Source: an uncultured bacterium
Lineage (GTDB): Bacteria; Babelota; Babeliae; Babelales; Vermiphilaceae
Reading direction: 5' to 3'
NCBI GenBank assembly: GCA_963702025.1
Contig: OY969699.1
Location: forward strand, 32,001 to 96,000
DNA length: 64,000 bases
The position numbers were made by a program, and so were the translations under genes. Shown piece by piece: positions 1-64,000 of the stretch; position 1 is the first letter of the stretch, and each line of letters begins with the position of its first letter. The notes beneath the pieces are model-generated. The model had not been told where the DNA came from. It did not search any database and worked only from the letters and a program-made list of their open reading frames with translations.

Positions 1-2
1 CA

Positions 3-308
3 GTACGCATTGTTAATAAAGAATCTAATACGCTTAATTATGCACCGCAAGATATGTTTGCTATTGTACTCTATGTAAACCAAAGAGTTGATAAGAGCTC
101 ATTGCAAGCAATGGAAAAATTAACGAGCAATTTAATTGATTTAGCACTTAAGTTTGATGGAACGTTTTTCTTACCATATCAATTATATTATACGCGCGAG
201 CAACTCCAAAAAGCCTATCCTAATATTGATGCCTTTTTTGCGCTTAAAAGAAAATATGATCCGTCACTTTTATTCATGAACAATTTTTATGCGAAATACG
301 CCGACTGA
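3..308 (+). CDS. FAD-binding oxidoreductase, C-terminal part (5' truncated by the window)
   Basis: Frame is open from the window start; the GTFFLPYQ...AYPNIDAFFALKRKYDP..LFMN ending is typical of FAD-linked oxidase C-termini. Confidence 0.7.
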   Translation, partial: VRIVNKESNTLNYAPQDMFAIVLYVNQRVDKSSLQAMEKLTSNLIDLALKFDGTFFLPYQLYYTREQLQKAYPNIDAFFALKRKYDPSLLFMNNFYAKYAD

Positions 309-398
309 TAAAACCCGAACTTATCAAAGAGTCAAGAAATGCGCAGCTTCTTCAAAGCACTCAAGATTCGGCCAATTATTATTTTTAAGGTTTTTTTA

Positions 399-428
399 TT
401 GACTTATTGATCCATAAGCAACTACCAT
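399..428 (+). promoter_or_regulatory. Putative sigma70 promoter TTGACT-N18-TACCAT
   Basis: The same hexamers and spacing recur upstream of the paralog at 1780-1809. Confidence 0.55.
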
Positions 429-468
429 GAAACATGAATTTTATAAATGTTTATTAACAAAGGAAAAT

Positions 469-1767
469 ATGTTCAAAAAAAGTTTATTGGCTATTGCTCT
501 TTTTTCGTTTCATGGTCTCTACGCTTATGTATCAAATACCATTATAGATAATATACCGATACCCAACTCCGGAGTTCCTTTATCTGTTGCGGTAACCCCG
601 AATGGAGAGTTTGTCTATCTTATTAATCTAGGCAATAATAGTGCAAATGTAATAGCTACCGCAACTAATACGGTATTATCGACACCGCAGCTCAATAATA
701 TTTTCAACGTTCCACAATCATTGGCAATAACTCCTAATGGCGAGTTTGTTTATGTTGCAAGTGCAGGCAATGGGAGTGTAGTGGTGATAGAAACTGCAGG
801 CAACACTGTGATATCAACACCAAATTTCGTTTCTGCATTTGATTATCCTCAATCGATTGCAATAACCCCCAATGGCAGTTTTGCCTATGTTGCTAACGAG
901 ATCGTGAATGTTTTAAATATTTCTAATAACACAATCCTCACAACACCAGGACTTGATAGTGGCTTTGCTGCTCCAGTTTTTATAGCAATAACTCCTGATG
1001 GCAACTTTGCATATGTAGCCAATCTCTTTTCGCCTGCGGTTACCGTGATAGATACGGCCACTAATACGATAATACCTGCGCCAGGATTATCTGATGGCTT
1101 TTTCTTTCCCCAATCAATCACTATTACGCCGAATGGTGCTTTTGCCTATGTTACTAATGGGCTCACCAGCAATACGGTTGTGGTAATAGATATAGCAACT
1201 AATACGATTTTATCTACCCCAGGACTCACTGGTGTCTTTGCGTCTCCAGTTTCGATTGCCTTTAGTCCAGATAGTAGTTATGGATATGTTTCAAATTCGG
1301 GAGGAAACACAGTGAGTGTCATTGATACGGCAAGCAATACCGTAATCAATACTATTACTGGGTTCGATAGCCCACAGACAATCGCGATTACGCCTAACGG
1401 ACAGTATGCCTATGTTGCTAACGCAGGCAGTAAAACTGTCAGCGTTGTTTTTATTGGTGTTCATACACCAACACTTTTCACCGGCTGCAAAGGAAAGAAT
1501 ATTTTCTTAACCCAAACTGAGCATTACAATAATTTAACCTGGTCTGCGCCTGCGGGGGGAAGTACTCCAGTCTCATACGCGATTTATAGCGACGCTGCGT
1601 TAACTCAATTGGTTGCAATAGTTCCGGCATCCGGACCATTGCAATACGTTGTTAATAATACAAATCAAAACTTAGATTATACCTATTACCTTGTAGCCGT
1701 AGATGCCTCAGGAAACATTTCATCGCCCGCAGTTACCACCGTTACTCAGTTTTGTAAAAGAAACTAA
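469..1767 (+). CDS. Secreted YVTN/YncE-type beta-propeller protein with C-terminal Fn3-like domain
   Basis: Signal peptide (MFKKSLL, AAGGA RBS); repeated P.SIAITPNG.FAYV.N...V.VIDTA.N units; W.AP...Y.YY.VA.D..GN.S Fn3 motif. Confidence 0.85.
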   Translation: MFKKSLLAIALFSFHGLYAYVSNTIIDNIPIPNSGVPLSVAVTPNGEFVYLINLGNNSANVIATATNTVLSTPQLNNIFNVPQSLAITPNGEFVYVASAGNGSVVVIETAGNTVISTPNFVSAFDYPQSIAITPNGSFAYVANEIVNVLNISNNTILTTPGLDSGFAAPVFIAITPDGNFAYVANLFSPAVTVIDTATNTIIPAPGLSDGFFFPQSITITPNGAFAYVTNGLTSNTVVVIDIATNTILSTPGLTGVFASPVSIAFSPDSSYGYVSNSGGNTVSVIDTASNTVINTITGFDSPQTIAITPNGQYAYVANAGSKTVSVVFIGVHTPTLFTGCKGKNIFLTQTEHYNNLTWSAPAGGSTPVSYAIYSDAALTQLVAIVPASGPLQYVVNNTNQNLDYTYYLVAVDASGNISSPAVTTVTQFCKRN

Positions 1768-1779
1768 AGAAAAAGAATA

Positions 1780-1809
1780 TTGACTTGTTGATTTATGAAC
1801 AAATACCAT
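1780..1809 (+). promoter_or_regulatory. Putative sigma70 promoter TTGACT-N18-TACCAT (duplicate)
   Basis: Matches 399-428. Confidence 0.55.
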
Positions 1810-1857
1810 TGAACTATAAATTTTATGAATCGATATTTTTTTTAACAGAGGAAAAAA

Positions 1858-3129
1858 ATGTACAAAAATAAATTATTGGGTATTGCTCTTTTTTCGTTTC
1901 ATTTACTATGCGCGTATGAATCAAATACCATTATAGAGAATATATCCGGCTTTACTGTTCCTTTATCACTTGCAGTAACCCCAAATGGAGAGTTTGTCTA
2001 TGTTATTAATGTGGGCAATAACAGTGCGAATGTAATAGCTACTTCAACAAATACTCTATTATCCACACCGCAGCTTAATAATATTTTCAATGTTCCACAA
2101 TCCGTAGCCATAACTCCTAATGGCGAGTTTGTTTATGTTGCAAGTGCAGGCAATGGGAGTGTAGTGGTGATAGAAACTGCAAGCAACACGGTGATATCAA
2201 CACCAAATTTTGTTTCCGCATTTAATTATCCTGAATCAATCGCAATAACACCGAATGGCAACTTTGGATATGTAGCTACCGATGCTGTGAATGTTATAAA
2301 TATTGCAAACAATACTATTCTTACAACGCCAGGACTTGATAGTGGCTTTGCTGCCCCAGATTTTATCGCAATAACTCCCGATAGTAACTTTGCTTATGTA
2401 ACTAATCTCTTTTCGCCAGCAGTTACCGTGATAGATACGGCAAGTAATACTATAATTCCTACGCCAGGATTGTCTTCAGGCTTTTTATTTCCCCAATCGA
2501 TCACTATTACGCCGAATGGTGCGTTTGCCTATGTTACCAATGGACTTTCGAGCAATAGCGTTGTGGTAATAGATATAGCCACTAATACCATTTTATCCAC
2601 ACCAGGACTTAGTGGCATCTTTGGATCTCCGGTTTCGATTGCCTTCACTCCCGATAGTAAATACGGCTATGTCTCAGATTCAGGAAGTAACACCGTGAGT
2701 ATCATTGATACGGCAACCAATACCGTAATTGATACCATCGCAGGATTTGCTTCACCACAGTCAATAGTAATCACGCCTAATGGGCAGTATGCCTATGTTG
2801 CTAACTCTGGCAACAACACCGTAAGTGTTATTTTTATTGGCGTGCACATACCATCAAATTTTAAAGGCTGCAAAAGAAAAACCCAAAATGAATATTCCAA
2901 TTACTTACACTGGGCCGCTCCTGCAGGGGGAAACAAGCCAGTAGCATATGCGATTTATAGTGATGCTGCCTTAACGCAATTGGTTGCAACAGTTCCGGCA
3001 TATGGGTGTTTACAGTATTTTGATCATAATATAAATCCAAATACATCATACACCTATTACCTGGTAGCTATCGATGCTGCGGGAAATATTTCATCGCCGG
3101 CAGTTACTACCGTTACGCAGAATTGTTAA
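1858..3129 (+). CDS. Secreted YVTN beta-propeller + Fn3-like protein, tandem paralog
   Basis: Highly similar to 469-1767 along its whole length. Confidence 0.85.
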   Translation: MYKNKLLGIALFSFHLLCAYESNTIIENISGFTVPLSLAVTPNGEFVYVINVGNNSANVIATSTNTLLSTPQLNNIFNVPQSVAITPNGEFVYVASAGNGSVVVIETASNTVISTPNFVSAFNYPESIAITPNGNFGYVATDAVNVINIANNTILTTPGLDSGFAAPDFIAITPDSNFAYVTNLFSPAVTVIDTASNTIIPTPGLSSGFLFPQSITITPNGAFAYVTNGLSSNSVVVIDIATNTILSTPGLSGIFGSPVSIAFTPDSKYGYVSDSGSNTVSIIDTATNTVIDTIAGFASPQSIVITPNGQYAYVANSGNNTVSVIFIGVHIPSNFKGCKRKTQNEYSNYLHWAAPAGGNKPVAYAIYSDAALTQLVATVPAYGCLQYFDHNINPNTSYTYYLVAIDAAGNISSPAVTTVTQNC

Positions 3130-3234
3130 GAAACTAAAAAAAATGGATTAAGTTTCGATATTGCGCAATTTATTGGTATTGATAACTTTGGAAACTAGAG
3201 AAAGTAAATCTTGTTCTATGTTTGCCAGAAAAAA

Positions 3235-3903
3235 TCAAAAATACAATTCTTTTGGCAAATCAGTTTTTAAAATCGCATAAAGCTTTGAACTCCAATATCC
3301 ATTTTTGCCGTAAGCACATTCTCTTAGCGTTCCCTCATGTTGCATGCCACTTTTCTCCATTACCCGTGCACTTCGAACATTTGCTAGAAGACAATATCCT
3401 TCTATTCGATTTAATTTAATATCATGGAAGCCACATTCGATAATTCTCTTAAGCGCTTCAGGTGCAAATCCTTGATGCCAATACGGCTTTAAAATAGCAT
3501 ACATTGTCATTGCCGTACCTATTTCATCCACTGAAGTAAAACCGCCTAGTCCAATTAATTTATTATTTGCTTTGAGTATATAAGCCCATAAATTTGGTTG
3601 CCCCAACGCAGCTCGATGTGCTAATTTTTCGATGTATTCTTGAGTATCTTTTTCGGTTTGATGACTCTTTAAAAGCAGGCAACTTGTAATTTCTTCATCT
3701 GATAAAAGTTGATTGAGACTTGCAATATCATCCGGTTGCACCTTTCGCAGAAAAAGCCGCTGGGTTTCAAGCGTAGGTAAATTTTTAAAAATCTCAATAG
3801 TAATTTCTGTTTTTTTTGCTTCTCTAAAACCAATCATTGGAAAAATAGTATTTCCAAGAATTATCAATAAGAAAAATAGATACATCTGCCGATAGTTGCA
3901 CAT
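3235..3903 (-). CDS. RimJ/RimL-type GNAT N-acetyltransferase with N-terminal hydrophobic leader
   Basis: LPTLETQRLFLR, YWHQGFAPEAL, LNRIEG, N.RSARVMEKSGM.HEG.LRE motifs; start probably 3903 or 3885. Confidence 0.8.
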   Translation of the reverse strand: MCNYRQMYLFFLLIILGNTIFPMIGFREAKKTEITIEIFKNLPTLETQRLFLRKVQPDDIASLNQLLSDEEITSCLLLKSHQTEKDTQEYIEKLAHRAALGQPNLWAYILKANNKLIGLGGFTSVDEIGTAMTMYAILKPYWHQGFAPEALKRIIECGFHDIKLNRIEGYCLLANVRSARVMEKSGMQHEGTLRECAYGKNGYWSSKLYAILKTDLPKELYF

Positions 3904-3914
3904 AATCATCGTTC

Positions 3915-4175
3915 TCTCACATTTTTTTAAAAACTGATGCATCGATAGGCCAGTTCTTTTTTCAAGGATCTTATCATTAATCGGCCAGTTATTTTTCAAA
4001 AAAAAGTGTGTATCAAAAATATCGCGATTCGCCTCACCCATGCGCTCAAGCATGGCTACCATTTTATGAGCCGTTTCATATCTTCCCTAATCATTACTTT
4101 CATAGAAATGCCAAGATAAGATTTTACTTCATATTTTGATCCGTAGTCTCTCTGATTAACTCTGATTAACTTCAA
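3915..4175 (-). pseudogene. Fragment of an AbiEii/AbiGii-like nucleotidyltransferase toxin, frameshifted near 4075
   Basis: Across two frames reads VNQRDYGSKYEVKSYLGISMKVMIREDM / AHKMVAMLERMGEANRDIFDTHFFLKNNWPIN, containing the K...R...RD.FD signature. Confidence 0.65.
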
Positions 4176-4356
4176 CTTTAATATTCTGAAGTTTGTCCCT
4201 GTAGGAGATCCTAAAAAAAAGAGTATATCTTTTTTCGAAAAATTCTTTAATAACACCAGAAACCAAAACGGCCTGCGCAAAAACGCAGGCACGCTCTTTT
4301 ATTCATGATATCTTTAAGGTGCAGAATATAATTAATCATAGCAGGCTATAATTGTT

Positions 4357-4608
4357 TTATCTTGCGCCTCTAATAACTGCAGCTCTGGCTACCGGACGTG
4401 CTCCACCACGATAAGAGGCCGGATAATTGTTTACTGTACCAGATTGTCCTTCATTATATCTTGAGACAGCGGCTGCTCGTGCAACAGGTCTTCCTGCAAC
4501 ACCGGGTCTACCTACACCTACGCCACCACCTACGCCTACGCGTGCATATGAAATACTACACATGCTGGCTATACTCATTAATGCTAAAACTGCTAATAAT
4601 TTCTTCAT
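4357..4608 (-). CDS. Small secreted Gly/Arg-rich protein
   Basis: Signal peptide MKKLLAVLAL; repeated RPVARAA motif; GGAG RBS. Confidence 0.65.
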   Translation of the reverse strand: MKKLLAVLALMSIASMCSISYARVGVGGGVGVGRPGVAGRPVARAAAVSRYNEGQSGTVNNYPASYRGGARPVARAAVIRGAR

Positions 4609-4767
4609 TGTTCTTTCTCCTAATTTAGGTTTAAAAATACTATACTATACCTTATATTCTAATAGTAACAATTTTAAAACCTTAAAATCAAGATATTTAC
4701 AATGTTCGCATGAAACACATAATATCTAGTACCTAAGCATCAATAACCCTTAAATAGGGCCTTTTCT

Positions 4768-4887
4768 AGGGTCGCCATACCTATACATTCCAGGAACCTT
4801 GAAACTGAGATTGATATATGTTTAAGCCACATTCAGATGGTGTTTGCATCATTTTTTAGAATTAAACTATAAGAATTAACTTTTTAA
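4768..4887 (+). pseudogene. Detached, degraded serine-recombinase C-terminal tail (element D end)
   Basis: Translates RVAIPIHSRNLETEIDICLSHIQMVFASFFRIKL*ELTF, which aligns with the tail at 7608-7724. Confidence 0.65.
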
Positions 4888-4968
4888 TACCAAAAAGAGC
4901 CAAAGCGCTTTGCAAATAAATCTAGCCCGTTCTTGCACTCGTATTTTATGCTCCTCAAAGATAGGCTG
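4884..4968 (-). pseudogene. 3' fragment copy of gene 7721-8281
   Basis: QPIFEEHKIRVQE/GLDLFAKRFGSFWY* with a 1-bp insertion, versus QPIFDEHKKRVQEGLDLFAKHFGSFWY*. Confidence 0.8.
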
Positions 4969-4998
4969 GTGTTCATATATTTCCGGCTCTCGTGGTCG

Positions 4999-5553
4999 TT
5001 ACTTTTTCTTTAGTACTTCCGCAAACATCTCTATCATCGCGGTGTTATACACAGGTATGTCCGCCGGCCATCTGCTCGTTACCAAAAGGCCATCTCTAAC
5101 TACAGGCTTATCCACCCATTTTGCTCCCGCATTCTCGAGATCGATTTTAATCGAAGGCCATGAGGTGACAGTTTTTCCTTTTAGGCCACCTGCATTACTT
5201 AGTGTCCACGGCCCATGGCAAATTGCAGCAATTGGCTTTTTAGCATCGATAAATGCTTTAATAAAAGCAATTGCCGAATCGAATCTGCGTAATTTATCAG
5301 GATTGATTACCCCACCCGGAAGATGTAGCGCATCAAAATCATCCGGATTTGCATTATTTAAATCGAGGTCGACAGGAAATTCATCTCTCCATTGGTCATC
5401 AATCCATCCCCTTATTTTTCCATACACAGGAGAAATAAGCACTGTTTTTGCGCCGGCTTCATCTAATGCTTTTCTAGGCTCTGTCATCTCATTTTGTTCA
5501 AAGCCAGTATCGCAAAGGATCGCGACTTTAAGTCCTTCTAATTGTTTTTTCAT
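4999..5553 (-). CDS. PfpI/DJ-1 family type 1 glutamine amidotransferase-like protein
   Basis: GFEQ.E, LPGG..NPD.LR and AAICHGPW motifs. Confidence 0.92.
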   Translation of the reverse strand: MKKQLEGLKVAILCDTGFEQNEMTEPRKALDEAGAKTVLISPVYGKIRGWIDDQWRDEFPVDLDLNNANPDDFDALHLPGGVINPDKLRRFDSAIAFIKAFIDAKKPIAAICHGPWTLSNAGGLKGKTVTSWPSIKIDLENAGAKWVDKPVVRDGLLVTSRWPADIPVYNTAMIEMFAEVLKKK

Positions 5554-5692
5554 GTAAACTCCTCGGTAAATATTTTCTATAGCTTATATATATTTTGAGG
5601 TAAAAAATAAAGAGTTTTTATGAATGGCGCTAAAACGGTGAAGTTGAGTAATTATGTCCCTTAGAAATAGGACATGTCAAATTTAAAAAGAG

Positions 5693-5802
5693 TTGTGTGC
5701 CCGCTAAACATGTTCAGGAACCATGAAATAGAATTCGGCATTAGCTTAAGCCACATTCAAACGGTATTTATAACTTTTGGGATTGAATTGAAAATTCAAT
5801 AA
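5693..5802 (+). pseudogene. Detached serine-recombinase C-terminal tail / att junction (element C end)
   Basis: GTGTGCCCG at 5695-5703 equals 39568-39576; followed by LNMFRNHEIEFGISLSHIQTVFITFGIELKIQ*, homologous to the 7608 tail. Confidence 0.7.
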
Positions 5803-5955
5803 AATCAAAAACTACTTTATGGATTCAAATGGGATTTAACACTTATTTTATCTAATGGATCCCAGTTTAGATCAAAGACTTTAAAAATAGTCTTTAGTTG
5901 TAAAATTGGCTATTGCTCGCTCTATCACTAATAATTTGAATCATTAAAAATCCAC

Positions 5956-6240
5956 CTACTGAAATCTAATCTCCAAATCTTTACCCAAAGCTAGAGCGGC
6001 TCTATAAAGAGTCAAGAGGGTAACTGAATAGTTTTCCGGATTAAGCAAACGCATTAAAGCAGCTCGACTTGTGCCAATCCGTTTTGCCATTTCTGTTTGT
6101 GAGATTTTCTTCTTTTTCATTTCTTTAGTAACTTGTTCAGCTATAACCTTTTTTATAGCAGCAAGCTCAGCTGCTTCTAATGTACCTTCTTCTTTCAAAA
6201 GTTCATCAAAGCTTGATCCAATGTATTTATTCTTTGACAT
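5956..6240 (-). CDS. XRE-family HTH regulator / HigA-like antitoxin
   Basis: IGSSFD.LLKEEG N-terminus; SQTEMAKRIGTSRAAL.RLL HTH. Confidence 0.85.
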   Translation of the reverse strand: MSKNKYIGSSFDELLKEEGTLEAAELAAIKKVIAEQVTKEMKKKKISQTEMAKRIGTSRAALMRLLNPENYSVTLLTLYRAALALGKDLEIRFQ

Positions 6241-6241
6241 T

Positions 6242-6517
6242 TTATTTCTTTAAGTCTCGATAAAAATTTTCATGAGAGCCCAATGCTAGCAAGATTAGTT
6301 CTTGCTTGTGCGCATTATAATCATAAGCAAGCAAAGTAAGTTGATTTACCATTTTAAATTTATACACCTGGACTCCATTTAAATCACCTTTTTTCAAATC
6401 ACCAATAGTAGGATTTTTAATAATTGCCTTTACGGCTTCATCCAATTCTTTTTTTTGGTTTTTATGTAATTTCTTTATTTGCTTCGAAAAGGTTGTAGTT
6501 TGCTGAATATTCATCAT
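6242..6517 (-). CDS. Type II TA RelE/ParE family toxin
   Basis: NP.IGDLKKGDL.GV.VYKF and GSHENFYRDLK motifs. Confidence 0.88.
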   Translation of the reverse strand: MMNIQQTTTFSKQIKKLHKNQKKELDEAVKAIIKNPTIGDLKKGDLNGVQVYKFKMVNQLTLLAYDYNAHKQELILLALGSHENFYRDLKK

Positions 6518-6741
6518 TACTTCTCATCAAAACGATAGGCCTTTAATTTTCCCGCTTCAGCTTCTTCTTGTGCAATTAGAACGTTTTTGATGAATTCATA
6601 ACTTAAATCAGGATTTTCTTCGGCAATTTTCCCTATCCTAGCCCAATGTTCAATTTGCCCTGCAAGAGATCTATTAAGAGCTTTAGATATGATTTTAGCT
6701 TCAGAGACAATATGTTCTGACAATTTAACTGCAGTCGCCAT
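6517..6741 (-). CDS. ParD-like antitoxin
   Basis: MATAVKLS...RSLAGQIEHWARIGKIAEENPDL; directly upstream of the toxin. Confidence 0.85.
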   Translation of the reverse strand: MATAVKLSEHIVSEAKIISKALNRSLAGQIEHWARIGKIAEENPDLSYEFIKNVLIAQEEAEAGKLKAYRFDEK

Positions 6742-6893
6742 TTGTATTCCTCTTAGACTTAGAATTATAGAGCTTAGAATCAATTTATATTATAACCCAT
6801 TTGGTTGCATTTTGAAACCTTATGAAAATTTTTTTGTTGCACCAAGGTGAAAATTTCCTCTTTTCACCAAAGTAATAATTTCCGCTTTTTTGT

Positions 6894-7185
6894 CTACTTA
6901 AATAACCTCCATTTGCCTTCAACTAAGTGCAAAGTTTGTTTTAATGATTGATTCCAAGGATGATTTGCAGCCGGTTTGTGCGGGACGCGATCGATGCATT
7001 TTGGTGCAGCGAGAGGCTTTGGATCGCGTCCATTGCGAAAGTTTAAATATAATCCCTTTAATGAAAGTAAAATTTTGCCATTAAGCAATTGACTAACGGT
7101 AATGCTATTTTTGGGCTGAATTTTTACCGGTTGCATTCGATCTAATTGAAAGATTTCCCCTCCGTATTGAATTGTAAAATCATCG
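6894..7185 (-). pseudogene. C-terminal remnant of an ISNCY/IS1202-like transposase
   Basis: Extending the ORF upstream gives DDFTIQYGGEIFQL..QP..IQPK..ITV...LNG.I.L..KG.YLNF...KPAANHPW. Confidence 0.65.
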
Positions 7186-7724
7186 CTGATTCATTAAACC
7201 AACTGCATTTAGATAAGATTGAATTTCACAACAAACATTATGGCAAGCTCATAAATCAACAACAGCAGATTACCAAAATGCTGGATAATTTATATATCGA
7301 TAAAGTGAAAGGGAGAATTACTGAGAGCGAATATGAAAAATTCTACATTTCATTTTATGATGAAGCGGCAGAAATAAAATCCCAACTTGATAAATTAGGG
7401 GAAGCTCAAGACAACTACTTTATTACCGCAAAATACGTACTAGATCTGGTTAACCGAGCTCACGAATTATTTGAAAGTTCTGAAGTTGAGGAAAAGAGAC
7501 AATTAATCAAGCTTGTACTTCAGAACCTAAGACTTGAAGATGATAAGTTGCTCTGGGACGCTGTTAAACCCTTTGATACACTCTTAAATGTGTCCGATAG
7601 TCAAGGATGGTGTGGCCTGCCTAATGCATTCAGAAACAAAGAAGCAACCATGGGATTCACCTTGCAGCATATCCAGACGATATATTCATCATTTAGAATT
7701 GAACTTCAAGAATTAATTTTTTAA
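7186..7724 (+). pseudogene. C-terminal remnant of a large serine recombinase (element C integrase, joined to a tail)
   Basis: Closely matches the end of 14349-15353 (KMLDNLY.DK.KGRITESEY, SSEVEEKRQL); catalytic domain is missing. Confidence 0.85.
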
Positions 7725-8281
7725 TACCAAAAAGAACCAAAGTGTTTTGCAAACAAGTCTAATCCTTCTTGTACTCTTTTTTTATGCTCATCAAAGATAG
7801 GCTGATATTTATCATATAGGGGTCCACATATTTTTATTCTTTCTTCCATTTCATAGCTGCGATATCCCAGCTTATTGGGATTGGTTTCCAGCTCTTCTAT
7901 TTCGCGCATTTGAGTTTGATAAGTCTTTCTAATCTTTCGGCATTCTTTAAACATCTCTTTTTGAGCTGGACCATCCCAATCTATTGAATTATCTGAAAGC
8001 GCTTTGAATGAATAGACGATTTTATCAAGAATTGAAATCCATTTTTGTAAGCACTGTGCTTCATCTTCTTCTGACATATCATATGGGTTGTTAATATCCT
8101 CAGTCATAGTCATTGGAAAACCGGCGCTAGTTCCCTTCTTATCATATCTGGCGCGATATTTTTTAAAAAGAGGATACAGAACACGCGCTATAGTTTGATC
8201 CATATCCATAAGATCCATCCAGGTTGCTGACACTTTTACTTTATCTTTTCCTTTTTTTGGATATTCGATTAATACTTTCAT
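7721..8281 (-). CDS. Hypothetical, phage-associated-like protein
   Basis: W..ILDKI..SF and EGLDLFAK.F.S.W pattern recalled from phage hypothetical proteins. Confidence 0.55.
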   Translation of the reverse strand: MKVLIEYPKKGKDKVKVSATWMDLMDMDQTIARVLYPLFKKYRARYDKKGTSAGFPMTMTEDINNPYDMSEEDEAQCLQKWISILDKIVYSFKALSDNSIDWDGPAQKEMFKECRKIRKTYQTQMREIEELETNPNKLGYRSYEMEERIKICGPLYDKYQPIFDEHKKRVQEGLDLFAKHFGSFWY

Positions 8282-9401
8282 GCTGTTTTCGTTTTTCTTT
8301 TATATTTTTTTCTGCTAACAATTCTTGCTTTTCCAACTCTGCTTCTATTTCTTTAACCGTTGGTAAACTTCCTTTGAGATCTTTTGGCAATGATTCAACT
8401 ATCTTAGCCTGATAACTTGCAACTCCTATAGGCTTAGAGCTTGCTTGCAGCGCATATTCAACAGTGAGACTATCTTTATCTTTGCAAAGAATAAGACCTA
8501 TTGTTGGCTTATCTCCTGGATGCCGCATTTCATTATCAACTGCTGATAAATAAAAGCCTATCTGACCCGTATCGCGTACATCAAATTCTCTTGCCTTAAG
8601 CTCTACAATAATAAAGCAACGTAATTTAAGATGATAAAATAGAAGATCTATATAATAATCTTTATTGCCGATATGCAAATGGACTTGTCTTCCAATAAAC
8701 GCAAAGCCCTGGCCAAGCTCCAAGAGAAACTTTTGAATATGATCAGTTAATCCTTGCTCCACATCTCTTTCATTATGTTCAGTATGAAGCGTTAAAAAAT
8801 CAAACAAATAGGGATCTTTTAATGATTGATGAGCCATATCAGAATGAGGTTTGGGGAGCTTTACTTCAAAATTGGTAATGGCTTTGCCTTGCCTACCATA
8901 AAGATCGGATTCAATCCAAGATTCAAGCATGCTACGGCTCCAACCATTTTCTATGGCTTTTTGAGCATACCAAAAGCGCACCTTATTCTCTTTCAGTTTT
9001 TCTAGTAATACCGCATTATGACCCCATGGAATTCTAAAAATGGGCAAATTTTCAATTTGTCCCACAGCTGTGGGATTTTTAGAATAGGCAGTAAAGAAAG
9101 CTTTCATTCTAAAGATATTAGATCTTGAAAATCCAGCTATCCCTGGAAAAGCGGCTTGTAGATCATGAGCAAGTTTTTCAACAAAATTTGTTCCCCAGCC
9201 ACTTTTTTCTTGCTTTTCAGTGATAATATTTCCAATTGCCCAATAAAGCATAGTAAGCTCTTGACCGGCAGCAATAGCAGCTTTAATTTGAGATTCTTGA
9301 ATTTTATTCTTAATATCCGCAAGTGTTTGCGCATATTCTTTGGTAGACATTTTTATAACAGTAGCTTTATTTTTCTTTGCAATATTACTTTTCTTTGCCA
9401 T
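8241..9401 (-). CDS. DUF1016/YhcG family PD-(D/E)XK nuclease domain protein
   Basis: LYWAIG, PWGHN, KDPYLFDFL, LLELGQGFAFIGRQ and IDLLFYHLKLRC..VELK motifs. Confidence 0.93.
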   Translation of the reverse strand: MAKKSNIAKKNKATVIKMSTKEYAQTLADIKNKIQESQIKAAIAAGQELTMLYWAIGNIITEKQEKSGWGTNFVEKLAHDLQAAFPGIAGFSRSNIFRMKAFFTAYSKNPTAVGQIENLPIFRIPWGHNAVLLEKLKENKVRFWYAQKAIENGWSRSMLESWIESDLYGRQGKAITNFEVKLPKPHSDMAHQSLKDPYLFDFLTLHTEHNERDVEQGLTDHIQKFLLELGQGFAFIGRQVHLHIGNKDYYIDLLFYHLKLRCFIIVELKAREFDVRDTGQIGFYLSAVDNEMRHPGDKPTIGLILCKDKDSLTVEYALQASSKPIGVASYQAKIVESLPKDLKGSLPTVKEIEAELEKQELLAEKNIKEKRKQHESINRISKKRKR

Positions 9402-9429
9402 TACTAATTTCCCTTTTTTGTATTTCTAT

Positions 9430-9831
9430 TTAAGCAAGCAACTTTTTATACTGATATAATAAATAATCAATTTCTCTTACTTCTTGTTCAAGAATATTTC
9501 GTCGTTCATAGAATTCACCTAATTTCTTAAATTCATCAAAGGGAATAACTCTAGCAGGTTGCACATCTAATGGGACAAGAGCGGCTAAAGGTTGTGATTT
9601 CTCCGCTGCTTCATTCAGCTCTTTGTGTGTTTGCCTAGACAGCTTCTCTAATCTTTCAACCTCTGTCATAAAAAAGACACGAATCGACTCGCAAATGAGT
9701 TCTGATTTATCTTTTTTATTATTTTGTTTAATAGTGGTTGCATAGAGCTGCATTAACATTTCATATTCTTGGCTGCTCAGATAATGCGTTACTTTTACTT
9801 TTTTATCTGCATTATTTTTTTTGATTTCCAT
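9430..9831 (-). CDS. Hypothetical protein, possible ribbon-helix-helix N-terminus
   Basis: KVTHYLS...KSELICESIR; AAGGGA RBS. Confidence 0.55.
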   Translation of the reverse strand: MEIKKNNADKKVKVTHYLSSQEYEMLMQLYATTIKQNNKKDKSELICESIRVFFMTEVERLEKLSRQTHKELNEAAEKSQPLAALVPLDVQPARVIPFDEFKKLGEFYERRNILEQEVREIDYLLYQYKKLLA

Positions 9832-10266
9832 AAGATTCCCTTAATTACAAAAAAAAGACAATTAAAATGGTATTTCCTTGGCCCGCCAATGTCAAATAAA
9901 TTTTTTTTCTAAATTTACCATCATGCCATCAATAGTATTTTAGGAATTAAATAAATGTCTTTGCTTGCCTTTCTCAAAAATCGCATTTATAATCACCCAC
10001 AATAATAAAGCATCCGTCTTCGTTCTCTAAACTACGCCGGACAAGTCATTGCATCAAAGGATGAGCAGCATGAAACACTTCATATACATCAGATTATTAT
10101 ATCTGAGTCAAATCACCCAGGATGGGGAATGTTGCGAGCAGAATCAATTAAGTTGGCTCGGGACTAAATAAGCCCCATCTATCTAAATAAATAATATTAT
10201 TAATTTAAGCTGAATTTCAGCATCGATGATACTGATGAGCAGTATCGGATCGAGCCTGTTCTTCGT

Positions 10267-10305
10267 CCTTCGAGACGCATCTAGCGATGCCCTCAGGATG
10301 AGCGG
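10267..10305. repeat. REP-like palindromic repeat (CTTCGA...CTCAG..GAGCGG family)
   Basis: Related copies at 19566, 39695 and 53561. Confidence 0.6.
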
Positions 10306-10354
10306 AAGGCGCGTTTACTCCCAAGCAAAGTCGAGGGATCAAAAGCGAAGTAGA

Positions 10355-10606
10355 ATGTATATGTTGTTCAAAAATTCTCGTGTGCGCCGCCGATTGGTTG
10401 TGCGCAATCCTATGACTATCAAAATTGCTCTTCCTTTGGATGATCATCGTAAGCTTGAGGCCTTTGTTGCATTGTTGGCACAAATAGATAAGCGCAATAA
10501 AGCAAACGGCAAAGACACCAAATCAAGAGATCCAACCAAAGCTAAAGATGCCTTCTTAAGGCAATATAGAAAAGGCTCACCTTTAAGTGGGCCTATTTTT
10601 TTTTAA
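10355..10606 (+). CDS. Small mobile-element protein (start uncertain, 10355 or 10412)
   Basis: LEAFVALLAQIDKR helix motif; resembles 16796-16966. Confidence 0.45.
   Translation: MYMLFKNSRVRRRLVVRNPMTIKIALPLDDHRKLEAFVALLAQIDKRNKANGKDTKSRDPTKAKDAFLRQYRKGSPLSGPIFF
10570..10604 (+). terminator. Hairpin + U tract; direct repeat copy 1
   Basis: AGGCTCAC-CTTTAA-GTGGGCCT followed by a T run. Confidence 0.6.
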
Positions 10607-10663
10607 CAATTGTTATACTGTTTTAAAAGTTTTACTCAACTCTACATATGTAAAGGAATCATC

Positions 10664-11314
10664 ATGAATAAATATATTGCTCCCCTACTTTTAATTTGTT
10701 GCACTTCAACAAACTTTTGTATGGAATCACTTAAGTATGCATATCCTTTATGCCAAGCAGCAAGTCAAAATGATGTAACAAAAGCACGAGAACTCATAGG
10801 ATTGGGAGCGCATCCTGATAGAATACCTGGCGGTGATGATCGCACACCATTATGGTATTCAGCGGTTAATGGGCATGTTGAAATGATTAAATATTTGCAT
10901 TCTATAGGCGTAGCTCTTAATGGATATTCTGGAGGAGCCACGGCATTATATGCCGCAGCCATGAAAAATCATGTACAAGCAGCTCGCGCTTTAGTTGATG
11001 CGGGTGCAGATGTGAATGCTGGATTTCCTAATGATAAACCAATTTTAGTTGCTGCATCATCAGGAAGTATTGATGTGATAAAATATCTTATTAGTTTGCC
11101 TAAGGTTAACATCAATCAAAGAGATAATGGCAGCTATACCCCTCTTTGGTATGCCTCATTTAAAGGACACTTGACAGTAGTACAAGCTTTAGTTGAAGCA
11201 AAAGCGGATTTAACTATAAAAGGTTTTGATGGTAACACACCATTAAGCATTGCCAAAGAAAAAAAACATGAAGCCATCGCTCAATATTTAGAACAAAAGC
11301 TTCTATCTGAATAG
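10664..11314 (+). CDS. Secreted ankyrin repeat protein
   Basis: Signal peptide; TPLW.SA..GH, TAL.AAA..NH and TPL repeats. Confidence 0.9.
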   Translation: MNKYIAPLLLICCTSTNFCMESLKYAYPLCQAASQNDVTKARELIGLGAHPDRIPGGDDRTPLWYSAVNGHVEMIKYLHSIGVALNGYSGGATALYAAAMKNHVQAARALVDAGADVNAGFPNDKPILVAASSGSIDVIKYLISLPKVNINQRDNGSYTPLWYASFKGHLTVVQALVEAKADLTIKGFDGNTPLSIAKEKKHEAIAQYLEQKLLSE

Positions 11315-11341
11315 CGTTAAAATTTTCTGAAAGTATAAAGA

Positions 11342-11376
11342 AAAAGGCTCACTTTTAAGTGGGCCCTTTCTTTTCT
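11342..11376 (+). terminator. Hairpin + U tract; direct repeat copy 2
   Basis: 23/24 identical to 10570-10593. Confidence 0.65.
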
Positions 11377-11433
11377 TAATAAATAAACTATCCTGCATTA
11401 TTGATCTTATAATCTTCAGCTTGGTATATACAT

Positions 11434-12624
11434 ATGATCGATACGGTAGTTCTTCTTCTTCCTCCAGATACATTCACTATTAGCAATCCAGATAAATTTG
11501 TGCCATCCTACTTCGCCAAGGCTACGAAGGACGGGTCCGCACGAAATAATTCCTATTATATGCATGGTATGCATGCAAAGCAGAACCCCACTAAGAAAGA
11601 ATTAGCCGCTGGCATATATAAGCCCAGGCTAACTTTGTTTTATAGTTTTCCCCACAAACAGGTAATGTTGAAAATCGAACTCTCACTACCCAAGCTCTTT
11701 TATGGCAATAATTTTCAAGAGCTTAAAGGGAAAGATCTGCAGCCTATTTTACAAAAGCTTTCATCAATTTTAGGCCAAATGGAGGTTATTGCGGATCTTA
11801 AAGAGCTGAGCAAAGCTCAAGTAAGTAGCGTTCATTATTCCAAGAATATTGCCCTCACCGATGGATCAACTCCTTATCACTATATTCAAAAGATCAAAGA
11901 GTCGAATATCAAGATGAGCCTTGATGTAAATCAAACCGATTATCGCAATGAAGGCCATAGCTATAAATGGCACTGCAATTCATATGAGGTGGTCTTTTAT
12001 GATAAGATTAAGGATCTTGAAAAAGCAAAACAAAGCGATAAACGAACAATAGAAAAAGATAGTGCATTGCAATTGAATTTATTCCCAAAGTTTGGGCAAC
12101 GTGGATTCGGCGGGCTCACCATGAAACGGAAACTGGAAATCTTACGCATGGAAGTGCGATTAAATAAGCGGCAAAAAATTAAACAGCTTTTCAATAAGCT
12201 GGGCATTAGATCAGACTTATCTTTTAAAAGCCTTTTTAAGCCCGCTATCTCAAAGAAGATCCTGCTTCATTATCTTTATGAATTAGAAAGCAAACGGCCA
12301 GCCCTGCTTGATTATAAAATATCTAGCGATAAGGGATTGCTCACTGATCTTATATTAAATAACCCCGAACTAGGATCAAAAAGAATTTTGCAAATATATG
12401 GGCTGGCCAAAGCACTGCAGATAGTTAATCTGCGTGAATTAAGAGCTATGTTTGCAGGAAGATGGCGCAGCCAAACGAAGCTCCGCAGGAGCGAAGACTG
12501 GTATCGGCTAATGGCTAATGCGAAAGGGGTAAAACTACCGGGAATTCGAAGCCCTTTTGGGGCAATTAGGGATCACATAGCAAAATTTAAGCCTTTAAAG
12601 ATTAATCAAAGCCTAAAGAGCTAA
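11434..12624 (+). CDS. Phage/plasmid replication initiation protein (Rep_trans / gpII-like)
   Basis: MIDTV start, IELSLPKL.YGNN, VFYDK..D and ILRMEVRL motifs. Confidence 0.65.
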   Translation: MIDTVVLLLPPDTFTISNPDKFVPSYFAKATKDGSARNNSYYMHGMHAKQNPTKKELAAGIYKPRLTLFYSFPHKQVMLKIELSLPKLFYGNNFQELKGKDLQPILQKLSSILGQMEVIADLKELSKAQVSSVHYSKNIALTDGSTPYHYIQKIKESNIKMSLDVNQTDYRNEGHSYKWHCNSYEVVFYDKIKDLEKAKQSDKRTIEKDSALQLNLFPKFGQRGFGGLTMKRKLEILRMEVRLNKRQKIKQLFNKLGIRSDLSFKSLFKPAISKKILLHYLYELESKRPALLDYKISSDKGLLTDLILNNPELGSKRILQIYGLAKALQIVNLRELRAMFAGRWRSQTKLRRSEDWYRLMANAKGVKLPGIRSPFGAIRDHIAKFKPLKINQSLKS

Positions 12625-12722
12625 TGGAGCCATTTTCAAGCAGTCTTGACTTTCATTGGAATTATGCCAAACTGAATAATAACATAAAGAATTATACGCC
12701 TAATTGTCTAAATGGAGAATTT

Positions 12723-13595
12723 GTGAAAAAGCTTTTATTTTTTTTACTTATAACAACTTCTTTTACACCAATATATACAATGCAAAAAACTACAATTCCA
12801 TCCTGTATTGGGTATACAATTGCAGGTACCCAACTCTTAAAGGACAGCATAGGCCACTACTTGTCCTGTGATTCTCTGTTAAAACAACCTAAACCAGACA
12901 AAACAGTATCCGACTTTTTAGAATCATATATTCCAGCAACAGGATATACAGAACCTCTTCATATTAGATTATATTTTTGGCTTTCAGGACCCCAAATGGG
13001 ATCATTTAAGGGGAACATTATTATAATATCAAATTATGCGCACAATGATATACGCTCACTGTTAGAAAAACAACAAAAAGTAGCCCCTGTAGCTGAATTA
13101 TCAGAAATTCAAAAACAGCTTGATGGTTATGGTGCTCTATTTCAGCATGAAATAGGCCATCTAAAAAACAACGATGTACACAAAAGAGTATATTTAACAC
13201 TCGCAGTATCACTCAGCTCTTTAGGCATTTCTCATCTTTTAAATCAATGCCTATTTAAAAAGCAAATTACTACGCTGTCGGGCAATGTTGTATGGGGTAT
13301 CTGCATAACTCTTATTAATTTTCTTATCACCAAAGAAATTAATAAAAAACTTGAATTGCAAGCAGATAAAAGCATACCCGCAAATAAAAAAGTACTAGAA
13401 GGTTTTAGAAAATTCATGGCGCAATTGGATGAGCGAGAAAAATCGGTAATAGCAGCAATAGGAAAAAACAATTCTCCCTTTATTGCTCAACTCAAAAGAA
13501 ACACATTGAAATTCATAATTGATTGCTTCGAGGATCATCCCTCGTACGAAGATCGAATAGCCCGCATTGATGAACGACTCGGAAGCATTAAATGA
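12723..13595 (+). CDS. Secreted M48-like zinc metalloprotease
   Basis: HEIGH, ELQAD and HPS..DRI motifs; GTG start after GGAG. Confidence 0.8.
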   Translation: MKKLLFFLLITTSFTPIYTMQKTTIPSCIGYTIAGTQLLKDSIGHYLSCDSLLKQPKPDKTVSDFLESYIPATGYTEPLHIRLYFWLSGPQMGSFKGNIIIISNYAHNDIRSLLEKQQKVAPVAELSEIQKQLDGYGALFQHEIGHLKNNDVHKRVYLTLAVSLSSLGISHLLNQCLFKKQITTLSGNVVWGICITLINFLITKEINKKLELQADKSIPANKKVLEGFRKFMAQLDEREKSVIAAIGKNNSPFIAQLKRNTLKFIIDCFEDHPSYEDRIARIDERLGSIK

Positions 13596-13818
13596 GCTCT
13601 ATAAGTGCAAAGCATTTACTCTTTATGATTTAAACATTTGAGTTTTCATATTAATTAAGTGTCGCACCATAAGGAAATACAATATTAATGCGTTATTAGG
13701 CACTTGGTAATGCAGGTAAAAGACCGTCTAAGGCTCGTAAAGACATAGAAATATTTTGCTTTCCCTTTAAACTGCTACCTGGTTCTGAACACTTCAACCA
13801 TCCAGCAGGTATACATTC

Positions 13819-15353
13819 ATGAAAGCAATTCTCATCGCACGTGTAAGCACGGAAGAACAAAAAGAAGCCGGCAATTCATTACCAGCTCAAGTGATGCGAC
13901 TGGAGCGCTACTGCCAAAATAAAGGCTTTGCAATCATTAAAACATGCAGTTTTGGTGAAAGTGCTTATTCAGATAATCGCGATGAGTTTGATCGCATTCT
14001 TGATTTCATTATTGAGCAAAAAGAAAAGATTGTAGTCTGTTGTGATAAAGTTGATCGCTTAACTCGAAATGTATTTGATAAGCGTGTTTCGTTTCTTTAT
14101 GAAAAAGCACTCAAGGATGAACTTGAATTACATTTTGTATCCGATGGACAGATTGTAAATAGCAGAATCTCTGCCGTTGAAAAATTCCAATTTAATATCA
14201 GCTTAGGATTGGCACGTTATTATTCAGATGCCATTAGCGATAATATTAAGCGCGCCATTGAACAAAAGCTCCGCAAAGGAGAATGGCCCGCCAAAGCATC
14301 TTTTGGCTATCGCAATATCACGCGTGAAGATGCAAGAAAGATATCATTGTGGATGAATTTCAAGCAGCTATTGTGCAAAAGGTATTTGAACTCTATGCAT
14401 CGCGAGCATTTTCCATGGAATTACTGCGCGTTAAATTAAATAAAGATCATGGCTTAAAGTGGTCCAAAGGATTTACCGATAAGCTGCTTAAAGATAATTT
14501 TTATCATGGCATCATGGTATGGAATGGCAAAAGCCATCCACATCGCTATCCTCCTATTATCTCCAAACAACTTTTTGATCAGGTGCAAGCTGTGAAAACA
14601 GGATTTAATAAAAAGAAATTTAAATATGCAGGCAAGCCATATATCTATCGTGGCATGATTCGCTGCGCCGATTGTGGCATGTCTATTGCCCCTGAAAAAC
14701 ACAAGGGCTTTGTGTATTACCATTGCACGCAATACAATGGCAAGCATGATGCGAAATGGCTACGAGAAGAAGAGATTATCCGCCAAATAAGCGCTATCTT
14801 TAAGCGTCTTGAGATTCCCAAGGATGTGCTTAAACAAGTAACAGAAACGATAAACCAGACCAATCAAGATCAAATAGACTTTCATAATACCCACTATGAT
14901 AAGCTCATATCAAAGCAACGAGATCTATCTAAAATGCTCGATAATTTATACCTGGATAAATTGAAAGGGAGAATTACTGAGAGCGAATATGACAAATTTT
15001 ACACATCATTATATGCAGATGCCCAAGAAGTTACTACCCAACTTGCTCAATTACAACAGGCAGAAAATGATTATTATATCACTGCAAAATACGTTCTGGA
15101 TCTAGTAAGCCGAGCTCACGAACTTTTTATGAGTTCTGAAGTGGAAGAAAAGAGGCAGTTATTGAGGCTCGTACTTCAGAACCTAAGGCTTGAAGGTGAA
15201 AACCTGCTCTACGACGCAATAAAACCGTTTGATTTACTACTGGAATGTTCTGATCGTCAAGGATGGTGTAGCCTGCAGGACTATTTCCGCAACACTATCA
15301 TTGAAGATAGCATAGTATTTGATATCAGCCCATTTCTAACCGCATGCGCATAA
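13819..15353 (+). pseudogene. Large serine recombinase with a -1 frameshift near 14332
   Basis: ARVSTEEQ catalytic Ser, DRLTRN, CADC zinc ribbon; adding one G restores REDGKKDIIVDEF. Confidence 0.88.
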
Positions 15354-15404
15354 AACGATTATAAAAATAAAAAAAATAACATCGTGAAAATAAGTATTGA
15401 CTTG

Positions 15405-15422
15405 TTAACCAAATTTAGTAAA
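15405..15422 (+). promoter_or_regulatory. Palindromic operator downstream of a -35 TTGACT
   Basis: TTAACCAAATTTAGTAAA; repeated at 16513. Confidence 0.7.
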
Positions 15423-15453
15423 TTTACTACCCGATACCTAAGGAGTAAGGACT

Positions 15454-15756
15454 ATGGATAGATTATCATTCGGCGAAACGGTTCAAGATCTTCGAAGAAA
15501 AAAACGATGGACTGTTAAAAATTTTATTGAGCATCTTGATCTGGATGTTTCACCTGCCTATATTACCAAGATTGAAATTCATGGCGAAATACCGAATCCC
15601 AATATTATTTGCAAGATAGCTGATGCATTTGATATGGATTATGAAGATCTTTTATCTACTGCCAAAACAGATAAAGTGAAATATTTTAAAGAATCTTTAG
15701 AAAAAAAATATGTACGAGCTGCGGGCTTATATCGAATACAACGGGAGATCAAATGA
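15454..15756 (+). CDS. XRE family HTH transcriptional regulator
   Basis: FGETV..LR, VSPAYITKIE..GEIP. Confidence 0.88.
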   Translation: MDRLSFGETVQDLRRKKRWTVKNFIEHLDLDVSPAYITKIEIHGEIPNPNIICKIADAFDMDYEDLLSTAKTDKVKYFKESLEKKYVRAAGLYRIQREIK

Positions 15757-16490
15757 ACCATAATCATATTGCTAAAATCGCTTCTGCTTTTTTTGCAGAT
15801 CAGTGTTTTGAAATTTATAAACACGCAATGGGTTGGCAAAACCCGGAAGAAATGATCGTAAATGTTATGGAGATATATGACAATGTTATTTATCCCGAAT
15901 ACGAATTCTCTTTAGATATGAGTACTGATCTTGGCGAATATGAGAACCAAAAAGTATTAGGCAAAACAATGCCAAAAGAAAAGATCATCGCCATTGACCC
16001 GTCAATAGCACCTGCAACTAATGATCCACGATTTCCATTTACCATGGCACATGAAATAGGCCATGCGCTTCTTCATCAAAGCGAAAATATGCCATTGTGT
16101 CGGACCACCGCAAGCACTTTTGCCAATAAGCATGACCCACTTGAACGAGAAGCTAATGCCTTTGCTGTGCAATTATTAATGCCTTCTGATCTTGTACAGC
16201 ATCGGTTTCAAGAATATTATGGAAGACGATCATATCCATATGTAGGCCCACGAATGTATTGGATAAACGGAGAGAAAGTTTATATTCGCTCCCTGCTTCA
16301 TTTATGCCTTAAATTAGCAGCGCCATTAACACGTTATTTTTCGAACGTTTCTAAGGCAAGCCTTGCCTATACTTTACACAACATCGGGCTTATTGCTAAC
16401 CAAAAGAATGAAAAAATTGGGCCAAACGTTCTTTTCCTTCCAGAATCTTTTCTGAGCCCTGATTGCCATGATTTTTGCGATACAGAATGA
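15753..16490 (+). CDS. ImmA/IrrE family metallo-endopeptidase
   Basis: FTMAHEIGH and EREANAFA.QLLMP; coupled to the XRE gene. Confidence 0.9.
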   Translation: MNHNHIAKIASAFFADQCFEIYKHAMGWQNPEEMIVNVMEIYDNVIYPEYEFSLDMSTDLGEYENQKVLGKTMPKEKIIAIDPSIAPATNDPRFPFTMAHEIGHALLHQSENMPLCRTTASTFANKHDPLEREANAFAVQLLMPSDLVQHRFQEYYGRRSYPYVGPRMYWINGEKVYIRSLLHLCLKLAAPLTRYFSNVSKASLAYTLHNIGLIANQKNEKIGPNVLFLPESFLSPDCHDFCDTE

Positions 16491-16512
16491 AATATATTTT
16501 TTTGTCAACTTA

Positions 16513-16530
16513 TTAACCAAATTTAGTTAA
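16513..16530 (+). promoter_or_regulatory. Palindromic operator, copy 2
   Basis: TTAACCAAATTTAGTTAA, a near-perfect palindrome. Confidence 0.7.
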
Positions 16531-16542
16531 AAGGGTGTACTT

Positions 16543-16695
16543 TTGAAATACGATGCAGCAAAGAAAAATATTATAATCAATCATAATGAAATACCATTTT
16601 ATATCACCTACGAAGGAACCGATGGAAAAAAGGAGTACGTACTAAAGCCAAACAGCAAACGCTCAAAACTATCACTCAATAAAAAAGAATACTAA
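16543..16695 (+). CDS. Small 50-aa ORF (MKYDAAKKN...KEYVLKPNSKRSKLSLNKKEY)
   Basis: TTG start after AAGGGTG, right after the operator; below the ORF track size cutoff. Confidence 0.45.
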   Translation: MKYDAAKKNIIINHNEIPFYITYEGTDGKKEYVLKPNSKRSKLSLNKKEY

Positions 16696-16696
16696 G

Positions 16697-16786
16697 TAAA
16701 GCCAGCCAGCAAACGATTACGCGTTAATCAAGTAGCCAGCGAGCCAGCGATTGATCCTTACGGATTTAAAGCTGGCTTTATTTTTT
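16697..16786 (+). promoter_or_regulatory. Putative structured leader / attenuator-terminator
   Basis: Several AGCCAGC copies complementary to GCTGGCT at 16771, followed by a U tract. Confidence 0.45.
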
Positions 16787-16795
16787 GGTAATGAG

Positions 16796-16966
16796 ATGCC
16801 AACAAAAAACAATCACCAAACAACATTCCCAAGCAATTTTCCATCACAAGTAGATACCAGGCCGCTTATTGATCTATTTGCGCTCCTGCTTGAATGGGAA
16901 ATGAACGAAAAAGAAGAAACCGAACAGGAGCAGCCAAGCATTGTTGAAAGGAGCCAGAACCATTGA
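16796..16966 (+). CDS. Small mobile-element protein
   Basis: LIDLFALLLEWE motif. Confidence 0.45.
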   Translation: MPTKNNHQTTFPSNFPSQVDTRPLIDLFALLLEWEMNEKEETEQEQPSIVERSQNH

Positions 16967-17013
16967 GATTAACACGCAGTCTTAGAAAACAAGCAAAAAT
17001 AAATTAATAAAAA

Positions 17014-17042
17014 AGCCACTTAGGCGTTGAAGCTAAGTGGCT
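17014..17042. promoter_or_regulatory. Inverted repeat upstream of the primase gene
   Basis: AGCCACTTAG-N9-CTAAGTGGCT. Confidence 0.5.
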
Positions 17043-17061
17043 CAAAATAGAGAGTTTTATT

Positions 17062-19455
17062 ATGACTAATTATAGCGTAAAAAGCCGCGATTTAAAAGCA
17101 GAATGTGCGCAACATATGGCAGAAAATGGCTTGCCAATAACTGAGCCAATTATTGCTGATGATAAGATTCATCGCTATTCAGCAGACAACAAAAAGAATG
17201 AAAGAGATGAATGGTATATTGCGCATGAGGGGATTTCAACAAAAGGCAATCCCTATTTAGTATGCTCATATGGCTCATGGAGCGCGGGTTCTAAGCATGA
17301 ATTTAAATCATTCAATCAATCCAACCCATTCGATGAGCATGAGCAAAAAGAATTACATACCTGGGTAAAAAGAAAAAAAGAAGAAGCTGAAAATCAATTA
17401 AAAGACGCACAGAATGATGCGGCAGCAGTAGCCACTATCATATGGCAAAAATCGGCTGATACGCCTCTTTATGATGAATGTTTGGATTATGCAAAAGCAA
17501 AAGGGATTACTCCCGGCAAAATAAAATATGGGACCAATCCCAATGGATTCCCGGCAATAATTATCGATATAAGAAATACAGCAAATGAAATACGTTCGTT
17601 GCAATTTATTTCGATGGGCAGCGATAACAAATCATATAAAACATTTTTAAGCGAGGGAGAGAAAAGGGGCAATTTCCACATTATTGGAGAAGCTCTTGAT
17701 GGAGCACCAATTTATCTTGTTGAAGGCTATGCAACCGGCGCAAGCGTTTATGCAGCTACAAATATGGCAACCGTTGTAGCCTTTGATGCGGGCAACATAG
17801 ATCCCGTTGTGGAAAATATAAAAAAGAAGTTTCCAAACAGCGCAATAACAATTGCCGGAGATGCGGATGAAATTGGCAGAAAAAAAGCATCTGAAGCAGC
17901 AAAAAAATTTGGATGCCGTATTGCTTTCCCAGAATTTCCTGAAGATAAAAAGAAAGACCATACCGGCAAAGATTACAAAGATTTTAATGATTTGCATCAG
18001 ATGTGTGGACTCAATGAAGTTCATGAACAACTTCAAAAAGCAGTTCCCATCATCACTGCGCAAGATGAACTAAGAGCATTAGCAGATACCTTAACGGAAA
18101 AAGAAGATCCGTGTGCATATTTTAATGTATCGGATCTTCCCGAGCCATTGAGAGATTATATCGCGACGCTCTGTCAAACCACTGATGCGCATCCAATCAT
18201 GATAACCTGCTCGGTATTAGCAACCGTCTCGGGATTTTTAGGAACGCGCGTATACATTCCAAAAGGATCTTATTATCAAACACTCTATCCCAATTTGTGG
18301 TTGCTCTGCGTCGCAAAAAGCGGCCAGCATAAAACTACTTCTTTAAATAATGGCGGTGAAATTGCATTTGAAAAGCAAGCGCAGATATTTGATGTCATCA
18401 AGTTTCTTGAATCGGAGCTTAAAGAGACTGATGATCAAGCAAGAAGAAGTGAATTGATGCAAGCAATACTCAATGAATCTTTAAAGAGTGTCATATTGCC
18501 AACCAGAACATCCGTGGAAGGATTAATCCAGCATCTGGCTAAAGGCCATCAGGGCATAATTTTTGCCAGTGAATTTGGCGCATGGCTTCAAAATTTGGCA
18601 AAAAATCACAACACTGATTTAAAGGGGATTCTCACCGATTTTTTTGATGTCCCCACAAGTTGGCGCAATCTCACAAAAACACAAGGTGATGATATTGTAT
18701 GCAGGCCATATCTTTCCATTTGTGGGGTTTCAACGCTGGCATGGTTAAGGGGCAATCTTGATCCAACAGATGTAGCAACTGGTTTTTTTGCGCGCTTTCT
18801 CATTTTTGCGCCGCCTCATTTTGATTCAATCCCATCGGGCTTGCCCAAGCCCACTCAAATGGCACAGCAGACTGCCAAAGATAATTTTAAAAATGTTCTG
18901 GATACTATCTTACAAGCGATTGGGCAAGAGCGAAGATTGATTCTATCCGAGGATGCTCAGATAGTTTTTGACAATCCCGTTGATAACAAAGGATTGCATC
19001 AAAAGATCTATGTTATTGCCAAATCATATGATGATAAGTGCCAAGAAATATTAGCCCCGTATCTGAAGCGATGGAGCCCTTATTTACTTAAACTGGCAAT
19101 AATCATGCAACTTTTTGATGACCCCGAATCAACTGAAATAGAACCCAAAGCACTTTTGGCAGCTCTATCTATTCTGGTTCCTGCAATAAAATCAACCGCC
19201 TTTCTCTGGGCAAGTGAACTAGGAGAATCGGAACATCAGCGCAAATGCCGCATTGTTCTTGAGTGGATATGTCAAAAAGTTAAAGATACCGGCAATCCAA
19301 TTAAAAGGCAGAGCATCCTCGCATCAAAAAAATTAGCCGGCGGGGTTACCGAATATGATTATGTATTATCGTCTTTGGTTGAGCAAGGGAAGCTTAAATA
19401 CGATGAGCAAAAACCAAAAAATGAATCGTTATATAGCCCAAAAGAAAATAGTTGA
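17062..19455 (+). CDS. TOPRIM primase fused to a DUF3987/YfjI-like NTPase domain (satellite replicase)
   Basis: EGYATG, AGDAD and DFND TOPRIM motifs; AKSGQHKTT P-loop-like motif; GFFARFL. Confidence 0.85.
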   Translation: MTNYSVKSRDLKAECAQHMAENGLPITEPIIADDKIHRYSADNKKNERDEWYIAHEGISTKGNPYLVCSYGSWSAGSKHEFKSFNQSNPFDEHEQKELHTWVKRKKEEAENQLKDAQNDAAAVATIIWQKSADTPLYDECLDYAKAKGITPGKIKYGTNPNGFPAIIIDIRNTANEIRSLQFISMGSDNKSYKTFLSEGEKRGNFHIIGEALDGAPIYLVEGYATGASVYAATNMATVVAFDAGNIDPVVENIKKKFPNSAITIAGDADEIGRKKASEAAKKFGCRIAFPEFPEDKKKDHTGKDYKDFNDLHQMCGLNEVHEQLQKAVPIITAQDELRALADTLTEKEDPCAYFNVSDLPEPLRDYIATLCQTTDAHPIMITCSVLATVSGFLGTRVYIPKGSYYQTLYPNLWLLCVAKSGQHKTTSLNNGGEIAFEKQAQIFDVIKFLESELKETDDQARRSELMQAILNESLKSVILPTRTSVEGLIQHLAKGHQGIIFASEFGAWLQNLAKNHNTDLKGILTDFFDVPTSWRNLTKTQGDDIVCRPYLSICGVSTLAWLRGNLDPTDVATGFFARFLIFAPPHFDSIPSGLPKPTQMAQQTAKDNFKNVLDTILQAIGQERRLILSEDAQIVFDNPVDNKGLHQKIYVIAKSYDDKCQEILAPYLKRWSPYLLKLAIIMQLFDDPESTEIEPKALLAALSILVPAIKSTAFLWASELGESEHQRKCRIVLEWICQKVKDTGNPIKRQSILASKKLAGGVTEYDYVLSSLVEQGKLKYDEQKPKNESLYSPKENS

Positions 19456-19725
19456 AACAGTTGAAAAGAGTTGAAACAAGAATCAACTTTCAAAGCGCCG
19501 ATCTGAAGCGCATTAATAACAATTTTAATAGGAAGTTGAAAAATTGAAAGAAGAGGAAGGCGAAACCGCTCGCCCTGAGCTGGTCGAAGGGTGTGAGCCA
19601 AATAAAAATCAGAGCCCGGATTTCTTCAACTTTTCAATCGCTATCAATTCTATATGCCGGACATTCGATCAAAAGCACCAATTAAGCGGTTGAATGATCA
19701 CCCAACTATCTTCAATCGTTTCAAC
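19451..19725. repeat. GTTGAAA iteron cluster, putative replication origin
   Basis: Direct GTTGAAA repeats at 19451-19545, then inverted TTCAA(C/T) copies at about 19625-19725. Confidence 0.65.
19566..19591. repeat. REP-like repeat
   Basis: CCGCTCGCCCTGAGCTGGTCGAAGGG. Confidence 0.6.
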
Positions 19726-19738
19726 TAAGGAGAACCAA

Positions 19739-20224
19739 ATGAGCACTCTTAAAGAACATACAAGAAACTTTGATAAAGCATTCTTTTTGGAATCATTTCC
19801 CGATAACAATAAGCTCAAACCAGCTGTAAAAAGACCGCCTTCCATTCCTGCTAAAATTGATAATCAAATCAAAGCACCTACTATTGTTAAACTTGCGCCT
19901 GTAATCCCCGCAAAACGAGAAGACTCAGCTCTTGAAACACAATCAAAATGGAGCACAGAAGATCAAGCCTTAATTGATTTGTTCCACAAAAATAAAAGCC
20001 GTTTGCCGCTTAAGCCCTATATCTTAACATATAAAGATGGGTATCTTGAATTCCCTTTACATGTGAATTATCCGGCCGAATGGTACACTAAGCTTGAAGA
20101 ACAAATTACGCAAGGGCCTCAAGGAGATCGCGTACAAAATGGGCTTTTGCAAAGAGATTTAAAAAAATTAACAGAGCATTTAGGATTGCTCAAAAATTCG
20201 GAGGTAATCAATGAGCGAAAATAA
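19739..20224 (+). CDS. Hypothetical protein
   Basis: AAGGAG RBS before the ATG at 19739. Confidence 0.6.
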   Translation: MSTLKEHTRNFDKAFFLESFPDNNKLKPAVKRPPSIPAKIDNQIKAPTIVKLAPVIPAKREDSALETQSKWSTEDQALIDLFHKNKSRLPLKPYILTYKDGYLEFPLHVNYPAEWYTKLEEQITQGPQGDRVQNGLLQRDLKKLTEHLGLLKNSEVINERK

Positions 20225-20864
20225 AATCACAACTAAAACTACAATAGAACAAGCATGCCGAGAGAAGTGGCAAGAGCGTAAAACTGTTAATTCTATCACA
20301 AAAGAAAAAAATATAACAAAAAGATGGAATCCTCTTCTAGGAAATTCTTGGCGCGACAATAAACCGCATCCTGACGCACTAAAAGATCTGGCAAAGAGAA
20401 TGCGTGCATGGGCACAAAAAGATACATCGTTACGATTTGACGATTTCCTTGATGAAGAGAATGTTCCGACAAGTACCTATTATACGTGGCGCGATGAATG
20501 CCGAGAATTAAAGGATGCGCATGAATTTGCAATTCGCAGACTAGCGTCACGCCGTGAGAAGTTGGCTTTCTTTAAGCAGGCTGACAAAGAAATATTTTTG
20601 AAAACGCAACATATGTATGATCCGAAATGGGATAAAGAAGTTAATCAATATGCTAAGAGTCTGCGACTTGAGGAAGACGTTACTCCTGGTAAGACAAAGT
20701 TCATCGTAGTACATTCTAATGTGTGGGCACCAGAAAATATAGAAAATGCTCCAAAATATCTCTCTGATAATTTGGATGCCGAAGGAAAAGAATATTTGCG
20801 TGAAACTGGCATGGATAAAGATATTGGGGATCTTAGTGATTTCAGAAAACCAAAAAATATTTAA
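20211..20864 (+). CDS. Putative terminase small subunit / DNA-packaging-like protein
   Basis: HTH-like STYYTW...ELKDAH..A...LASRRE pattern; position after pri-ori. Confidence 0.4.
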   Translation: MSENKITTKTTIEQACREKWQERKTVNSITKEKNITKRWNPLLGNSWRDNKPHPDALKDLAKRMRAWAQKDTSLRFDDFLDEENVPTSTYYTWRDECRELKDAHEFAIRRLASRREKLAFFKQADKEIFLKTQHMYDPKWDKEVNQYAKSLRLEEDVTPGKTKFIVVHSNVWAPENIENAPKYLSDNLDAEGKEYLRETGMDKDIGDLSDFRKPKNI

Positions 20865-20942
20865 TAACCACTAAAGTTATCATGAACAGCTACTCTAAAA
20901 ATCTCATATACTATCCAAAATATTGATTTAGAAGGGAAATTA

Positions 20943-21836
20943 TTGAAGTTACCGCAACCATTTATAGAAAATATAATAAGAATATGGGGCGATCAAGGTT
21001 CTGTATGGCTCAAAGAGTTGCCTGATCTCATAAAATTTTTTTCTATCCAATGGCAACTGAATGACGTAAAGACATTTGATAATCTCAGCTTTAATTACGT
21101 AGCAAAAGCTTATAGCAATTACTATAACCAACCAGTGGTGCTTAAAATTGGTATCCCATCGCCCGAATTTCTCAATGAAGCCCTGGCAGTTGAATATTAT
21201 GGCGGGAATGGCTGCGTTAGATTACTTAAATTCGATCAACAAAAGAGCGCTATGCTTTTGGAGTTAATACAACCGGGAACTACTGTGCAATCATGGTTCC
21301 CCGCTGATGATGATAAGGCGGTAGAAATTGCCAGCCAAGTGATGAAAAAATTGCACTCACGGGCGATTACTGATCCTTCAGATTTTCAAACCATAGATCA
21401 GTGGTTTTCACTATTTGACACCTTAGAAGTTCCTGAAGATCTTAAAAAGCATATAACAAAAGCTCGTTTACTTGCAGATGAATTAAAGCAGACTGTTCAA
21501 GTGCATTATTTGTTACATGGTGATCTGCATCATGATAATATTCTGCTCGATTCCAAAGGGAATGGCATCGCTATCGATCCTAAAGGAGTCGTTGGCGAAC
21601 AAGCATATGAGGTCGGTGCTTTTATGTGTAACCCAGCAGAATTATCAGCGCAGTCTGATTATCCTGCAATTATTGCTCGTCGGTTAGATTTGTTCTCAAC
21701 ATTCTTATCTATTGATAGAAACAGACTTGCAAATGCCTGCTATGTACGCGTCATTCTATCTGCATGTTGGTCTGTGCAAGATAAAGGAGATTGGCGCGAT
21801 GATGTTCGCTTTGCTGAATTAATTCTACAATCTTGA
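20943..21836 (+). CDS. APH(6)/StrB-like aminoglycoside phosphotransferase family kinase
   Basis: LLHGDLHHDNIL and AIDPKG..GE motifs. Confidence 0.85.
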   Translation: MKLPQPFIENIIRIWGDQGSVWLKELPDLIKFFSIQWQLNDVKTFDNLSFNYVAKAYSNYYNQPVVLKIGIPSPEFLNEALAVEYYGGNGCVRLLKFDQQKSAMLLELIQPGTTVQSWFPADDDKAVEIASQVMKKLHSRAITDPSDFQTIDQWFSLFDTLEVPEDLKKHITKARLLADELKQTVQVHYLLHGDLHHDNILLDSKGNGIAIDPKGVVGEQAYEVGAFMCNPAELSAQSDYPAIIARRLDLFSTFLSIDRNRLANACYVRVILSACWSVQDKGDWRDDVRFAELILQS

Positions 21837-21887
21837 TTCTTCTTCTCAAATACTGATAATTTCATAGAAAAAACTGTGAGGAAGAGA

Positions 21888-22721
21888 ATGGTATTCAAAA
21901 AGAAGCTGCTTTTTAATCTACTAATCATAGCAATTCCAAATGTATGCTTATCAATGACCTCCGAGAATGCTGCAATAAGAAAAAAGGCGATAATTATTGG
22001 CGCAAGTTCAGGGATGGGTAGAGAAGTTGCAAAACTATTAAGCAAAGATGGGTATGAAGTGGGGCTCGTTGCTCGGCGCACAGAATTACTCAAATCCTTG
22101 CAATCAGAGTTACCAACAACTTCACATATCAAACAAATTGATATTGCCAGTTCTCATGCGCGCGAACAATTACAAGAATTAATAACTCATATGAAGGGCC
22201 TTGATCTTTGCGTCATCAGCATTAGCGCAAATTGTGATAATCAAAATGAAGGCGCAGATCATTGGGCAAGCAAAGAAAGAACTATTAATGTTGATGGAAA
22301 AGGATTTATTGCGCTTGCAGATTTAGTATTAGAGTATTTTAAAAAGCAAAATCATGGGCATTTAGTAGGCATTTCATCCACCAGTGGCCTGCGCGGCTCT
22401 GCCGCAACTCCGGTTTATTCAGCAATGAAATCCGGCATATCTTGCTATATGGAAGCGCAATGGAATTATATGGCTCAAAATAACTATAATATCCACATAA
22501 CCAGTGTGGTCCCCGGTTGGGTCGCCATTGAATACGCTCCGATGGGAACCGATCCGGCAGCTTATTGGGAAATTTCGGTTGAACAGGCCGGCAGAGAAAT
22601 TATGGCAGGTATTAAAGCACAAGAAAAGATGGTGTATGTGCCGCGCAAAGTCTGGCTTGTTGCATTACTTCTTAAATACTTGCCCGATTGGGTTTATAAC
22701 AAGTATTTAAATTGGTTGTAA
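21888..22721 (+). CDS. SDR oxidoreductase with signal peptide
   Basis: GASSGMG and YSAMK motifs. Confidence 0.88.
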   Translation: MVFKKKLLFNLLIIAIPNVCLSMTSENAAIRKKAIIIGASSGMGREVAKLLSKDGYEVGLVARRTELLKSLQSELPTTSHIKQIDIASSHAREQLQELITHMKGLDLCVISISANCDNQNEGADHWASKERTINVDGKGFIALADLVLEYFKKQNHGHLVGISSTSGLRGSAATPVYSAMKSGISCYMEAQWNYMAQNNYNIHITSVVPGWVAIEYAPMGTDPAAYWEISVEQAGREIMAGIKAQEKMVYVPRKVWLVALLLKYLPDWVYNKYLNWL

Positions 22722-22730
22722 TATGGCTTT

Positions 22731-23789
22731 TCATTTCCAGAAATTATTTAACTGATATACCACAAATATTGCACTATGATCCGATGCAAATAATCGTTTA
22801 TGCGGTTGTTTGCAAGAGCCAAGAGGCAGCAGTTGTAAATCCGTAGAATATTCTCCTATATGCGAAACCCACAAATTACTTTTCATCATATTTGGATTAT
22901 GGAAAATTACATCCAGATAATAGGCCTTCTCAAAATCACCATCAGCAGTGATTGGATTTACGCGGGGATGATCCTCATATCCCATAAATGTGGTGATGGA
23001 GCCTGCAGTTTGGGTATTTTTACGCGAATCGCACACATAAACAGCCGCATCATATATCGCATAGGCATTTAAATCTCGCGGATAGTGGAAATTTCTATCG
23101 CCTGCTGATATCCAATACCCGTTTATTTGTTGTAATAAACTGAGCTCTAATTGGCTCGATAACAAACGAGGATTAATAATTCCTGTCGGATCCTCATCAT
23201 GTGCAAAATGGCTATTAAAAATTGCAATTTCTTTGTTGTTGGCAAGAAAAATAAGTGTTGCTCGTTGTAATGCTTTGGGAAATGCACTTTTCCAAGCGCC
23301 CCACGTTTGGGAAGGAACAACTGGCGTATCAGAATACCAGAGCATATCAGTTGATTTAAGAGCAAAAGCATCTTTTATAAAACCGATCACCAACCCCTCT
23401 TGAATATTAGATGCGTTATTTTCAAGATTATCCCCGGTTACGGTGTTAAATCCAACAATAGTATAATTGACAAGCATATTCTGCAAATCGAGTAATTGCT
23501 CGTGAGTTATTTCTTGCACTGCAAAAGCATCTGCACAAGAAAGCAACTTGCTCACTGCATATTTTCTATCTTTCCAAAGATGATTTTCATTATCAAGACC
23601 GCTTAATTGAATGTTGTAGCTAAGAAATTTGATTTGCTGGTTAACAGAATAATGATTGTCAAACTCTGTTTGTTGTTCTAACTGATTTCGTACTATCTTA
23701 GGGAATTTACTATGATTTGTTATATGAGCAGTGCTTGCAAAATTAAATGTGCTGAATAGAAAGAATCCAGTAATGAATTTATTTTTCAT
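22731..23789 (-). CDS. Secreted endonuclease/exonuclease/phosphatase (EEP) family protein
   Basis: SYNI, QE, NSH, GD.N and SDH motifs. Confidence 0.82.
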   Translation of the reverse strand: MKNKFITGFFLFSTFNFASTAHITNHSKFPKIVRNQLEQQTEFDNHYSVNQQIKFLSYNIQLSGLDNENHLWKDRKYAVSKLLSCADAFAVQEITHEQLLDLQNMLVNYTIVGFNTVTGDNLENNASNIQEGLVIGFIKDAFALKSTDMLWYSDTPVVPSQTWGAWKSAFPKALQRATLIFLANNKEIAIFNSHFAHDEDPTGIINPRLLSSQLELSLLQQINGYWISAGDRNFHYPRDLNAYAIYDAAVYVCDSRKNTQTAGSITTFMGYEDHPRVNPITADGDFEKAYYLDVIFHNPNMMKSNLWVSHIGEYSTDLQLLPLGSCKQPHKRLFASDHSAIFVVYQLNNFWK

Positions 23790-23804
23790 AAAAAACCTGT
23801 TGTT

Positions 23805-24638
23805 TTAATTTATTAATTTTATTCGGCATAATGGACATGAAGAATGAGTTTCAAACCATTTGTTAAGACATTCATTACAAAATGAATGATTACAAGTAGT
23901 AGTTATTTCCGGTTTTGTATCGTAGCAAATAGGACATTCAGAAGTTTCTTGTTTCTGGTCCTGTTGCTTTCCAGTGAAAATTTTATCGTGATATTTCGCA
24001 TCAAGTGCAAAATTTATTTGTTGTAGGTATTCAGGAATTGTTACTTTTTGCTGTTGTCGACCATTATGCTTTTCATTCAAATCAACACCCGCTTGTAAAA
24101 TCATATCTATAATTTCTTGCTCACCGTTTTTTAATGCTAAAACTAACGGATGATCTTCTATATAGAAAGAAAATATGCCTTTTTTCAAAGCGCCTGCATT
24201 CAGAAATAGCTTTGCCATATCATTATTTTTACGATTGAGCGCAGATGTCACATGCAGACTCCCGCATTCATTTCCTTGAGAAAGAAAAAATGCGACAGCT
24301 TTTTCTTTGTTCTCTATTGTTGCACACCATAGTGGAAGCTTACCTTCCGCCAAAGCACTTTGCATTGCGCAAACGACTTCAAACCCGGTTTGATCATGGG
24401 TATCTTGCGCTTGTAGTTCAAGAGCTTCTAATAAAATCTCTTTTTTCTTTGTTTCTAAGCTTGATTTGCCAATAAGATAAGATTTATGGGAAAGAGTGCC
24501 ATTACAACTTTTTGTTGTATCTATAATACTCATTACAGCGTCGACGCTCCGCATGAGAGGTAAGGGCTTTCGCATGTTCATTGTTATCATATTGAGTGGA
24601 CAGAAGAAGAAGAAAATTACTAACAGATTAATGTACAT
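23805..24638 (-). CDS. Ankyrin-like repeat protein with C-terminal C3HC4 RING finger
   Basis: CPICYD...CNHSFCNEC...W.....CPLCR; leader peptide. Confidence 0.85.
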   Translation of the reverse strand: MYINLLVIFFFFCPLNMITMNMRKPLPLMRSVDAVMSIIDTTKSCNGTLSHKSYLIGKSSLETKKKEILLEALELQAQDTHDQTGFEVVCAMQSALAEGKLPLWCATIENKEKAVAFFLSQGNECGSLHVTSALNRKNNDMAKLFLNAGALKKGIFSFYIEDHPLVLALKNGEQEIIDMILQAGVDLNEKHNGRQQQKVTIPEYLQQINFALDAKYHDKIFTGKQQDQKQETSECPICYDTKPEITTTCNHSFCNECLNKWFETHSSCPLCRIKLIN

Positions 24639-24673
24639 TCCGATCCTTAAGATAATATAAAGTCCTAATAAAT

Positions 24674-25855
24674 TTATTCTTGAATGAGTGGTTTGTCGGT
24701 GAAAAACAATGATAAACGATCAGTGAGCTTTTTGAATTCTCTCTTATCAAGTTCTTCTAATTCTTGCGCAGTCATTGCTGGATCAAGCGGCAAAAATGTT
24801 CCTCCAAGCGTTGCATAAGAAGCAACTCCTTGAGGGTAATCAGAGGAAACTGCGAGCGATTTTGGAAACATAAGCACAATCTCTTCTGCATTATTCTGTT
24901 TTACTTTTGCATAAAACATGTAATCCATATGTTCTTTGCCAGCATCCTCATTCAACACAATAAGATGCCCTCGTATAGGAATCATACTTGCATCGCTATT
25001 AAGCTCTTCGCTGCCCATGCCGGTACAATTAAAAATAATATCTTCTTTCATTTCATTAAATGAAGATACATTTCCTATTTCAATGGCAATGCCAAGCCGT
25101 GCAACTTCATCATGCAATTGCTGCATAAGCTTTGCAGTATCCATAAAATATGTCATGAATTTTACAAAGTTCTCATGCCGCACACTATTGCCAAAATCAA
25201 GAACAACCGTTTCGCGTGGTGGGATTATGCCTTCTTCTTCAAGTCCTTCAAAACCAGAATACATACCATCCATGCAATATATTGGCAAAAATCTTACCGA
25301 CCCTTGCCTAAGATAAGGATGAGTGCCAGCATCAACGGATTGGTAGATTTTAAACGTTTCAAATACCATTTTCTTGTGTTGTTCTTTTTCTGTACCTGCC
25401 ATAGTGGTGCTATCAAGCGCAAAACAGCCTGGTGCGCGCCATGAAGGAAGATCATAAAGATCTTTGGTTATAATTTTACTTACTGAATAACCGCGACGAG
25501 CTAATTCAATTGCTACTGTCAACCCCATGCAGCCAGAACCAATAACACAAATTGGTTTGTTCAAGACTTGAGCATGATTTTCTAAAAGCTTAATGGCATG
25601 ATTGATCGAACTGAATAACGTTGACCAACCAAATCCTGCATGCCCATAACAATGTATAATCCGCTTTTGGTTAATTTGTTCAAAAGAAATATTTACACCA
25701 TCATGCCGTTTTGGGCGTGTGCAGGTGATATACTGCAAAATAGTCTTTTCAGAAATGATCGGCGGTTTTAAATAAGCAATTTGATCAGTGCAGAATAATT
25801 CCATGGTGGTCAGTAGTCCAAAAAATAATATGCGATTAAAAATACCGAAATTCAA
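24674..25855 (-). CDS. FAD-dependent oxidoreductase, D-amino acid oxidase-like
   Basis: HCYGH.G.GW, GSGCMG, FNCTG.G and PIRG motifs. Confidence 0.8.
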   Translation of the reverse strand: MNFGIFNRILFFGLLTTMELFCTDQIAYLKPPIISEKTILQYITCTRPKRHDGVNISFEQINQKRIIHCYGHAGFGWSTLFSSINHAIKLLENHAQVLNKPICVIGSGCMGLTVAIELARRGYSVSKIITKDLYDLPSWRAPGCFALDSTTMAGTEKEQHKKMVFETFKIYQSVDAGTHPYLRQGSVRFLPIYCMDGMYSGFEGLEEEGIIPPRETVVLDFGNSVRHENFVKFMTYFMDTAKLMQQLHDEVARLGIAIEIGNVSSFNEMKEDIIFNCTGMGSEELNSDASMIPIRGHLIVLNEDAGKEHMDYMFYAKVKQNNAEEIVLMFPKSLAVSSDYPQGVASYATLGGTFLPLDPAMTAQELEELDKREFKKLTDRLSLFFTDKPLIQE

Positions 25856-25869
25856 GACGGACCTCTCTT

Positions 25870-26454
25870 TTAATCAGGATGGTTGATCAAGTGAGCAATA
25901 CCTTTTTCTTCGGGCAGAAATGCGCTTGCTGGAGAATGTTGAGTTTGGCTATTGCTTTTATATGCTGCATTTAAGAACGCGGCTCGATTGGGATAGTCGT
26001 ATGATTGCCCATCCAAATTTCCTGGTTTGATATTGTCATTCATAGGAGCATGCATTTGCATCATGCTCGATGGCTGGCCTAAATATATCGGTATATCCTC
26101 TCCTTCCCATTTCTTCTTGGAAACTATTGGATAACCTGTTCGTACGCCTCGCTTACTCATCAACAAATTAAACAATCGTTCACTTTCTTGATGATCTAAA
26201 TCAATTGATATTTCAGAATCTGCATGTTTCACAAAGATTTCTGCATGGGTTGGCTTTAATCGATTTTTATGAATCTTTATTATTTTTTCAGGGCTAGCCT
26301 CTTGAATCACTGCTGTTAATTCAGTACCATTCTCATGCTCCTGAACTTCGATTTTTTTTGCCTGATCAAGTAATTCAACGAGAGTGAATCCTTGTATGTA
26401 AAAAGGAGAAAGGAGAAGAATGGTAGCTAATATTACTTGTTTTTTTTGATTCAT
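25870..26454 (-). CDS. Hypothetical secreted protein
   Basis: Signal peptide; part of the operon. Confidence 0.6.
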   Translation of the reverse strand: MNQKKQVILATILLLSPFYIQGFTLVELLDQAKKIEVQEHENGTELTAVIQEASPEKIIKIHKNRLKPTHAEIFVKHADSEISIDLDHQESERLFNLLMSKRGVRTGYPIVSKKKWEGEDIPIYLGQPSSMMQMHAPMNDNIKPGNLDGQSYDYPNRAAFLNAAYKSNSQTQHSPASAFLPEEKGIAHLINHPD

Positions 26455-26464
26455 AGATATGTCC

Positions 26465-27391
26465 TTATGCAATTTGCTGAGCTATAAAATTTAAAGATTT
26501 TAATCCTTCACGTTTAATATTCTCATCTTCAGATTTGTGCCCATAAAGAACTAACACGCTGCTATGGTATACTGCGCGCAATCGAGCAAGTGCCCATGTT
26601 TCTTTTGGAATATCGCCATATGCATTTCTAAATGTAGCATGTGCGCTTGAAGGCAAGAGAGTGTGCGCAATGGCAAGATCTACTGCAGAATCGCCAATAT
26701 GAATATCGCCCCAATCAATTACTCCACTTATTTGATGATTATCATCTAATAGAAGATGGCGTATATAAAAATCTCCATGGACTAAAGCATTACTTTTTGC
26801 TTCTTGAAGTTGATGAGCAGTATTCAAAATTTCCAGAAGTCTATTTTTGTGCTGCAGCAAATGAAGCGATTCTAGTTCCTGTAGATTTTGCTCAATTTTC
26901 GAAATGAGTTTAGCGATGTTAAGTCTTCCAATAGTATCGAATGGCAAAATATGTTTGAATTGCTCGATGGGAGTTGCATGAAGTTTTCTCAAAAATTTTG
27001 CTATTGGAATTGCCAATTCTTTTCGCTCTTCATCTGAAAGATTCGCTTGATCGGCAGTTATTCCTGACAAGATACGGTAGCCAGTAAAAAGCCATGGAAA
27101 TTTATCCGATGGATTTCCCGCCCATTCTGGAACCGGTATTGGCAATGGGAGGTGAGCGGCTATTTTAGGCAAAGCTAGAAGCTCATTTTGCAATAAATTA
27201 ACCGCGATTGCTCTGCGAGGGAATCTAAAAACATATAAATCATTAATGATATAGGCAGAGTTATCCCAACCAATACCTAATAGTTGTATTGTTTGCGCAT
27301 TAAGATCTTTAAATTGATCCTGAATAATCGATAAAGCCACACCAGGCTCAATACTATGTTCTGCATCCCAAATGTTTGCCATGCTATCCAC
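26465..27391 (-). CDS. Aminoglycoside phosphotransferase-family kinase
   Basis: GWDN, VFRFPRR, HGDF and VIDWGD motifs. Confidence 0.85.
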   Translation of the reverse strand: MDSMANIWDAEHSIEPGVALSIIQDQFKDLNAQTIQLLGIGWDNSAYIINDLYVFRFPRRAIAVNLLQNELLALPKIAAHLPLPIPVPEWAGNPSDKFPWLFTGYRILSGITADQANLSDEERKELAIPIAKFLRKLHATPIEQFKHILPFDTIGRLNIAKLISKIEQNLQELESLHLLQHKNRLLEILNTAHQLQEAKSNALVHGDFYIRHLLLDDNHQISGVIDWGDIHIGDSAVDLAIAHTLLPSSAHATFRNAYGDIPKETWALARLRAVYHSSVLVLYGHKSEDENIKREGLKSLNFIAQQIA

Positions 27392-27409
27392 TTCCTAAAT
27401 TATCGTGGG

Positions 27410-28156
27410 TTATTTTTGCAAGCTATTCTTAAGTTCATTAGCATAGTTTTCAAATAAACTTGCAAATGGCGCCCAGAACTGCTCACCATTTTTAAAATCA
27501 TCTTTGATGGTTGTATCAATCGACGAAAGAGCTTGAATAGCTGCTTCTTTATTCTGAGTTTTTTCGATAGTCATTTGAATAATATGCATATCATGCTTTG
27601 CTCCAAAATACTGGATTGCTTTAGTTTGCAACGCATTAAGAAATGCGAGGTTGCTTGCAAAGACTATTGCATAGGCTATTGCTGCGCGCACCCATTTATT
27701 TTGTATGCAATTAGTTTTGCCCAGAAGCCAATACAAAAGAAGCATGAGTCCAATGGTTAGAAAAATGAATAAGAAGGGAATTACTTTTACTGAAAGCGGT
27801 TGGACCCCATTTTTAAGCATTAAAAAATTGCGGCCAAGCAAAAAAGTTTGTTGATCAGGGCTCAAAGTTTTAAACCACTCTTCGTTGATTATAAAAAATG
27901 GATTTTTAGTTTGTGGATTAATGCCTGCGGCGATGAATTTATTCCACGGATTAATTTGTAACCCGGCTTTTTTAGGCGCTGCAACTTCATATGCTTGCTC
28001 AAAGTCAAAAAGTTTTGCAGCATTTTCAGCCAATGCGATAATTTCTGGGGAAGCTGGCATTAAATAACCATCTTCAATGAAATCTATTGTTTTTGAAGGC
28101 GCATTATAGCTGATAAGCATGCAAAAAATAAGAGCACAATTTTTTAAAATATTCAT
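27410..28156 (-). CDS. Degenerate M48-like paralog lacking HExxH
   Basis: Parallels 28153-28965, but has FLLGRNFLM in place of FLIGHEMVH. Confidence 0.55.
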   Translation of the reverse strand: MNILKNCALIFCMLISYNAPSKTIDFIEDGYLMPASPEIIALAENAAKLFDFEQAYEVAAPKKAGLQINPWNKFIAAGINPQTKNPFFIINEEWFKTLSPDQQTFLLGRNFLMLKNGVQPLSVKVIPFLFIFLTIGLMLLLYWLLGKTNCIQNKWVRAAIAYAIVFASNLAFLNALQTKAIQYFGAKHDMHIIQMTIEKTQNKEAAIQALSSIDTTIKDDFKNGEQFWAPFASLFENYANELKNSLQK

Positions 28157-28965
28157 ATCGTTTCCTTTGAGTTGTTTTGCATTTCTTTGCAATATAGTTT
28201 TCGTTCTTCGCATGAGGGGTGATCTGAGAATAAGCCATAACAAGGATTATGAGCAGGTAAATTAAATTCCTTCTGCCAGCGAGTTACCAGCTTTGTGCAG
28301 CCTTCATAACTTTTAAGTATTTTTAAAGACTGGCAGTCGGCCACTTTTTCAATATGCTTGCGATACGCAAGGCCGATTATGTTTGGGATGGAGAGGCAGA
28401 TGAAGACAAGCACGCCTGATATTCCGCCCATAATATATTTCTGATAGTGCAGACCTTGTCCAAGTCTTTGAATTTTTTTGGTTAAAAAATATGCAAGGGC
28501 AACCATTAATAAAAAGAGCGAATGTAAAACTAAATTTAAATAAAGTGTATGCCGTTCTTTGATATGTACCATTTCATGGCCAATGAGAAAGCGTTGCTCT
28601 TCGGATGATAAATCCTCCAAAAAGCCTTCACTTATGAATAAGTAGGGGGCACTGTTGGTAGGAATGAACGTAAGCAGCAAAGGAAAATAGGCGAATGCAT
28701 TATGATATCCAAAAGTAATCATAGCCTTCTGATTCATTTTGCGGATGATAATCGGTTCAGAGATGCCCATTTCTGCTGCAATACTTTTAATCTTTACTTC
28801 TTGATCAGCGTTAAGAGACTGGCACCCTAATTCCTGTTGGGTTGTTCGAGCAACATATGAATTGATTTTCTGGCTCAGATAATTTCGTGCAAAGAATATC
28901 CCAGTTCCACCAACAAAAACCAGTACAAGAATGTATAAAAATAGTCGTAATTTTAAAGTCATCAT
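28153..28965 (-). CDS. M48 family zinc metalloprotease
   Basis: HEMVH, EKVAD and HPS.EER motifs. Confidence 0.82.
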   Translation of the reverse strand: MMTLKLRLFLYILVLVFVGGTGIFFARNYLSQKINSYVARTTQQELGCQSLNADQEVKIKSIAAEMGISEPIIIRKMNQKAMITFGYHNAFAYFPLLLTFIPTNSAPYLFISEGFLEDLSSEEQRFLIGHEMVHIKERHTLYLNLVLHSLFLLMVALAYFLTKKIQRLGQGLHYQKYIMGGISGVLVFICLSIPNIIGLAYRKHIEKVADCQSLKILKSYEGCTKLVTRWQKEFNLPAHNPCYGLFSDHPSCEERKLYCKEMQNNSKETI

Positions 28966-29087
28966 TATTCCTAAAGGACAGGGCAAGTTACTAATCAATA
29001 GTATATAGAAACTTAAAAAACGAGCAATTTAACAGGGTTTTTTGGCAATCAAAGTGATTTTACCTCCAACTTGCTTCCTTCAGGAAG

Positions 29088-29123
29088 ATAATCCAATAGA
29101 CATTAGAATGCCTATTGGATTAT
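29088..29123 (-). terminator. Hairpin after the GNAT gene
   Basis: ATAATCCAATAG...CTATTGGATTAT. Confidence 0.55.
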
Positions 29124-29137
29124 GCAAATAGTAATTT

Positions 29138-29650
29138 TTATAACTTCTTCTTCATATAATAGCGTTGATGGCCAGGAGGGCAATCATCCAACGTCCCAAA
29201 TATTTCATAGCCATGCTTGATATAAAAATCTTTAGCCTGAAAATCAAAGGTATCCAAGTGCACCAATGTGGCCCCCATTTCTCGTGCTTCTTGTTCTACT
29301 TTTTCAAGTAACGCACTTCCTAATCCTTTCCCTCGGTAGTCCGGTTCCAAATAAAGTACTTCGATGTATAGAATCTTCCAATGATAGATATCAGCTTTGA
29401 TTCCTGCAATAATTTTTCCCTGATCTTTAATTATATAATTTTTTAAAATTAGATTTTCTTTTTGCGTAAACGGAACTTGTACATTCATGTGTTGAGCAAG
29501 TTGATTATCAATAAAATCAGCCTCTTGTATGGTCGCAGGAACTATAGTGAATGATAATTCTTTAGGCATATTCATTTTTTTCAAGAAAAAAATTACGGTT
29601 GCTATACCAATAATTACGCTCAGCAAGTATAAGAAATGATTCAGTTTCAT
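29138..29650 (-). CDS. GNAT N-acetyltransferase with N-terminal TM segment
   Basis: YRGKGLGSALL and DTFDFQA.DFY.KHGY motifs. Confidence 0.88.
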   Translation of the reverse strand: MKLNHFLYLLSVIIGIATVIFFLKKMNMPKELSFTIVPATIQEADFIDNQLAQHMNVQVPFTQKENLILKNYIIKDQGKIIAGIKADIYHWKILYIEVLYLEPDYRGKGLGSALLEKVEQEAREMGATLVHLDTFDFQAKDFYIKHGYEIFGTLDDCPPGHQRYYMKKKL

Positions 29651-30252
29651 CGCCAGCCTACTTCTTTAAGAAAGATATCCCAATAGGCATCATAGCGCGC
29701 TAATTCTTCTGCGGTGGCAAATCCGCCTTCGCCGGCTCCACATGCTTGCTTATTTTCAAGAAAACTCGATAGTCCAAGGGCCTTCCGGCGCTCGTCCACA
29801 TGTTCCGGGTCATAAAGATCCCAAGCAACCCACCCGGTTGGACTTGGGGCGAATTGAGTACCATAGACTTGTTGGTGTCCTTCATAAAGAGCAATGCGAT
29901 CATAGAACTTAGTATATTTATTAGCTACCGGCTCCCCAGCCTTCAAAGCTTCTTCAAGTATTTGTAAAACTTTTCTCAAAAGAGCTGGCTTTGAAATGGC
30001 ATGAATTGCGATCATCCAAGCTGCTTCATGGATTTCTTTGCCGTATTTAGAAGGATATGGCCATCCGTAATGATCTAAGAAATCTTCAAGAAATTCCGCA
30101 TTTTCTTCGTGGATTGCGCGCATTTGAGGATGATAACCTTCATTTAAGAGACCAGCTTCTTCTAGTTCTGCACGAAATTTCATATCATGCGCAAGTGCAT
30201 CGATTAACTGTTGGCATGCTTGTTGGAGATTATCATTGAGCTGCATATTCAT
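29647..30252 (-). CDS. DUF6624-like protein
   Basis: YGWP, AAWMIA.HA, DRI...G..Q.YGTQF and VDERR..LGL motifs. Confidence 0.7.
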   Translation of the reverse strand: MNMQLNDNLQQACQQLIDALAHDMKFRAELEEAGLLNEGYHPQMRAIHEENAEFLEDFLDHYGWPYPSKYGKEIHEAAWMIAIHAISKPALLRKVLQILEEALKAGEPVANKYTKFYDRIALYEGHQQVYGTQFAPSPTGWVAWDLYDPEHVDERRKALGLSSFLENKQACGAGEGGFATAEELARYDAYWDIFLKEVGWR

Positions 30253-31421
30253 CTCTCTGCATTGTTTGACTGATTCAAAAGAATCGTTGCCAAATCATGA
30301 GCTATTTTTTCAGTTTGAACGTATCCAAAATTACTTAGCACTGCCACGCAGATGCTCCCGTCAACGGAATGTATTAACGTTGAACGGAATCCGCTCATAC
30401 CACCAATGCAGCACACAACTTTTTGACCGCAGATTATTTCAGCGGTACATCCATAGCAATAATTATCTTTATAAGATGTGAACATTGTGTCTATAGATTC
30501 TTTTTTTAAGAAATTTCCTGATGCTAATGCACGATGAAATTTGAATAAGTCTTCTACGGTTGAATAGAGCCCACCAGCACCCGTAAGCAGTGACATATCT
30601 CTATAAGGAGCATTTTTTAGCGTATTTTTATCGTCTTGTATATATCCTGAAGCACGATTCTTTAAAATGATACTTTGATCATCATATCCTGTGTCTTGCA
30701 TTGCCAGAGGGTTAAAAATATTTTTCTGTAAATATTCTGAGTAACTCATACCAGTTACTTTTTCAATAATATAGGTCAAAACTGTATAACCAGAATTACT
30801 GTAAGAAAATTTTTCACCCGGAGTGAAATCGAGTTGCTTATTCTGTATAATCGTAATTATTTTTTCTGGGGTGGTTGGCCTTATTTTAAGTTCTTCATAT
30901 TCAGGCAATGCAGTGTAATTTACTATGCCAGAGGTATGGGTTAGCAGATGATGGATTGTAATCTCTTGTGCCCGCGGGAAATTAGGAATAAATTTTGACA
31001 GCGGATCAGTAAGCGAAAGCAAGCCTTTTTCAACAAGCTGCATAATCGCAGTAGCCGTAAATAATTTTGTCAGGGAAGCAATTCTAAATTTAGTTGTTGG
31101 CGTATTATATATTTCTAATTCATAATTGCTAAAACCAAAGCCTTTGCCAAATCTAATATCATCTTCGCCCTTGGCAACCAAAACGGCCCCACTCAATTGG
31201 CCCGATTCTTTTAATGATTCAAGGTAATCACAGATTTGTCTTATGGTAGCAACTTGATTATTGCCCTTTTGCTTATCATCAGTTTCATCTTGTTTTATCT
31301 CGGTAGTTTTATCTTTCATGAGCAATTTTACAACATTTTCTGCATTGGCAATCAAAGGAGATAATGCCAATGCCAAGCCCATAAATATTTTTTTGCCATT
31401 TATGTTTGAAAAAAATTTCAT
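30249..31421 (-). CDS. Serine hydrolase, beta-lactamase class C-like
   Basis: SLTK, LLTHTSG and YSN motifs. Confidence 0.88.
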   Translation of the reverse strand: MKFFSNINGKKIFMGLALALSPLIANAENVVKLLMKDKTTEIKQDETDDKQKGNNQVATIRQICDYLESLKESGQLSGAVLVAKGEDDIRFGKGFGFSNYELEIYNTPTTKFRIASLTKLFTATAIMQLVEKGLLSLTDPLSKFIPNFPRAQEITIHHLLTHTSGIVNYTALPEYEELKIRPTTPEKIITIIQNKQLDFTPGEKFSYSNSGYTVLTYIIEKVTGMSYSEYLQKNIFNPLAMQDTGYDDQSIILKNRASGYIQDDKNTLKNAPYRDMSLLTGAGGLYSTVEDLFKFHRALASGNFLKKESIDTMFTSYKDNYCYGCTAEIICGQKVVCCIGGMSGFRSTLIHSVDGSICVAVLSNFGYVQTEKIAHDLATILLNQSNNAER

Positions 31422-32788
31422 CTATTACACCTCAAATGTTGTTTTAGAAATCCAAGCGCCTCATTCCACGCTACTATACTTGCATGAGCATTATCTTGCG
31501 GTATACCCCCCATGGTGCACCATAATTTTACGACAGGATGAAAATACGGGTGAGTAGTACATGCAGGCGCATAAGGCAATTCAAAATAATGCCCTGCACC
31601 TTGAAAGTGAATATGTTTTCTTTCAATCAATGATCGCTTTTGATCCAAGCGTTGAATAATACGATTGGCGTATAAAGTAGAAGGCCATAGTTTATCATCT
31701 TCTCCCGTTAAAAGAAGGAGCGGAGAACGAATATTCTCGACAGGTATTGCAGACTTATCAATGAACTCAGAAAACTTATTCAATCCATATAAATAAAGCT
31801 GTGTAGGTTCCTGGGGATCTTCTACCGTTCCCATATGAAAAGGAACCTTGCCCTCTTTTACTGCGCTTAATAATTCTTCAGTTGTTGGCATTGGCATAAA
31901 TGAAAGAGGCTGATTCTTAAATGTCCATGCAGGTTTATTAAAATTCGGAATTCCACCATACACTAAATTACTGGGAACATACGCAACTATGGCGTTTATT
32001 TCTGTAGGGAATGTTGATCCTAAGAGCATCACCAGTTCACCGCCATAAGACACTCCCCATAATGCAACACAATTTGGATCTACTTGTGGTTGTTTTTTTA
32101 ACCAATGGATTGCATTTTGAAAGTATTCTAATGGAATCTCTTCTAACTTATCTGGCAATCCTGGCATCCCAAAATATCCTAAGGCCAATACTGCATAGCC
32201 ATGTGAAGCCAATAGCTGTGAAATGGTTTTAGAAATCCCGCCACTTGATCCTGTTAGAGTAATAATAGCTGGCCCTGATTTCATATTGTGAGGATAAAAA
32301 AATGTTCCAACTACTCCATCCCGGCTAATGTCTTTTTGTTCAATATCAGATGATATTGATGTGCGAGTAATCTTTTTTTGAGCAAGAAGTTTGTCTTGAG
32401 AAAAAACAGATATTGCTATTTCATCTGGTCTGACAGAAGGCACTGAAGCATTCTCAGCAGGTAACATTGACCAAAATAATCCCATACCATCAACGCCATG
32501 GTATGATCCAGAAATAGGAGCTTGGCAAGCAACATCTATTTTACCTTGGTTATCGGCTTTGAAAACAGCACTTGATTCCCAAACAGAGTTATCTTTAAAC
32601 TGCTGCGAAGTCTTAATCGCAACCTGTTCATGAGGTTTTAGATTTGAAACAGATATTTTAATTGGCATATCTAATAATGCATTTTCAGGCGTTATTTCAA
32701 GCCTTGGCTTACCGTGTAATGAGAAAAATAATGCGCCCGTAAAAACTACGAGGGTGATCATAGAAAATATTATAAAAAACTTCTTCAA
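31418..32788 (-). CDS. Acyl-CoA thioesterase/BAAT family hydrolase
   Basis: GLFWSM, GVSYGGE, D.LWP and GAGH motifs. Confidence 0.88.
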   Translation of the reverse strand: MKKFFIIFSMITLVVFTGALFFSLHGKPRLEITPENALLDMPIKISVSNLKPHEQVAIKTSQQFKDNSVWESSAVFKADNQGKIDVACQAPISGSYHGVDGMGLFWSMLPAENASVPSVRPDEIAISVFSQDKLLAQKKITRTSISSDIEQKDISRDGVVGTFFYPHNMKSGPAIITLTGSSGGISKTISQLLASHGYAVLALGYFGMPGLPDKLEEIPLEYFQNAIHWLKKQPQVDPNCVALWGVSYGGELVMLLGSTFPTEINAIVAYVPSNLVYGGIPNFNKPAWTFKNQPLSFMPMPTTEELLSAVKEGKVPFHMGTVEDPQEPTQLYLYGLNKFSEFIDKSAIPVENIRSPLLLLTGEDDKLWPSTLYANRIIQRLDQKRSLIERKHIHFQGAGHYFELPYAPACTTHPYFHPVVKLWCTMGGIPQDNAHASIVAWNEALGFLKQHLRCNR

Positions 32789-32818
32789 ATTTTATCCTCT
32801 AAAAAATTAAAAAAAATA

Positions 32819-33832
32819 TTACGATGCTTTTCTAACTTCATTCACCATACTCTGTATCGCATCAACAATAATTTTTGGTTGATGTTGTGGAATCATATGC
32901 CCACTATCTTCAGCAATAATATGATGTGATTTAGTAGATTTAGAAGCCAAATCTTTTTGCAATTCACGCCAAGCAGATGTCATTTTATCAGTATCTTCTT
33001 GTGATAATCCAACTTCTTGGGGAGTTGGTGCTTTGCCAGCCGAAATAACTATTAACGGCTTATTCCTAATTTTATTTTCTGCTTGTTTTAATTGATTAAG
33101 GCTTTCTTCCAGATTTTCCGATTCTTCAAGCATAGTCTTTAAATGTTTTGTTTGTTGTTTTTGAGACAAATATAAAGATCGAATATTTTCTGGGAATATT
33201 TCAACCTGTTTTTTAGCTTGCGGCAATGAGTGCAATAAGCGAACAACACCAAGTCGAGAAAGCGTTAATAGAAGTGCTTTTTGTTTTAACAATGCTGCTT
33301 GCTTATTGTTTGCATCTTGCGGCAATCGCTGCAATTGATCCTCATGAGCCGAATCAACCAGCACAATGCCCGCCACTTCATCGGGATATTTACTTGCATA
33401 GAGTTGTGAATTAAGGCCTCCGAATGAATGGCCAACTAAAATATAAGGACCAGAAATGTTGCTTTTTTTCAGAAGTGTTCGCATCTCTTCTACGATAACC
33501 TCGCTGGTTCTTGGTTTAGAACTTGTTTCGCTCCACGCAGAGCCCGCTCTATCTATGCTGCAAACTCTCGAGAACTTTGCAATTTCTGGTTGCACCAAAG
33601 CCCAATCGAGTGAATTGCATCCGATTCCAGCATCGAGAATTACCGTAGGTCCACCGGTTCCCGTATCATTGATATGAAGTTTGTATCCCCCAACATCAAT
33701 CATTTTCCCAACCGGAGGGTATTGATAATTTTCATATTGAGTGCGAACATATTGGTATAAGGCTCCGGTTGCGGGTATAGCGCCCAGCAAAGCACAAGCA
33801 ATTTTAAGTGTTAATAACATCAGTTGCCCCAA
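32819..33832 (-). CDS. Alpha/beta hydrolase
   Basis: GHSFGG and SGH.I motifs. Confidence 0.9.
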   Translation of the reverse strand: MGQLMLLTLKIACALLGAIPATGALYQYVRTQYENYQYPPVGKMIDVGGYKLHINDTGTGGPTVILDAGIGCNSLDWALVQPEIAKFSRVCSIDRAGSAWSETSSKPRTSEVIVEEMRTLLKKSNISGPYILVGHSFGGLNSQLYASKYPDEVAGIVLVDSAHEDQLQRLPQDANNKQAALLKQKALLLTLSRLGVVRLLHSLPQAKKQVEIFPENIRSLYLSQKQQTKHLKTMLEESENLEESLNQLKQAENKIRNKPLIVISAGKAPTPQEVGLSQEDTDKMTSAWRELQKDLASKSTKSHHIIAEDSGHMIPQHQPKIIVDAIQSMVNEVRKAS

Positions 33833-33834
33833 AA

Positions 33835-34383
33835 TTATGGCAATTCATCTTTTTTAACTTTTTCAATGAGCGCTTCAATGAAATCCAACTCGGTTTGGTA
33901 ATGGGCAATGATCAGTTTATGATTTTCATCGATATGCTTAGGCAATTCTATATTTTTCATAGCAAGCGGTAATACTTGATCAGCCGATTTTATAACGAAA
34001 CGCCAGGAATCTGCCCTATGCTGTAAAGCATTGAGCAAATCATCTTTTTTTAGATAATTCATGAATGTAAGCGCTACTTGAAAAGGATCAATCGATGGTT
34101 TTAATTCCAGCCATTGCTTGGTAAGCATAACAAGAAAAGCAGAACTGCCAGCTTTGGTAATTTTATAAATAGTTTTATCTGCTTGATCATCTTTGTTGCG
34201 ATTATCAACAACCTCCAAAAAACCTTCTTCAGCCATTTTTTTTAGGGCAAAATAGATTGATCCATAACTTATATTTGACCATTTATCGGCATTCCATGAT
34301 TCAAGGACCTGCCGCACCTCATAGCCATGCCGTGGTTTCTGGTCATTTAAAATACCTAAAAGTAGGATTCTGATTGCTGACAT
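33835..34383 (-). CDS. PadR family transcriptional regulator
   Basis: HGYEV, GSIY.AL.K and Y.IT..G motifs. Confidence 0.9.
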   Translation of the reverse strand: MSAIRILLLGILNDQKPRHGYEVRQVLESWNADKWSNISYGSIYFALKKMAEEGFLEVVDNRNKDDQADKTIYKITKAGSSAFLVMLTKQWLELKPSIDPFQVALTFMNYLKKDDLLNALQHRADSWRFVIKSADQVLPLAMKNIELPKHIDENHKLIIAHYQTELDFIEALIEKVKKDELP

Positions 34384-34486
34384 TTGGTTAAACCTGCTAT
34401 TAACTTATATTCTATTTAGTATATTATATAGACTATATCAAAAAAGCGTTATTTCAAGACTTTTTAATGAATGTTATAGTATAGAT

Positions 34487-35569
34487 ATGATTATCAAACT
34501 GCTTCTTGGGATTTTGGGCATATATATGGGAAATGGGATTTCTATGGAAAATCAGATAAAACAAATAGAGCGCTATCTCTTATCATCGGTAGAGCAGGGC
34601 CATTTTACCGGTACTGTACTGATAGCCCATCATGGGGAAATCATATTCAACTATGGATATGGGATGGCAACACCTCAGAAGCCCAATGATCAAGATACCG
34701 TTTTTCATATAGCCTCTATAACAAAACAGTTTACGGCTGCAGCTCTTCTTAAACTCTGGCAGGCAGGAAAAGTAGATTTACATATCTCAATTAATGAATA
34801 TCTGCCTAAAGAATATCAGTCAGAGTATTGGAAAAAAGTGACACTGCATCATCTGCTTTCTCATACTTCAGGAATACCTGATTACAATGAAAAATATTAT
34901 GATCCCAAAACGATTGGCTTTGTGTCCTGTGAAATCGAAGCAAAAATGATACAAGAAACGGGACAAAAACAGTTAGAGTTCGAGCCGGGATCAAAATGGG
35001 CATACTGCAATATGGGCTATACTTTGCTTGGCATTATTCTTAAACAGCAAACCGGCAAGCAATATACAGATCTTATTAACGAATATTTTATCAAGCCATT
35101 AAACATGACTTCTACTCGATTTCATGAAGATAATTATACTGTTCACGAAAAAGATGCACTTGGATTTCGATGGGATTTTCAGAACAAAAAATGGGTAGAT
35201 GACGATAGTGAAAAAATTGTGGGAACCATACCCGATGGGGGCATACTTTCAACAGCACACGATTTGTATAAATGGAGTGCTGTTATCGAAGGCAAAAGAC
35301 CCGATATCCTCAGCACAGAAATACTTAAACTTATGACAACACCAGTACCAAATATGAGCACGCCATATGGAGGATATGGATATGGATTGGGAATCGATGA
35401 GTCTTTTGGAACTCGAAAAATTCATCATTCAGGATGGATGATTGGATTTATGTCTGATTTGTGGATGTTTCCAGAAAAGGATCTTGTTATCATTGTTTTG
35501 TGTAATAACACAACAGTAAATAGTGAAAAAATTGCAGAAGAATTAGCAAAAATTATACTCAGCTCATAA
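34487..35569 (+). CDS. Serine hydrolase, beta-lactamase-like
   Basis: SITK, YCN and HSG motifs. Confidence 0.88.
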   Translation: MIIKLLLGILGIYMGNGISMENQIKQIERYLLSSVEQGHFTGTVLIAHHGEIIFNYGYGMATPQKPNDQDTVFHIASITKQFTAAALLKLWQAGKVDLHISINEYLPKEYQSEYWKKVTLHHLLSHTSGIPDYNEKYYDPKTIGFVSCEIEAKMIQETGQKQLEFEPGSKWAYCNMGYTLLGIILKQQTGKQYTDLINEYFIKPLNMTSTRFHEDNYTVHEKDALGFRWDFQNKKWVDDDSEKIVGTIPDGGILSTAHDLYKWSAVIEGKRPDILSTEILKLMTTPVPNMSTPYGGYGYGLGIDESFGTRKIHHSGWMIGFMSDLWMFPEKDLVIIVLCNNTTVNSEKIAEELAKIILSS

Positions 35570-35597
35570 AACTTATAAAAAAATAAAATTTATAATA

Positions 35598-36503
35598 GTG
35601 ATCATGAAAAAAATAGGCCTAATAACCAGTATATTTTTTGCTTACGGACTGCATGCAAACATTTTGCTTGAAAAGCCGAGAGAATTATCTGCAGAACAAA
35701 TAGAAGAGTTGGCTAGCCAATGGCATACCACTTTTACTTGGAATTGGTCATATAAAGGGTTGGCAAAGTTGGCATGTTCATTTGTTTACGAAAATAGTAA
35801 AGCTGGGTTCGCACTAAAATACTTTGGAATCCCATTATATAGTAAAAACTATAGGTTTATTCCCACCATGCAAGAATTGCAGCACTATTTTCAGCCATCA
35901 AATTATTATTTTGACAAGGCACTTGTATACTACAACAGTAATCCTCAGCAGATAAACAAAGAAGCATTATTTACTTTAATTACCAATAAACGATGTATTT
36001 TTTATACCGGGGCCGGTATATCTGCAATGAATGGTATTGCAACAATGGGTTCACTTGAAGAATCGCTTGCTATGGATAAAGGAATAGCACAGTTCTTAAA
36101 AGATGCATGGTCTCATCCTGATAGATTATGTAATGCATTTGCTGATTTCTGCCACAAGGCTATATATAGTAGCCCGACACTGGCCCATTATACTCTGAAA
36201 CGAATAGCACAAGAAAAAGAAGTAGCTATCATTACTGAAAACGTTGATCTTTTACAACATCGTACTGGTATTGAACCGATCTTTTCCGCCTCAGACAAAA
36301 TAGCATTGTTATCACCAAAAGATTGGCAAAAAGTTGATGCAATTATCTGTATTGGTCTAAGTCACGATGATAGAGGTCTTTTAGCAAAATATAGGGATTC
36401 CAATCCTAATGGAATTTTGATCGCTATTGATTTGAAAATACCTACCTATCTTGCTGATTGTGATTATATATGTCTTGGCAATCTACAAGAAATTTTATCT
36501 TGA
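35598..36503 (+). CDS. Sirtuin (Sir2)-like domain protein with signal peptide
   Basis: YTGAGISA, TENVDLL and IGLS motifs. Confidence 0.7.
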   Translation: MIMKKIGLITSIFFAYGLHANILLEKPRELSAEQIEELASQWHTTFTWNWSYKGLAKLACSFVYENSKAGFALKYFGIPLYSKNYRFIPTMQELQHYFQPSNYYFDKALVYYNSNPQQINKEALFTLITNKRCIFYTGAGISAMNGIATMGSLEESLAMDKGIAQFLKDAWSHPDRLCNAFADFCHKAIYSSPTLAHYTLKRIAQEKEVAIITENVDLLQHRTGIEPIFSASDKIALLSPKDWQKVDAIICIGLSHDDRGLLAKYRDSNPNGILIAIDLKIPTYLADCDYICLGNLQEILS

Positions 36504-36533
36504 GTCTTGTTATTTTATTATAAATTTTAAAAA

Positions 36534-36776
36534 TTGATTTTTATGAATATGTATAAAAAATATAGCCCACCTTCTTGGTTTAAATGGATAATGTTTCTTA
36601 CGGTTAATCTTGGCTATTTATTGGGATTCGTACTAATACGAATGTTTTTTGATTATTCTGCTTCATATATTTCATTTGCCGCAGCAATCATTGGTTATTG
36701 GATATCATTTTTCTTGTATCCCTTATTTAGCAAGTGGAACAATAACCGTTTTAACAAAGGAAATCTTATCAAATGA
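36534..36776 (+). CDS. Small membrane protein
   Basis: Two hydrophobic helices; overlaps the next start. Confidence 0.5.
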   Translation: MIFMNMYKKYSPPSWFKWIMFLTVNLGYLLGFVLIRMFFDYSASYISFAAAIIGYWISFFLYPLFSKWNNNRFNKGNLIK

Positions 36777-37513
36777 ACAGGGGATATTTTTTAGCACTTT
36801 GGATTGCTTGTATTATAAGCACCTTTGCCGTGATGCCATTCATTCAAACAGTTGCGCTATTTGCCGGTGCTCAACCAATTGCATTTACTCCGTTAGTTTT
36901 GGCCGTCATGATGGCAGAAAACATCATACTTTATAGCATCGCATTATTTTTTGGTTTAAGATTTGCAGAAAAAATAGGGATTCGCTTTTTATTTCTCGAT
37001 AAAAACACCAATTATCTTAATGATCTTATTAAACCAGGACTTTTCGCAGGAATTGGATGCGCATTAGCAATGCTCGTGGTTGATAAGTTACTGCCAGTAT
37101 CATCTCACGGCATTAATGCCTTAGCAAAATTCACCCCTCCTCTTTACGGTTTATTAGCAGCTCTTTTTGGCGTAATAAATCAAGAAGTGCTCTTATGCCT
37201 TTTAGGAATTTCAGGAATTGCCTTACTTCTAAAGAAATTACTCAAGAACTTAAGTATATCTCGAATTATGGCCATAAGCATTTTCATTGCCTCACTACTT
37301 TTTGGCCTAGCCCATATTCCCACTTTTATTCATGCAATTTCATTTTTAGGATCATCAGTAATTATCCGAATAATAATCCTCAATCTTATCAGTGGAACAA
37401 CATTTGGTTTGCTATTTTGGAAAAAAGGATTTGAAACAGCAGTATTTGCTCATTTTATCGTAGATTTTATTATATATTTCTTAGTGCCTTCATATAATTT
37501 GTTAATAAAATGA
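36773..37513 (+). CDS. CPBP/Abi (CAAX protease-like) membrane protein
   Basis: QEVL, FGLAH and AH..VD motifs. Confidence 0.75.
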   Translation: MNRGYFLALWIACIISTFAVMPFIQTVALFAGAQPIAFTPLVLAVMMAENIILYSIALFFGLRFAEKIGIRFLFLDKNTNYLNDLIKPGLFAGIGCALAMLVVDKLLPVSSHGINALAKFTPPLYGLLAALFGVINQEVLLCLLGISGIALLLKKLLKNLSISRIMAISIFIASLLFGLAHIPTFIHAISFLGSSVIIRIIILNLISGTTFGLLFWKKGFETAVFAHFIVDFIIYFLVPSYNLLIK

Positions 37514-38034
37514 AACATATAAAAAGAATCGCCATCATTGGCAATGCCGGTTCAGGCAAATCAACTTTGTCACAAAAGTTGCATACCATTTTCAAGTTTC
37601 CTATTTACTATCTGGACCAATATTTCTGGAAGCCTGGCTGGGTGAGAACTGAGCCGGATGAATATAAAAGAATGCATGATGCCATATGCGATAAAGAAGA
37701 ATGGATTATTGATGGCATAAATCTGAGAGTAATGGAATATCGCATAAAAAGAGCCGATATGGTTATCTTTTTAGATTTGCCGAGTTATCTATGCCTTTGG
37801 CGTATTTTTAAGCGTACTTTAAAAAATTATGACAAAGAAACGCCCAGTAGTGCAAAGGGTTGCCCCGAAAGATTTAACTGGGCATTTTTGAAATTCTTGA
37901 AATGGGTGTGGGATTTTAAAAAGAAGTACCCAGCTGCAATTAGAGAAATTTTAAAACGGTATCCAGAAAAGAGATTTTATATTTTTAGGTCACAAAATGA
38001 TGTTGACGCGTTCCTTCAGCAGTTAAAAAACTAA
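37510..38034 (+). CDS. FlaR-like / adenylate kinase-related P-loop protein
   Basis: GNAGSGKST, FWKPGW and WIIDG motifs. Confidence 0.85.
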   Translation: MKHIKRIAIIGNAGSGKSTLSQKLHTIFKFPIYYLDQYFWKPGWVRTEPDEYKRMHDAICDKEEWIIDGINLRVMEYRIKRADMVIFLDLPSYLCLWRIFKRTLKNYDKETPSSAKGCPERFNWAFLKFLKWVWDFKKKYPAAIREILKRYPEKRFYIFRSQNDVDAFLQQLKN

Positions 38035-38110
38035 TCTTGCTGCATTTTCTGTGCTATTCTTAAATATGTCAAAAAAAATTAATTCTTAATCAGCAAATTA
38101 GAGTAACAAC

Positions 38111-39580
38111 ATGGAAAAAGCAGTCATCTATGCCCGAGTATCATCCAAAGACCAAGAAGCAGAAGGTTTCTCGATCCCCGCTCAAATAAAAGCACTTCAA
38201 GAATATGCGGCAAAGAATCATCTTATTGTCATCCAAGAGTTTACCGATGTGGAGACTGCAAAAAAGGCAGGCCGCACACAATTTAATAAGATGCTAACAT
38301 TCATTAATGAAAATAAGCATATCAAACACATTTTAGTTGAAAAAACTGATCGCTTACTCAGAAATATACCCGATTATGCCCTTATTGATCGCTTAATACT
38401 CTATTCTGATATTAAAATTCACTTGATTAAAGAAGGCAATATCCTCAGTAAAGATTCCAAATCAAACGATAAGTTTATATTTGGCATAAAAGCACTGATG
38501 GCTAAAAACTTTGTGGATAATCTTTCTGAAGAGGTTAGAAAAGGGATGGCAGAAAAAACTGCCCAGGGTATTTATCCATCAACTGCGCCCTACGGATATG
38601 TAAATGTCCGTGAAAATGGTAAAAGCATAATCAAAGTTGATCCTCTGGCGGCTGCCTATGTGAAACAAATGTTTGAACACTATGCAACCGGCGGTTATTC
38701 ACTAAAAACCTTAAGAAAAAAAATGCTTGATGATGGGATGGTTTATCGCAATGGCAAAAATTTTTATAAAAGCAAGGTAGAAGGTATTCTGAAAAATGAA
38801 TTCTACACCGGCATTTTTATCTATCGCGGCAAGCGATATGATAATGCAACCCATGAGCCAATCATCAGCAAAGAATTATTTCAACGTGTACAGGATGTGA
38901 TGACCAATCCCTATAAAAGTAAATCTAGAAAAGGGCTTTTTCCTTATACCAATCTCATTGCCTGCGGCATGTGTGGTTGCGCATTAACTGCCGAAATTAA
39001 AAAAGAAAAGTACATTTACTATCATTGTTCTGGCTACAAGGGCAACTGCAAACAAGGCACTATACGTCAAGAAGCTATCGAAGCCCGATTTGAATCGATG
39101 CTTGAAGACATGTATATCCCCGATGATATTCAAGAAAGTATTCTGCAGGGGCTACGTAGCAGTTTTAAGGATAAGATTGAGTATCGCGCCAGTCTTGTGG
39201 ATCAACTGCAAAAACAGATCAAGCTTTTACAAAGTAGGATAGATAAGACTTACATCGATAAGATTGACGGAAAAATTTCTGAAGAATACTGGGCCACTCA
39301 CACCCAAGATTGGGCGAATGAAAAAGATATCTTAATGATAAAGCTTGTGGCAGTAGAAAAAGCAGATTCTCATTATTTGGAAAACGCGAATATTATTTTA
39401 GAACTCGCCAAAAAGGCCTCCCAGCTGTTTAAACAGCAAAATGCGGAGCAAAAACGTAGATTGATCAATTTGTTAGTACAGAACTGCTCTTATAAAGATA
39501 AGAACCTTGATGTAGAGCTGAAACCAGTGTTTGGCGAGATCATGAAATCATCAAAAACTAGAAATTGGTGTGCCCGATAG
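38111..39580 (+). CDS. Large serine recombinase (integrase of element A)
   Basis: YARVSS, DRLLRN, CGMC zinc ribbon; the final codons WCAR* are antisense tRNA sequence. Confidence 0.93.
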   Translation: MEKAVIYARVSSKDQEAEGFSIPAQIKALQEYAAKNHLIVIQEFTDVETAKKAGRTQFNKMLTFINENKHIKHILVEKTDRLLRNIPDYALIDRLILYSDIKIHLIKEGNILSKDSKSNDKFIFGIKALMAKNFVDNLSEEVRKGMAEKTAQGIYPSTAPYGYVNVRENGKSIIKVDPLAAAYVKQMFEHYATGGYSLKTLRKKMLDDGMVYRNGKNFYKSKVEGILKNEFYTGIFIYRGKRYDNATHEPIISKELFQRVQDVMTNPYKSKSRKGLFPYTNLIACGMCGCALTAEIKKEKYIYYHCSGYKGNCKQGTIRQEAIEARFESMLEDMYIPDDIQESILQGLRSSFKDKIEYRASLVDQLQKQIKLLQSRIDKTYIDKIDGKISEEYWATHTQDWANEKDILMIKLVAVEKADSHYLENANIILELAKKASQLFKQQNAEQKRRLINLLVQNCSYKDKNLDVELKPVFGEIMKSSKTRNWCAR

Positions 39581-39642
39581 GATTCGAACCTATGACCTAC
39601 GGATTAGAAATCCGTTGCTCTATCCAGCTGAGCTACGGGCAC
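39566..39642 (-). tRNA. tRNA-Arg(TCT)
   Basis: GTGCCCGTAGCTCAGCTGGATAGAGC-ACGGA TTTCTAA TCCGT-GGTTCGAATCC-CGGGCACACCA; CCA is encoded. Confidence 0.97.
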
Positions 39643-39694
39643 AAATAAACAATTTCAAAGTACCTCGACATTATTGCCCGTGGCTCTGAGCGGA

Positions 39695-39727
39695 GTTTAT
39701 CCTGAGCGAGCATGGCGAGTCGAAGGG
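39695..39727. repeat. REP-like repeat
   Basis: TCCTGAGCG...GTCGAAGGG. Confidence 0.5.
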
Positions 39728-39943
39728 GGCACAAAAAGATAAACTTAAGTATACGCTACTCAGAAAATATCTCAACTTACTGCATAGAAAATCGAAGACA
39801 AAAATTACCTCCGGATATGCGTACGCCCTTATTCCAAATGGCAAATACATACTGCAGATTTAGGATTTTTCGACATTTTTTAATAAAATATTATAATTAA
39901 TACTGGTTATACTTCAAAAAAAATCCCGCCTGGAGGAATTTCT

Positions 39944-40363
39944 ATGAACAGTTCAAAAACAGTTCTTTTAAGTTTAATGTTATTACCATTATTTAGTTTG
40001 GATGCCGCAGTGAGTGTGAAATATCCAAAAGATCTTTTGGATCACACGGTATCTAATGGTAAAACCATCTATGTAAGGCAAGGCGATGAGTTTAAGTTTG
40101 AAATTGAAGTTGGGCCGCACGATTCCTTCTTTCAAATTTTTCCGCATTATGGTTCAGCATATGCTTCAAAATTTGGGCCGAAGTATAATAAACAAATGCT
40201 TGATCTGGTAAAAAGTGAATGGAAAGTGAGAACAGATAAACCGAGCAATGGCCATTTAACGGTAACTTTTGGCGCACTGGAAAATCTTGGCAGCACAAAA
40301 TTATCTCTTTTGCCCGATGATTCTGTCTGGGTTAACGTTGTGATATACAGTCGTTGGCCATAA
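39944..40363 (+). CDS. Secreted protein, possible Ig-like/I42 inhibitor fold
   Basis: Signal peptide; NGKTIYVRQGDEF and F.A...G.T.L patterns. Confidence 0.5.
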   Translation: MNSSKTVLLSLMLLPLFSLDAAVSVKYPKDLLDHTVSNGKTIYVRQGDEFKFEIEVGPHDSFFQIFPHYGSAYASKFGPKYNKQMLDLVKSEWKVRTDKPSNGHLTVTFGALENLGSTKLSLLPDDSVWVNVVIYSRWP

Positions 40364-40490
40364 TAGCTTTGCATTTGCATATCATTTTATCATTCAATTT
40401 AGATAGTAGGCCGCGTTCTAAGAGATTGGCTTGTATCCATTGTCTACGGTAAAAAAATGCTTGGGCAAGAAGGCGGCTATCATTTCTGGC

Positions 40491-41321
40491 TTAATGAGCG
40501 CCGTTAAAAATGGCAACATTCAGATTATAATCATATATGTCACTCGCAGGATTGCCTATCAGAAAATTGAGATTTTCACTATCTGAATTATGTAAAACAT
40601 AGATAAATAGATTTTTATCTGCCACACTCAATGAAGAAATTTTTTGAGTAACAAACTCATAATTCCGCTGTTCTTCCAGCTTCGTTTTCTCTTGTTTTAT
40701 ACGTGCAGACAAGTGATCAAATTCACGTTGTTGCTCACCGGTAAAATACGCTGGGTGCCGTTGGGCCATTTTTTTATAGCTCTCTGATTCAATAGGATGC
40801 ACACCAACCCATTGGATATCAACCATTATATGGAGATCACAAGATACTGCTTTTACATCAAGTCCGTAGCCATTGCCACTAATAATAAATATCTCTTGTC
40901 CATTCTCATCGAAAATTCTGCCTAAAGATCTAAAGTGAAATGGTTGACGATCTTTAGTAATCTGAGCAAAGCATTCGGTGGCCCATTTTTTCCATAAAAA
41001 GCCATAATCATATACGAATCTAAAATCTTTATCTGATTTTTTAGCTTCTTGTTCAATACGTTTAAGCAATTCTTGTACTAATTTCTGCTCTTGCCCCGCT
41101 AACTGGCTATCATTATTACAATAGACCTTAGATAATAATTTATAGGCAAGAATAGCACCTGCCCCCAATCCCAAACCAATTGCCAGATTCTTTTTGGTCA
41201 AAAAAGGATAACCTAAAAATTGCCCTTTACAATCAAGAATGGCTAAAGACTCCATAGAATAGCCCATGGATGCAATCATAAGGGTACTGAAAATAACTGA
41301 TTTGATTGCTCTATTTTTCAT
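40491..41321 (-). CDS. Hypothetical secreted protein
   Basis: GGAG RBS, signal peptide, then MES. Confidence 0.65.
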   Translation of the reverse strand: MKNRAIKSVIFSTLMIASMGYSMESLAILDCKGQFLGYPFLTKKNLAIGLGLGAGAILAYKLLSKVYCNNDSQLAGQEQKLVQELLKRIEQEAKKSDKDFRFVYDYGFLWKKWATECFAQITKDRQPFHFRSLGRIFDENGQEIFIISGNGYGLDVKAVSCDLHIMVDIQWVGVHPIESESYKKMAQRHPAYFTGEQQREFDHLSARIKQEKTKLEEQRNYEFVTQKISSLSVADKNLFIYVLHNSDSENLNFLIGNPASDIYDYNLNVAIFNGAH

Positions 41322-41510
41322 AGATTCTCCATATAAATATTTTAGCATTCTTAAAACAGAACATATCTTTAATGTTACCAATAAATGTCCTCTAGCACAA
41401 CCACATTTTTATTGCCAACCTGTAAATAATTTCTTGACAAGGCTATAAAATAGGGTATTCTAAGAGTTAGAATAGTAGTATTAAGTAGTATATATGTATG
41501 GAGGTTTATT

Positions 41511-43217
41511 ATGTTATATACGTCAAAATATGCACCTTTTATGGTGTTTTTACTCGTTTCAGGCCCTTTAATGGGTATGGAACTTCCCTATCGCTTAAAT
41601 AATGCAAATTATGAAGCAAAAAATGCGATTTTCCCCATTGTTGAAGCAGGGAGCCCTGCCGATCTAGATCGGGTACTGCAAAGATTCCAAAATATCTCAA
41701 TAAATGAAATTGCCAATGACCAAGAAATGGTACCTTTATTGGTAGCTGCAGTTAATGGCAATTTGCTCGTTGTAGAATACCTTATTAACGTGCATGGCGC
41801 TGATACGGGGATTACACATCATGGCCAAAATGCACTGCATAAGGCAGCGGCAAATGGGCATCTTGATGTGGTTCAATACCTTGTTGAACAATGCCACTTT
41901 GATGTTGAATTTCCTGATGAATCAGGCAATATTCCCCTTGATTTAGCTAAAAATAATGGCCATGATCAAGTTGCTAATTATCTTGCTATTTGGGCTCAAC
42001 CAGTAGCTCCGGCGGCACTTGTAGCAAAAGCTGCTCCAAAAACAGCACCAGCAGTTGCTCAAAGACCTGCGGTTAAACAACCTATTGCACCGGTGACAAA
42101 GGCACCTGCAGTTCCTCAAAGGCCCGCAGAACCAAAAAATAATGCGCCAGCAAATCAAAAAGAAGCGAACTGCCAAATTTGCTTTGATTCTAAACAATTG
42201 CAAAAACTGAACTGTGGCCACGAATTCTGCGGTGAATGTTTAAATGGTATGCTTGATACTGCAATCCGCGATAAATCAAGCAATGCGCTCAAATGCCCAA
42301 CACCAAACTGTGCAAAAGCATTTGAACCCAAAGATATAAATACCATTAATAAAGCCAAAGCGGTTCAAATACTCGATATTCAAGCCCGCGAAGCAATGGC
42401 AAAAGATAACAATATTAAACATTGCCCAACCCCCGATTGCCCGTATTCATTTGTTAATGATGCCAATAGAGCAGAAACAATTCGCTGCGAACAATGCAGA
42501 AAAGAATATTGTTCAAATTGTTTAACTCAACACGCGCAAAAAGTTTCTTGCGAGCAAGCGAAGAAAGATTCTGCCGCAGAAAGAGCAACTCAGCAATGGA
42601 AAGATGCCAATACAAAACAATGTCCTCAATGCAAAAAGAATATTCAAAAAGATGGCGGTTGTATGCATATGACCTGTGCACAATGTCATTATGAATTTTG
42701 TTGGAACTGCATGAAAAGATGGAATGCATATGAGCATCCAAATTCTTACAGCTGCTATCAAGCACCACAACAACCAGTTAACAATAATGCAATCGTAAAC
42801 GAGCCATATGTACCCGTTCACACTGAAAATGATTTTGAAGATGGCGATATTGCTTTTGGCGTACCAGCTCAAGCCTTTGCAGTGAATAATAGAAGAGATG
42901 ATCATAGGCAACCAAATATGAATCGCATGACACAACGTCAGATCCAAAACTTTGGTCCAGTTGATTATGCAATGCGACAAAGAACTTTTAACTTTGGCGC
43001 AGTGCCACGTGATTTTAATCGTTTTAGGGCCCTTTTACTCAGAAACCAAATTACACTTATTAGAAGTGAATTTACCCGCGAAGTAAATAACGCAAGAGCA
43101 GATTACTTGGTACGTGAGATCACCACATGGTCCATTGGGGTTAATTATCATCCAAGCCAAGAAAATAGAGTTCAAGAATTGGTATTCAATGCATATCTCG
43201 AAGCAATGAATAACTAA
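41511..43217 (+). CDS. Signal peptide + ankyrin + RBR (RING1-IBR-RING2) E3 ligase-like protein
   Basis: RING1 CQIC..CGHEFCGEC..CP..C; IBR CP.PDC...C..C...YC..C..H; RING2 CPQC...IQKDGGCMHMTC..C.YEFCW.C. Confidence 0.88.
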   Translation: MLYTSKYAPFMVFLLVSGPLMGMELPYRLNNANYEAKNAIFPIVEAGSPADLDRVLQRFQNISINEIANDQEMVPLLVAAVNGNLLVVEYLINVHGADTGITHHGQNALHKAAANGHLDVVQYLVEQCHFDVEFPDESGNIPLDLAKNNGHDQVANYLAIWAQPVAPAALVAKAAPKTAPAVAQRPAVKQPIAPVTKAPAVPQRPAEPKNNAPANQKEANCQICFDSKQLQKLNCGHEFCGECLNGMLDTAIRDKSSNALKCPTPNCAKAFEPKDINTINKAKAVQILDIQAREAMAKDNNIKHCPTPDCPYSFVNDANRAETIRCEQCRKEYCSNCLTQHAQKVSCEQAKKDSAAERATQQWKDANTKQCPQCKKNIQKDGGCMHMTCAQCHYEFCWNCMKRWNAYEHPNSYSCYQAPQQPVNNNAIVNEPYVPVHTENDFEDGDIAFGVPAQAFAVNNRRDDHRQPNMNRMTQRQIQNFGPVDYAMRQRTFNFGAVPRDFNRFRALLLRNQITLIRSEFTREVNNARADYLVREITTWSIGVNYHPSQENRVQELVFNAYLEAMNN

Positions 43218-43236
43218 AATATTTGGAGATACATCC

Positions 43237-44745
43237 ATGTCAGTATTTTTGATAAAAAAGGTTTTCCCTTTAGTGATACTCATATCCGTACCCGTAATAA
43301 GTATGGAAAAAGCGGAAAAAATTATTGCCATACAGAAGGCTGCAACTAATCCTCTGCATGAAGCTGCGGCCCAGGGTAATTTGGATAAAATTCGCTTTTT
43401 AATTGAAAAATCCGGCATGGATGTAAATGCTACCGATGCAGATAATAATATTGCTTTAGATTTCGCCAAAAAAAATCATCATAATGCAGTTGCCAATTAC
43501 CTTGTGGCAACAATGAATAAAGTTGAAAAAATAAAAAAAACTGTCGATGAGAATAAAGAATTCATGGAACTCGCAGATCTGTTTGCAAAAGAGCTAAAAG
43601 TACTCGATCCTTTACGCATGTGCAATATTTGTTTGGATGAAAAAAGTAGTCCTGAATTTAGCACGCTCGGTTGCAATCATGAATTTTGTACTACATGTTT
43701 GGATAAATTTATCAAGACTGCATGCAAGGATCACTCTACCGCTGCGTTGCGCTGCCCCATTGTTGCATGTAAAAAAACAATTGAAAATAAAGATTTTCCA
43801 AAAATTACCGACGCACAAAGTATTGCAAAACTTGAAGAGATACAACTGCAAGAATGGATTATAAAACAACCGGGAGCAAAACAGTGCCCAACTCCGGAAT
43901 GTAAATATGCATTTATTGCTGACGGCAGTAATCAAAAACAAAACATTCAGTGCCCACGATGCAAAGAACATTATTGCTCTCATTGTTTAATAAATCATCC
44001 AAAACAGATCTCATGCGAAGATGCTAATCCTGAAAGAGCATCTGATACTTGGAAAAATGCGCATACTAAACCCTGTCCACAATGCAAAGCGCCGATAGAA
44101 AAAAACGAGGGTTGTTTGCATATGACATGTCAGGCCTGTCATCATGAATTTTGCTGGGAATGTTTGGTACCCTATAAAGAGATGAAGCATGGCTTCTATA
44201 AATGTGAAAAAGTTGCATCTCAAAATTCAACAACTTCAGCAGAGCCCGATTCGCCCGAAGCACTACTAGCTCGCGGAAGGGCGTTTTTAGATGAAGCCGA
44301 CCGAAGACTCGCTCGCGAAGCGGCGACTCTTGATGAAGGCGACCAAATGCTCGCTCGCGCAGAAGCGGTTATTGCAAGATTGAGAAACCAAACATCTGCA
44401 AACAATGTAAACAGACCAGATCAGGACATCGATATTGATGATCATAATGCAAGCATAATAAGCATTATGAATAGAGCGGATCAATTAATTGCTAGACATG
44501 AACATCATATTTTTGCTGAGAATCCAACAAATACTATCCGGATCACCGCCCATCCCATCCGATATCTTAAATACGGGTTTATTTTTCGTTTTATGGATTT
44601 ATCTCAAGATCAACGTAATGCGTGGGCCACCGCAATTGATCAAAGAAATATTGCTCATTTGAATGCTTGGCAGCGCGCAGATATCTGGGAAGAAGAATTA
44701 CAAATATTAGAAAGTGCTCAAACCCAAATTACCGGCAACAAATAA
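43237..44745 (+). CDS. Signal peptide + ankyrin + RBR E3 ligase-like protein (paralog)
   Basis: RING2 CPQCKAPIEKNEGCLHMTC..C.HEFCW.C; complete RING1 and IBR. Confidence 0.88.
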   Translation: MSVFLIKKVFPLVILISVPVISMEKAEKIIAIQKAATNPLHEAAAQGNLDKIRFLIEKSGMDVNATDADNNIALDFAKKNHHNAVANYLVATMNKVEKIKKTVDENKEFMELADLFAKELKVLDPLRMCNICLDEKSSPEFSTLGCNHEFCTTCLDKFIKTACKDHSTAALRCPIVACKKTIENKDFPKITDAQSIAKLEEIQLQEWIIKQPGAKQCPTPECKYAFIADGSNQKQNIQCPRCKEHYCSHCLINHPKQISCEDANPERASDTWKNAHTKPCPQCKAPIEKNEGCLHMTCQACHHEFCWECLVPYKEMKHGFYKCEKVASQNSTTSAEPDSPEALLARGRAFLDEADRRLAREAATLDEGDQMLARAEAVIARLRNQTSANNVNRPDQDIDIDDHNASIISIMNRADQLIARHEHHIFAENPTNTIRITAHPIRYLKYGFIFRFMDLSQDQRNAWATAIDQRNIAHLNAWQRADIWEEELQILESAQTQITGNK

Positions 44746-45028
44746 CTCTCTTGATCGCGTTATGGCACGCAATGAACATGAACTTTTTGCAGCAAATCCT
44801 AATGATCCTGTGCATTCATTTCCTTTTCGCCACCTTGTCAATGCCGATTTTGTTGGCCGCTTTACGCAGCTTTCTACAGCGCAACGTAATAATTGGAAGA
44901 TTGCAGTTGGCCAAAGAACAAATGGCATTTTAGACATTCTGGAACGCGCAGACATCTGGGAAGAGGAATTGTCTCGCATAGAAATACAGCAAATAAGGGA
45001 CGACTCAATAAAACTGTATTTGCTTTAG
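44714..45028 (+). pseudogene. Out-of-frame duplicate of the C-terminal domain of 43237-44745
   Basis: Shares AR.EH..FA.NP, F..LS..QRN.W..A..QR and RADIWEEEL. Confidence 0.65.
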
Positions 45029-45076
45029 CTTAAAGTTTTCTTGATACTCGGGTCTGCAAAATAGCAGGACTTTTTT

Positions 45077-45110
45077 ATTCCTATGGCGCAAAGACTAAGC
45101 AAAATTCCTT
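45077..45110 (-). repeat. Displaced copy of the atpA 3' end
   Basis: 45077-45100 is 23/24 identical to 47647-47670. Confidence 0.8.
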
Positions 45111-45215
45111 TATATTGATAAAAATATTTCTATTTGTTAAAATTATTGATTTGCAGTTATCTAATCTGATATCTTTCTTTTAGTAGTTATTTTTTTATTA
45201 TAAAAGGTAGTAGAA

Positions 45216-46232
45216 ATGGTAAAAATAGATAAATTTGCAGTATTTATTCTGGTTTTGCTCACTTTTAATCTTACAAAGCCAGTGGAAATTACTAAACAAA
45301 CGGACACAAGGTCTGCTGTTGAATTACTTCCTGTTGAACTTCAAACGCAAATTCTACACTATGTAGTCAAGGCCCCCGGAGCAACACAGGAGGAAAAATT
45401 AAAAAATGCTACTGCAAATATCCGCAATTTAATCAAAACCAATAGAGCATCTGAAGACCTTTTAAATGATGAGAACATCACCACATATCTTATTAACGAA
45501 TTAGCACGATATACACACTCGAATCAGCCTTTAGCTGCCATAGCTTTAGGGACCATTGGCGCACGAAACTGGTTTACCGACTACGCTAAAAACGAAGCCA
45601 ATTTATCAAAAATCGCAGAAATCTTACGGAATATAGCCTCGAAGTGTCAATTACATAAGGGAGATTTGGACATTGTCGAATTCATTTGTACGTATGCACC
45701 AAATGCAGTTAATATTATTGCAAACTCTGAGAAAAAAACTGCCTTGATATTTGCCGCAGAGCGTGGTCATACTGCCATTGTAAAAAAATTATTACAAGCT
45801 TCTACTCTTTCAGTTAATTTTCAAAGCAACAATGGAAATACTGCATTGATCTCCGCAGCAAAAGCAGGCCATACTGCTATCGTCCAACAATTATTGGCAG
45901 TTAAAGGTATTAATGTTAACACAAGAAACAAACAGCAGCAAAATGCATTATTCTTTGCAGCAACAGCTAATAAAACTGAAATCATGGAGAACTTATTAGC
46001 AGTCCCAGGCGTTAATGTTAATATACAAAATGAATTATCGGGAAATACTCTCTTAATGGTGACGGCGCGCAATGGCAATGTTCAAATTGTAAAAAAATTA
46101 TTAAAAAATCCCAGCGTCAAAGTAAATTTGAAAAATATAATTGGGGAGACTGCATTAGGAAGTGCAGAACAATCGAATGCTGCGAACAAAGAAACTATTA
46201 TTGAGCTTTTAAAGAAAAATGGCGCCAAATAA
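45216..46232 (+). CDS. Secreted ankyrin repeat protein with F-box-like N-terminal motif
   Basis: ELLPVELQTQIL motif; TAL..AA..GH repeats. Confidence 0.8.
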   Translation: MVKIDKFAVFILVLLTFNLTKPVEITKQTDTRSAVELLPVELQTQILHYVVKAPGATQEEKLKNATANIRNLIKTNRASEDLLNDENITTYLINELARYTHSNQPLAAIALGTIGARNWFTDYAKNEANLSKIAEILRNIASKCQLHKGDLDIVEFICTYAPNAVNIIANSEKKTALIFAAERGHTAIVKKLLQASTLSVNFQSNNGNTALISAAKAGHTAIVQQLLAVKGINVNTRNKQQQNALFFAATANKTEIMENLLAVPGVNVNIQNELSGNTLLMVTARNGNVQIVKKLLKNPSVKVNLKNIIGETALGSAEQSNAANKETIIELLKKNGAK

Positions 46233-46279
46233 GAAATAATGAGCAGATTTTAAGAGCCACAAGCGCAGGCCCTTTTTTT

Positions 46280-46361
46280 ATTCCTGCGGCGCAAACACCA
46301 AGGTAAATTCTTTGGCAATCACTATCAACTCCCCTCACTTATCTATCGGCAATATCTTCCG
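46280..46361 (-). repeat. Displaced copy of the atpA 3' end
   Basis: 46280-46328 is 43/49 identical to 47647-47695; encodes LIVIAKEFTLVFAPQE*. Confidence 0.85.
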
Positions 46362-46511
46362 TTCTTACTTATATTTTCTACTTTGGAAAATTTTCAAATA
46401 GAATTTTTATTCGAAGGTATGGGCATTTATTGTATTGCCATAATCCGCAATTTGAGCTACTTTTGACAGTAAGTATGTTACTTACTTATTTATTCTATCT
46501 GGAGGATTTTC

Positions 46512-47042
46512 ATGAAAAATATAATCTTTCTACTGCTTAGTTGCTGTGCATTCAATCTTAGGGTTTGCGCAGATGAAAAACAAGGTTATTCACACTTTAC
46601 TGGTTCGGCCTCAATGCTTACCGAATTTGACCGCGAGCATATGTCCAAAATGAAGGAGCAAGTTTCTCAGTTTTGTGAAAATGTATTAGTAGAGGGATAT
46701 TGGGCCTCATCGGCAAACCTCGAAGATGATTTTTATCATGGCGCCTATCCTTTTCCCATAGCACATGAACTATCATGGCCGGGGCAACAGCAGTTTCTTG
46801 CAAAATTAGCGCAACTTGAAAAATCAAACAATGTAGAAAAGAAGCTGATACGAGGATTTACCTTTTCACGATTAGGCTATGAAGGATGGGATGGTAATTT
46901 ATATAGTTGCAGCGAATATTGGTACAAAGATGGTTCGCGCAGTATAGTCTGGACCGATGCATTTGGACCTTTTTATGTCGCTCAACGGAATGTAAAACCA
47001 TCACGTGAATTTTATAATTTTGTTATGAATATCTCTCTTTAA
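46512..47042 (+). CDS. Secreted hypothetical protein
   Basis: Signal peptide; GYW..YPFP..RG..EY..W..NVKPS.EF pattern. Confidence 0.65.
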   Translation: MKNIIFLLLSCCAFNLRVCADEKQGYSHFTGSASMLTEFDREHMSKMKEQVSQFCENVLVEGYWASSANLEDDFYHGAYPFPIAHELSWPGQQQFLAKLAQLEKSNNVEKKLIRGFTFSRLGYEGWDGNLYSCSEYWYKDGSRSIVWTDAFGPFYVAQRNVKPSREFYNFVMNISL

Positions 47043-47055
47043 ACTGAAGGTTTTT

Positions 47056-47613
47056 ATGAAAAAACAGATCATATCACTAGTTTTATCTATCATACTCATA
47101 GCCATGCCTTTAGATATAGTTGGCCAGATTTTAAATTCACAAAACCAACCGGCTGCTAGCGGGGATGAATTTACCTCATGGCAACCCAACCCATCATTAA
47201 TACCTTTGTTGGATAGATTTTATGCAGATGCTTCTCAGACTGATTATACCTATCAGTTAAATGCTAACTTTTTTTGTTCATTGTATCAAAGCGTTAGCTC
47301 ACATGCGTGGAAATCTGAAGAAGAGAAGCTTGAGGCACAACGCTTATACAAATATATAGCAATATATCTTCATTATGCGTTCGACTTGTTACAAAAGCGA
47401 AAAGATTTAGTACAACGCTACCTTTCCGTTTGGAAAGAGGCAACGGGCCAAGAATTCACTGAAGATGATTTTTGGCAGTATTGTAGCACTGACGATGAAT
47501 CAGTGTTTACGCCTGAAGCAAAACTTTTGAATTTCTTTCTTACCGATATCATTGTCGAACAAGAAATTGAGAAATATGTTGAATCATCGTTAAAGTCATT
47601 GTATCAAGAATAA
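47056..47613 (+). CDS. Secreted hypothetical protein
   Basis: Signal peptide; GAAGG RBS. Confidence 0.65.
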   Translation: MKKQIISLVLSIILIAMPLDIVGQILNSQNQPAASGDEFTSWQPNPSLIPLLDRFYADASQTDYTYQLNANFFCSLYQSVSSHAWKSEEEKLEAQRLYKYIAIYLHYAFDLLQKRKDLVQRYLSVWKEATGQEFTEDDFWQYCSTDDESVFTPEAKLLNFFLTDIIVEQEIEKYVESSLKSLYQE

Positions 47614-47650
47614 TAAAAGAGTTTGAACCGCTGCAGATTCTCTCTCATTC

Positions 47651-49147
47651 CTACGGCGCAAAGACTAAGCTAAACTCTTTGGCGATCACTATCAAATCTT
47701 CTTTAATCTCATCGGTGATGTCTGCTGTCTGCTCAATCACATCGTAGACTGGCCGATAGAGCGATTTGGTGAAACTGACAAATTGTGTAGCAAATGAATG
47801 CACCTGCTTTACGGCAATCGCATCTAAGAAATTCTCTTTTAATAAAAATAACATTAATGCCTGATCCACAAAAGAATACGTGGTATATTGCGGCTGCTTG
47901 AGCAATTCAATAATTCGCGCGCCACGGGCCAATTTGCGCTGCGAGACTTCATCAAGTTCTGTGCCAAATTGCGCAAAATCGAGAAGCTCATGATACTGCG
48001 CTAATTCTAGCCGCAATGCTTTGGTCATTTTTTTAATTGCATTCGTTTGCGCTGCACCGCCAACACGCGATACTGATAATTCAACGTTCACTGCCGGGCG
48101 CACCCCTTCATTGAATAAAGTGGTGTCCAAAAAAATTTGACCATCGGTAATTGAAATGAGATTAGTTGGAATGTAGGCAGTAATATCATCACTTTGAATT
48201 TGCACAATCGGTAATGCAGTAATGGAGCCACCGACTGCCAATTTTCCTGCGCGTTCTAACAAACGGGAATGCAAATAGAATACATCGCCCGGGTACGCTT
48301 CGCGACCTGGTGCACGGCGCAAAAGCAACGACATTTCTCGGTAGGCAATTGCATGATTGGAAAGATCGTCGTAAATAATTAATACATCTTTTTGCTGGTC
48401 CCTAAAAAATTCGGCAATCGTGCAGGCCGCATAGGGGGCAAGATAAGCGTTTAATACCGTTTCACTTGAATCGGCACTCACCACTACCGTGTAATCAAGC
48501 GCACCCTTTTCTTCTAATTCTTGCACAATGCGAGCCAAATTTGCCTGCCGTTGCGCGATAGAAACATAGATGCAAATAACATTTTTATCTTTTTGATGCA
48601 CAATAGTATCTAAAACAATAGACGTTTTACCGGCATTTCTGTTACCGATAATAAGTTCTCGCTGCCCTTTACCAATCGGTTCGAGCGCATCAATCACCAG
48701 TATGCCTGTTTCTAATGATTCATTAACCGGGCTCCGCTGCGTAATACCGGCAATAGGCTCCTCAACGGCACGATATTCTGTTGCATTAATTTTTCCCAGC
48801 GCATCTATTGGCTTGCCCAATGCATTCACTACGCGGCCAAGCAACTGATTGCTCACCGGCACCCGAAACACATTATTGGTACGTTTTGCCACTTCCAATT
48901 CCGTAACGGGAATACTGCTATCGAGCAAAAATATTGCTACAGAATCTTCATCCAAATTAAAAATAATGCCGCTATTGCCCGATTCAAATTGTATAAGTTC
49001 GCCATATTTTGCATTATTTAAGCCATGAACAAAACAGATGTTATCGCCCACTTTTATAACCAGGCCGATTTCTTCGAGCTTCTGATCTGAAAGCCCTTGT
49101 AATGCTTTTTCAAACAGCGAAACCAGATCAGTAGTCTTAATATCCAT
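47651..49147 (-). CDS. atpA: F1 ATP synthase subunit alpha
   Basis: PIGKGQRELIIG, RRAPGREAYPGDVFYLHSRLLERA and SVSRVGG motifs. Confidence 0.97.
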   Translation of the reverse strand: MDIKTTDLVSLFEKALQGLSDQKLEEIGLVIKVGDNICFVHGLNNAKYGELIQFESGNSGIIFNLDEDSVAIFLLDSSIPVTELEVAKRTNNVFRVPVSNQLLGRVVNALGKPIDALGKINATEYRAVEEPIAGITQRSPVNESLETGILVIDALEPIGKGQRELIIGNRNAGKTSIVLDTIVHQKDKNVICIYVSIAQRQANLARIVQELEEKGALDYTVVVSADSSETVLNAYLAPYAACTIAEFFRDQQKDVLIIYDDLSNHAIAYREMSLLLRRAPGREAYPGDVFYLHSRLLERAGKLAVGGSITALPIVQIQSDDITAYIPTNLISITDGQIFLDTTLFNEGVRPAVNVELSVSRVGGAAQTNAIKKMTKALRLELAQYHELLDFAQFGTELDEVSQRKLARGARIIELLKQPQYTTYSFVDQALMLFLLKENFLDAIAVKQVHSFATQFVSFTKSLYRPVYDVIEQTADITDEIKEDLIVIAKEFSLVFAP

Positions 49148-49151
49148 ATTT

Positions 49152-49697
49152 TTAATCCTTGTGATCGTTGATCAAAGCCTGAATCCTGGCAAGCTGTTGC
49201 TTGACCGAATATTCCCAAAGATGCTCACCACTTTGCATCCGAATACCGGCTATTAAATTTTTATCCAGTTTCATCTGGCACACGATAGTATGATGAGTTT
49301 TATCATTAAGGAAATCAGTAATCGTTTTTTGTTGTAAAGAGCCCAACTCGGGACAACTTGAAATGGTAAATAGTTCAATACCCTGACGACTTTGATAAAT
49401 TTCTACGATCTGCTTTAATACATCAGCTATTAAATAACTTCTTTTTTGTTTGACCAGCAGCTGTATCAATTGTTTAAATTCAGACGGCAACGCAAAACGG
49501 GAAATTAAACAATCTTCCAGTGCATTGACTTTTAATCGTGGATCTAAAAGCGGCACCTTAAGCAGAGAGAATAATTCTGCATGGTTAGAAAAATAGGAAA
49601 TTGAAGCATTAATTTTTTCTATATATTCGGGCAGCAGAGAAAATAAATTCAAAAAGGCTTGCGCGTATCTTTTTGCAAGAAAGAATCGTGAATCCAT
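49152..49697 (-). CDS. atpH: ATP synthase subunit delta
   Basis: AKRYAQA and D.NLIAG motifs; operon position. Confidence 0.85.
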   Translation of the reverse strand: MDSRFFLAKRYAQAFLNLFSLLPEYIEKINASISYFSNHAELFSLLKVPLLDPRLKVNALEDCLISRFALPSEFKQLIQLLVKQKRSYLIADVLKQIVEIYQSRQGIELFTISSCPELGSLQQKTITDFLNDKTHHTIVCQMKLDKNLIAGIRMQSGEHLWEYSVKQQLARIQALINDHKD

Positions 49698-49699
49698 AA

Positions 49700-50182
49700 T
49701 TATTTTCTTTCCAAGCCGGTAATGAGTTTATCAAGATAGGTTTGGGCCCACATTTTGTTTGTTTCTTGCGCAAAAAAATTGTTTACCTCGTCAAGAGCAT
49801 CGGTAATCTTTTGCCGTGTAGCCTGCCGCTTTGCAATTTCTTTATTTTTACTAACCACCCGTGCAACTGCATGATCCATATATCGGTGATATTCACCGTG
49901 CTTTTTAACATTCTCCAAGCGCACTTTTAATGTCCATTCATCGATTTTTTCTTTTAAGAGTGATGCATGATTCTCTTGTTTTTGTAATTTCTTTTCAAGG
50001 TTGGCTGATTTCCCCCGCAAAAAAAGCTCCTGCTCTTCTAGTCCTTTGATGAGCATCTCTTTTTGGGTAATTTTTTCGTCGATTGAATTCTTAAAATATT
50101 TCTGAAATATAAAAGCGCCTATTCCTGCCAGAACCCCGAAATTTAAGAGTCGAAAAAAAATGGTTAATGAACTACTTACCAT
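49700..50182 (-). CDS. atpF: ATP synthase subunit b
   Basis: F.LLNF TM segment then coiled coil; operon position. Confidence 0.7.
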   Translation of the reverse strand: MVSSSLTIFFRLLNFGVLAGIGAFIFQKYFKNSIDEKITQKEMLIKGLEEQELFLRGKSANLEKKLQKQENHASLLKEKIDEWTLKVRLENVKKHGEYHRYMDHAVARVVSKNKEIAKRQATRQKITDALDEVNNFFAQETNKMWAQTYLDKLITGLERK

Positions 50183-50543
50183 GACCCACCTTTTGTAAAA
50201 GAGCGTCAGCGATAAAGGGAGCAATATCCTCGATCCTACTTTTTTCGATTGTTGGAATAACAATTGATGGGATAACTGGCCCGCCGATCAAGGGTTCTTC
50301 TTTAAAAGAAGGACGATGGTGCAAAAAGTAATCCCGCGCCCGGCGCCAGTGCTCTTGCAAATTTTGCTCATTGCGTTCAACCTGCATTTGCCCCGACTGC
50401 ACAGATCGCACTAATGATTCTTGCAACGTATCTTGCGTGGCAATTTCGTGATATGCCTGTTTAAAAAAGAAATATTTTATAGCAACGTATGCAATGAAAA
50501 AATGAAATGCCTGCACAATCAACGTGCTATTAATAATTGACAT
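50172..50543 (-). CDS. ATP synthase subunit b'-like
   Basis: INSTLIVQ..HF...Y...K..FFK. Confidence 0.65.
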   Translation of the reverse strand: MSIINSTLIVQAFHFFIAYVAIKYFFFKQAYHEIATQDTLQESLVRSVQSGQMQVERNEQNLQEHWRRARDYFLHHRPSFKEEPLIGGPVIPSIVIPTIEKSRIEDIAPFIADALLQKVGHGK

Positions 50544-50569
50544 GAGGCCAACCCTCTGCCCAGATGGTT

Positions 50570-50824
50570 TTAGAATTTAGTGGCAATATAAATCAAACCA
50601 CCGGCAATCAGTAATACATAAATTGCCAATGTTTCAATAATACCCATACTGGCAAACATAACTTGCCTGATTTTATTTGCGCTTTCAGGATATTTGCCGA
50701 TATTTTCACATGCTTTCATGCCTATGGCACCTTGCCCAAGAGCAGGCCCTAAAACACCAAAACCAATAGCAATTGCCGCACCAAAACAAGCAGCAGCCTT
50801 TGCATAAAAAATACCTTCAACCAT
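50570..50824 (-). CDS. atpE: ATP synthase subunit c
   Basis: G.LGPALGQG, K.PE and IETLAIY motifs. Confidence 0.93.
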   Translation of the reverse strand: MVEGIFYAKAAACFGAAIAIGFGVLGPALGQGAIGMKACENIGKYPESANKIRQVMFASMGIIETLAIYVLLIAGGLIYIATKF

Positions 50825-51101
50825 GCTTAATTGCCTTTCTTTTAATAATCATTAAAAGTTATAGTTTATTTAATAACATAACGCATATTTTATTTAATTC
50901 TAGCTAGCATGGCCTTTTTTTTACAAGAATGTATGCATAAACTGATGGTCATACCTATTATTAATTTCTAATAAAGTAATTTCATAGAAAATGTTAAAAA
51001 TAAATTATTTATTTTATTTAAAAAGCTTACAAAAGGGCCTTAATTTGTCAGAATCGTTGAAATACTATAGGCTGATTTTGTTGTCTCAACCTTTAATTTG
51101 A

Positions 51102-52853
51102 ATGAAAATTATTGTTATGAATACAGCAAAGCAGACAGTGCTTCCCTTGCTTATTTTTTCTTTTTTTCTTCTTTCTAACTACGCATCTGCAAAAAATGTG
51201 GTTGCACCCGAAACTATAGTGAATGATATTTGCTTTCAACCTCGCGATAGTTTTGATGATCTTTTAGCTTACGTTGACAATGATATTGGTGTGAATAATC
51301 TGATCTCCAACTCAACTATTCAAAAAGAGGTCCGCCAAACAACAAAACCGGAGGTTATAACCTTACTCGATACAATTGGCTTTTTTGGTCTTTTACAACA
51401 GAACTTTTTTTTACGCACTAATAACCTTAAAACTCGCTCATTATTAGATTATCCCGAATTTACGCCATTTTCCCAAAGAGAAAAGCGAGCAGTTTACGTT
51501 GATCTATTTTACAATCAAACCTCACGTCTCTTTTTTGATCGCAATAGTAGTAATATTTGTAGTTATCTTGCCGTATCTCAACCGGGCTTTATATCCGCAA
51601 TAGAAAATATCATAGAAAACTCGATGCCACTTTTGCCTGAAGGTGTTACTATTGATGCAGATGCGATTCTTCGTCTTTTGAGTTTATTTCAAACGTTTAC
51701 GGTGCAAGAAAGAAGACTTGGCCTTATGCTGGGCGGCCAATTCTCATGGAATAGATGGCATTTTAATATATATGCTCCTTGGTATTATCTTGAACGTAAC
51801 CATTTTGTTGATCAAAATATTCAAAATAATATTGAAGACTTAGTGGCTGACATTATTGAAGATACCACCGGCAAATCGCAGCTCACGTCTGAAGAAATGG
51901 CGCTCGCTGAAAAACGTAAAAATGAATTTATTGATAATCACTTAATCTGTGACAAATTCGGCATTGGCGATACACGTATTTACGCTGATTATCCAATTAT
52001 TAAAAAGCACAAAATGTGGACACGCGTTGGCTTTCTGGCAACCATTCCCACCGCATTTGCATTTAAAAAAGGATTACGCGGCACCTCATTGTCTCGAGCG
52101 ATAAACCGCCCGACCCTTGATTTGGTTGCCTTGGTAGAAGGAGTCACCGCGCCGGTTAAATCAGTAAGCCAACAAGCATTTGATTTTGGCCTTGCCGCTC
52201 TTGATAATTTGGGCGCCATGATACTCGAAGCGCCACTAGGCAATGGGGGCCATTTTGGCATTGGCTTGTTTGGCAGAAACCGGTCGCCGTTGAGCAACTT
52301 TATCAAATTTGATTGGGCCCGCCGCATCGTTATGCGGAGCTTTATCTCATTAGAATATCAGTTTGCGGCAACTGAATGGCGCAGCTTTAGAGTGCCGGTA
52401 AATGAAGCACTTTTTAATGCGCGCAATTTAACTGAAACTGACGATCCGCTTATAGTAAACAGTAATTTTGATTTTATTGTTGCCCAGCTTACCGATCGCC
52501 TGTTTCCTATTGCACTGCAAACACGCGTAAATCCGGGAGTGATATTCCGTTGGACTTCACACATGTGTTATGAAGGAGATACCTGCGGTTTTACTCTGGG
52601 GACCGACACCTATGTCCGCAATAAAGAAAAATTTAGTAGCATTGATACTAATCCGGCAGTGAAACGAATAATTGATGAAGCCAATGCGCGCTCGCCATTC
52701 GCGTATCAAGCAAAAATGGTTGGCTCAGTGTTTTTTAAGGTTGAGAAGCCGGACAAACTGTTCACTATCTCACTTATTGGCGACTACACCTATATGAATA
52801 AAGGAATTGGCTCTGACTTCACGCTCGCGCTCAATGTTGATTGCGCATTCTAG
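51102..52853 (+). CDS. Secreted hypothetical protein, possibly outer-membrane
   Basis: Signal peptide, amphipathic strands, terminal Phe. Confidence 0.55.
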   Translation: MKIIVMNTAKQTVLPLLIFSFFLLSNYASAKNVVAPETIVNDICFQPRDSFDDLLAYVDNDIGVNNLISNSTIQKEVRQTTKPEVITLLDTIGFFGLLQQNFFLRTNNLKTRSLLDYPEFTPFSQREKRAVYVDLFYNQTSRLFFDRNSSNICSYLAVSQPGFISAIENIIENSMPLLPEGVTIDADAILRLLSLFQTFTVQERRLGLMLGGQFSWNRWHFNIYAPWYYLERNHFVDQNIQNNIEDLVADIIEDTTGKSQLTSEEMALAEKRKNEFIDNHLICDKFGIGDTRIYADYPIIKKHKMWTRVGFLATIPTAFAFKKGLRGTSLSRAINRPTLDLVALVEGVTAPVKSVSQQAFDFGLAALDNLGAMILEAPLGNGGHFGIGLFGRNRSPLSNFIKFDWARRIVMRSFISLEYQFAATEWRSFRVPVNEALFNARNLTETDDPLIVNSNFDFIVAQLTDRLFPIALQTRVNPGVIFRWTSHMCYEGDTCGFTLGTDTYVRNKEKFSSIDTNPAVKRIIDEANARSPFAYQAKMVGSVFFKVEKPDKLFTISLIGDYTYMNKGIGSDFTLALNVDCAF

Positions 52854-52876
52854 AAAACTATGCGAAAGGAATTTTT

Positions 52877-53551
52877 ATGAAAAAATTGGTATTACTTTTT
52901 ATTTTATTTACAGGCTCTGCTTTAAAATGCGATATTGCCACACGTGATTATCCACCAATTATTTTAACAAGCCCTAAACTTAAATTGGTTGATGGCAAAT
53001 CCTGGGCCATGGATGGAAGACAGTTTAAAAAAACAATGAAGTTTCGTTTAGATGTTAATAAACGCCGTTTTGGTGAAAAAATAGCGAATAATGAATTCGT
53101 TGGCTTCTACATCTTTGAGGATGAAAAATATAGCCTCGCGCAACTCATTGAATTAGAAGAACAACTGATGGCAAGCAACAGCATAAGCGATCGAGAAAAG
53201 CATGCAAGATTACGCCCACTCTTGCGCGCCATTATGGAAGAATTTATTAAATTATCACAGCCATTCTTAGAAGATGCACGCGGCGCAAAAGCAGAAATGC
53301 TCGCGCTCATTACAGAGTGGGCAACAAAAGCACATAGGCTTGAAAGTTATCTGCTTGCATGGGGACGCAGCAGGGAAGGTGAAGAAGCCGAGGTAATTTA
53401 TACGAACATCAAAACATTTGCAGCGTTTGATCAATTTCTCACCGACTTGGTCTATTTCTTGGAAACACTCATGCGCAGCTGCCCTATAGCAACACAGCAA
53501 TTTAAAGATTTGCTTAAAAAAGAACAAGAACAGGCGCAATCGCATAAATAA
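52877..53551 (+). CDS. Secreted hypothetical protein
   Basis: AAGGA RBS, signal peptide. Confidence 0.6.
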   Translation: MKKLVLLFILFTGSALKCDIATRDYPPIILTSPKLKLVDGKSWAMDGRQFKKTMKFRLDVNKRRFGEKIANNEFVGFYIFEDEKYSLAQLIELEEQLMASNSISDREKHARLRPLLRAIMEEFIKLSQPFLEDARGAKAEMLALITEWATKAHRLESYLLAWGRSREGEEAEVIYTNIKTFAAFDQFLTDLVYFLETLMRSCPIATQQFKDLLKKEQEQAQSHK

Positions 53552-53560
53552 TGGCAGAAA

Positions 53561-53638
53561 CCCTTCGATACGAAAATCTTACGATTTTCTACTCAGGGCG
53601 AGCGGATCGGGTTCCGTTCGTGCTGAGCTTGTCGAAGC
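53561..53638. repeat. Inverted pair of REP-like repeats
   Basis: CTTCGA..[hairpin]..CTCAGGGCGAGCGG / CCGTTCGTGCTGAGCTTGTCGAAG. Confidence 0.7.
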
Positions 53639-53689
53639 ATTGCAGCGAGCGTATCGTACCATACTTCTAAGTCTTAAAAAAAAGATCAT

Positions 53690-55870
53690 ATGGCAGATTT
53701 GCAACAATTAAAAGGCACAGTTGACCGTTTTTTATTCCAAAATAGTGAAAACGGTTATGCAGTATTTTATGTTCTGCTCGATAATGAAACGCAGGTAGTA
53801 GCCCGCGGCTACTTACCCAGCATTCAAGCGGGCCAAGAAGTAGTGTTACAAGGAAGCTGGATTGTGCATCCAAAATTCGGCAAACAATTTGACGTTGCGC
53901 AATGCGTTACCCAAGTGCCAACTTCGGTTGTTGGGCTCAAAAAATATCTTGGTTCAGGGCTGATAAAAGGCATTGGCCCCGTGTATGCGGAAAAATTAGT
54001 CTCTCATTTTGGCGCCACGGTTTTGGATGTCATTGATTCTGATCCTGCTCGTTTGCATGAAGTGCCGGGCATTGGCCATAAGCGTATTGAGCAGATTATT
54101 AGTGCATGGCGCGACCAAAAAGAGATCTCCAATGTGATGATCTATTTGCAAGAAAAAGGAATTTCTGCTGCTTACGCGGCTAAAATTTACAAGCAATATG
54201 GCCAGAATTCCATCGCTACCATTACCGAAAATCCCTATCGATTAGCCGATGATATTTGGGGCGTGGGATTTAAAATGGCCGATCAGCTGGCCAAGGCAAT
54301 CGGCATTTGCCCTGAATCACCTAAACGCATTAAAGCGGGATTACTTTTTGCCATCACCAATAACCTCGCGCAAGGACATTTGTATGTTGAGCTTGATGCC
54401 CTCAAAGAACAAACAACAGAGTTGCTCGCGGTAGAAAATAATGCTGAATCCCTGCTAAAAAACGCACTGCATGATCTGTATAATGAACAAAGAATTAAAT
54501 TAATTTCTCATAAAGATCATCATTATATTACGCTAACGCAATATTATATGAGTGAAAAAGGAATCGCGCAAAAACTGCAGAAATTATTGAGCTACCAACC
54601 CCTGCATAGTTTAGACATCAATGCCATTTATCACACACTTCGCGCCGCAGCTGCACAGGAAATAGTGCTCAATGATGATCAGCAAAGAGCTATACTCGCA
54701 TGCCTGCAAAATAAAGTAACAATAATAACCGGCGGCCCGGGAACGGGTAAAACCACGGTTATAAAAAAATTGCTCCAGATTCTTGATGAAAATAAACTTT
54801 CTTATCGGCTTGCCGCGCCAACCGGACGCGCTGCTAAACGCATCACGCAAAGTACTGGAAAAATTGCACTTACAATCCATCGTCTTTTAGAGTTCGATGT
54901 AGCAACACGGGGATTTTCACGCAACGAACAAAATGCGCTTCAATTGGATTTTTTAATTGTTGATGAAGCATCAATGATCGATGTCTTTCTTGCCCATTCA
55001 TTATTAAAAGCATTGCCCTTCAGCGCCCATCTTGTTTTGATTGGCGATATCGATCAACTTCCTTCCGTGGGTGCGGGAAACTTTTTAAATGATCTTATTG
55101 CCAGCACCAAAGTTGCTACTATCCGGTTAACAGAAATTTTTCGTCAAGCACAAGATAGTTTGATTATCTTAAATGCCCACCGCGTTAATAATGGGGAATT
55201 TCCTCTTTCTTTTTTACCCGACGCAAAAAGAGATTTTGTTTTCATTAAAGAGGATGACCCACAAAATGTACATCACCATCTGAATGAAATTTTACTCAAG
55301 CAGCTGCCCCGTTGGAACATTAGCACTCAAGATTGCATGGTATTGGTGCCCATGAATCGCGGCATAGTAGGAACCCAACAATTAAATAGCTATTTACAGC
55401 CAATTCTTAATAAAACCGCCGATCAAAAGCAGCTTATACATGGAATCTACCGCTATACCATTGGCGATCGCGTGATGCAAATTCGCAATAATTATGACAA
55501 AATTGTTTTTAATGGCGATGTTGGCACCATCACCGATATAAATATTTCTGATAAGATCATATTTGTGCAATTTTATGAGCGGGTTGTTGAATATGAACAA
55601 TCCGAACTAGATGAACTGGTACTGGCTTATGCAATTTCAATTCACAAAAGTCAGGGCTCGGAATATCCTGCGGTAATCATACCGATTTTTATGCAACATT
55701 TTACATTGTTACAACGCAACCTACTTTACACCGCTATCACTCGCGCGAAAAAATTATGTATTCTTATTGGGCAACCGAAGGCGATTGGCATGGCCGTGAA
55801 AAACAAGAAAAGCCTTGAACGTATTACTTTTTTATCTGAATTCCTGGTCAATAATTTAGAAGCACGATAA
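53690..55870 (+). CDS. recD2: ATP-dependent RecD-like DNA helicase
   Basis: YLGSG.IKGIGP, TGGPGTGKT, VDEASM and HKSQGSEY motifs. Confidence 0.95.
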   Translation: MADLQQLKGTVDRFLFQNSENGYAVFYVLLDNETQVVARGYLPSIQAGQEVVLQGSWIVHPKFGKQFDVAQCVTQVPTSVVGLKKYLGSGLIKGIGPVYAEKLVSHFGATVLDVIDSDPARLHEVPGIGHKRIEQIISAWRDQKEISNVMIYLQEKGISAAYAAKIYKQYGQNSIATITENPYRLADDIWGVGFKMADQLAKAIGICPESPKRIKAGLLFAITNNLAQGHLYVELDALKEQTTELLAVENNAESLLKNALHDLYNEQRIKLISHKDHHYITLTQYYMSEKGIAQKLQKLLSYQPLHSLDINAIYHTLRAAAAQEIVLNDDQQRAILACLQNKVTIITGGPGTGKTTVIKKLLQILDENKLSYRLAAPTGRAAKRITQSTGKIALTIHRLLEFDVATRGFSRNEQNALQLDFLIVDEASMIDVFLAHSLLKALPFSAHLVLIGDIDQLPSVGAGNFLNDLIASTKVATIRLTEIFRQAQDSLIILNAHRVNNGEFPLSFLPDAKRDFVFIKEDDPQNVHHHLNEILLKQLPRWNISTQDCMVLVPMNRGIVGTQQLNSYLQPILNKTADQKQLIHGIYRYTIGDRVMQIRNNYDKIVFNGDVGTITDINISDKIIFVQFYERVVEYEQSELDELVLAYAISIHKSQGSEYPAVIIPIFMQHFTLLQRNLLYTAITRAKKLCILIGQPKAIGMAVKNKKSLERITFLSEFLVNNLEAR

Positions 55871-55872
55871 CA

Positions 55873-56538
55873 ATGATAAAATTCACCAATATTCTGTATT
55901 TGCTCTGTCTTTCATCATCAATATGTACCGCCTGGATATTTAATGCATCACCCGAAAAAAAATCTTTTGTAATGATGCTGGAAGTGGCCGGCGATAATCT
56001 CCATACCGGCAGGACTCTCGGTGAATGCTTTGAAAATAGTTTTTGTTTGGAACTGTCGCAACAAATTAAACAACTATTGGAACAGAAAAGATCGGACATA
56101 AAGTGTGTGATCAACAGGGCGCCCGGGCAAAGCCTTGCACCCTTGGCAAATCAAAACTATGCCAATAAATTAAACGTTGATCTTTATGTGAGCATAAACG
56201 CATTTTATGTACGCGAAAAAGAAATGTCTATCGCTCTCTATCAATTCTCCTATCAGGATCCATTTATTTTAAAAGAAAATTCGTTGAGTTTTTATCCCTA
56301 TGATAAACTCTATCTTCTTAATGAATCGGTCACCAAAGAATGGGGCCAGACCATCAAAAAGCAATTAGCAGCTGCCACCGATTTAAAAATAAAAGGGCCA
56401 TACTCGATGCCTTTTAAACCGTTAATTGGCATAAAGGCGCCAGCTTTGGCATTTGAAATCGGAGTAACCGATACGCTAAATATTCAAGAATTAGCCAAAA
56501 TTATGGGCAATGCCTTGGCAGCACTCCGTGAGCAATAA
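55873..56538 (+). CDS. N-acetylmuramoyl-L-alanine amidase-like protein (degenerate active site)
   Basis: AN....DLYVSINA and PA..FEIG; zinc-binding His residues are absent. Confidence 0.6.
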   Translation: MIKFTNILYLLCLSSSICTAWIFNASPEKKSFVMMLEVAGDNLHTGRTLGECFENSFCLELSQQIKQLLEQKRSDIKCVINRAPGQSLAPLANQNYANKLNVDLYVSINAFYVREKEMSIALYQFSYQDPFILKENSLSFYPYDKLYLLNESVTKEWGQTIKKQLAAATDLKIKGPYSMPFKPLIGIKAPALAFEIGVTDTLNIQELAKIMGNALAALREQ

Positions 56539-56540
56539 CC

Positions 56541-57077
56541 ATGAAAATAAAAGAAATCGTATACTCGTCCGGATTCATGATTGTGGCAGCGCTTTTATTT
56601 TTTGCCTACCAAAAACAGTACATTATTTTTAACATTCCTAATTCAATCAGTATTCCCATCGTTAGCGCTGAAAAAAAACAGGTAGACTTTTTCTTTTATC
56701 AAGAAGAAAAGATTCACCGCGAAACACAAACAGTCGTTTTTACCGATATTCCTGAACAGAATATACATCTTGTTATTAGTAGATGGCTTGAAATCGCTTT
56801 TGATGAAAAAATAGTATCAAAAAAAATTACCCTTCAATCGGCAATTCTGAGCTATGATTCAAAAGAATTATATCTTTCATTTGATTCTCTTTTATGGCAC
56901 AAAGAATCGAATACTTTTTATAAATGGTCCATCATTGAAGGCATCTTAAAAACAATAAAAAACCTTGGTTTTGGTATAACCAAGGTTCACTTTTTAACCA
57001 ACCATCAAATAATGCAAGACCATCATTTGGATTTTACCAATCCTTGGCCCATTGATGGATTTATGGATTCACCTTAA
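56541..57077 (+). CDS. Membrane-anchored protein, GerMN-like
   Basis: N-terminal TM; LYLSF, V.FL.N and HLD...P patterns; follows the amidase-like gene. Confidence 0.5.
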   Translation: MKIKEIVYSSGFMIVAALLFFAYQKQYIIFNIPNSISIPIVSAEKKQVDFFFYQEEKIHRETQTVVFTDIPEQNIHLVISRWLEIAFDEKIVSKKITLQSAILSYDSKELYLSFDSLLWHKESNTFYKWSIIEGILKTIKNLGFGITKVHFLTNHQIMQDHHLDFTNPWPIDGFMDSP

Positions 57078-57316
57078 CTAACAACTTTTGGTTTCTGGAC
57101 AGCCGCAGCTTTTGCAGCCACACATTGCTGTTGTTCTTGCTGCTTGTCTTTCTCAGTTGATGGGCATGTACATGGCGTACATTTGCACGGCGCTTGACAC
57201 TGAGTGCAACAGGCAGTCACTTTTTTTTGCTCCTGGGCAACGCACGTCGCTTCTGCGGCATTTAATAGCGCACTCGCCGATGACAATAGGCCCAGAAAAA
57301 TCATTATTTTTAACAT
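57074..57316 (-). CDS. Small secreted Cys-rich protein
   Basis: Signal peptide; CCTQCQAPCKCTPCTC; AAGGAG RBS. Confidence 0.6.
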   Translation of the reverse strand: MLKIMIFLGLLSSASALLNAAEATCVAQEQKKVTACCTQCQAPCKCTPCTCPSTEKDKQQEQQQCVAAKAAAVQKPKVVS

Positions 57317-57527
57317 CGCAACTCCTTGAAATATATAATTAAAATCTCCTTTTTTTTACTATGCGGTTATTATTCTGTCAAATAAAAAAAAATTGTATTT
57401 TTATCAAAATACAAAATATGAGCGCACGAATGCCAAACCCATTCTCTATTCTAACTGTTGCCATTTTCTCATTAAACTGGTTACATTACCAGTACACAGT
57501 ATTTTTTAAAAAAAAGGAGCTTTAACT

Positions 57528-57728
57528 ATGAATTCTCCCCATATATCACACAAAGCAAAAGGCGCATTTTTAATGACCGCCGGCATCATCTTATTCTTAT
57601 ACGTTACTAAAATTATTACCGCAAGCTTGGAAATGATAATTTTACTCGCCTCAATTTTGATGATCATCTATGGTTTTATAGAAATGGGTGGCTACAACAA
57701 GCTTATGCAGCTCTTTAATAAAAAATAG
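57528..57728 (+). CDS. Small membrane protein
   Basis: Two TM helices; AAGGAG RBS. Confidence 0.65.
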   Translation: MNSPHISHKAKGAFLMTAGIILFLYVTKIITASLEMIILLASILMIIYGFIEMGGYNKLMQLFNKK

Positions 57729-57772
57729 TAGCAGGGCTCGCAAGAGCCCTTTTTTAATGAAAAAGGTTTCCC

Positions 57773-58543
57773 ATGAAAAAAATTATATTTCTTCTCATCG
57801 TGGCATCCAATTTGGGCGGCATGGACAATGACAAAGTAGTAAATGAAGAAAAGGCTCCATTTAAAATTCCGGCAACTATCCCTATTGAGGTTCAAGAAGC
57901 ACAAAAACGTTTGATAGAACAACTTAAAGAGGTTGTCGTCTTAAAGAAACTAAATCTCGAAACTCAAATAATCGTGGCAAAAGAACTGATCCAAGCACCA
58001 CCTAAAAAATACCCAAAACCGATCTTACAACCGGCTAAAAAAAGTCCGGCGCAAAAGTCCACATCTGTTGTTTCCCAAGAATTAGATGATCTTCTGAAAG
58101 AACTTGAAGCATCTGCACCTAAAAAATCAGCCCCTGTTCACGACCCAGTTATAACCACATTAGGCGAACTTGAGCTATTAACCGCGCAAGCCTCTTTAAT
58201 TGCTGAAGGCTTTGGAACTTCCCAGGAAATAGATAAAAAAACACTTCTTGGTCTTATTAAAGAATTGAATAAGAAATCTGATTCACTGGCAAATTTGGTG
58301 CCAACATATACACCATCTTTTGCACGACCAGCAACCGCTCTCAGGAGATTGGATTCATTTGTTAAAACTATGCAAGAGACAAATGCTTCTTGGGCAGAAA
58401 GAAATACTACTCTGCAACATTTAAGCTCTTTAATCTCTATAAAACAAGTATTAATTCATTGGGTGAAACACTCGAACAATTTAAGCAGTCGTAAAAAAGT
58501 TAATTTATTTCTTTTTTGCGCTCTATGCTTCCGGAATTGGTAA
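57773..58543 (+). CDS. Secreted hypothetical protein
   Basis: Signal peptide, then MDND. Confidence 0.6.
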   Translation: MKKIIFLLIVASNLGGMDNDKVVNEEKAPFKIPATIPIEVQEAQKRLIEQLKEVVVLKKLNLETQIIVAKELIQAPPKKYPKPILQPAKKSPAQKSTSVVSQELDDLLKELEASAPKKSAPVHDPVITTLGELELLTAQASLIAEGFGTSQEIDKKTLLGLIKELNKKSDSLANLVPTYTPSFARPATALRRLDSFVKTMQETNASWAERNTTLQHLSSLISIKQVLIHWVKHSNNLSSRKKVNLFLFCALCFRNW

Positions 58544-61500
58544 CAACCACTCGAACCGGATAGGCAATCTGAATGTCATGTTCATGCAACCGCTTAACTA
58601 TTGCCAAGCGGACATCACTAGCTATATCCCACATGTCGGCAGTATGATTTGAGCTCATATAGCCGCGCACTAAAAACACATAGCCCAGATCGCTAAAATT
58701 TTCCAACCGAACCACCGGCCGTGGATTCTTCAAAATAACACGACTTTCATCGAGCACACGTAAAAGCAATTCCCGCACATGTGCCGGATCAGCCTTATAC
58801 GGGATTGTAACCATAATGTCATCAAAGGCGATGAAAGAACGGGCATGGTTCCAATTAGCAACCGATTGCGTGGTTATTTGGAGGTTAGGAATAAGTACCG
58901 TGGTGCTATTTTTGCGCCTTATTTCAACCGACCGCGGTGTAATGCGGCGAACAAAACCATTTACGTTGTCATTTAAAAAAATATAATCGCCGACTTTTAC
59001 CGGTCTTTGTACAATAATAATAAAATACGCTATAAGGTCGGCTACCGGATCCTTGATCACCCAACCAATAGCAAGTATTAATCCTCCCAGGAGCCACCAA
59101 ACAACATCTCCCAGATTTGCCGCATGGAATCCTAAAATTGTTGCCGTAATAATGATAAGATACCGGCTCAGCGTTGCAATAGTATTTTGAACGCCTGAAT
59201 CGACGAGTAAAATGTCAAAAATCCGGCCCAAAACAAACCGATTAATTGCAAAGGCAATCATCGATCCTGCAATCAAGAAACCTATAATCTTAAAAAGAGT
59301 ATAAAGTGAAATAGGCGAACTGGTATTCTCAAGAAGAAATGGCGTTTTTATCCAGACCATCACATCCGACCATTTTTGCACTTTGAGCAGCACTTCCGGG
59401 CCATGCCAGATGCGAGCCGCTATTAACAAACCAACAAAAATAAAGATGGCAAAAATCAGAACTACCAGAAGCCCATACCATGTTTTTGCATACGGGAAAC
59501 GGTCGCGGGCAATTTCATCATCTGTATCAAAATAAAAAAATATACCCGAAGAAATTCGTTTGATCCATTCATGGATCCACAAAAGTAATTGCAACAGAAT
59601 CGCCGTATACAAAAGACGTTTTAGAATATAGAGCACCAATCTGCCGTAGCCCACATACGGATTACTCATTACAATAACGGCAATCAAAAAGAATTGCAGC
59701 AAATAGTAATAGGTATCAATCAGATCGTAGAGCGCTTTACCAAAATCTGTTTTTACCGAGATTAAACTTAAGATCTGGTCTTTTGAAAGCAGCAAAATAG
59801 CCGATATTTGGAAAATAATAAAATTAATCGTAAGCAACAACGTAGGGAGTTCTGATTTATGATAATTTCCTAAGATAAATGCTTCTCTAAAGCAGACAAT
59901 CGCTATCGTTGCGTAGAGCAGCGTTGATACCACTAGAACAAAGCGATCTTGATAATCTTTATTGAGTAAACAATAATCATGAGTTTCATTAAAATAGACC
60001 AGATATTTCATGAATCTATTGGCAAGATACATAAGATAGGGAATTGAAAGAAGATAAAAAAGAATATACGGGAACGGATCCAAACAGCGACTACCAACTA
60101 AAAATATAACTATCGTAAGCCAAATAAAAATACTTACCATATGCTTAGCAATAAAACCAAGAATCACTGCGATCAGAGCACCGGCCCACCGGATACCCGC
60201 TGGCGCGGCGTGAATCGAAACGAGATTTTGGGTGACCATGGGAAGCGATAATTTAATGAAAAATAAAATGGCCAATAACACCAAAAATTTTACAAAAAAA
60301 TGATAGAAGTTACTCAACGGTGAAAATTGATCTTTAATCGTATTCCACAATGAACTGAAATTGAGCAATCCAATATAGGTAACAACATCTTTAATAAAAG
60401 ATTGTGCATCAGGGATACTGTTTTTTATGCCATCCCATGATATAGCATGCGCCGGACGTCCCCAGGGCGTTATAGTACCGAGCTCTACGATAATAAAATC
60501 AATATGTTTACCCGCATTACTGATCTTTGAAATAATATCGGTATAAACACCGGTTAATTTACCCAGTAGGTCAATCTGCTCTTCTATTTTTGATTGGGCA
60601 TGCTTGAGCAGCGCAACATACTGCTCATACTCTACAGAAGCAGTTTTAAATAGTGAATTTTTTTCTTGCTCAACCGTCTGGAGCTTTGCGGTTAAATTTT
60701 CTAAAGCTTTCTTTTGTGTAGTAATCATCGACGAAACATTATTTAATCGTTCTTTATACAAAGCAAGGTTTGTTTTGTTTTCATCTTTTTGAATCTGGTA
60801 TTTTTTTATTTCGGCACTGAGCGTCTCTTCGGTGTTAAACAACGAATTGCTTATTTTGAAAAAGGAATCTTTTACGCCGATACGCAACGCTTCATCGCGC
60901 AACCGCTCATCCTCTAAAGAATTATATGCTTCCAATAGCTCTTTTTTCCGCTTAATACCAAGCACCTCATCGTTAAGCATACCCACTTTTGCCAGTGCCA
61001 AATAACTGTTAATCGTCCTTTTTGGTTCTTTAGACCATTCATCTAATTCAGTGCCCAAAGGAATATTGAAGCGTTTGCTCAGAGCATCAAGCTCTTTTTC
61101 TTTTTCTTTTAACTCGAGATTAATTTTTTCAATCTCTTTTTGGTACGCTTCTTTAGCCGGACGTGCTTGCTGTTTCTTTTTATCAAGTTCTTCAAGTGCC
61201 AGCGCAACATCCGCTTCATTAATTTTTGTCAGCGGTTTAATAGTTTGAAGAATTCCTTTGAGTTCATCCAACTGTTTTTTTGCAGTAAACAATTCAGTCT
61301 GCGCTATGGTATGCTTCAGTTCAATTTCATTAATTTTCATCGCGTCCGCTGCACGGCGATCGTTAAAAGCTTGCTCTTTGAGCGTATCCAATTCAGCTTT
61401 TTGGCGGGCAGATAAACCGGGTTCCGGCTCTTTTTTCTCTTTGCTTACTTGAAACGCATCGATGGTCGCCTGAGCGGCCCGCTTTCTGGTTTGCAACTCA

Positions 61501-62069
61501 GAAAGCGCATTGGCTTCTTGCTCGCTCAAAGCGGTAATATCTTTTTCACGTTCTCTTATTTTTTCGTAAATCGGCAAAAGGTCTTCATCAAATGAATAGC
61601 TTGATTTACCTAAAAATGTTTGGCCCAATTTTACAAATTCCGGATCGGCAAGATATTCCTGATCCTGCTTATTCAGCTTGTCTATATTTCCTATTACTTT
61701 GGCCCTTGCTTCTTTTAAATCATTATTCGCCTGTAATCTTTCCAGTTCCAGCTGTATTTTTTGCCTAATAAATTGCTCGCTATCAGGATTCATACGCGCC
61801 AGTTGTTCATTAGAATCAATATCATTTTTAAGTTGTTCAACAGTTGCACTTATGGCATTATTAAACTCTTTATCCGTGGCAACCATGGCAGCACGTTCTT
61901 TCTTGCGCGCAGCAAGACGCTCTTGGCGTTCTTCAACAATGGTTGGGAAAAGTTTACCACTGGCCGGCAATAACTTTTTGCTCGTTTCTTCTACCAGCGC
62001 TCCCCCAAAACTGAGTTGCGCGGTCAAAATGCCAAGGATTAAAAAAATATTTTTTTTCACTGTGTTCAT
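58500..62069 (-). CDS. Large MscS-family mechanosensitive channel (MscK-like architecture)
   Basis: Long coiled coil, TM region, then RPVKVGD, V.IPN and V.NW motifs. Confidence 0.88.
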   Translation of the reverse strand: MNTVKKNIFLILGILTAQLSFGGALVEETSKKLLPASGKLFPTIVEERQERLAARKKERAAMVATDKEFNNAISATVEQLKNDIDSNEQLARMNPDSEQFIRQKIQLELERLQANNDLKEARAKVIGNIDKLNKQDQEYLADPEFVKLGQTFLGKSSYSFDEDLLPIYEKIREREKDITALSEQEANALSELQTRKRAAQATIDAFQVSKEKKEPEPGLSARQKAELDTLKEQAFNDRRAADAMKINEIELKHTIAQTELFTAKKQLDELKGILQTIKPLTKINEADVALALEELDKKKQQARPAKEAYQKEIEKINLELKEKEKELDALSKRFNIPLGTELDEWSKEPKRTINSYLALAKVGMLNDEVLGIKRKKELLEAYNSLEDERLRDEALRIGVKDSFFKISNSLFNTEETLSAEIKKYQIQKDENKTNLALYKERLNNVSSMITTQKKALENLTAKLQTVEQEKNSLFKTASVEYEQYVALLKHAQSKIEEQIDLLGKLTGVYTDIISKISNAGKHIDFIIVELGTITPWGRPAHAISWDGIKNSIPDAQSFIKDVVTYIGLLNFSSLWNTIKDQFSPLSNFYHFFVKFLVLLAILFFIKLSLPMVTQNLVSIHAAPAGIRWAGALIAVILGFIAKHMVSIFIWLTIVIFLVGSRCLDPFPYILFYLLSIPYLMYLANRFMKYLVYFNETHDYCLLNKDYQDRFVLVVSTLLYATIAIVCFREAFILGNYHKSELPTLLLTINFIIFQISAILLLSKDQILSLISVKTDFGKALYDLIDTYYYLLQFFLIAVIVMSNPYVGYGRLVLYILKRLLYTAILLQLLLWIHEWIKRISSGIFFYFDTDDEIARDRFPYAKTWYGLLVVLIFAIFIFVGLLIAARIWHGPEVLLKVQKWSDVMVWIKTPFLLENTSSPISLYTLFKIIGFLIAGSMIAFAINRFVLGRIFDILLVDSGVQNTIATLSRYLIIITATILGFHAANLGDVVWWLLGGLILAIGWVIKDPVADLIAYFIIIVQRPVKVGDYIFLNDNVNGFVRRITPRSVEIRRKNSTTVLIPNLQITTQSVANWNHARSFIAFDDIMVTIPYKADPAHVRELLLRVLDESRVILKNPRPVVRLENFSDLGYVFLVRGYMSSNHTADMWDIASDVRLAIVKRLHEHDIQIAYPVRVVVTNSGSIERKKEIN

Positions 62070-62665
62070 AACATCAACCTATCGGTATCTAAAAAATGAA
62101 TGGTCTTAAATGAGTGTGCCAGGGGGTGTACCCGCAGGCAGCACCGTATCCATTCATGCAATACGGGTTTTATGTTTAAATGTATTGACTTATTCATAAT
62201 AGTGTCAATAGATTCTCTTGCAAGAAAATAATAATACGGCTTTTGAAAATGTGGCTCATCAGGATGCATACCCAGCAAAATAAGCAGTTTAAAGAGAAAA
62301 ACAACCTTAAATAACGAGCTTTGATCAGTGCTACTATATTTAAATAATAAAAGAAGAAGCTCAAATATTTCCGTATTACTGCTGCCAAATGGCACAGAAA
62401 AATAACAGACTTCCAGAACATGATGGAGAAATAAAATGTCATCCTGCGCAATCGCTATGGGCACATCAATCAAGTCACACTCTTGAAGCAGATTTAAATG
62501 TCCTTTTTGTTGCCGATAATAAGCAAGAAGCGCACCGCATGCGATAGCATCAGAAGGAGAAATAGCTTCAATTTTGCCCAAATCCTCATCGAGGATAATC
62601 ATTTTCATCTTTTTTGAGAAAAAAGTTTTTAATACAATGCCATTTTTTTTATTCACGTAATCCAC
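62066..62665 (-). CDS. Divergent RecO-like DNA repair protein
   Basis: GIVLK, LGKI.A and F.FKLL.LLG patterns. Confidence 0.5.
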   Translation of the reverse strand: MDYVNKKNGIVLKTFFSKKMKMIILDEDLGKIEAISPSDAIACGALLAYYRQQKGHLNLLQECDLIDVPIAIAQDDILFLHHVLEVCYFSVPFGSSNTEIFELLLLLFKYSSTDQSSLFKVVFLFKLLILLGMHPDEPHFQKPYYYFLARESIDTIMNKSIHLNIKPVLHEWIRCCLRVHPLAHSFKTIHFLDTDRLML

Positions 62666-62804
62666 CTCACTATTGAGCTCTCATCTAATCCTACTTATCA
62701 TTCTTCTATTTCGCTACAAAATTTTTACTGTTTTATGGCATCCCTTGATTTGGCTAGATCGATTTCCATAGATTTAAGGGGAGCCATTTACTCAGGAAGG
62801 TAAA

Positions 62805-64000
62805 ATGATGAAAAATATGATAAAAAAAATCACTTCACTTGGTGTCGCATTATTAGTTCTCTTTTCGTGTTCTCTTTCTGCGTACTATAAAAAACCTCGG
62901 CTTACCGTGATCATGGTGGTTGACCAGTTCGCCTACAACTACATTCGGCAAATGTCCCCCTATTTAAAGCATGGCATTAAATATTTGATGCAACAGGGTA
63001 TCGTTTATGAAAATGCCCTTTTCCCTCACGCAACTCCCTCAACCGGACCGGGCCATGCAGGGCTCAATACCGGCATTACGGCAGATTATCATGGCATTGT
63101 GGGCAACTTTTTTTGCAATCCTTCTTCGGGGCAAAAAATGTCATGCGATGATGATGACGTTAAAACATGCGCAGTAATCAACCCTAAAGGCGGCATGTAT
63201 GAATATGGCAAGGGGCCCGTTAACATTATGGTTGACGGTATCACCGATCAATTCGTGTTGAGCTCTCAGCCTGGCGCAGCGCGCACCTCGCTATCAATTT
63301 CAATTAAAAGTAGAGCTGCCATATGCACCGCAAATAAAATGGGCAAGGCGATATGGTTTGATACTAAAACCGGTCTATTCACCTCAAGCAAGTATTATTA
63401 TGACCAGCTGCCTTCTTGGCTCACGCAATTTAATCGGCAAAAAGGCGTGAATAGGCTTTCTTGCATATCATGGCCACTTTTTTATCCCCGTAATTCAGCA
63501 GCCTATAATTTTAAAGAAATTGATAATTATACCTACAGCTCACACGCTCCTATCGCCGGCAAAACACTTTCAATTGTCAATGCTGAAAATGGCTTTGCTC
63601 TTTTTGAACATACGCCTGCCGCAAATCAACTGCTCTTTGATTTGGCTGCGCGCGCCATTCAAACCCATATCACTCGCACTTCATGCCAAGAAATGATGTT
63701 GTGGGTCTGCTTGAGCCCGCTCGATTTTGTAGGGCACGATTACGGCCCGCAAAGCCGTGAGGCAATTGATATGATCTATCATCTTGATTGTCAGATTGCG
63801 CAATTTATGGATAAAGTTGCCGATTATTTAAAAAGGACCGACGTTTTATACGTCTTAACGGCGGACCACGGCGTGAGCCCTATTCCAGAATTGCTTAATA
63901 AGGAAGGATATCCTGATGCGTGCCGTATCGATTACACAAAAATAATTCAAGAACTCAATGGCTTTATCCATCAAAAGTTTGGCGTTAATGATCTGGCTTG
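62805..64000 (+). CDS. Alkaline phosphatase family protein (PafA-like), 3' truncated by the window
   Basis: VVDQF, TGPGHA..TG, K.RAA, D.VGH.YGP.S.E and TADHG motifs. Confidence 0.88.
   Translation, partial: MMKNMIKKITSLGVALLVLFSCSLSAYYKKPRLTVIMVVDQFAYNYIRQMSPYLKHGIKYLMQQGIVYENALFPHATPSTGPGHAGLNTGITADYHGIVGNFFCNPSSGQKMSCDDDDVKTCAVINPKGGMYEYGKGPVNIMVDGITDQFVLSSQPGAARTSLSISIKSRAAICTANKMGKAIWFDTKTGLFTSSKYYYDQLPSWLTQFNRQKGVNRLSCISWPLFYPRNSAAYNFKEIDNYTYSSHAPIAGKTLSIVNAENGFALFEHTPAANQLLFDLAARAIQTHITRTSCQEMMLWVCLSPLDFVGHDYGPQSREAIDMIYHLDCQIAQFMDKVADYLKRTDVLYVLTADHGVSPIPELLNKEGYPDACRIDYTKIIQELNGFIHQKFGVNDLA

Follow-up and report, generated by a model that had tools for sequence, protein, structure and literature searches.

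Tandem mobile elements at a tRNA-Arg gene of Dependentiae: serine integrases that appear to hand over a conserved C-terminal tail, a candidate degradation tag

The tRNA-Arg(TCT) locus of a bacterium of the Dependentiae raises the question of why three recombinase bodies close with the same dipeptide and what role is played by the coding sequence that follows it. In the window (the whole stretch of 64,000 nucleotides that was analysed), at least three mobile elements are stacked at the CCA end of this gene between 4768 and 39571: the islands A (24.3 kb) and B (7.66 kb), plus the relics C and E (Table 1). The TGGTGT that had been claimed to encode a closing W-C dipeptide was found in frame at all three positions (7608, 15264 and 39566), and integrase A, the copy adjacent to the tRNA, terminates as described in WCAR*. 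In the final 140 residues, identity is 66% between bodies B and C, and body A shares 26% with either of them, which bears out the reported likeness of B and C and the divergence of A. Since a newcomer would insert directly at the tRNA and move the previous integrase away from it, the elements probably arrived in the order E, C, B, A.

Table 1. Features of the tRNA-Arg(TCT) stack, in window coordinates
Feature	Position	Strand	Description	Basis
Oldest relic tail (to about 4872) and remnant	4768..4980	+	Remnant homologous to 7686-7817	
PfpI/DJ-1 cargo gene	4999..5553	-	Relic E	
Decayed att core and B-class tail of element C	5692..5802	+		
ParD-like, ParE-like and HTH genes	5956..6783	-	Within relic C	
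Integrase C remnant	7182..7607	+	Last ~145 codons	
att core and B-class tail	7608..7724	+	38 aa; integrase B's, now on body C	
Element B	7614..15269	+	7,656 bp core to core	
Likely rolling-circle initiator (Phage_CRI-like)	11434..12624	+	Element B	Feature score 0.98, a lead only
Integrase B body	13819..15263	+	Frameshift near codon 174 (about 14335)	
att core and A-class tail	15264..15353	+	29 aa, ends -ACA; integrase A's, now on body B	
Element A	15270..39571	+	24,302 bp core to core; regulator pair, primase-DUF3987, cargo enzymes	
XRE-type HTH and IrrE/ImmA-like metallopeptidase	15454..16490	+	Element A	
Toprim primase fused to DUF3987	17062..19455	+	Element A replication gene	
Integrase A	38111..39580	+	Intact large serine recombinase, integrated short form, 489 aa	Pfam, catalytic residues
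att core, 6 bp	39566..39571	+	Integrase A body/tRNA junction	
tRNA-Arg(TCT)	39566..39642	-	Target; CCA end is the integration site	ARAGORN

Integrase A contains, in this order and above cut-off, the domains PF00239 (Resolvase), PF07508 (Recombinase) and PF13408 (zinc ribbon), and the catalytic residues R9, S11, D80, R81 and R84 are invariant in 19 sequences. The model of its homologue P0024 matched 6dnw_A (Z 13.8, rmsd 3.7, 213 aligned) and 3guv (Z 14.3, rmsd 2.9, 125 aligned). Domain order, catalytic residues and fold are all those of a large serine recombinase. A scan for a promoter and a terminator of integrase A gave nothing better than chance.

According to the original prediction, attP lies inside int, and each element that inserts at the tRNA end gives its tail to the previous resident. 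Element boundaries, the distribution of tail classes and free phage contigs all supported this. In 29 of the 43 integrase loci examined, boundaries coincide with a TGG-N core and the tail at the far end opens with the last 6-10 bases of the local tRNA, while the other 14 yielded no usable pair; in the 29 pairs used, the cores were 6-10 bp long and their first base was the T of TGG. Tails were expected to co-segregate with the next integrase on the tRNA side, and their class matched it in 28 of 29 cases; a Mantel test (rho 0.50, p 0.0002) was counted for the architecture. The tail at 15264, which had been described as divergent like integrase A, has its nearest relatives in the A class, and intact A-class proteins, e.g. 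P0024, bear such tails. In free phage contigs, integrase body and tail form one gene, which in the three viral contigs checked on both sides lies between the early genes and the lysis module. Close tail-bearing homologues were found neither among annotated phages (best 29%) nor among plasmids (best 35%). The same geometry occurs at six tRNA types within the host group, and the same genome carries a second element of this design at tRNA-Asp; for the tRNA-Gln element of G000, no far tail was found within 74 kb. No circle of these elements was seen; public sequencing runs were neutral on this, the best one containing 0.16 of the words, none of those listed being an RNA run, and the contigs on 30000-41000 being short fragments with no joint. 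An architecture of tandem elements with att inside int and hand-over of the tail is, as read from these comparisons, almost certainly correct.

The attP site lies inside int and past all domains, across codons 486-487 of the integrase. When body and tail arms were rejoined, 5.25 of 12 palindrome matches were obtained around bases 5-6 of the core versus 2.9-3.75 at three other junctions (28 related elements, Wilcoxon p<0.004), and the rejoined site of the G000 tRNA-Asp element shows a perfect 7-bp inverted repeat. A short pseudo-palindromic attP is clear in the B class and weaker in the A class. The far junctions of G001 and G006 have kept TGT and lack TGG, as would be expected if the first core bases derive from the host. 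In the A class, a symmetry centre at bases 1-2 scored 10.2 versus 9.8 of 26 at bases 5-6; we chose the latter in view of the B-class repeat and of the junctions without TGG. We infer that the crossover takes place at 39570-39571, corresponding to tRNA positions 71-72; the element would supply the last four tRNA bases (discriminator and CCA), leaving the tRNA whole. In 13 B-class tails collected by HMM with no DNA filter, bases 4-6 equalled those of the local tRNA in 13/13, while shuffled controls gave a mean of 6.2 matches and reached 13 in 5 of 20,000; core agreement is therefore beyond chance in these tails. Tails of the A and Q classes were selected with a tRNA-core filter, which makes their core match circular.

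In the older part of the stack, the integrase C remnant shares 80-85% identity with the integrases that G005 and G001 carry at this tRNA, the HTH gene of relic C has a 92% identical counterpart in a G006 relic, and copies of the PfpI/DJ-1 gene (91-94% identical) lie in or beside three other stacks. The segment 5640-5692 was dropped as original chromosomal flank, since the PfpI gene next to it belongs to the mobile cargo. Homologues of the rolling-circle initiator candidate of element B were found in 20 loci of B-class integrases. The two orphan tails (5692-5802 and 4768-4872) show indeed homology to the tail at 7608 (tblastn against the genome, E 1e-6 and 8e-4; HMM, E 2e-16 and 2e-9); however, the 9-bp match to the tRNA reported at 5693 reflects decay, and the frame opening at 4768 stops at about 4872, earlier than stated. 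Compared with the orthologous G005 junction, the copy at 5693 has lost TGG and one further base, so that a core of only 5-6 bases is expected there. The G005 tail and the one at 5694 share 77% identity, with 80% identity between body C and the G005 body, and the remnant within 4768-4980 matches its counterpart at 83% over 133 bp. Chimeric integrases had also been predicted, and body-tail fusions are present, but not as whole enzymes: with B frameshifted and C reduced to its end, both local chimeras are dead genes. Intact chimeras with foreign tails are P0083, P0153, P0194, P0210 and P0230.

The tails are conserved and 27-38 residues long. Their frame is open for 26-48 codons in 29/29 cases, while the other two frames reach 25 open codons or more in 3 cases and in 0 cases. 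Past the att arm, third codon positions are less conserved, and pN/pS is 0.41 as compared to 1.22 and 1.46 in the shifted frames (34 pairs). These patterns indicate that the tails are under selection as protein.

The tail is likely, judging from its sequence, to be a destruction tag that would keep the free integrase short-lived. Nonpolar-Ala ends were present in 13 of 26 tails called by hand among 150 family representatives, with the ends visible to the caller, compared with 1 among 118 other ends and with 3.1% of G000 ORFs; they were also present in 13 of 17 tail-bearing viral contigs. Furthermore, tmRNA tags of the host group mostly end in -FA, -YA, -AA, -LA or -CA and resemble A-class tails. 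By class, such ends were found in 9/20 A tails and in none of the B (0/16) and Q (0/3) tails, and their absence there, although B tails are conserved, counts against a tag. So does the structure model, in which the tail forms two helices (486-495 and 500-512, pLDDT 69-84), more than a bare tag requires. For folding a B-class protein, an alignment in which the short tails were wrongly placed (12-29% identity) was set aside. The gene clpX was found in none of the 31 genomes searched and clpP had no convincing match in G000; thus, the classical reader of an ssrA-like tag is missing, and ClpXP was ruled out as tag reader in this host group. The host has Lon, and one study reports that, without ClpXP, ssrA-tagged proteins are degraded by Lon (PMC8138137). 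The repressor of phage BPs is proven to lose such a tag on integration (PMC3694055).

In the mechanism that we propose, insertion at the tRNA end would cut the integrase gene short on the tRNA side and deposit the coding tail at the far end. The circle would yield a long, tagged integrase, predicted to be degraded by a host protease (Lon or FtsH as candidates in this host, ClpXP in others), which would limit re-insertion after excision. The integrated copy is predicted to give an untagged, stable enzyme with every domain in place, which would await a directionality factor; the tail of the newcomer would re-tag the resident that it displaces. Taken as a whole, a stack whose conserved tail serves the free integrase as a C-terminal degradation tag is the reading that we moderately favour. 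More speculative, and rather doubtful in its full extent, is a cross-phylum clade of integrases that read the CCA end of nearly every tRNA, in which recombination acts as a proteolytic switch with an ssrA-like tag adapted to the protease of the host (Lon in this host without ClpX), newcomers silence displaced integrases, and the stack forms a self-ordering queue from which only the newest element leaves unaided.

The tail could instead be a structural part, its helices packing on the zinc ribbon or coiled coil as needed for attP x attB pairing, with a long form that integrates and a short form that is weak or biased to excision; the gene itself would then hold a directionality switch, of the kind described for the Mx8 tyrosine integrase. 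The two predicted helices beyond the range aligned by most solved integrases, the conservation of L4, F8, L19 and I22 to at least 90% in 20 B-class tails and the co-variation of tails with their own bodies are in line with such a part, as is the lower activity of the Mx8 prophage form (PMC4701971). However, it leaves the nonpolar-Ala ends unexplained, the intact chimeras listed above bear foreign tails, and the first ~10 tail codons are constrained as DNA too; we consider this explanation rather unlikely. That the tail is a by-product, attP overlapping the gene end for compactness and the frame running on to a stop with both forms alike, appears improbable. Every domain finishes before the cut, and integrated C-termini range freely from 1 to >50 residues, so the enzyme tolerates many C-termini; against this stand the pN/pS value and weaker third-position conservation past the att arm. 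Moreover, in ungapped comparisons, conservation drops to ~0.3 after ~48 bases in six integrase-less G040 cassettes, whereas elements of different genera hold 0.5-0.7 to ~84 bases. Duplication and decay of one integrase gene, with no successive site-specific insertions, would suit the relatedness of B and C and the degenerate relics at 4768 and 5692 but is practically dismissed by the A-class tail on body B despite 26% identity between A and the other bodies, and by the geometry repeated at six tRNA types and in the tRNA-Asp element; the element boundaries, the distribution of tail classes and the free phage contigs contradict it as well.

Returning to integrases that read tRNA ends, tRNA or tmRNA overlap was seen for 56 of 76 scored integrase ends (80 genome loci, many phyla). 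As of 2015, targeting of tRNA genes was not known for serine integrases (Islander, PMC4383910), and one predicted case, in a Paracoccus phage at tRNA-Met, has been mentioned (PMC6536676). Our literature search, which covered mainly journals readable without subscription, retrieved no clade of tRNA-CCA-targeting serine integrases whose tail is conserved or tag-like, and PMC12884075 contributed nothing on the subject. The premise of island finders has been that serine integrases skip tRNA genes, and a 6-bp core at the tRNA terminus is below the 7-base seed of Islander; such elements have therefore probably been missed or mis-bounded, and the annotated proteins are the short form. Whoever mines them for genome-engineering tools would obtain an enzyme that lacks the tail it naturally has. 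Should the tail serve as a tag or in directionality, the natural forms with and without it offer a ready comparison for the control of serine integrases, testable in cultured hosts of the Sphingomonas group.

The integrases of A118/LI, Bxb1, phiC31 and TP901-1 have the same domain order, catalytic residues, fold and short pseudo-palindromic attP. In these systems, attP is known to lie outside int. The tyrosine integrase of mycobacteriophage BPs keeps its own tag. Other systems share parts of the arrangement. In BPs, a C-terminal proteolysis tag beyond attP is lost on integration (PMC3694055), to which the present tail would correspond if it is a tag; the BPs attP lies in the repressor gene, whereas here it lies in int and the integrase itself would lose the tag. 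Mx8 IntP shares attP inside int, and integration swaps 112 C-terminal residues for 13 and alters activity (PMC6070905, PMC4701971), but it is a tyrosine recombinase with a far larger piece replaced, whereas the integrase here belongs to the serine family. SSV1-type elements have att inside int and form chimeric integrases when several are integrated (PMC8371274); however, these archaeal tyrosine enzymes are split into inactive halves, and the suggested likeness to their partitioning was not supported because here the cut follows the last domain.

The design had also been called unfamiliar; that it lacks precedent among serine integrases was not supported, as the Dehalococcoides dsiB and the streptococcal rumA cases precede it. 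The rumA ICEs share att inside their own serine integrase, whose C-terminus changes in length and sequence on integration (Ambroset et al. 2016, PMC4701971); they differ in being conjugative and in targeting a protein gene, and the available description contains no tail stack or tag. No conjugation families were found by Pfam among the window proteins scanned. DsiB is a large serine recombinase whose gene always overlaps att at its 3' end, in tandem islands at ssrA (McMurdie et al. 2011, PMC3146451), as in the present stack. The suggestion made for it was that the enzyme is fully functional only when encoded on the circle or when its gene follows a neighbour island giving the 3' fragment, downstream of it (PMC3146451). 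In the accessible text, the DsiB C-termini are divergent and no conserved tail is shown, whereas the tail here is conserved and class-specific. The dsiB islands further differ in their tmRNA target with a 20-bp repeat, against tRNA CCA ends and a 6-10 bp core here, and in their six-gene module; no Pfam match to a dsiA, parB, mom module was present among 45 window proteins scanned. Four distant homologues overlap a tmRNA.

The genome under study (G000; 1.6 Mb, one contig; window at C1:32001-96000) carries at its tRNA-Arg(TCT) a stack of islands with large serine recombinases. Close homologues of integrase A, that of element A, carry the names Babeliales, Chromulinivorax and Dependentiae, which most likely places the host in this group; its members have protists as their habitat. 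The frame of integrase A enters the tRNA 3' end and stops after W-C-A-R, while the frames of integrases B and C traverse TGGTGT into C-terminal tails of 29 and 38 residues, respectively. The tail at 15264 is of A class and that at 7608 of B class, and both chimeras of a body with the tail of another element sit on broken integrase genes. In total, the stack has four layers from two integrase clades. Assigning each tail to the next integrase gives a probable insertion order of E, C, B, A, where E and C are relics. With genome G005 as reference, the tail at 5694 was 77% identical to the G005 tail and body C 80% identical to the G005 body. The 9-bp match to the tRNA end at 5693 is present, but comparison with the orthologous G005 junction identified it as a product of decay. 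The stack architecture with the att site inside the integrase gene is real and well supported.

Features of the window and of other loci (window coordinates unless a locus or contig is prefixed)
Feature	Coordinates	Remarks
tRNA-Arg(TCT)	39566-39642	minus strand; sole tRNA of the window
Integrase A	38111-39580	Resolvase, Recombinase and zinc-ribbon domains
Integrase B	13819-15353	frameshift near codon 174
Integrase C		last ~145 codons left
Decayed tails (n = 2)	5692; 4768	
Tandem beta-propeller paralogues	427-3129 and upstream	81% identical pair; chromosomal flank of stack
HTH gene	5956-6240	92% identity to HTH gene of G006 relic
Relics without integrase, same tRNA-Arg	L123:1717-2242 (G006); L121:1879-3513 (G003)	tail plus 1-2 genes
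ORF 217 and APH(6)-like gene	20280-21814	83% identity to stretch of G004 tRNA-Gln element
Ankyrin and RING-type genes, two in tandem	41511-44745	beside the tRNA
Single Ank-RING gene	23805-24638	within element A
Six A-class tails, single tRNA-Arg, G020	L025:10425-18740; L066:1749-4229	deeper stack
Four tails, G050	L030:515; L031:11837-17241	deeper stack
tRNA-Asp stack, G040	L041:1547-5500 (G040:C8:34346-38300)	six att junctions spaced 700-850 bp
Reverse transcriptases near tail genes, several phages with this integrase	L083:13808-14953; L103:9797-10774; L095:7218-8018	
Full tmRNA genes, G000 (n = 2)	C1:182479-182838; 192053-192477 (L148)	10 kb apart; both >140 bits

In G005, G006 and G007, too, beta-propeller paralogues border the stack towards the chromosome.

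Forty-three integrase loci were examined, 39 in relatives and 4 in G000, and yielded 29 usable integrase-tail pairs. Of the 14 loci dropped, four had an HMM tail without a TGG start or tRNA call (L033, L035, L049, L051) and ten yielded no tail, 4 of these lying on contigs that end nearby. In a tree without three frameshifted rows, the bodies split into clades A, B and Q, all with good support. As had been anticipated, tails co-segregated with the integrase nearer the tRNA: for 28 of 29 tails, the class of the nearest neighbour agreed with that of the body to which the tail had been assigned. The Mantel rho between tails and bodies was 0.50 for all pairs; for class A alone it was 0.56 (p 0.009), for class B alone 0.34 (p 0.058). 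The same type of chimera, made of different classes, was found in G050. Among 120 A-class homologues, 95 had a tRNA-derived end and 11 a real tail (hand-called), including one B-class tail. Among 120 B-class homologues, 100 ended in tRNA sequence and about 10 had tails of mixed types, which may stem from a circle or from a stack.

In all 29 pairs the repeat begins at the T of TGG and is 6-10 bases long. Since a core filter had picked the tails of classes A and Q and two of those of class B, the core match was tested only on the 13 HMM-found B tails, in which bases 4-6 equalled the local tRNA in 13/13 (shuffles, 6.2). When body end and tail start were rejoined, symmetry around bases 5-6 exceeded that of all other junctions (with significance overstated by the p-values, since the elements are related), and the tRNA-Asp element gave a perfect 7-bp inverted repeat. 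In the A class, a centre at bases 1-2 scored equal to bases 5-6. At the far junction of G001 and G006 TGG is missing and TGT is kept, and the tRNA gene of G006 does not encode CCA. The sequences fit a crossover at tRNA positions 71-72, with discriminator and CCA coming from the element; such a cut would be the reason for the invariant Trp486.

A free body-plus-tail form exists, as seen in viral contigs of homologues. By eye, 14 of 40 such contigs end in antisense tRNA/tmRNA, 17 are tailed without tRNA, 8 are cut or partial and 1 is ambiguous. In L083, L099 and L103 the tailed integrase gene is flanked by early genes and by endolysin or tail genes, the gene order that a phage has when unintegrated. 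In close pairs (L096/L097, L089/L091, L083/L087), long and short forms have a common core. Public sequencing runs, the best of which contained 0.16 of the sequence words, showed no circle of the elements in the window. The reverse transcriptases listed in the table possibly belong to diversity-generating retroelements.

The tail is protein-coding: the integrase frame was open over 26-48 codons in 29/29 tails, in part a selection effect, and pN/pS past the att arm was 0.41 versus 1.22 and 1.46 in shifted frames (34 non-independent B-class pairs). In six G040 cassettes without integrase, only the first ~40 tail bases are conserved. AlphaFold2 predicted the tail of the natural protein P0024 as two helices (pLDDT 69-84), and the alignment of most solved integrases stops at residues 473-487 of this model. 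As for function, we would rank a role as a tag first and a structural directionality role second, and each may apply in different tail classes. A nonpolar residue plus Ala ends 13/26 hand-called tails, whereas the figure for other ends is 1/118 and that for G000 ORFs 3.1%; it also ends 13/17 viral tails (several close kin) and 9/20 A-class tails. Host-group tmRNA tags end mostly in -FA, -YA, -AA, -LA or -CA, like A-class tails, and the terminus of the window A tail, -ACA, is that of the G007 tmRNA tag. Against the tag role, this end is absent from B (0/16) and Q (0/3) tails, and clpX was found in 0/31 genomes searched (G000 and 30 relatives). Since a convincing clpP is also missing in G000, which has two lon genes, trans-translation products in this group may go to Lon, as ssrA-tagged proteins do in Mesoplasma without ClpXP (PMC8138137). 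Two tmRNA genes occur in G000 and also in G002, G003, G004, G011 and G013, and predicted tag lengths differ greatly.

An att site within a serine integrase gene and tandem islands are already known in print, from Dehalococcoides dsiB, whose authors already suggested that a neighbouring island may supply the 3' fragment (PMC3146451), and, for the att site, from streptococcal rumA ICEs (PMC4701971). Mx8, SSV1 and BPs are analogues only, being tyrosine systems or involving a repressor (PMC6070905, PMC4701971, PMC8371274, PMC3694055). Our literature search found no description of a tRNA-CCA-targeting serine integrase clade with conserved, class-specific, tag-like tails.

Two further G000 integrases of this kind run into tRNA-Gln and tRNA-Asp. 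At a distance of 7,478 bp from the tRNA-Asp integrase lies an orphan tail that opens with the core of this tRNA and shares 58% identity with the tail at 7608; a search for a far tail of the tRNA-Gln element gave none within 74 kb. A homologue was present in 33 of 61 genomes searched, and in the 20 best loci the integrase always ended at a convergent tRNA 3' end. A set of 80 genome loci covering many phyla gave 76 integrase ends with a score; 56 of them run into a convergent tRNA or tmRNA (11 types), and far tails were called by eye in Micavibrio, Terriglobia and Gastranaerophilales. The antisense-tRNA motif occurs in 84/150 family representatives, and 18/150 have an immediate stop.

B-class elements commonly carry a likely rolling-circle initiator (20 loci), Phage_CRI-like by features only. 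Element A encodes a primase-DUF3987 protein and an HTH and IrrE-type pair, a layout that, judged from gene content, resembles a phage satellite. Its APH-like and beta-lactamase-like cargo scored below every curated resistance cut-off. The match of the window to the G004 element would reflect cargo exchange across integrase classes. The tandem genes beside the tRNA have by eye cysteine-rich RING-between-RING-like patterns and are also conserved in G002, G003 and G006; the Ankyrin-RING genes are plausible host-directed ubiquitin ligases. In the G040 stack, each of five intervals holds an apparent small toxin-antitoxin gene pair (by eye), likening it to an integron-like cassette array using the att site of this integrase.
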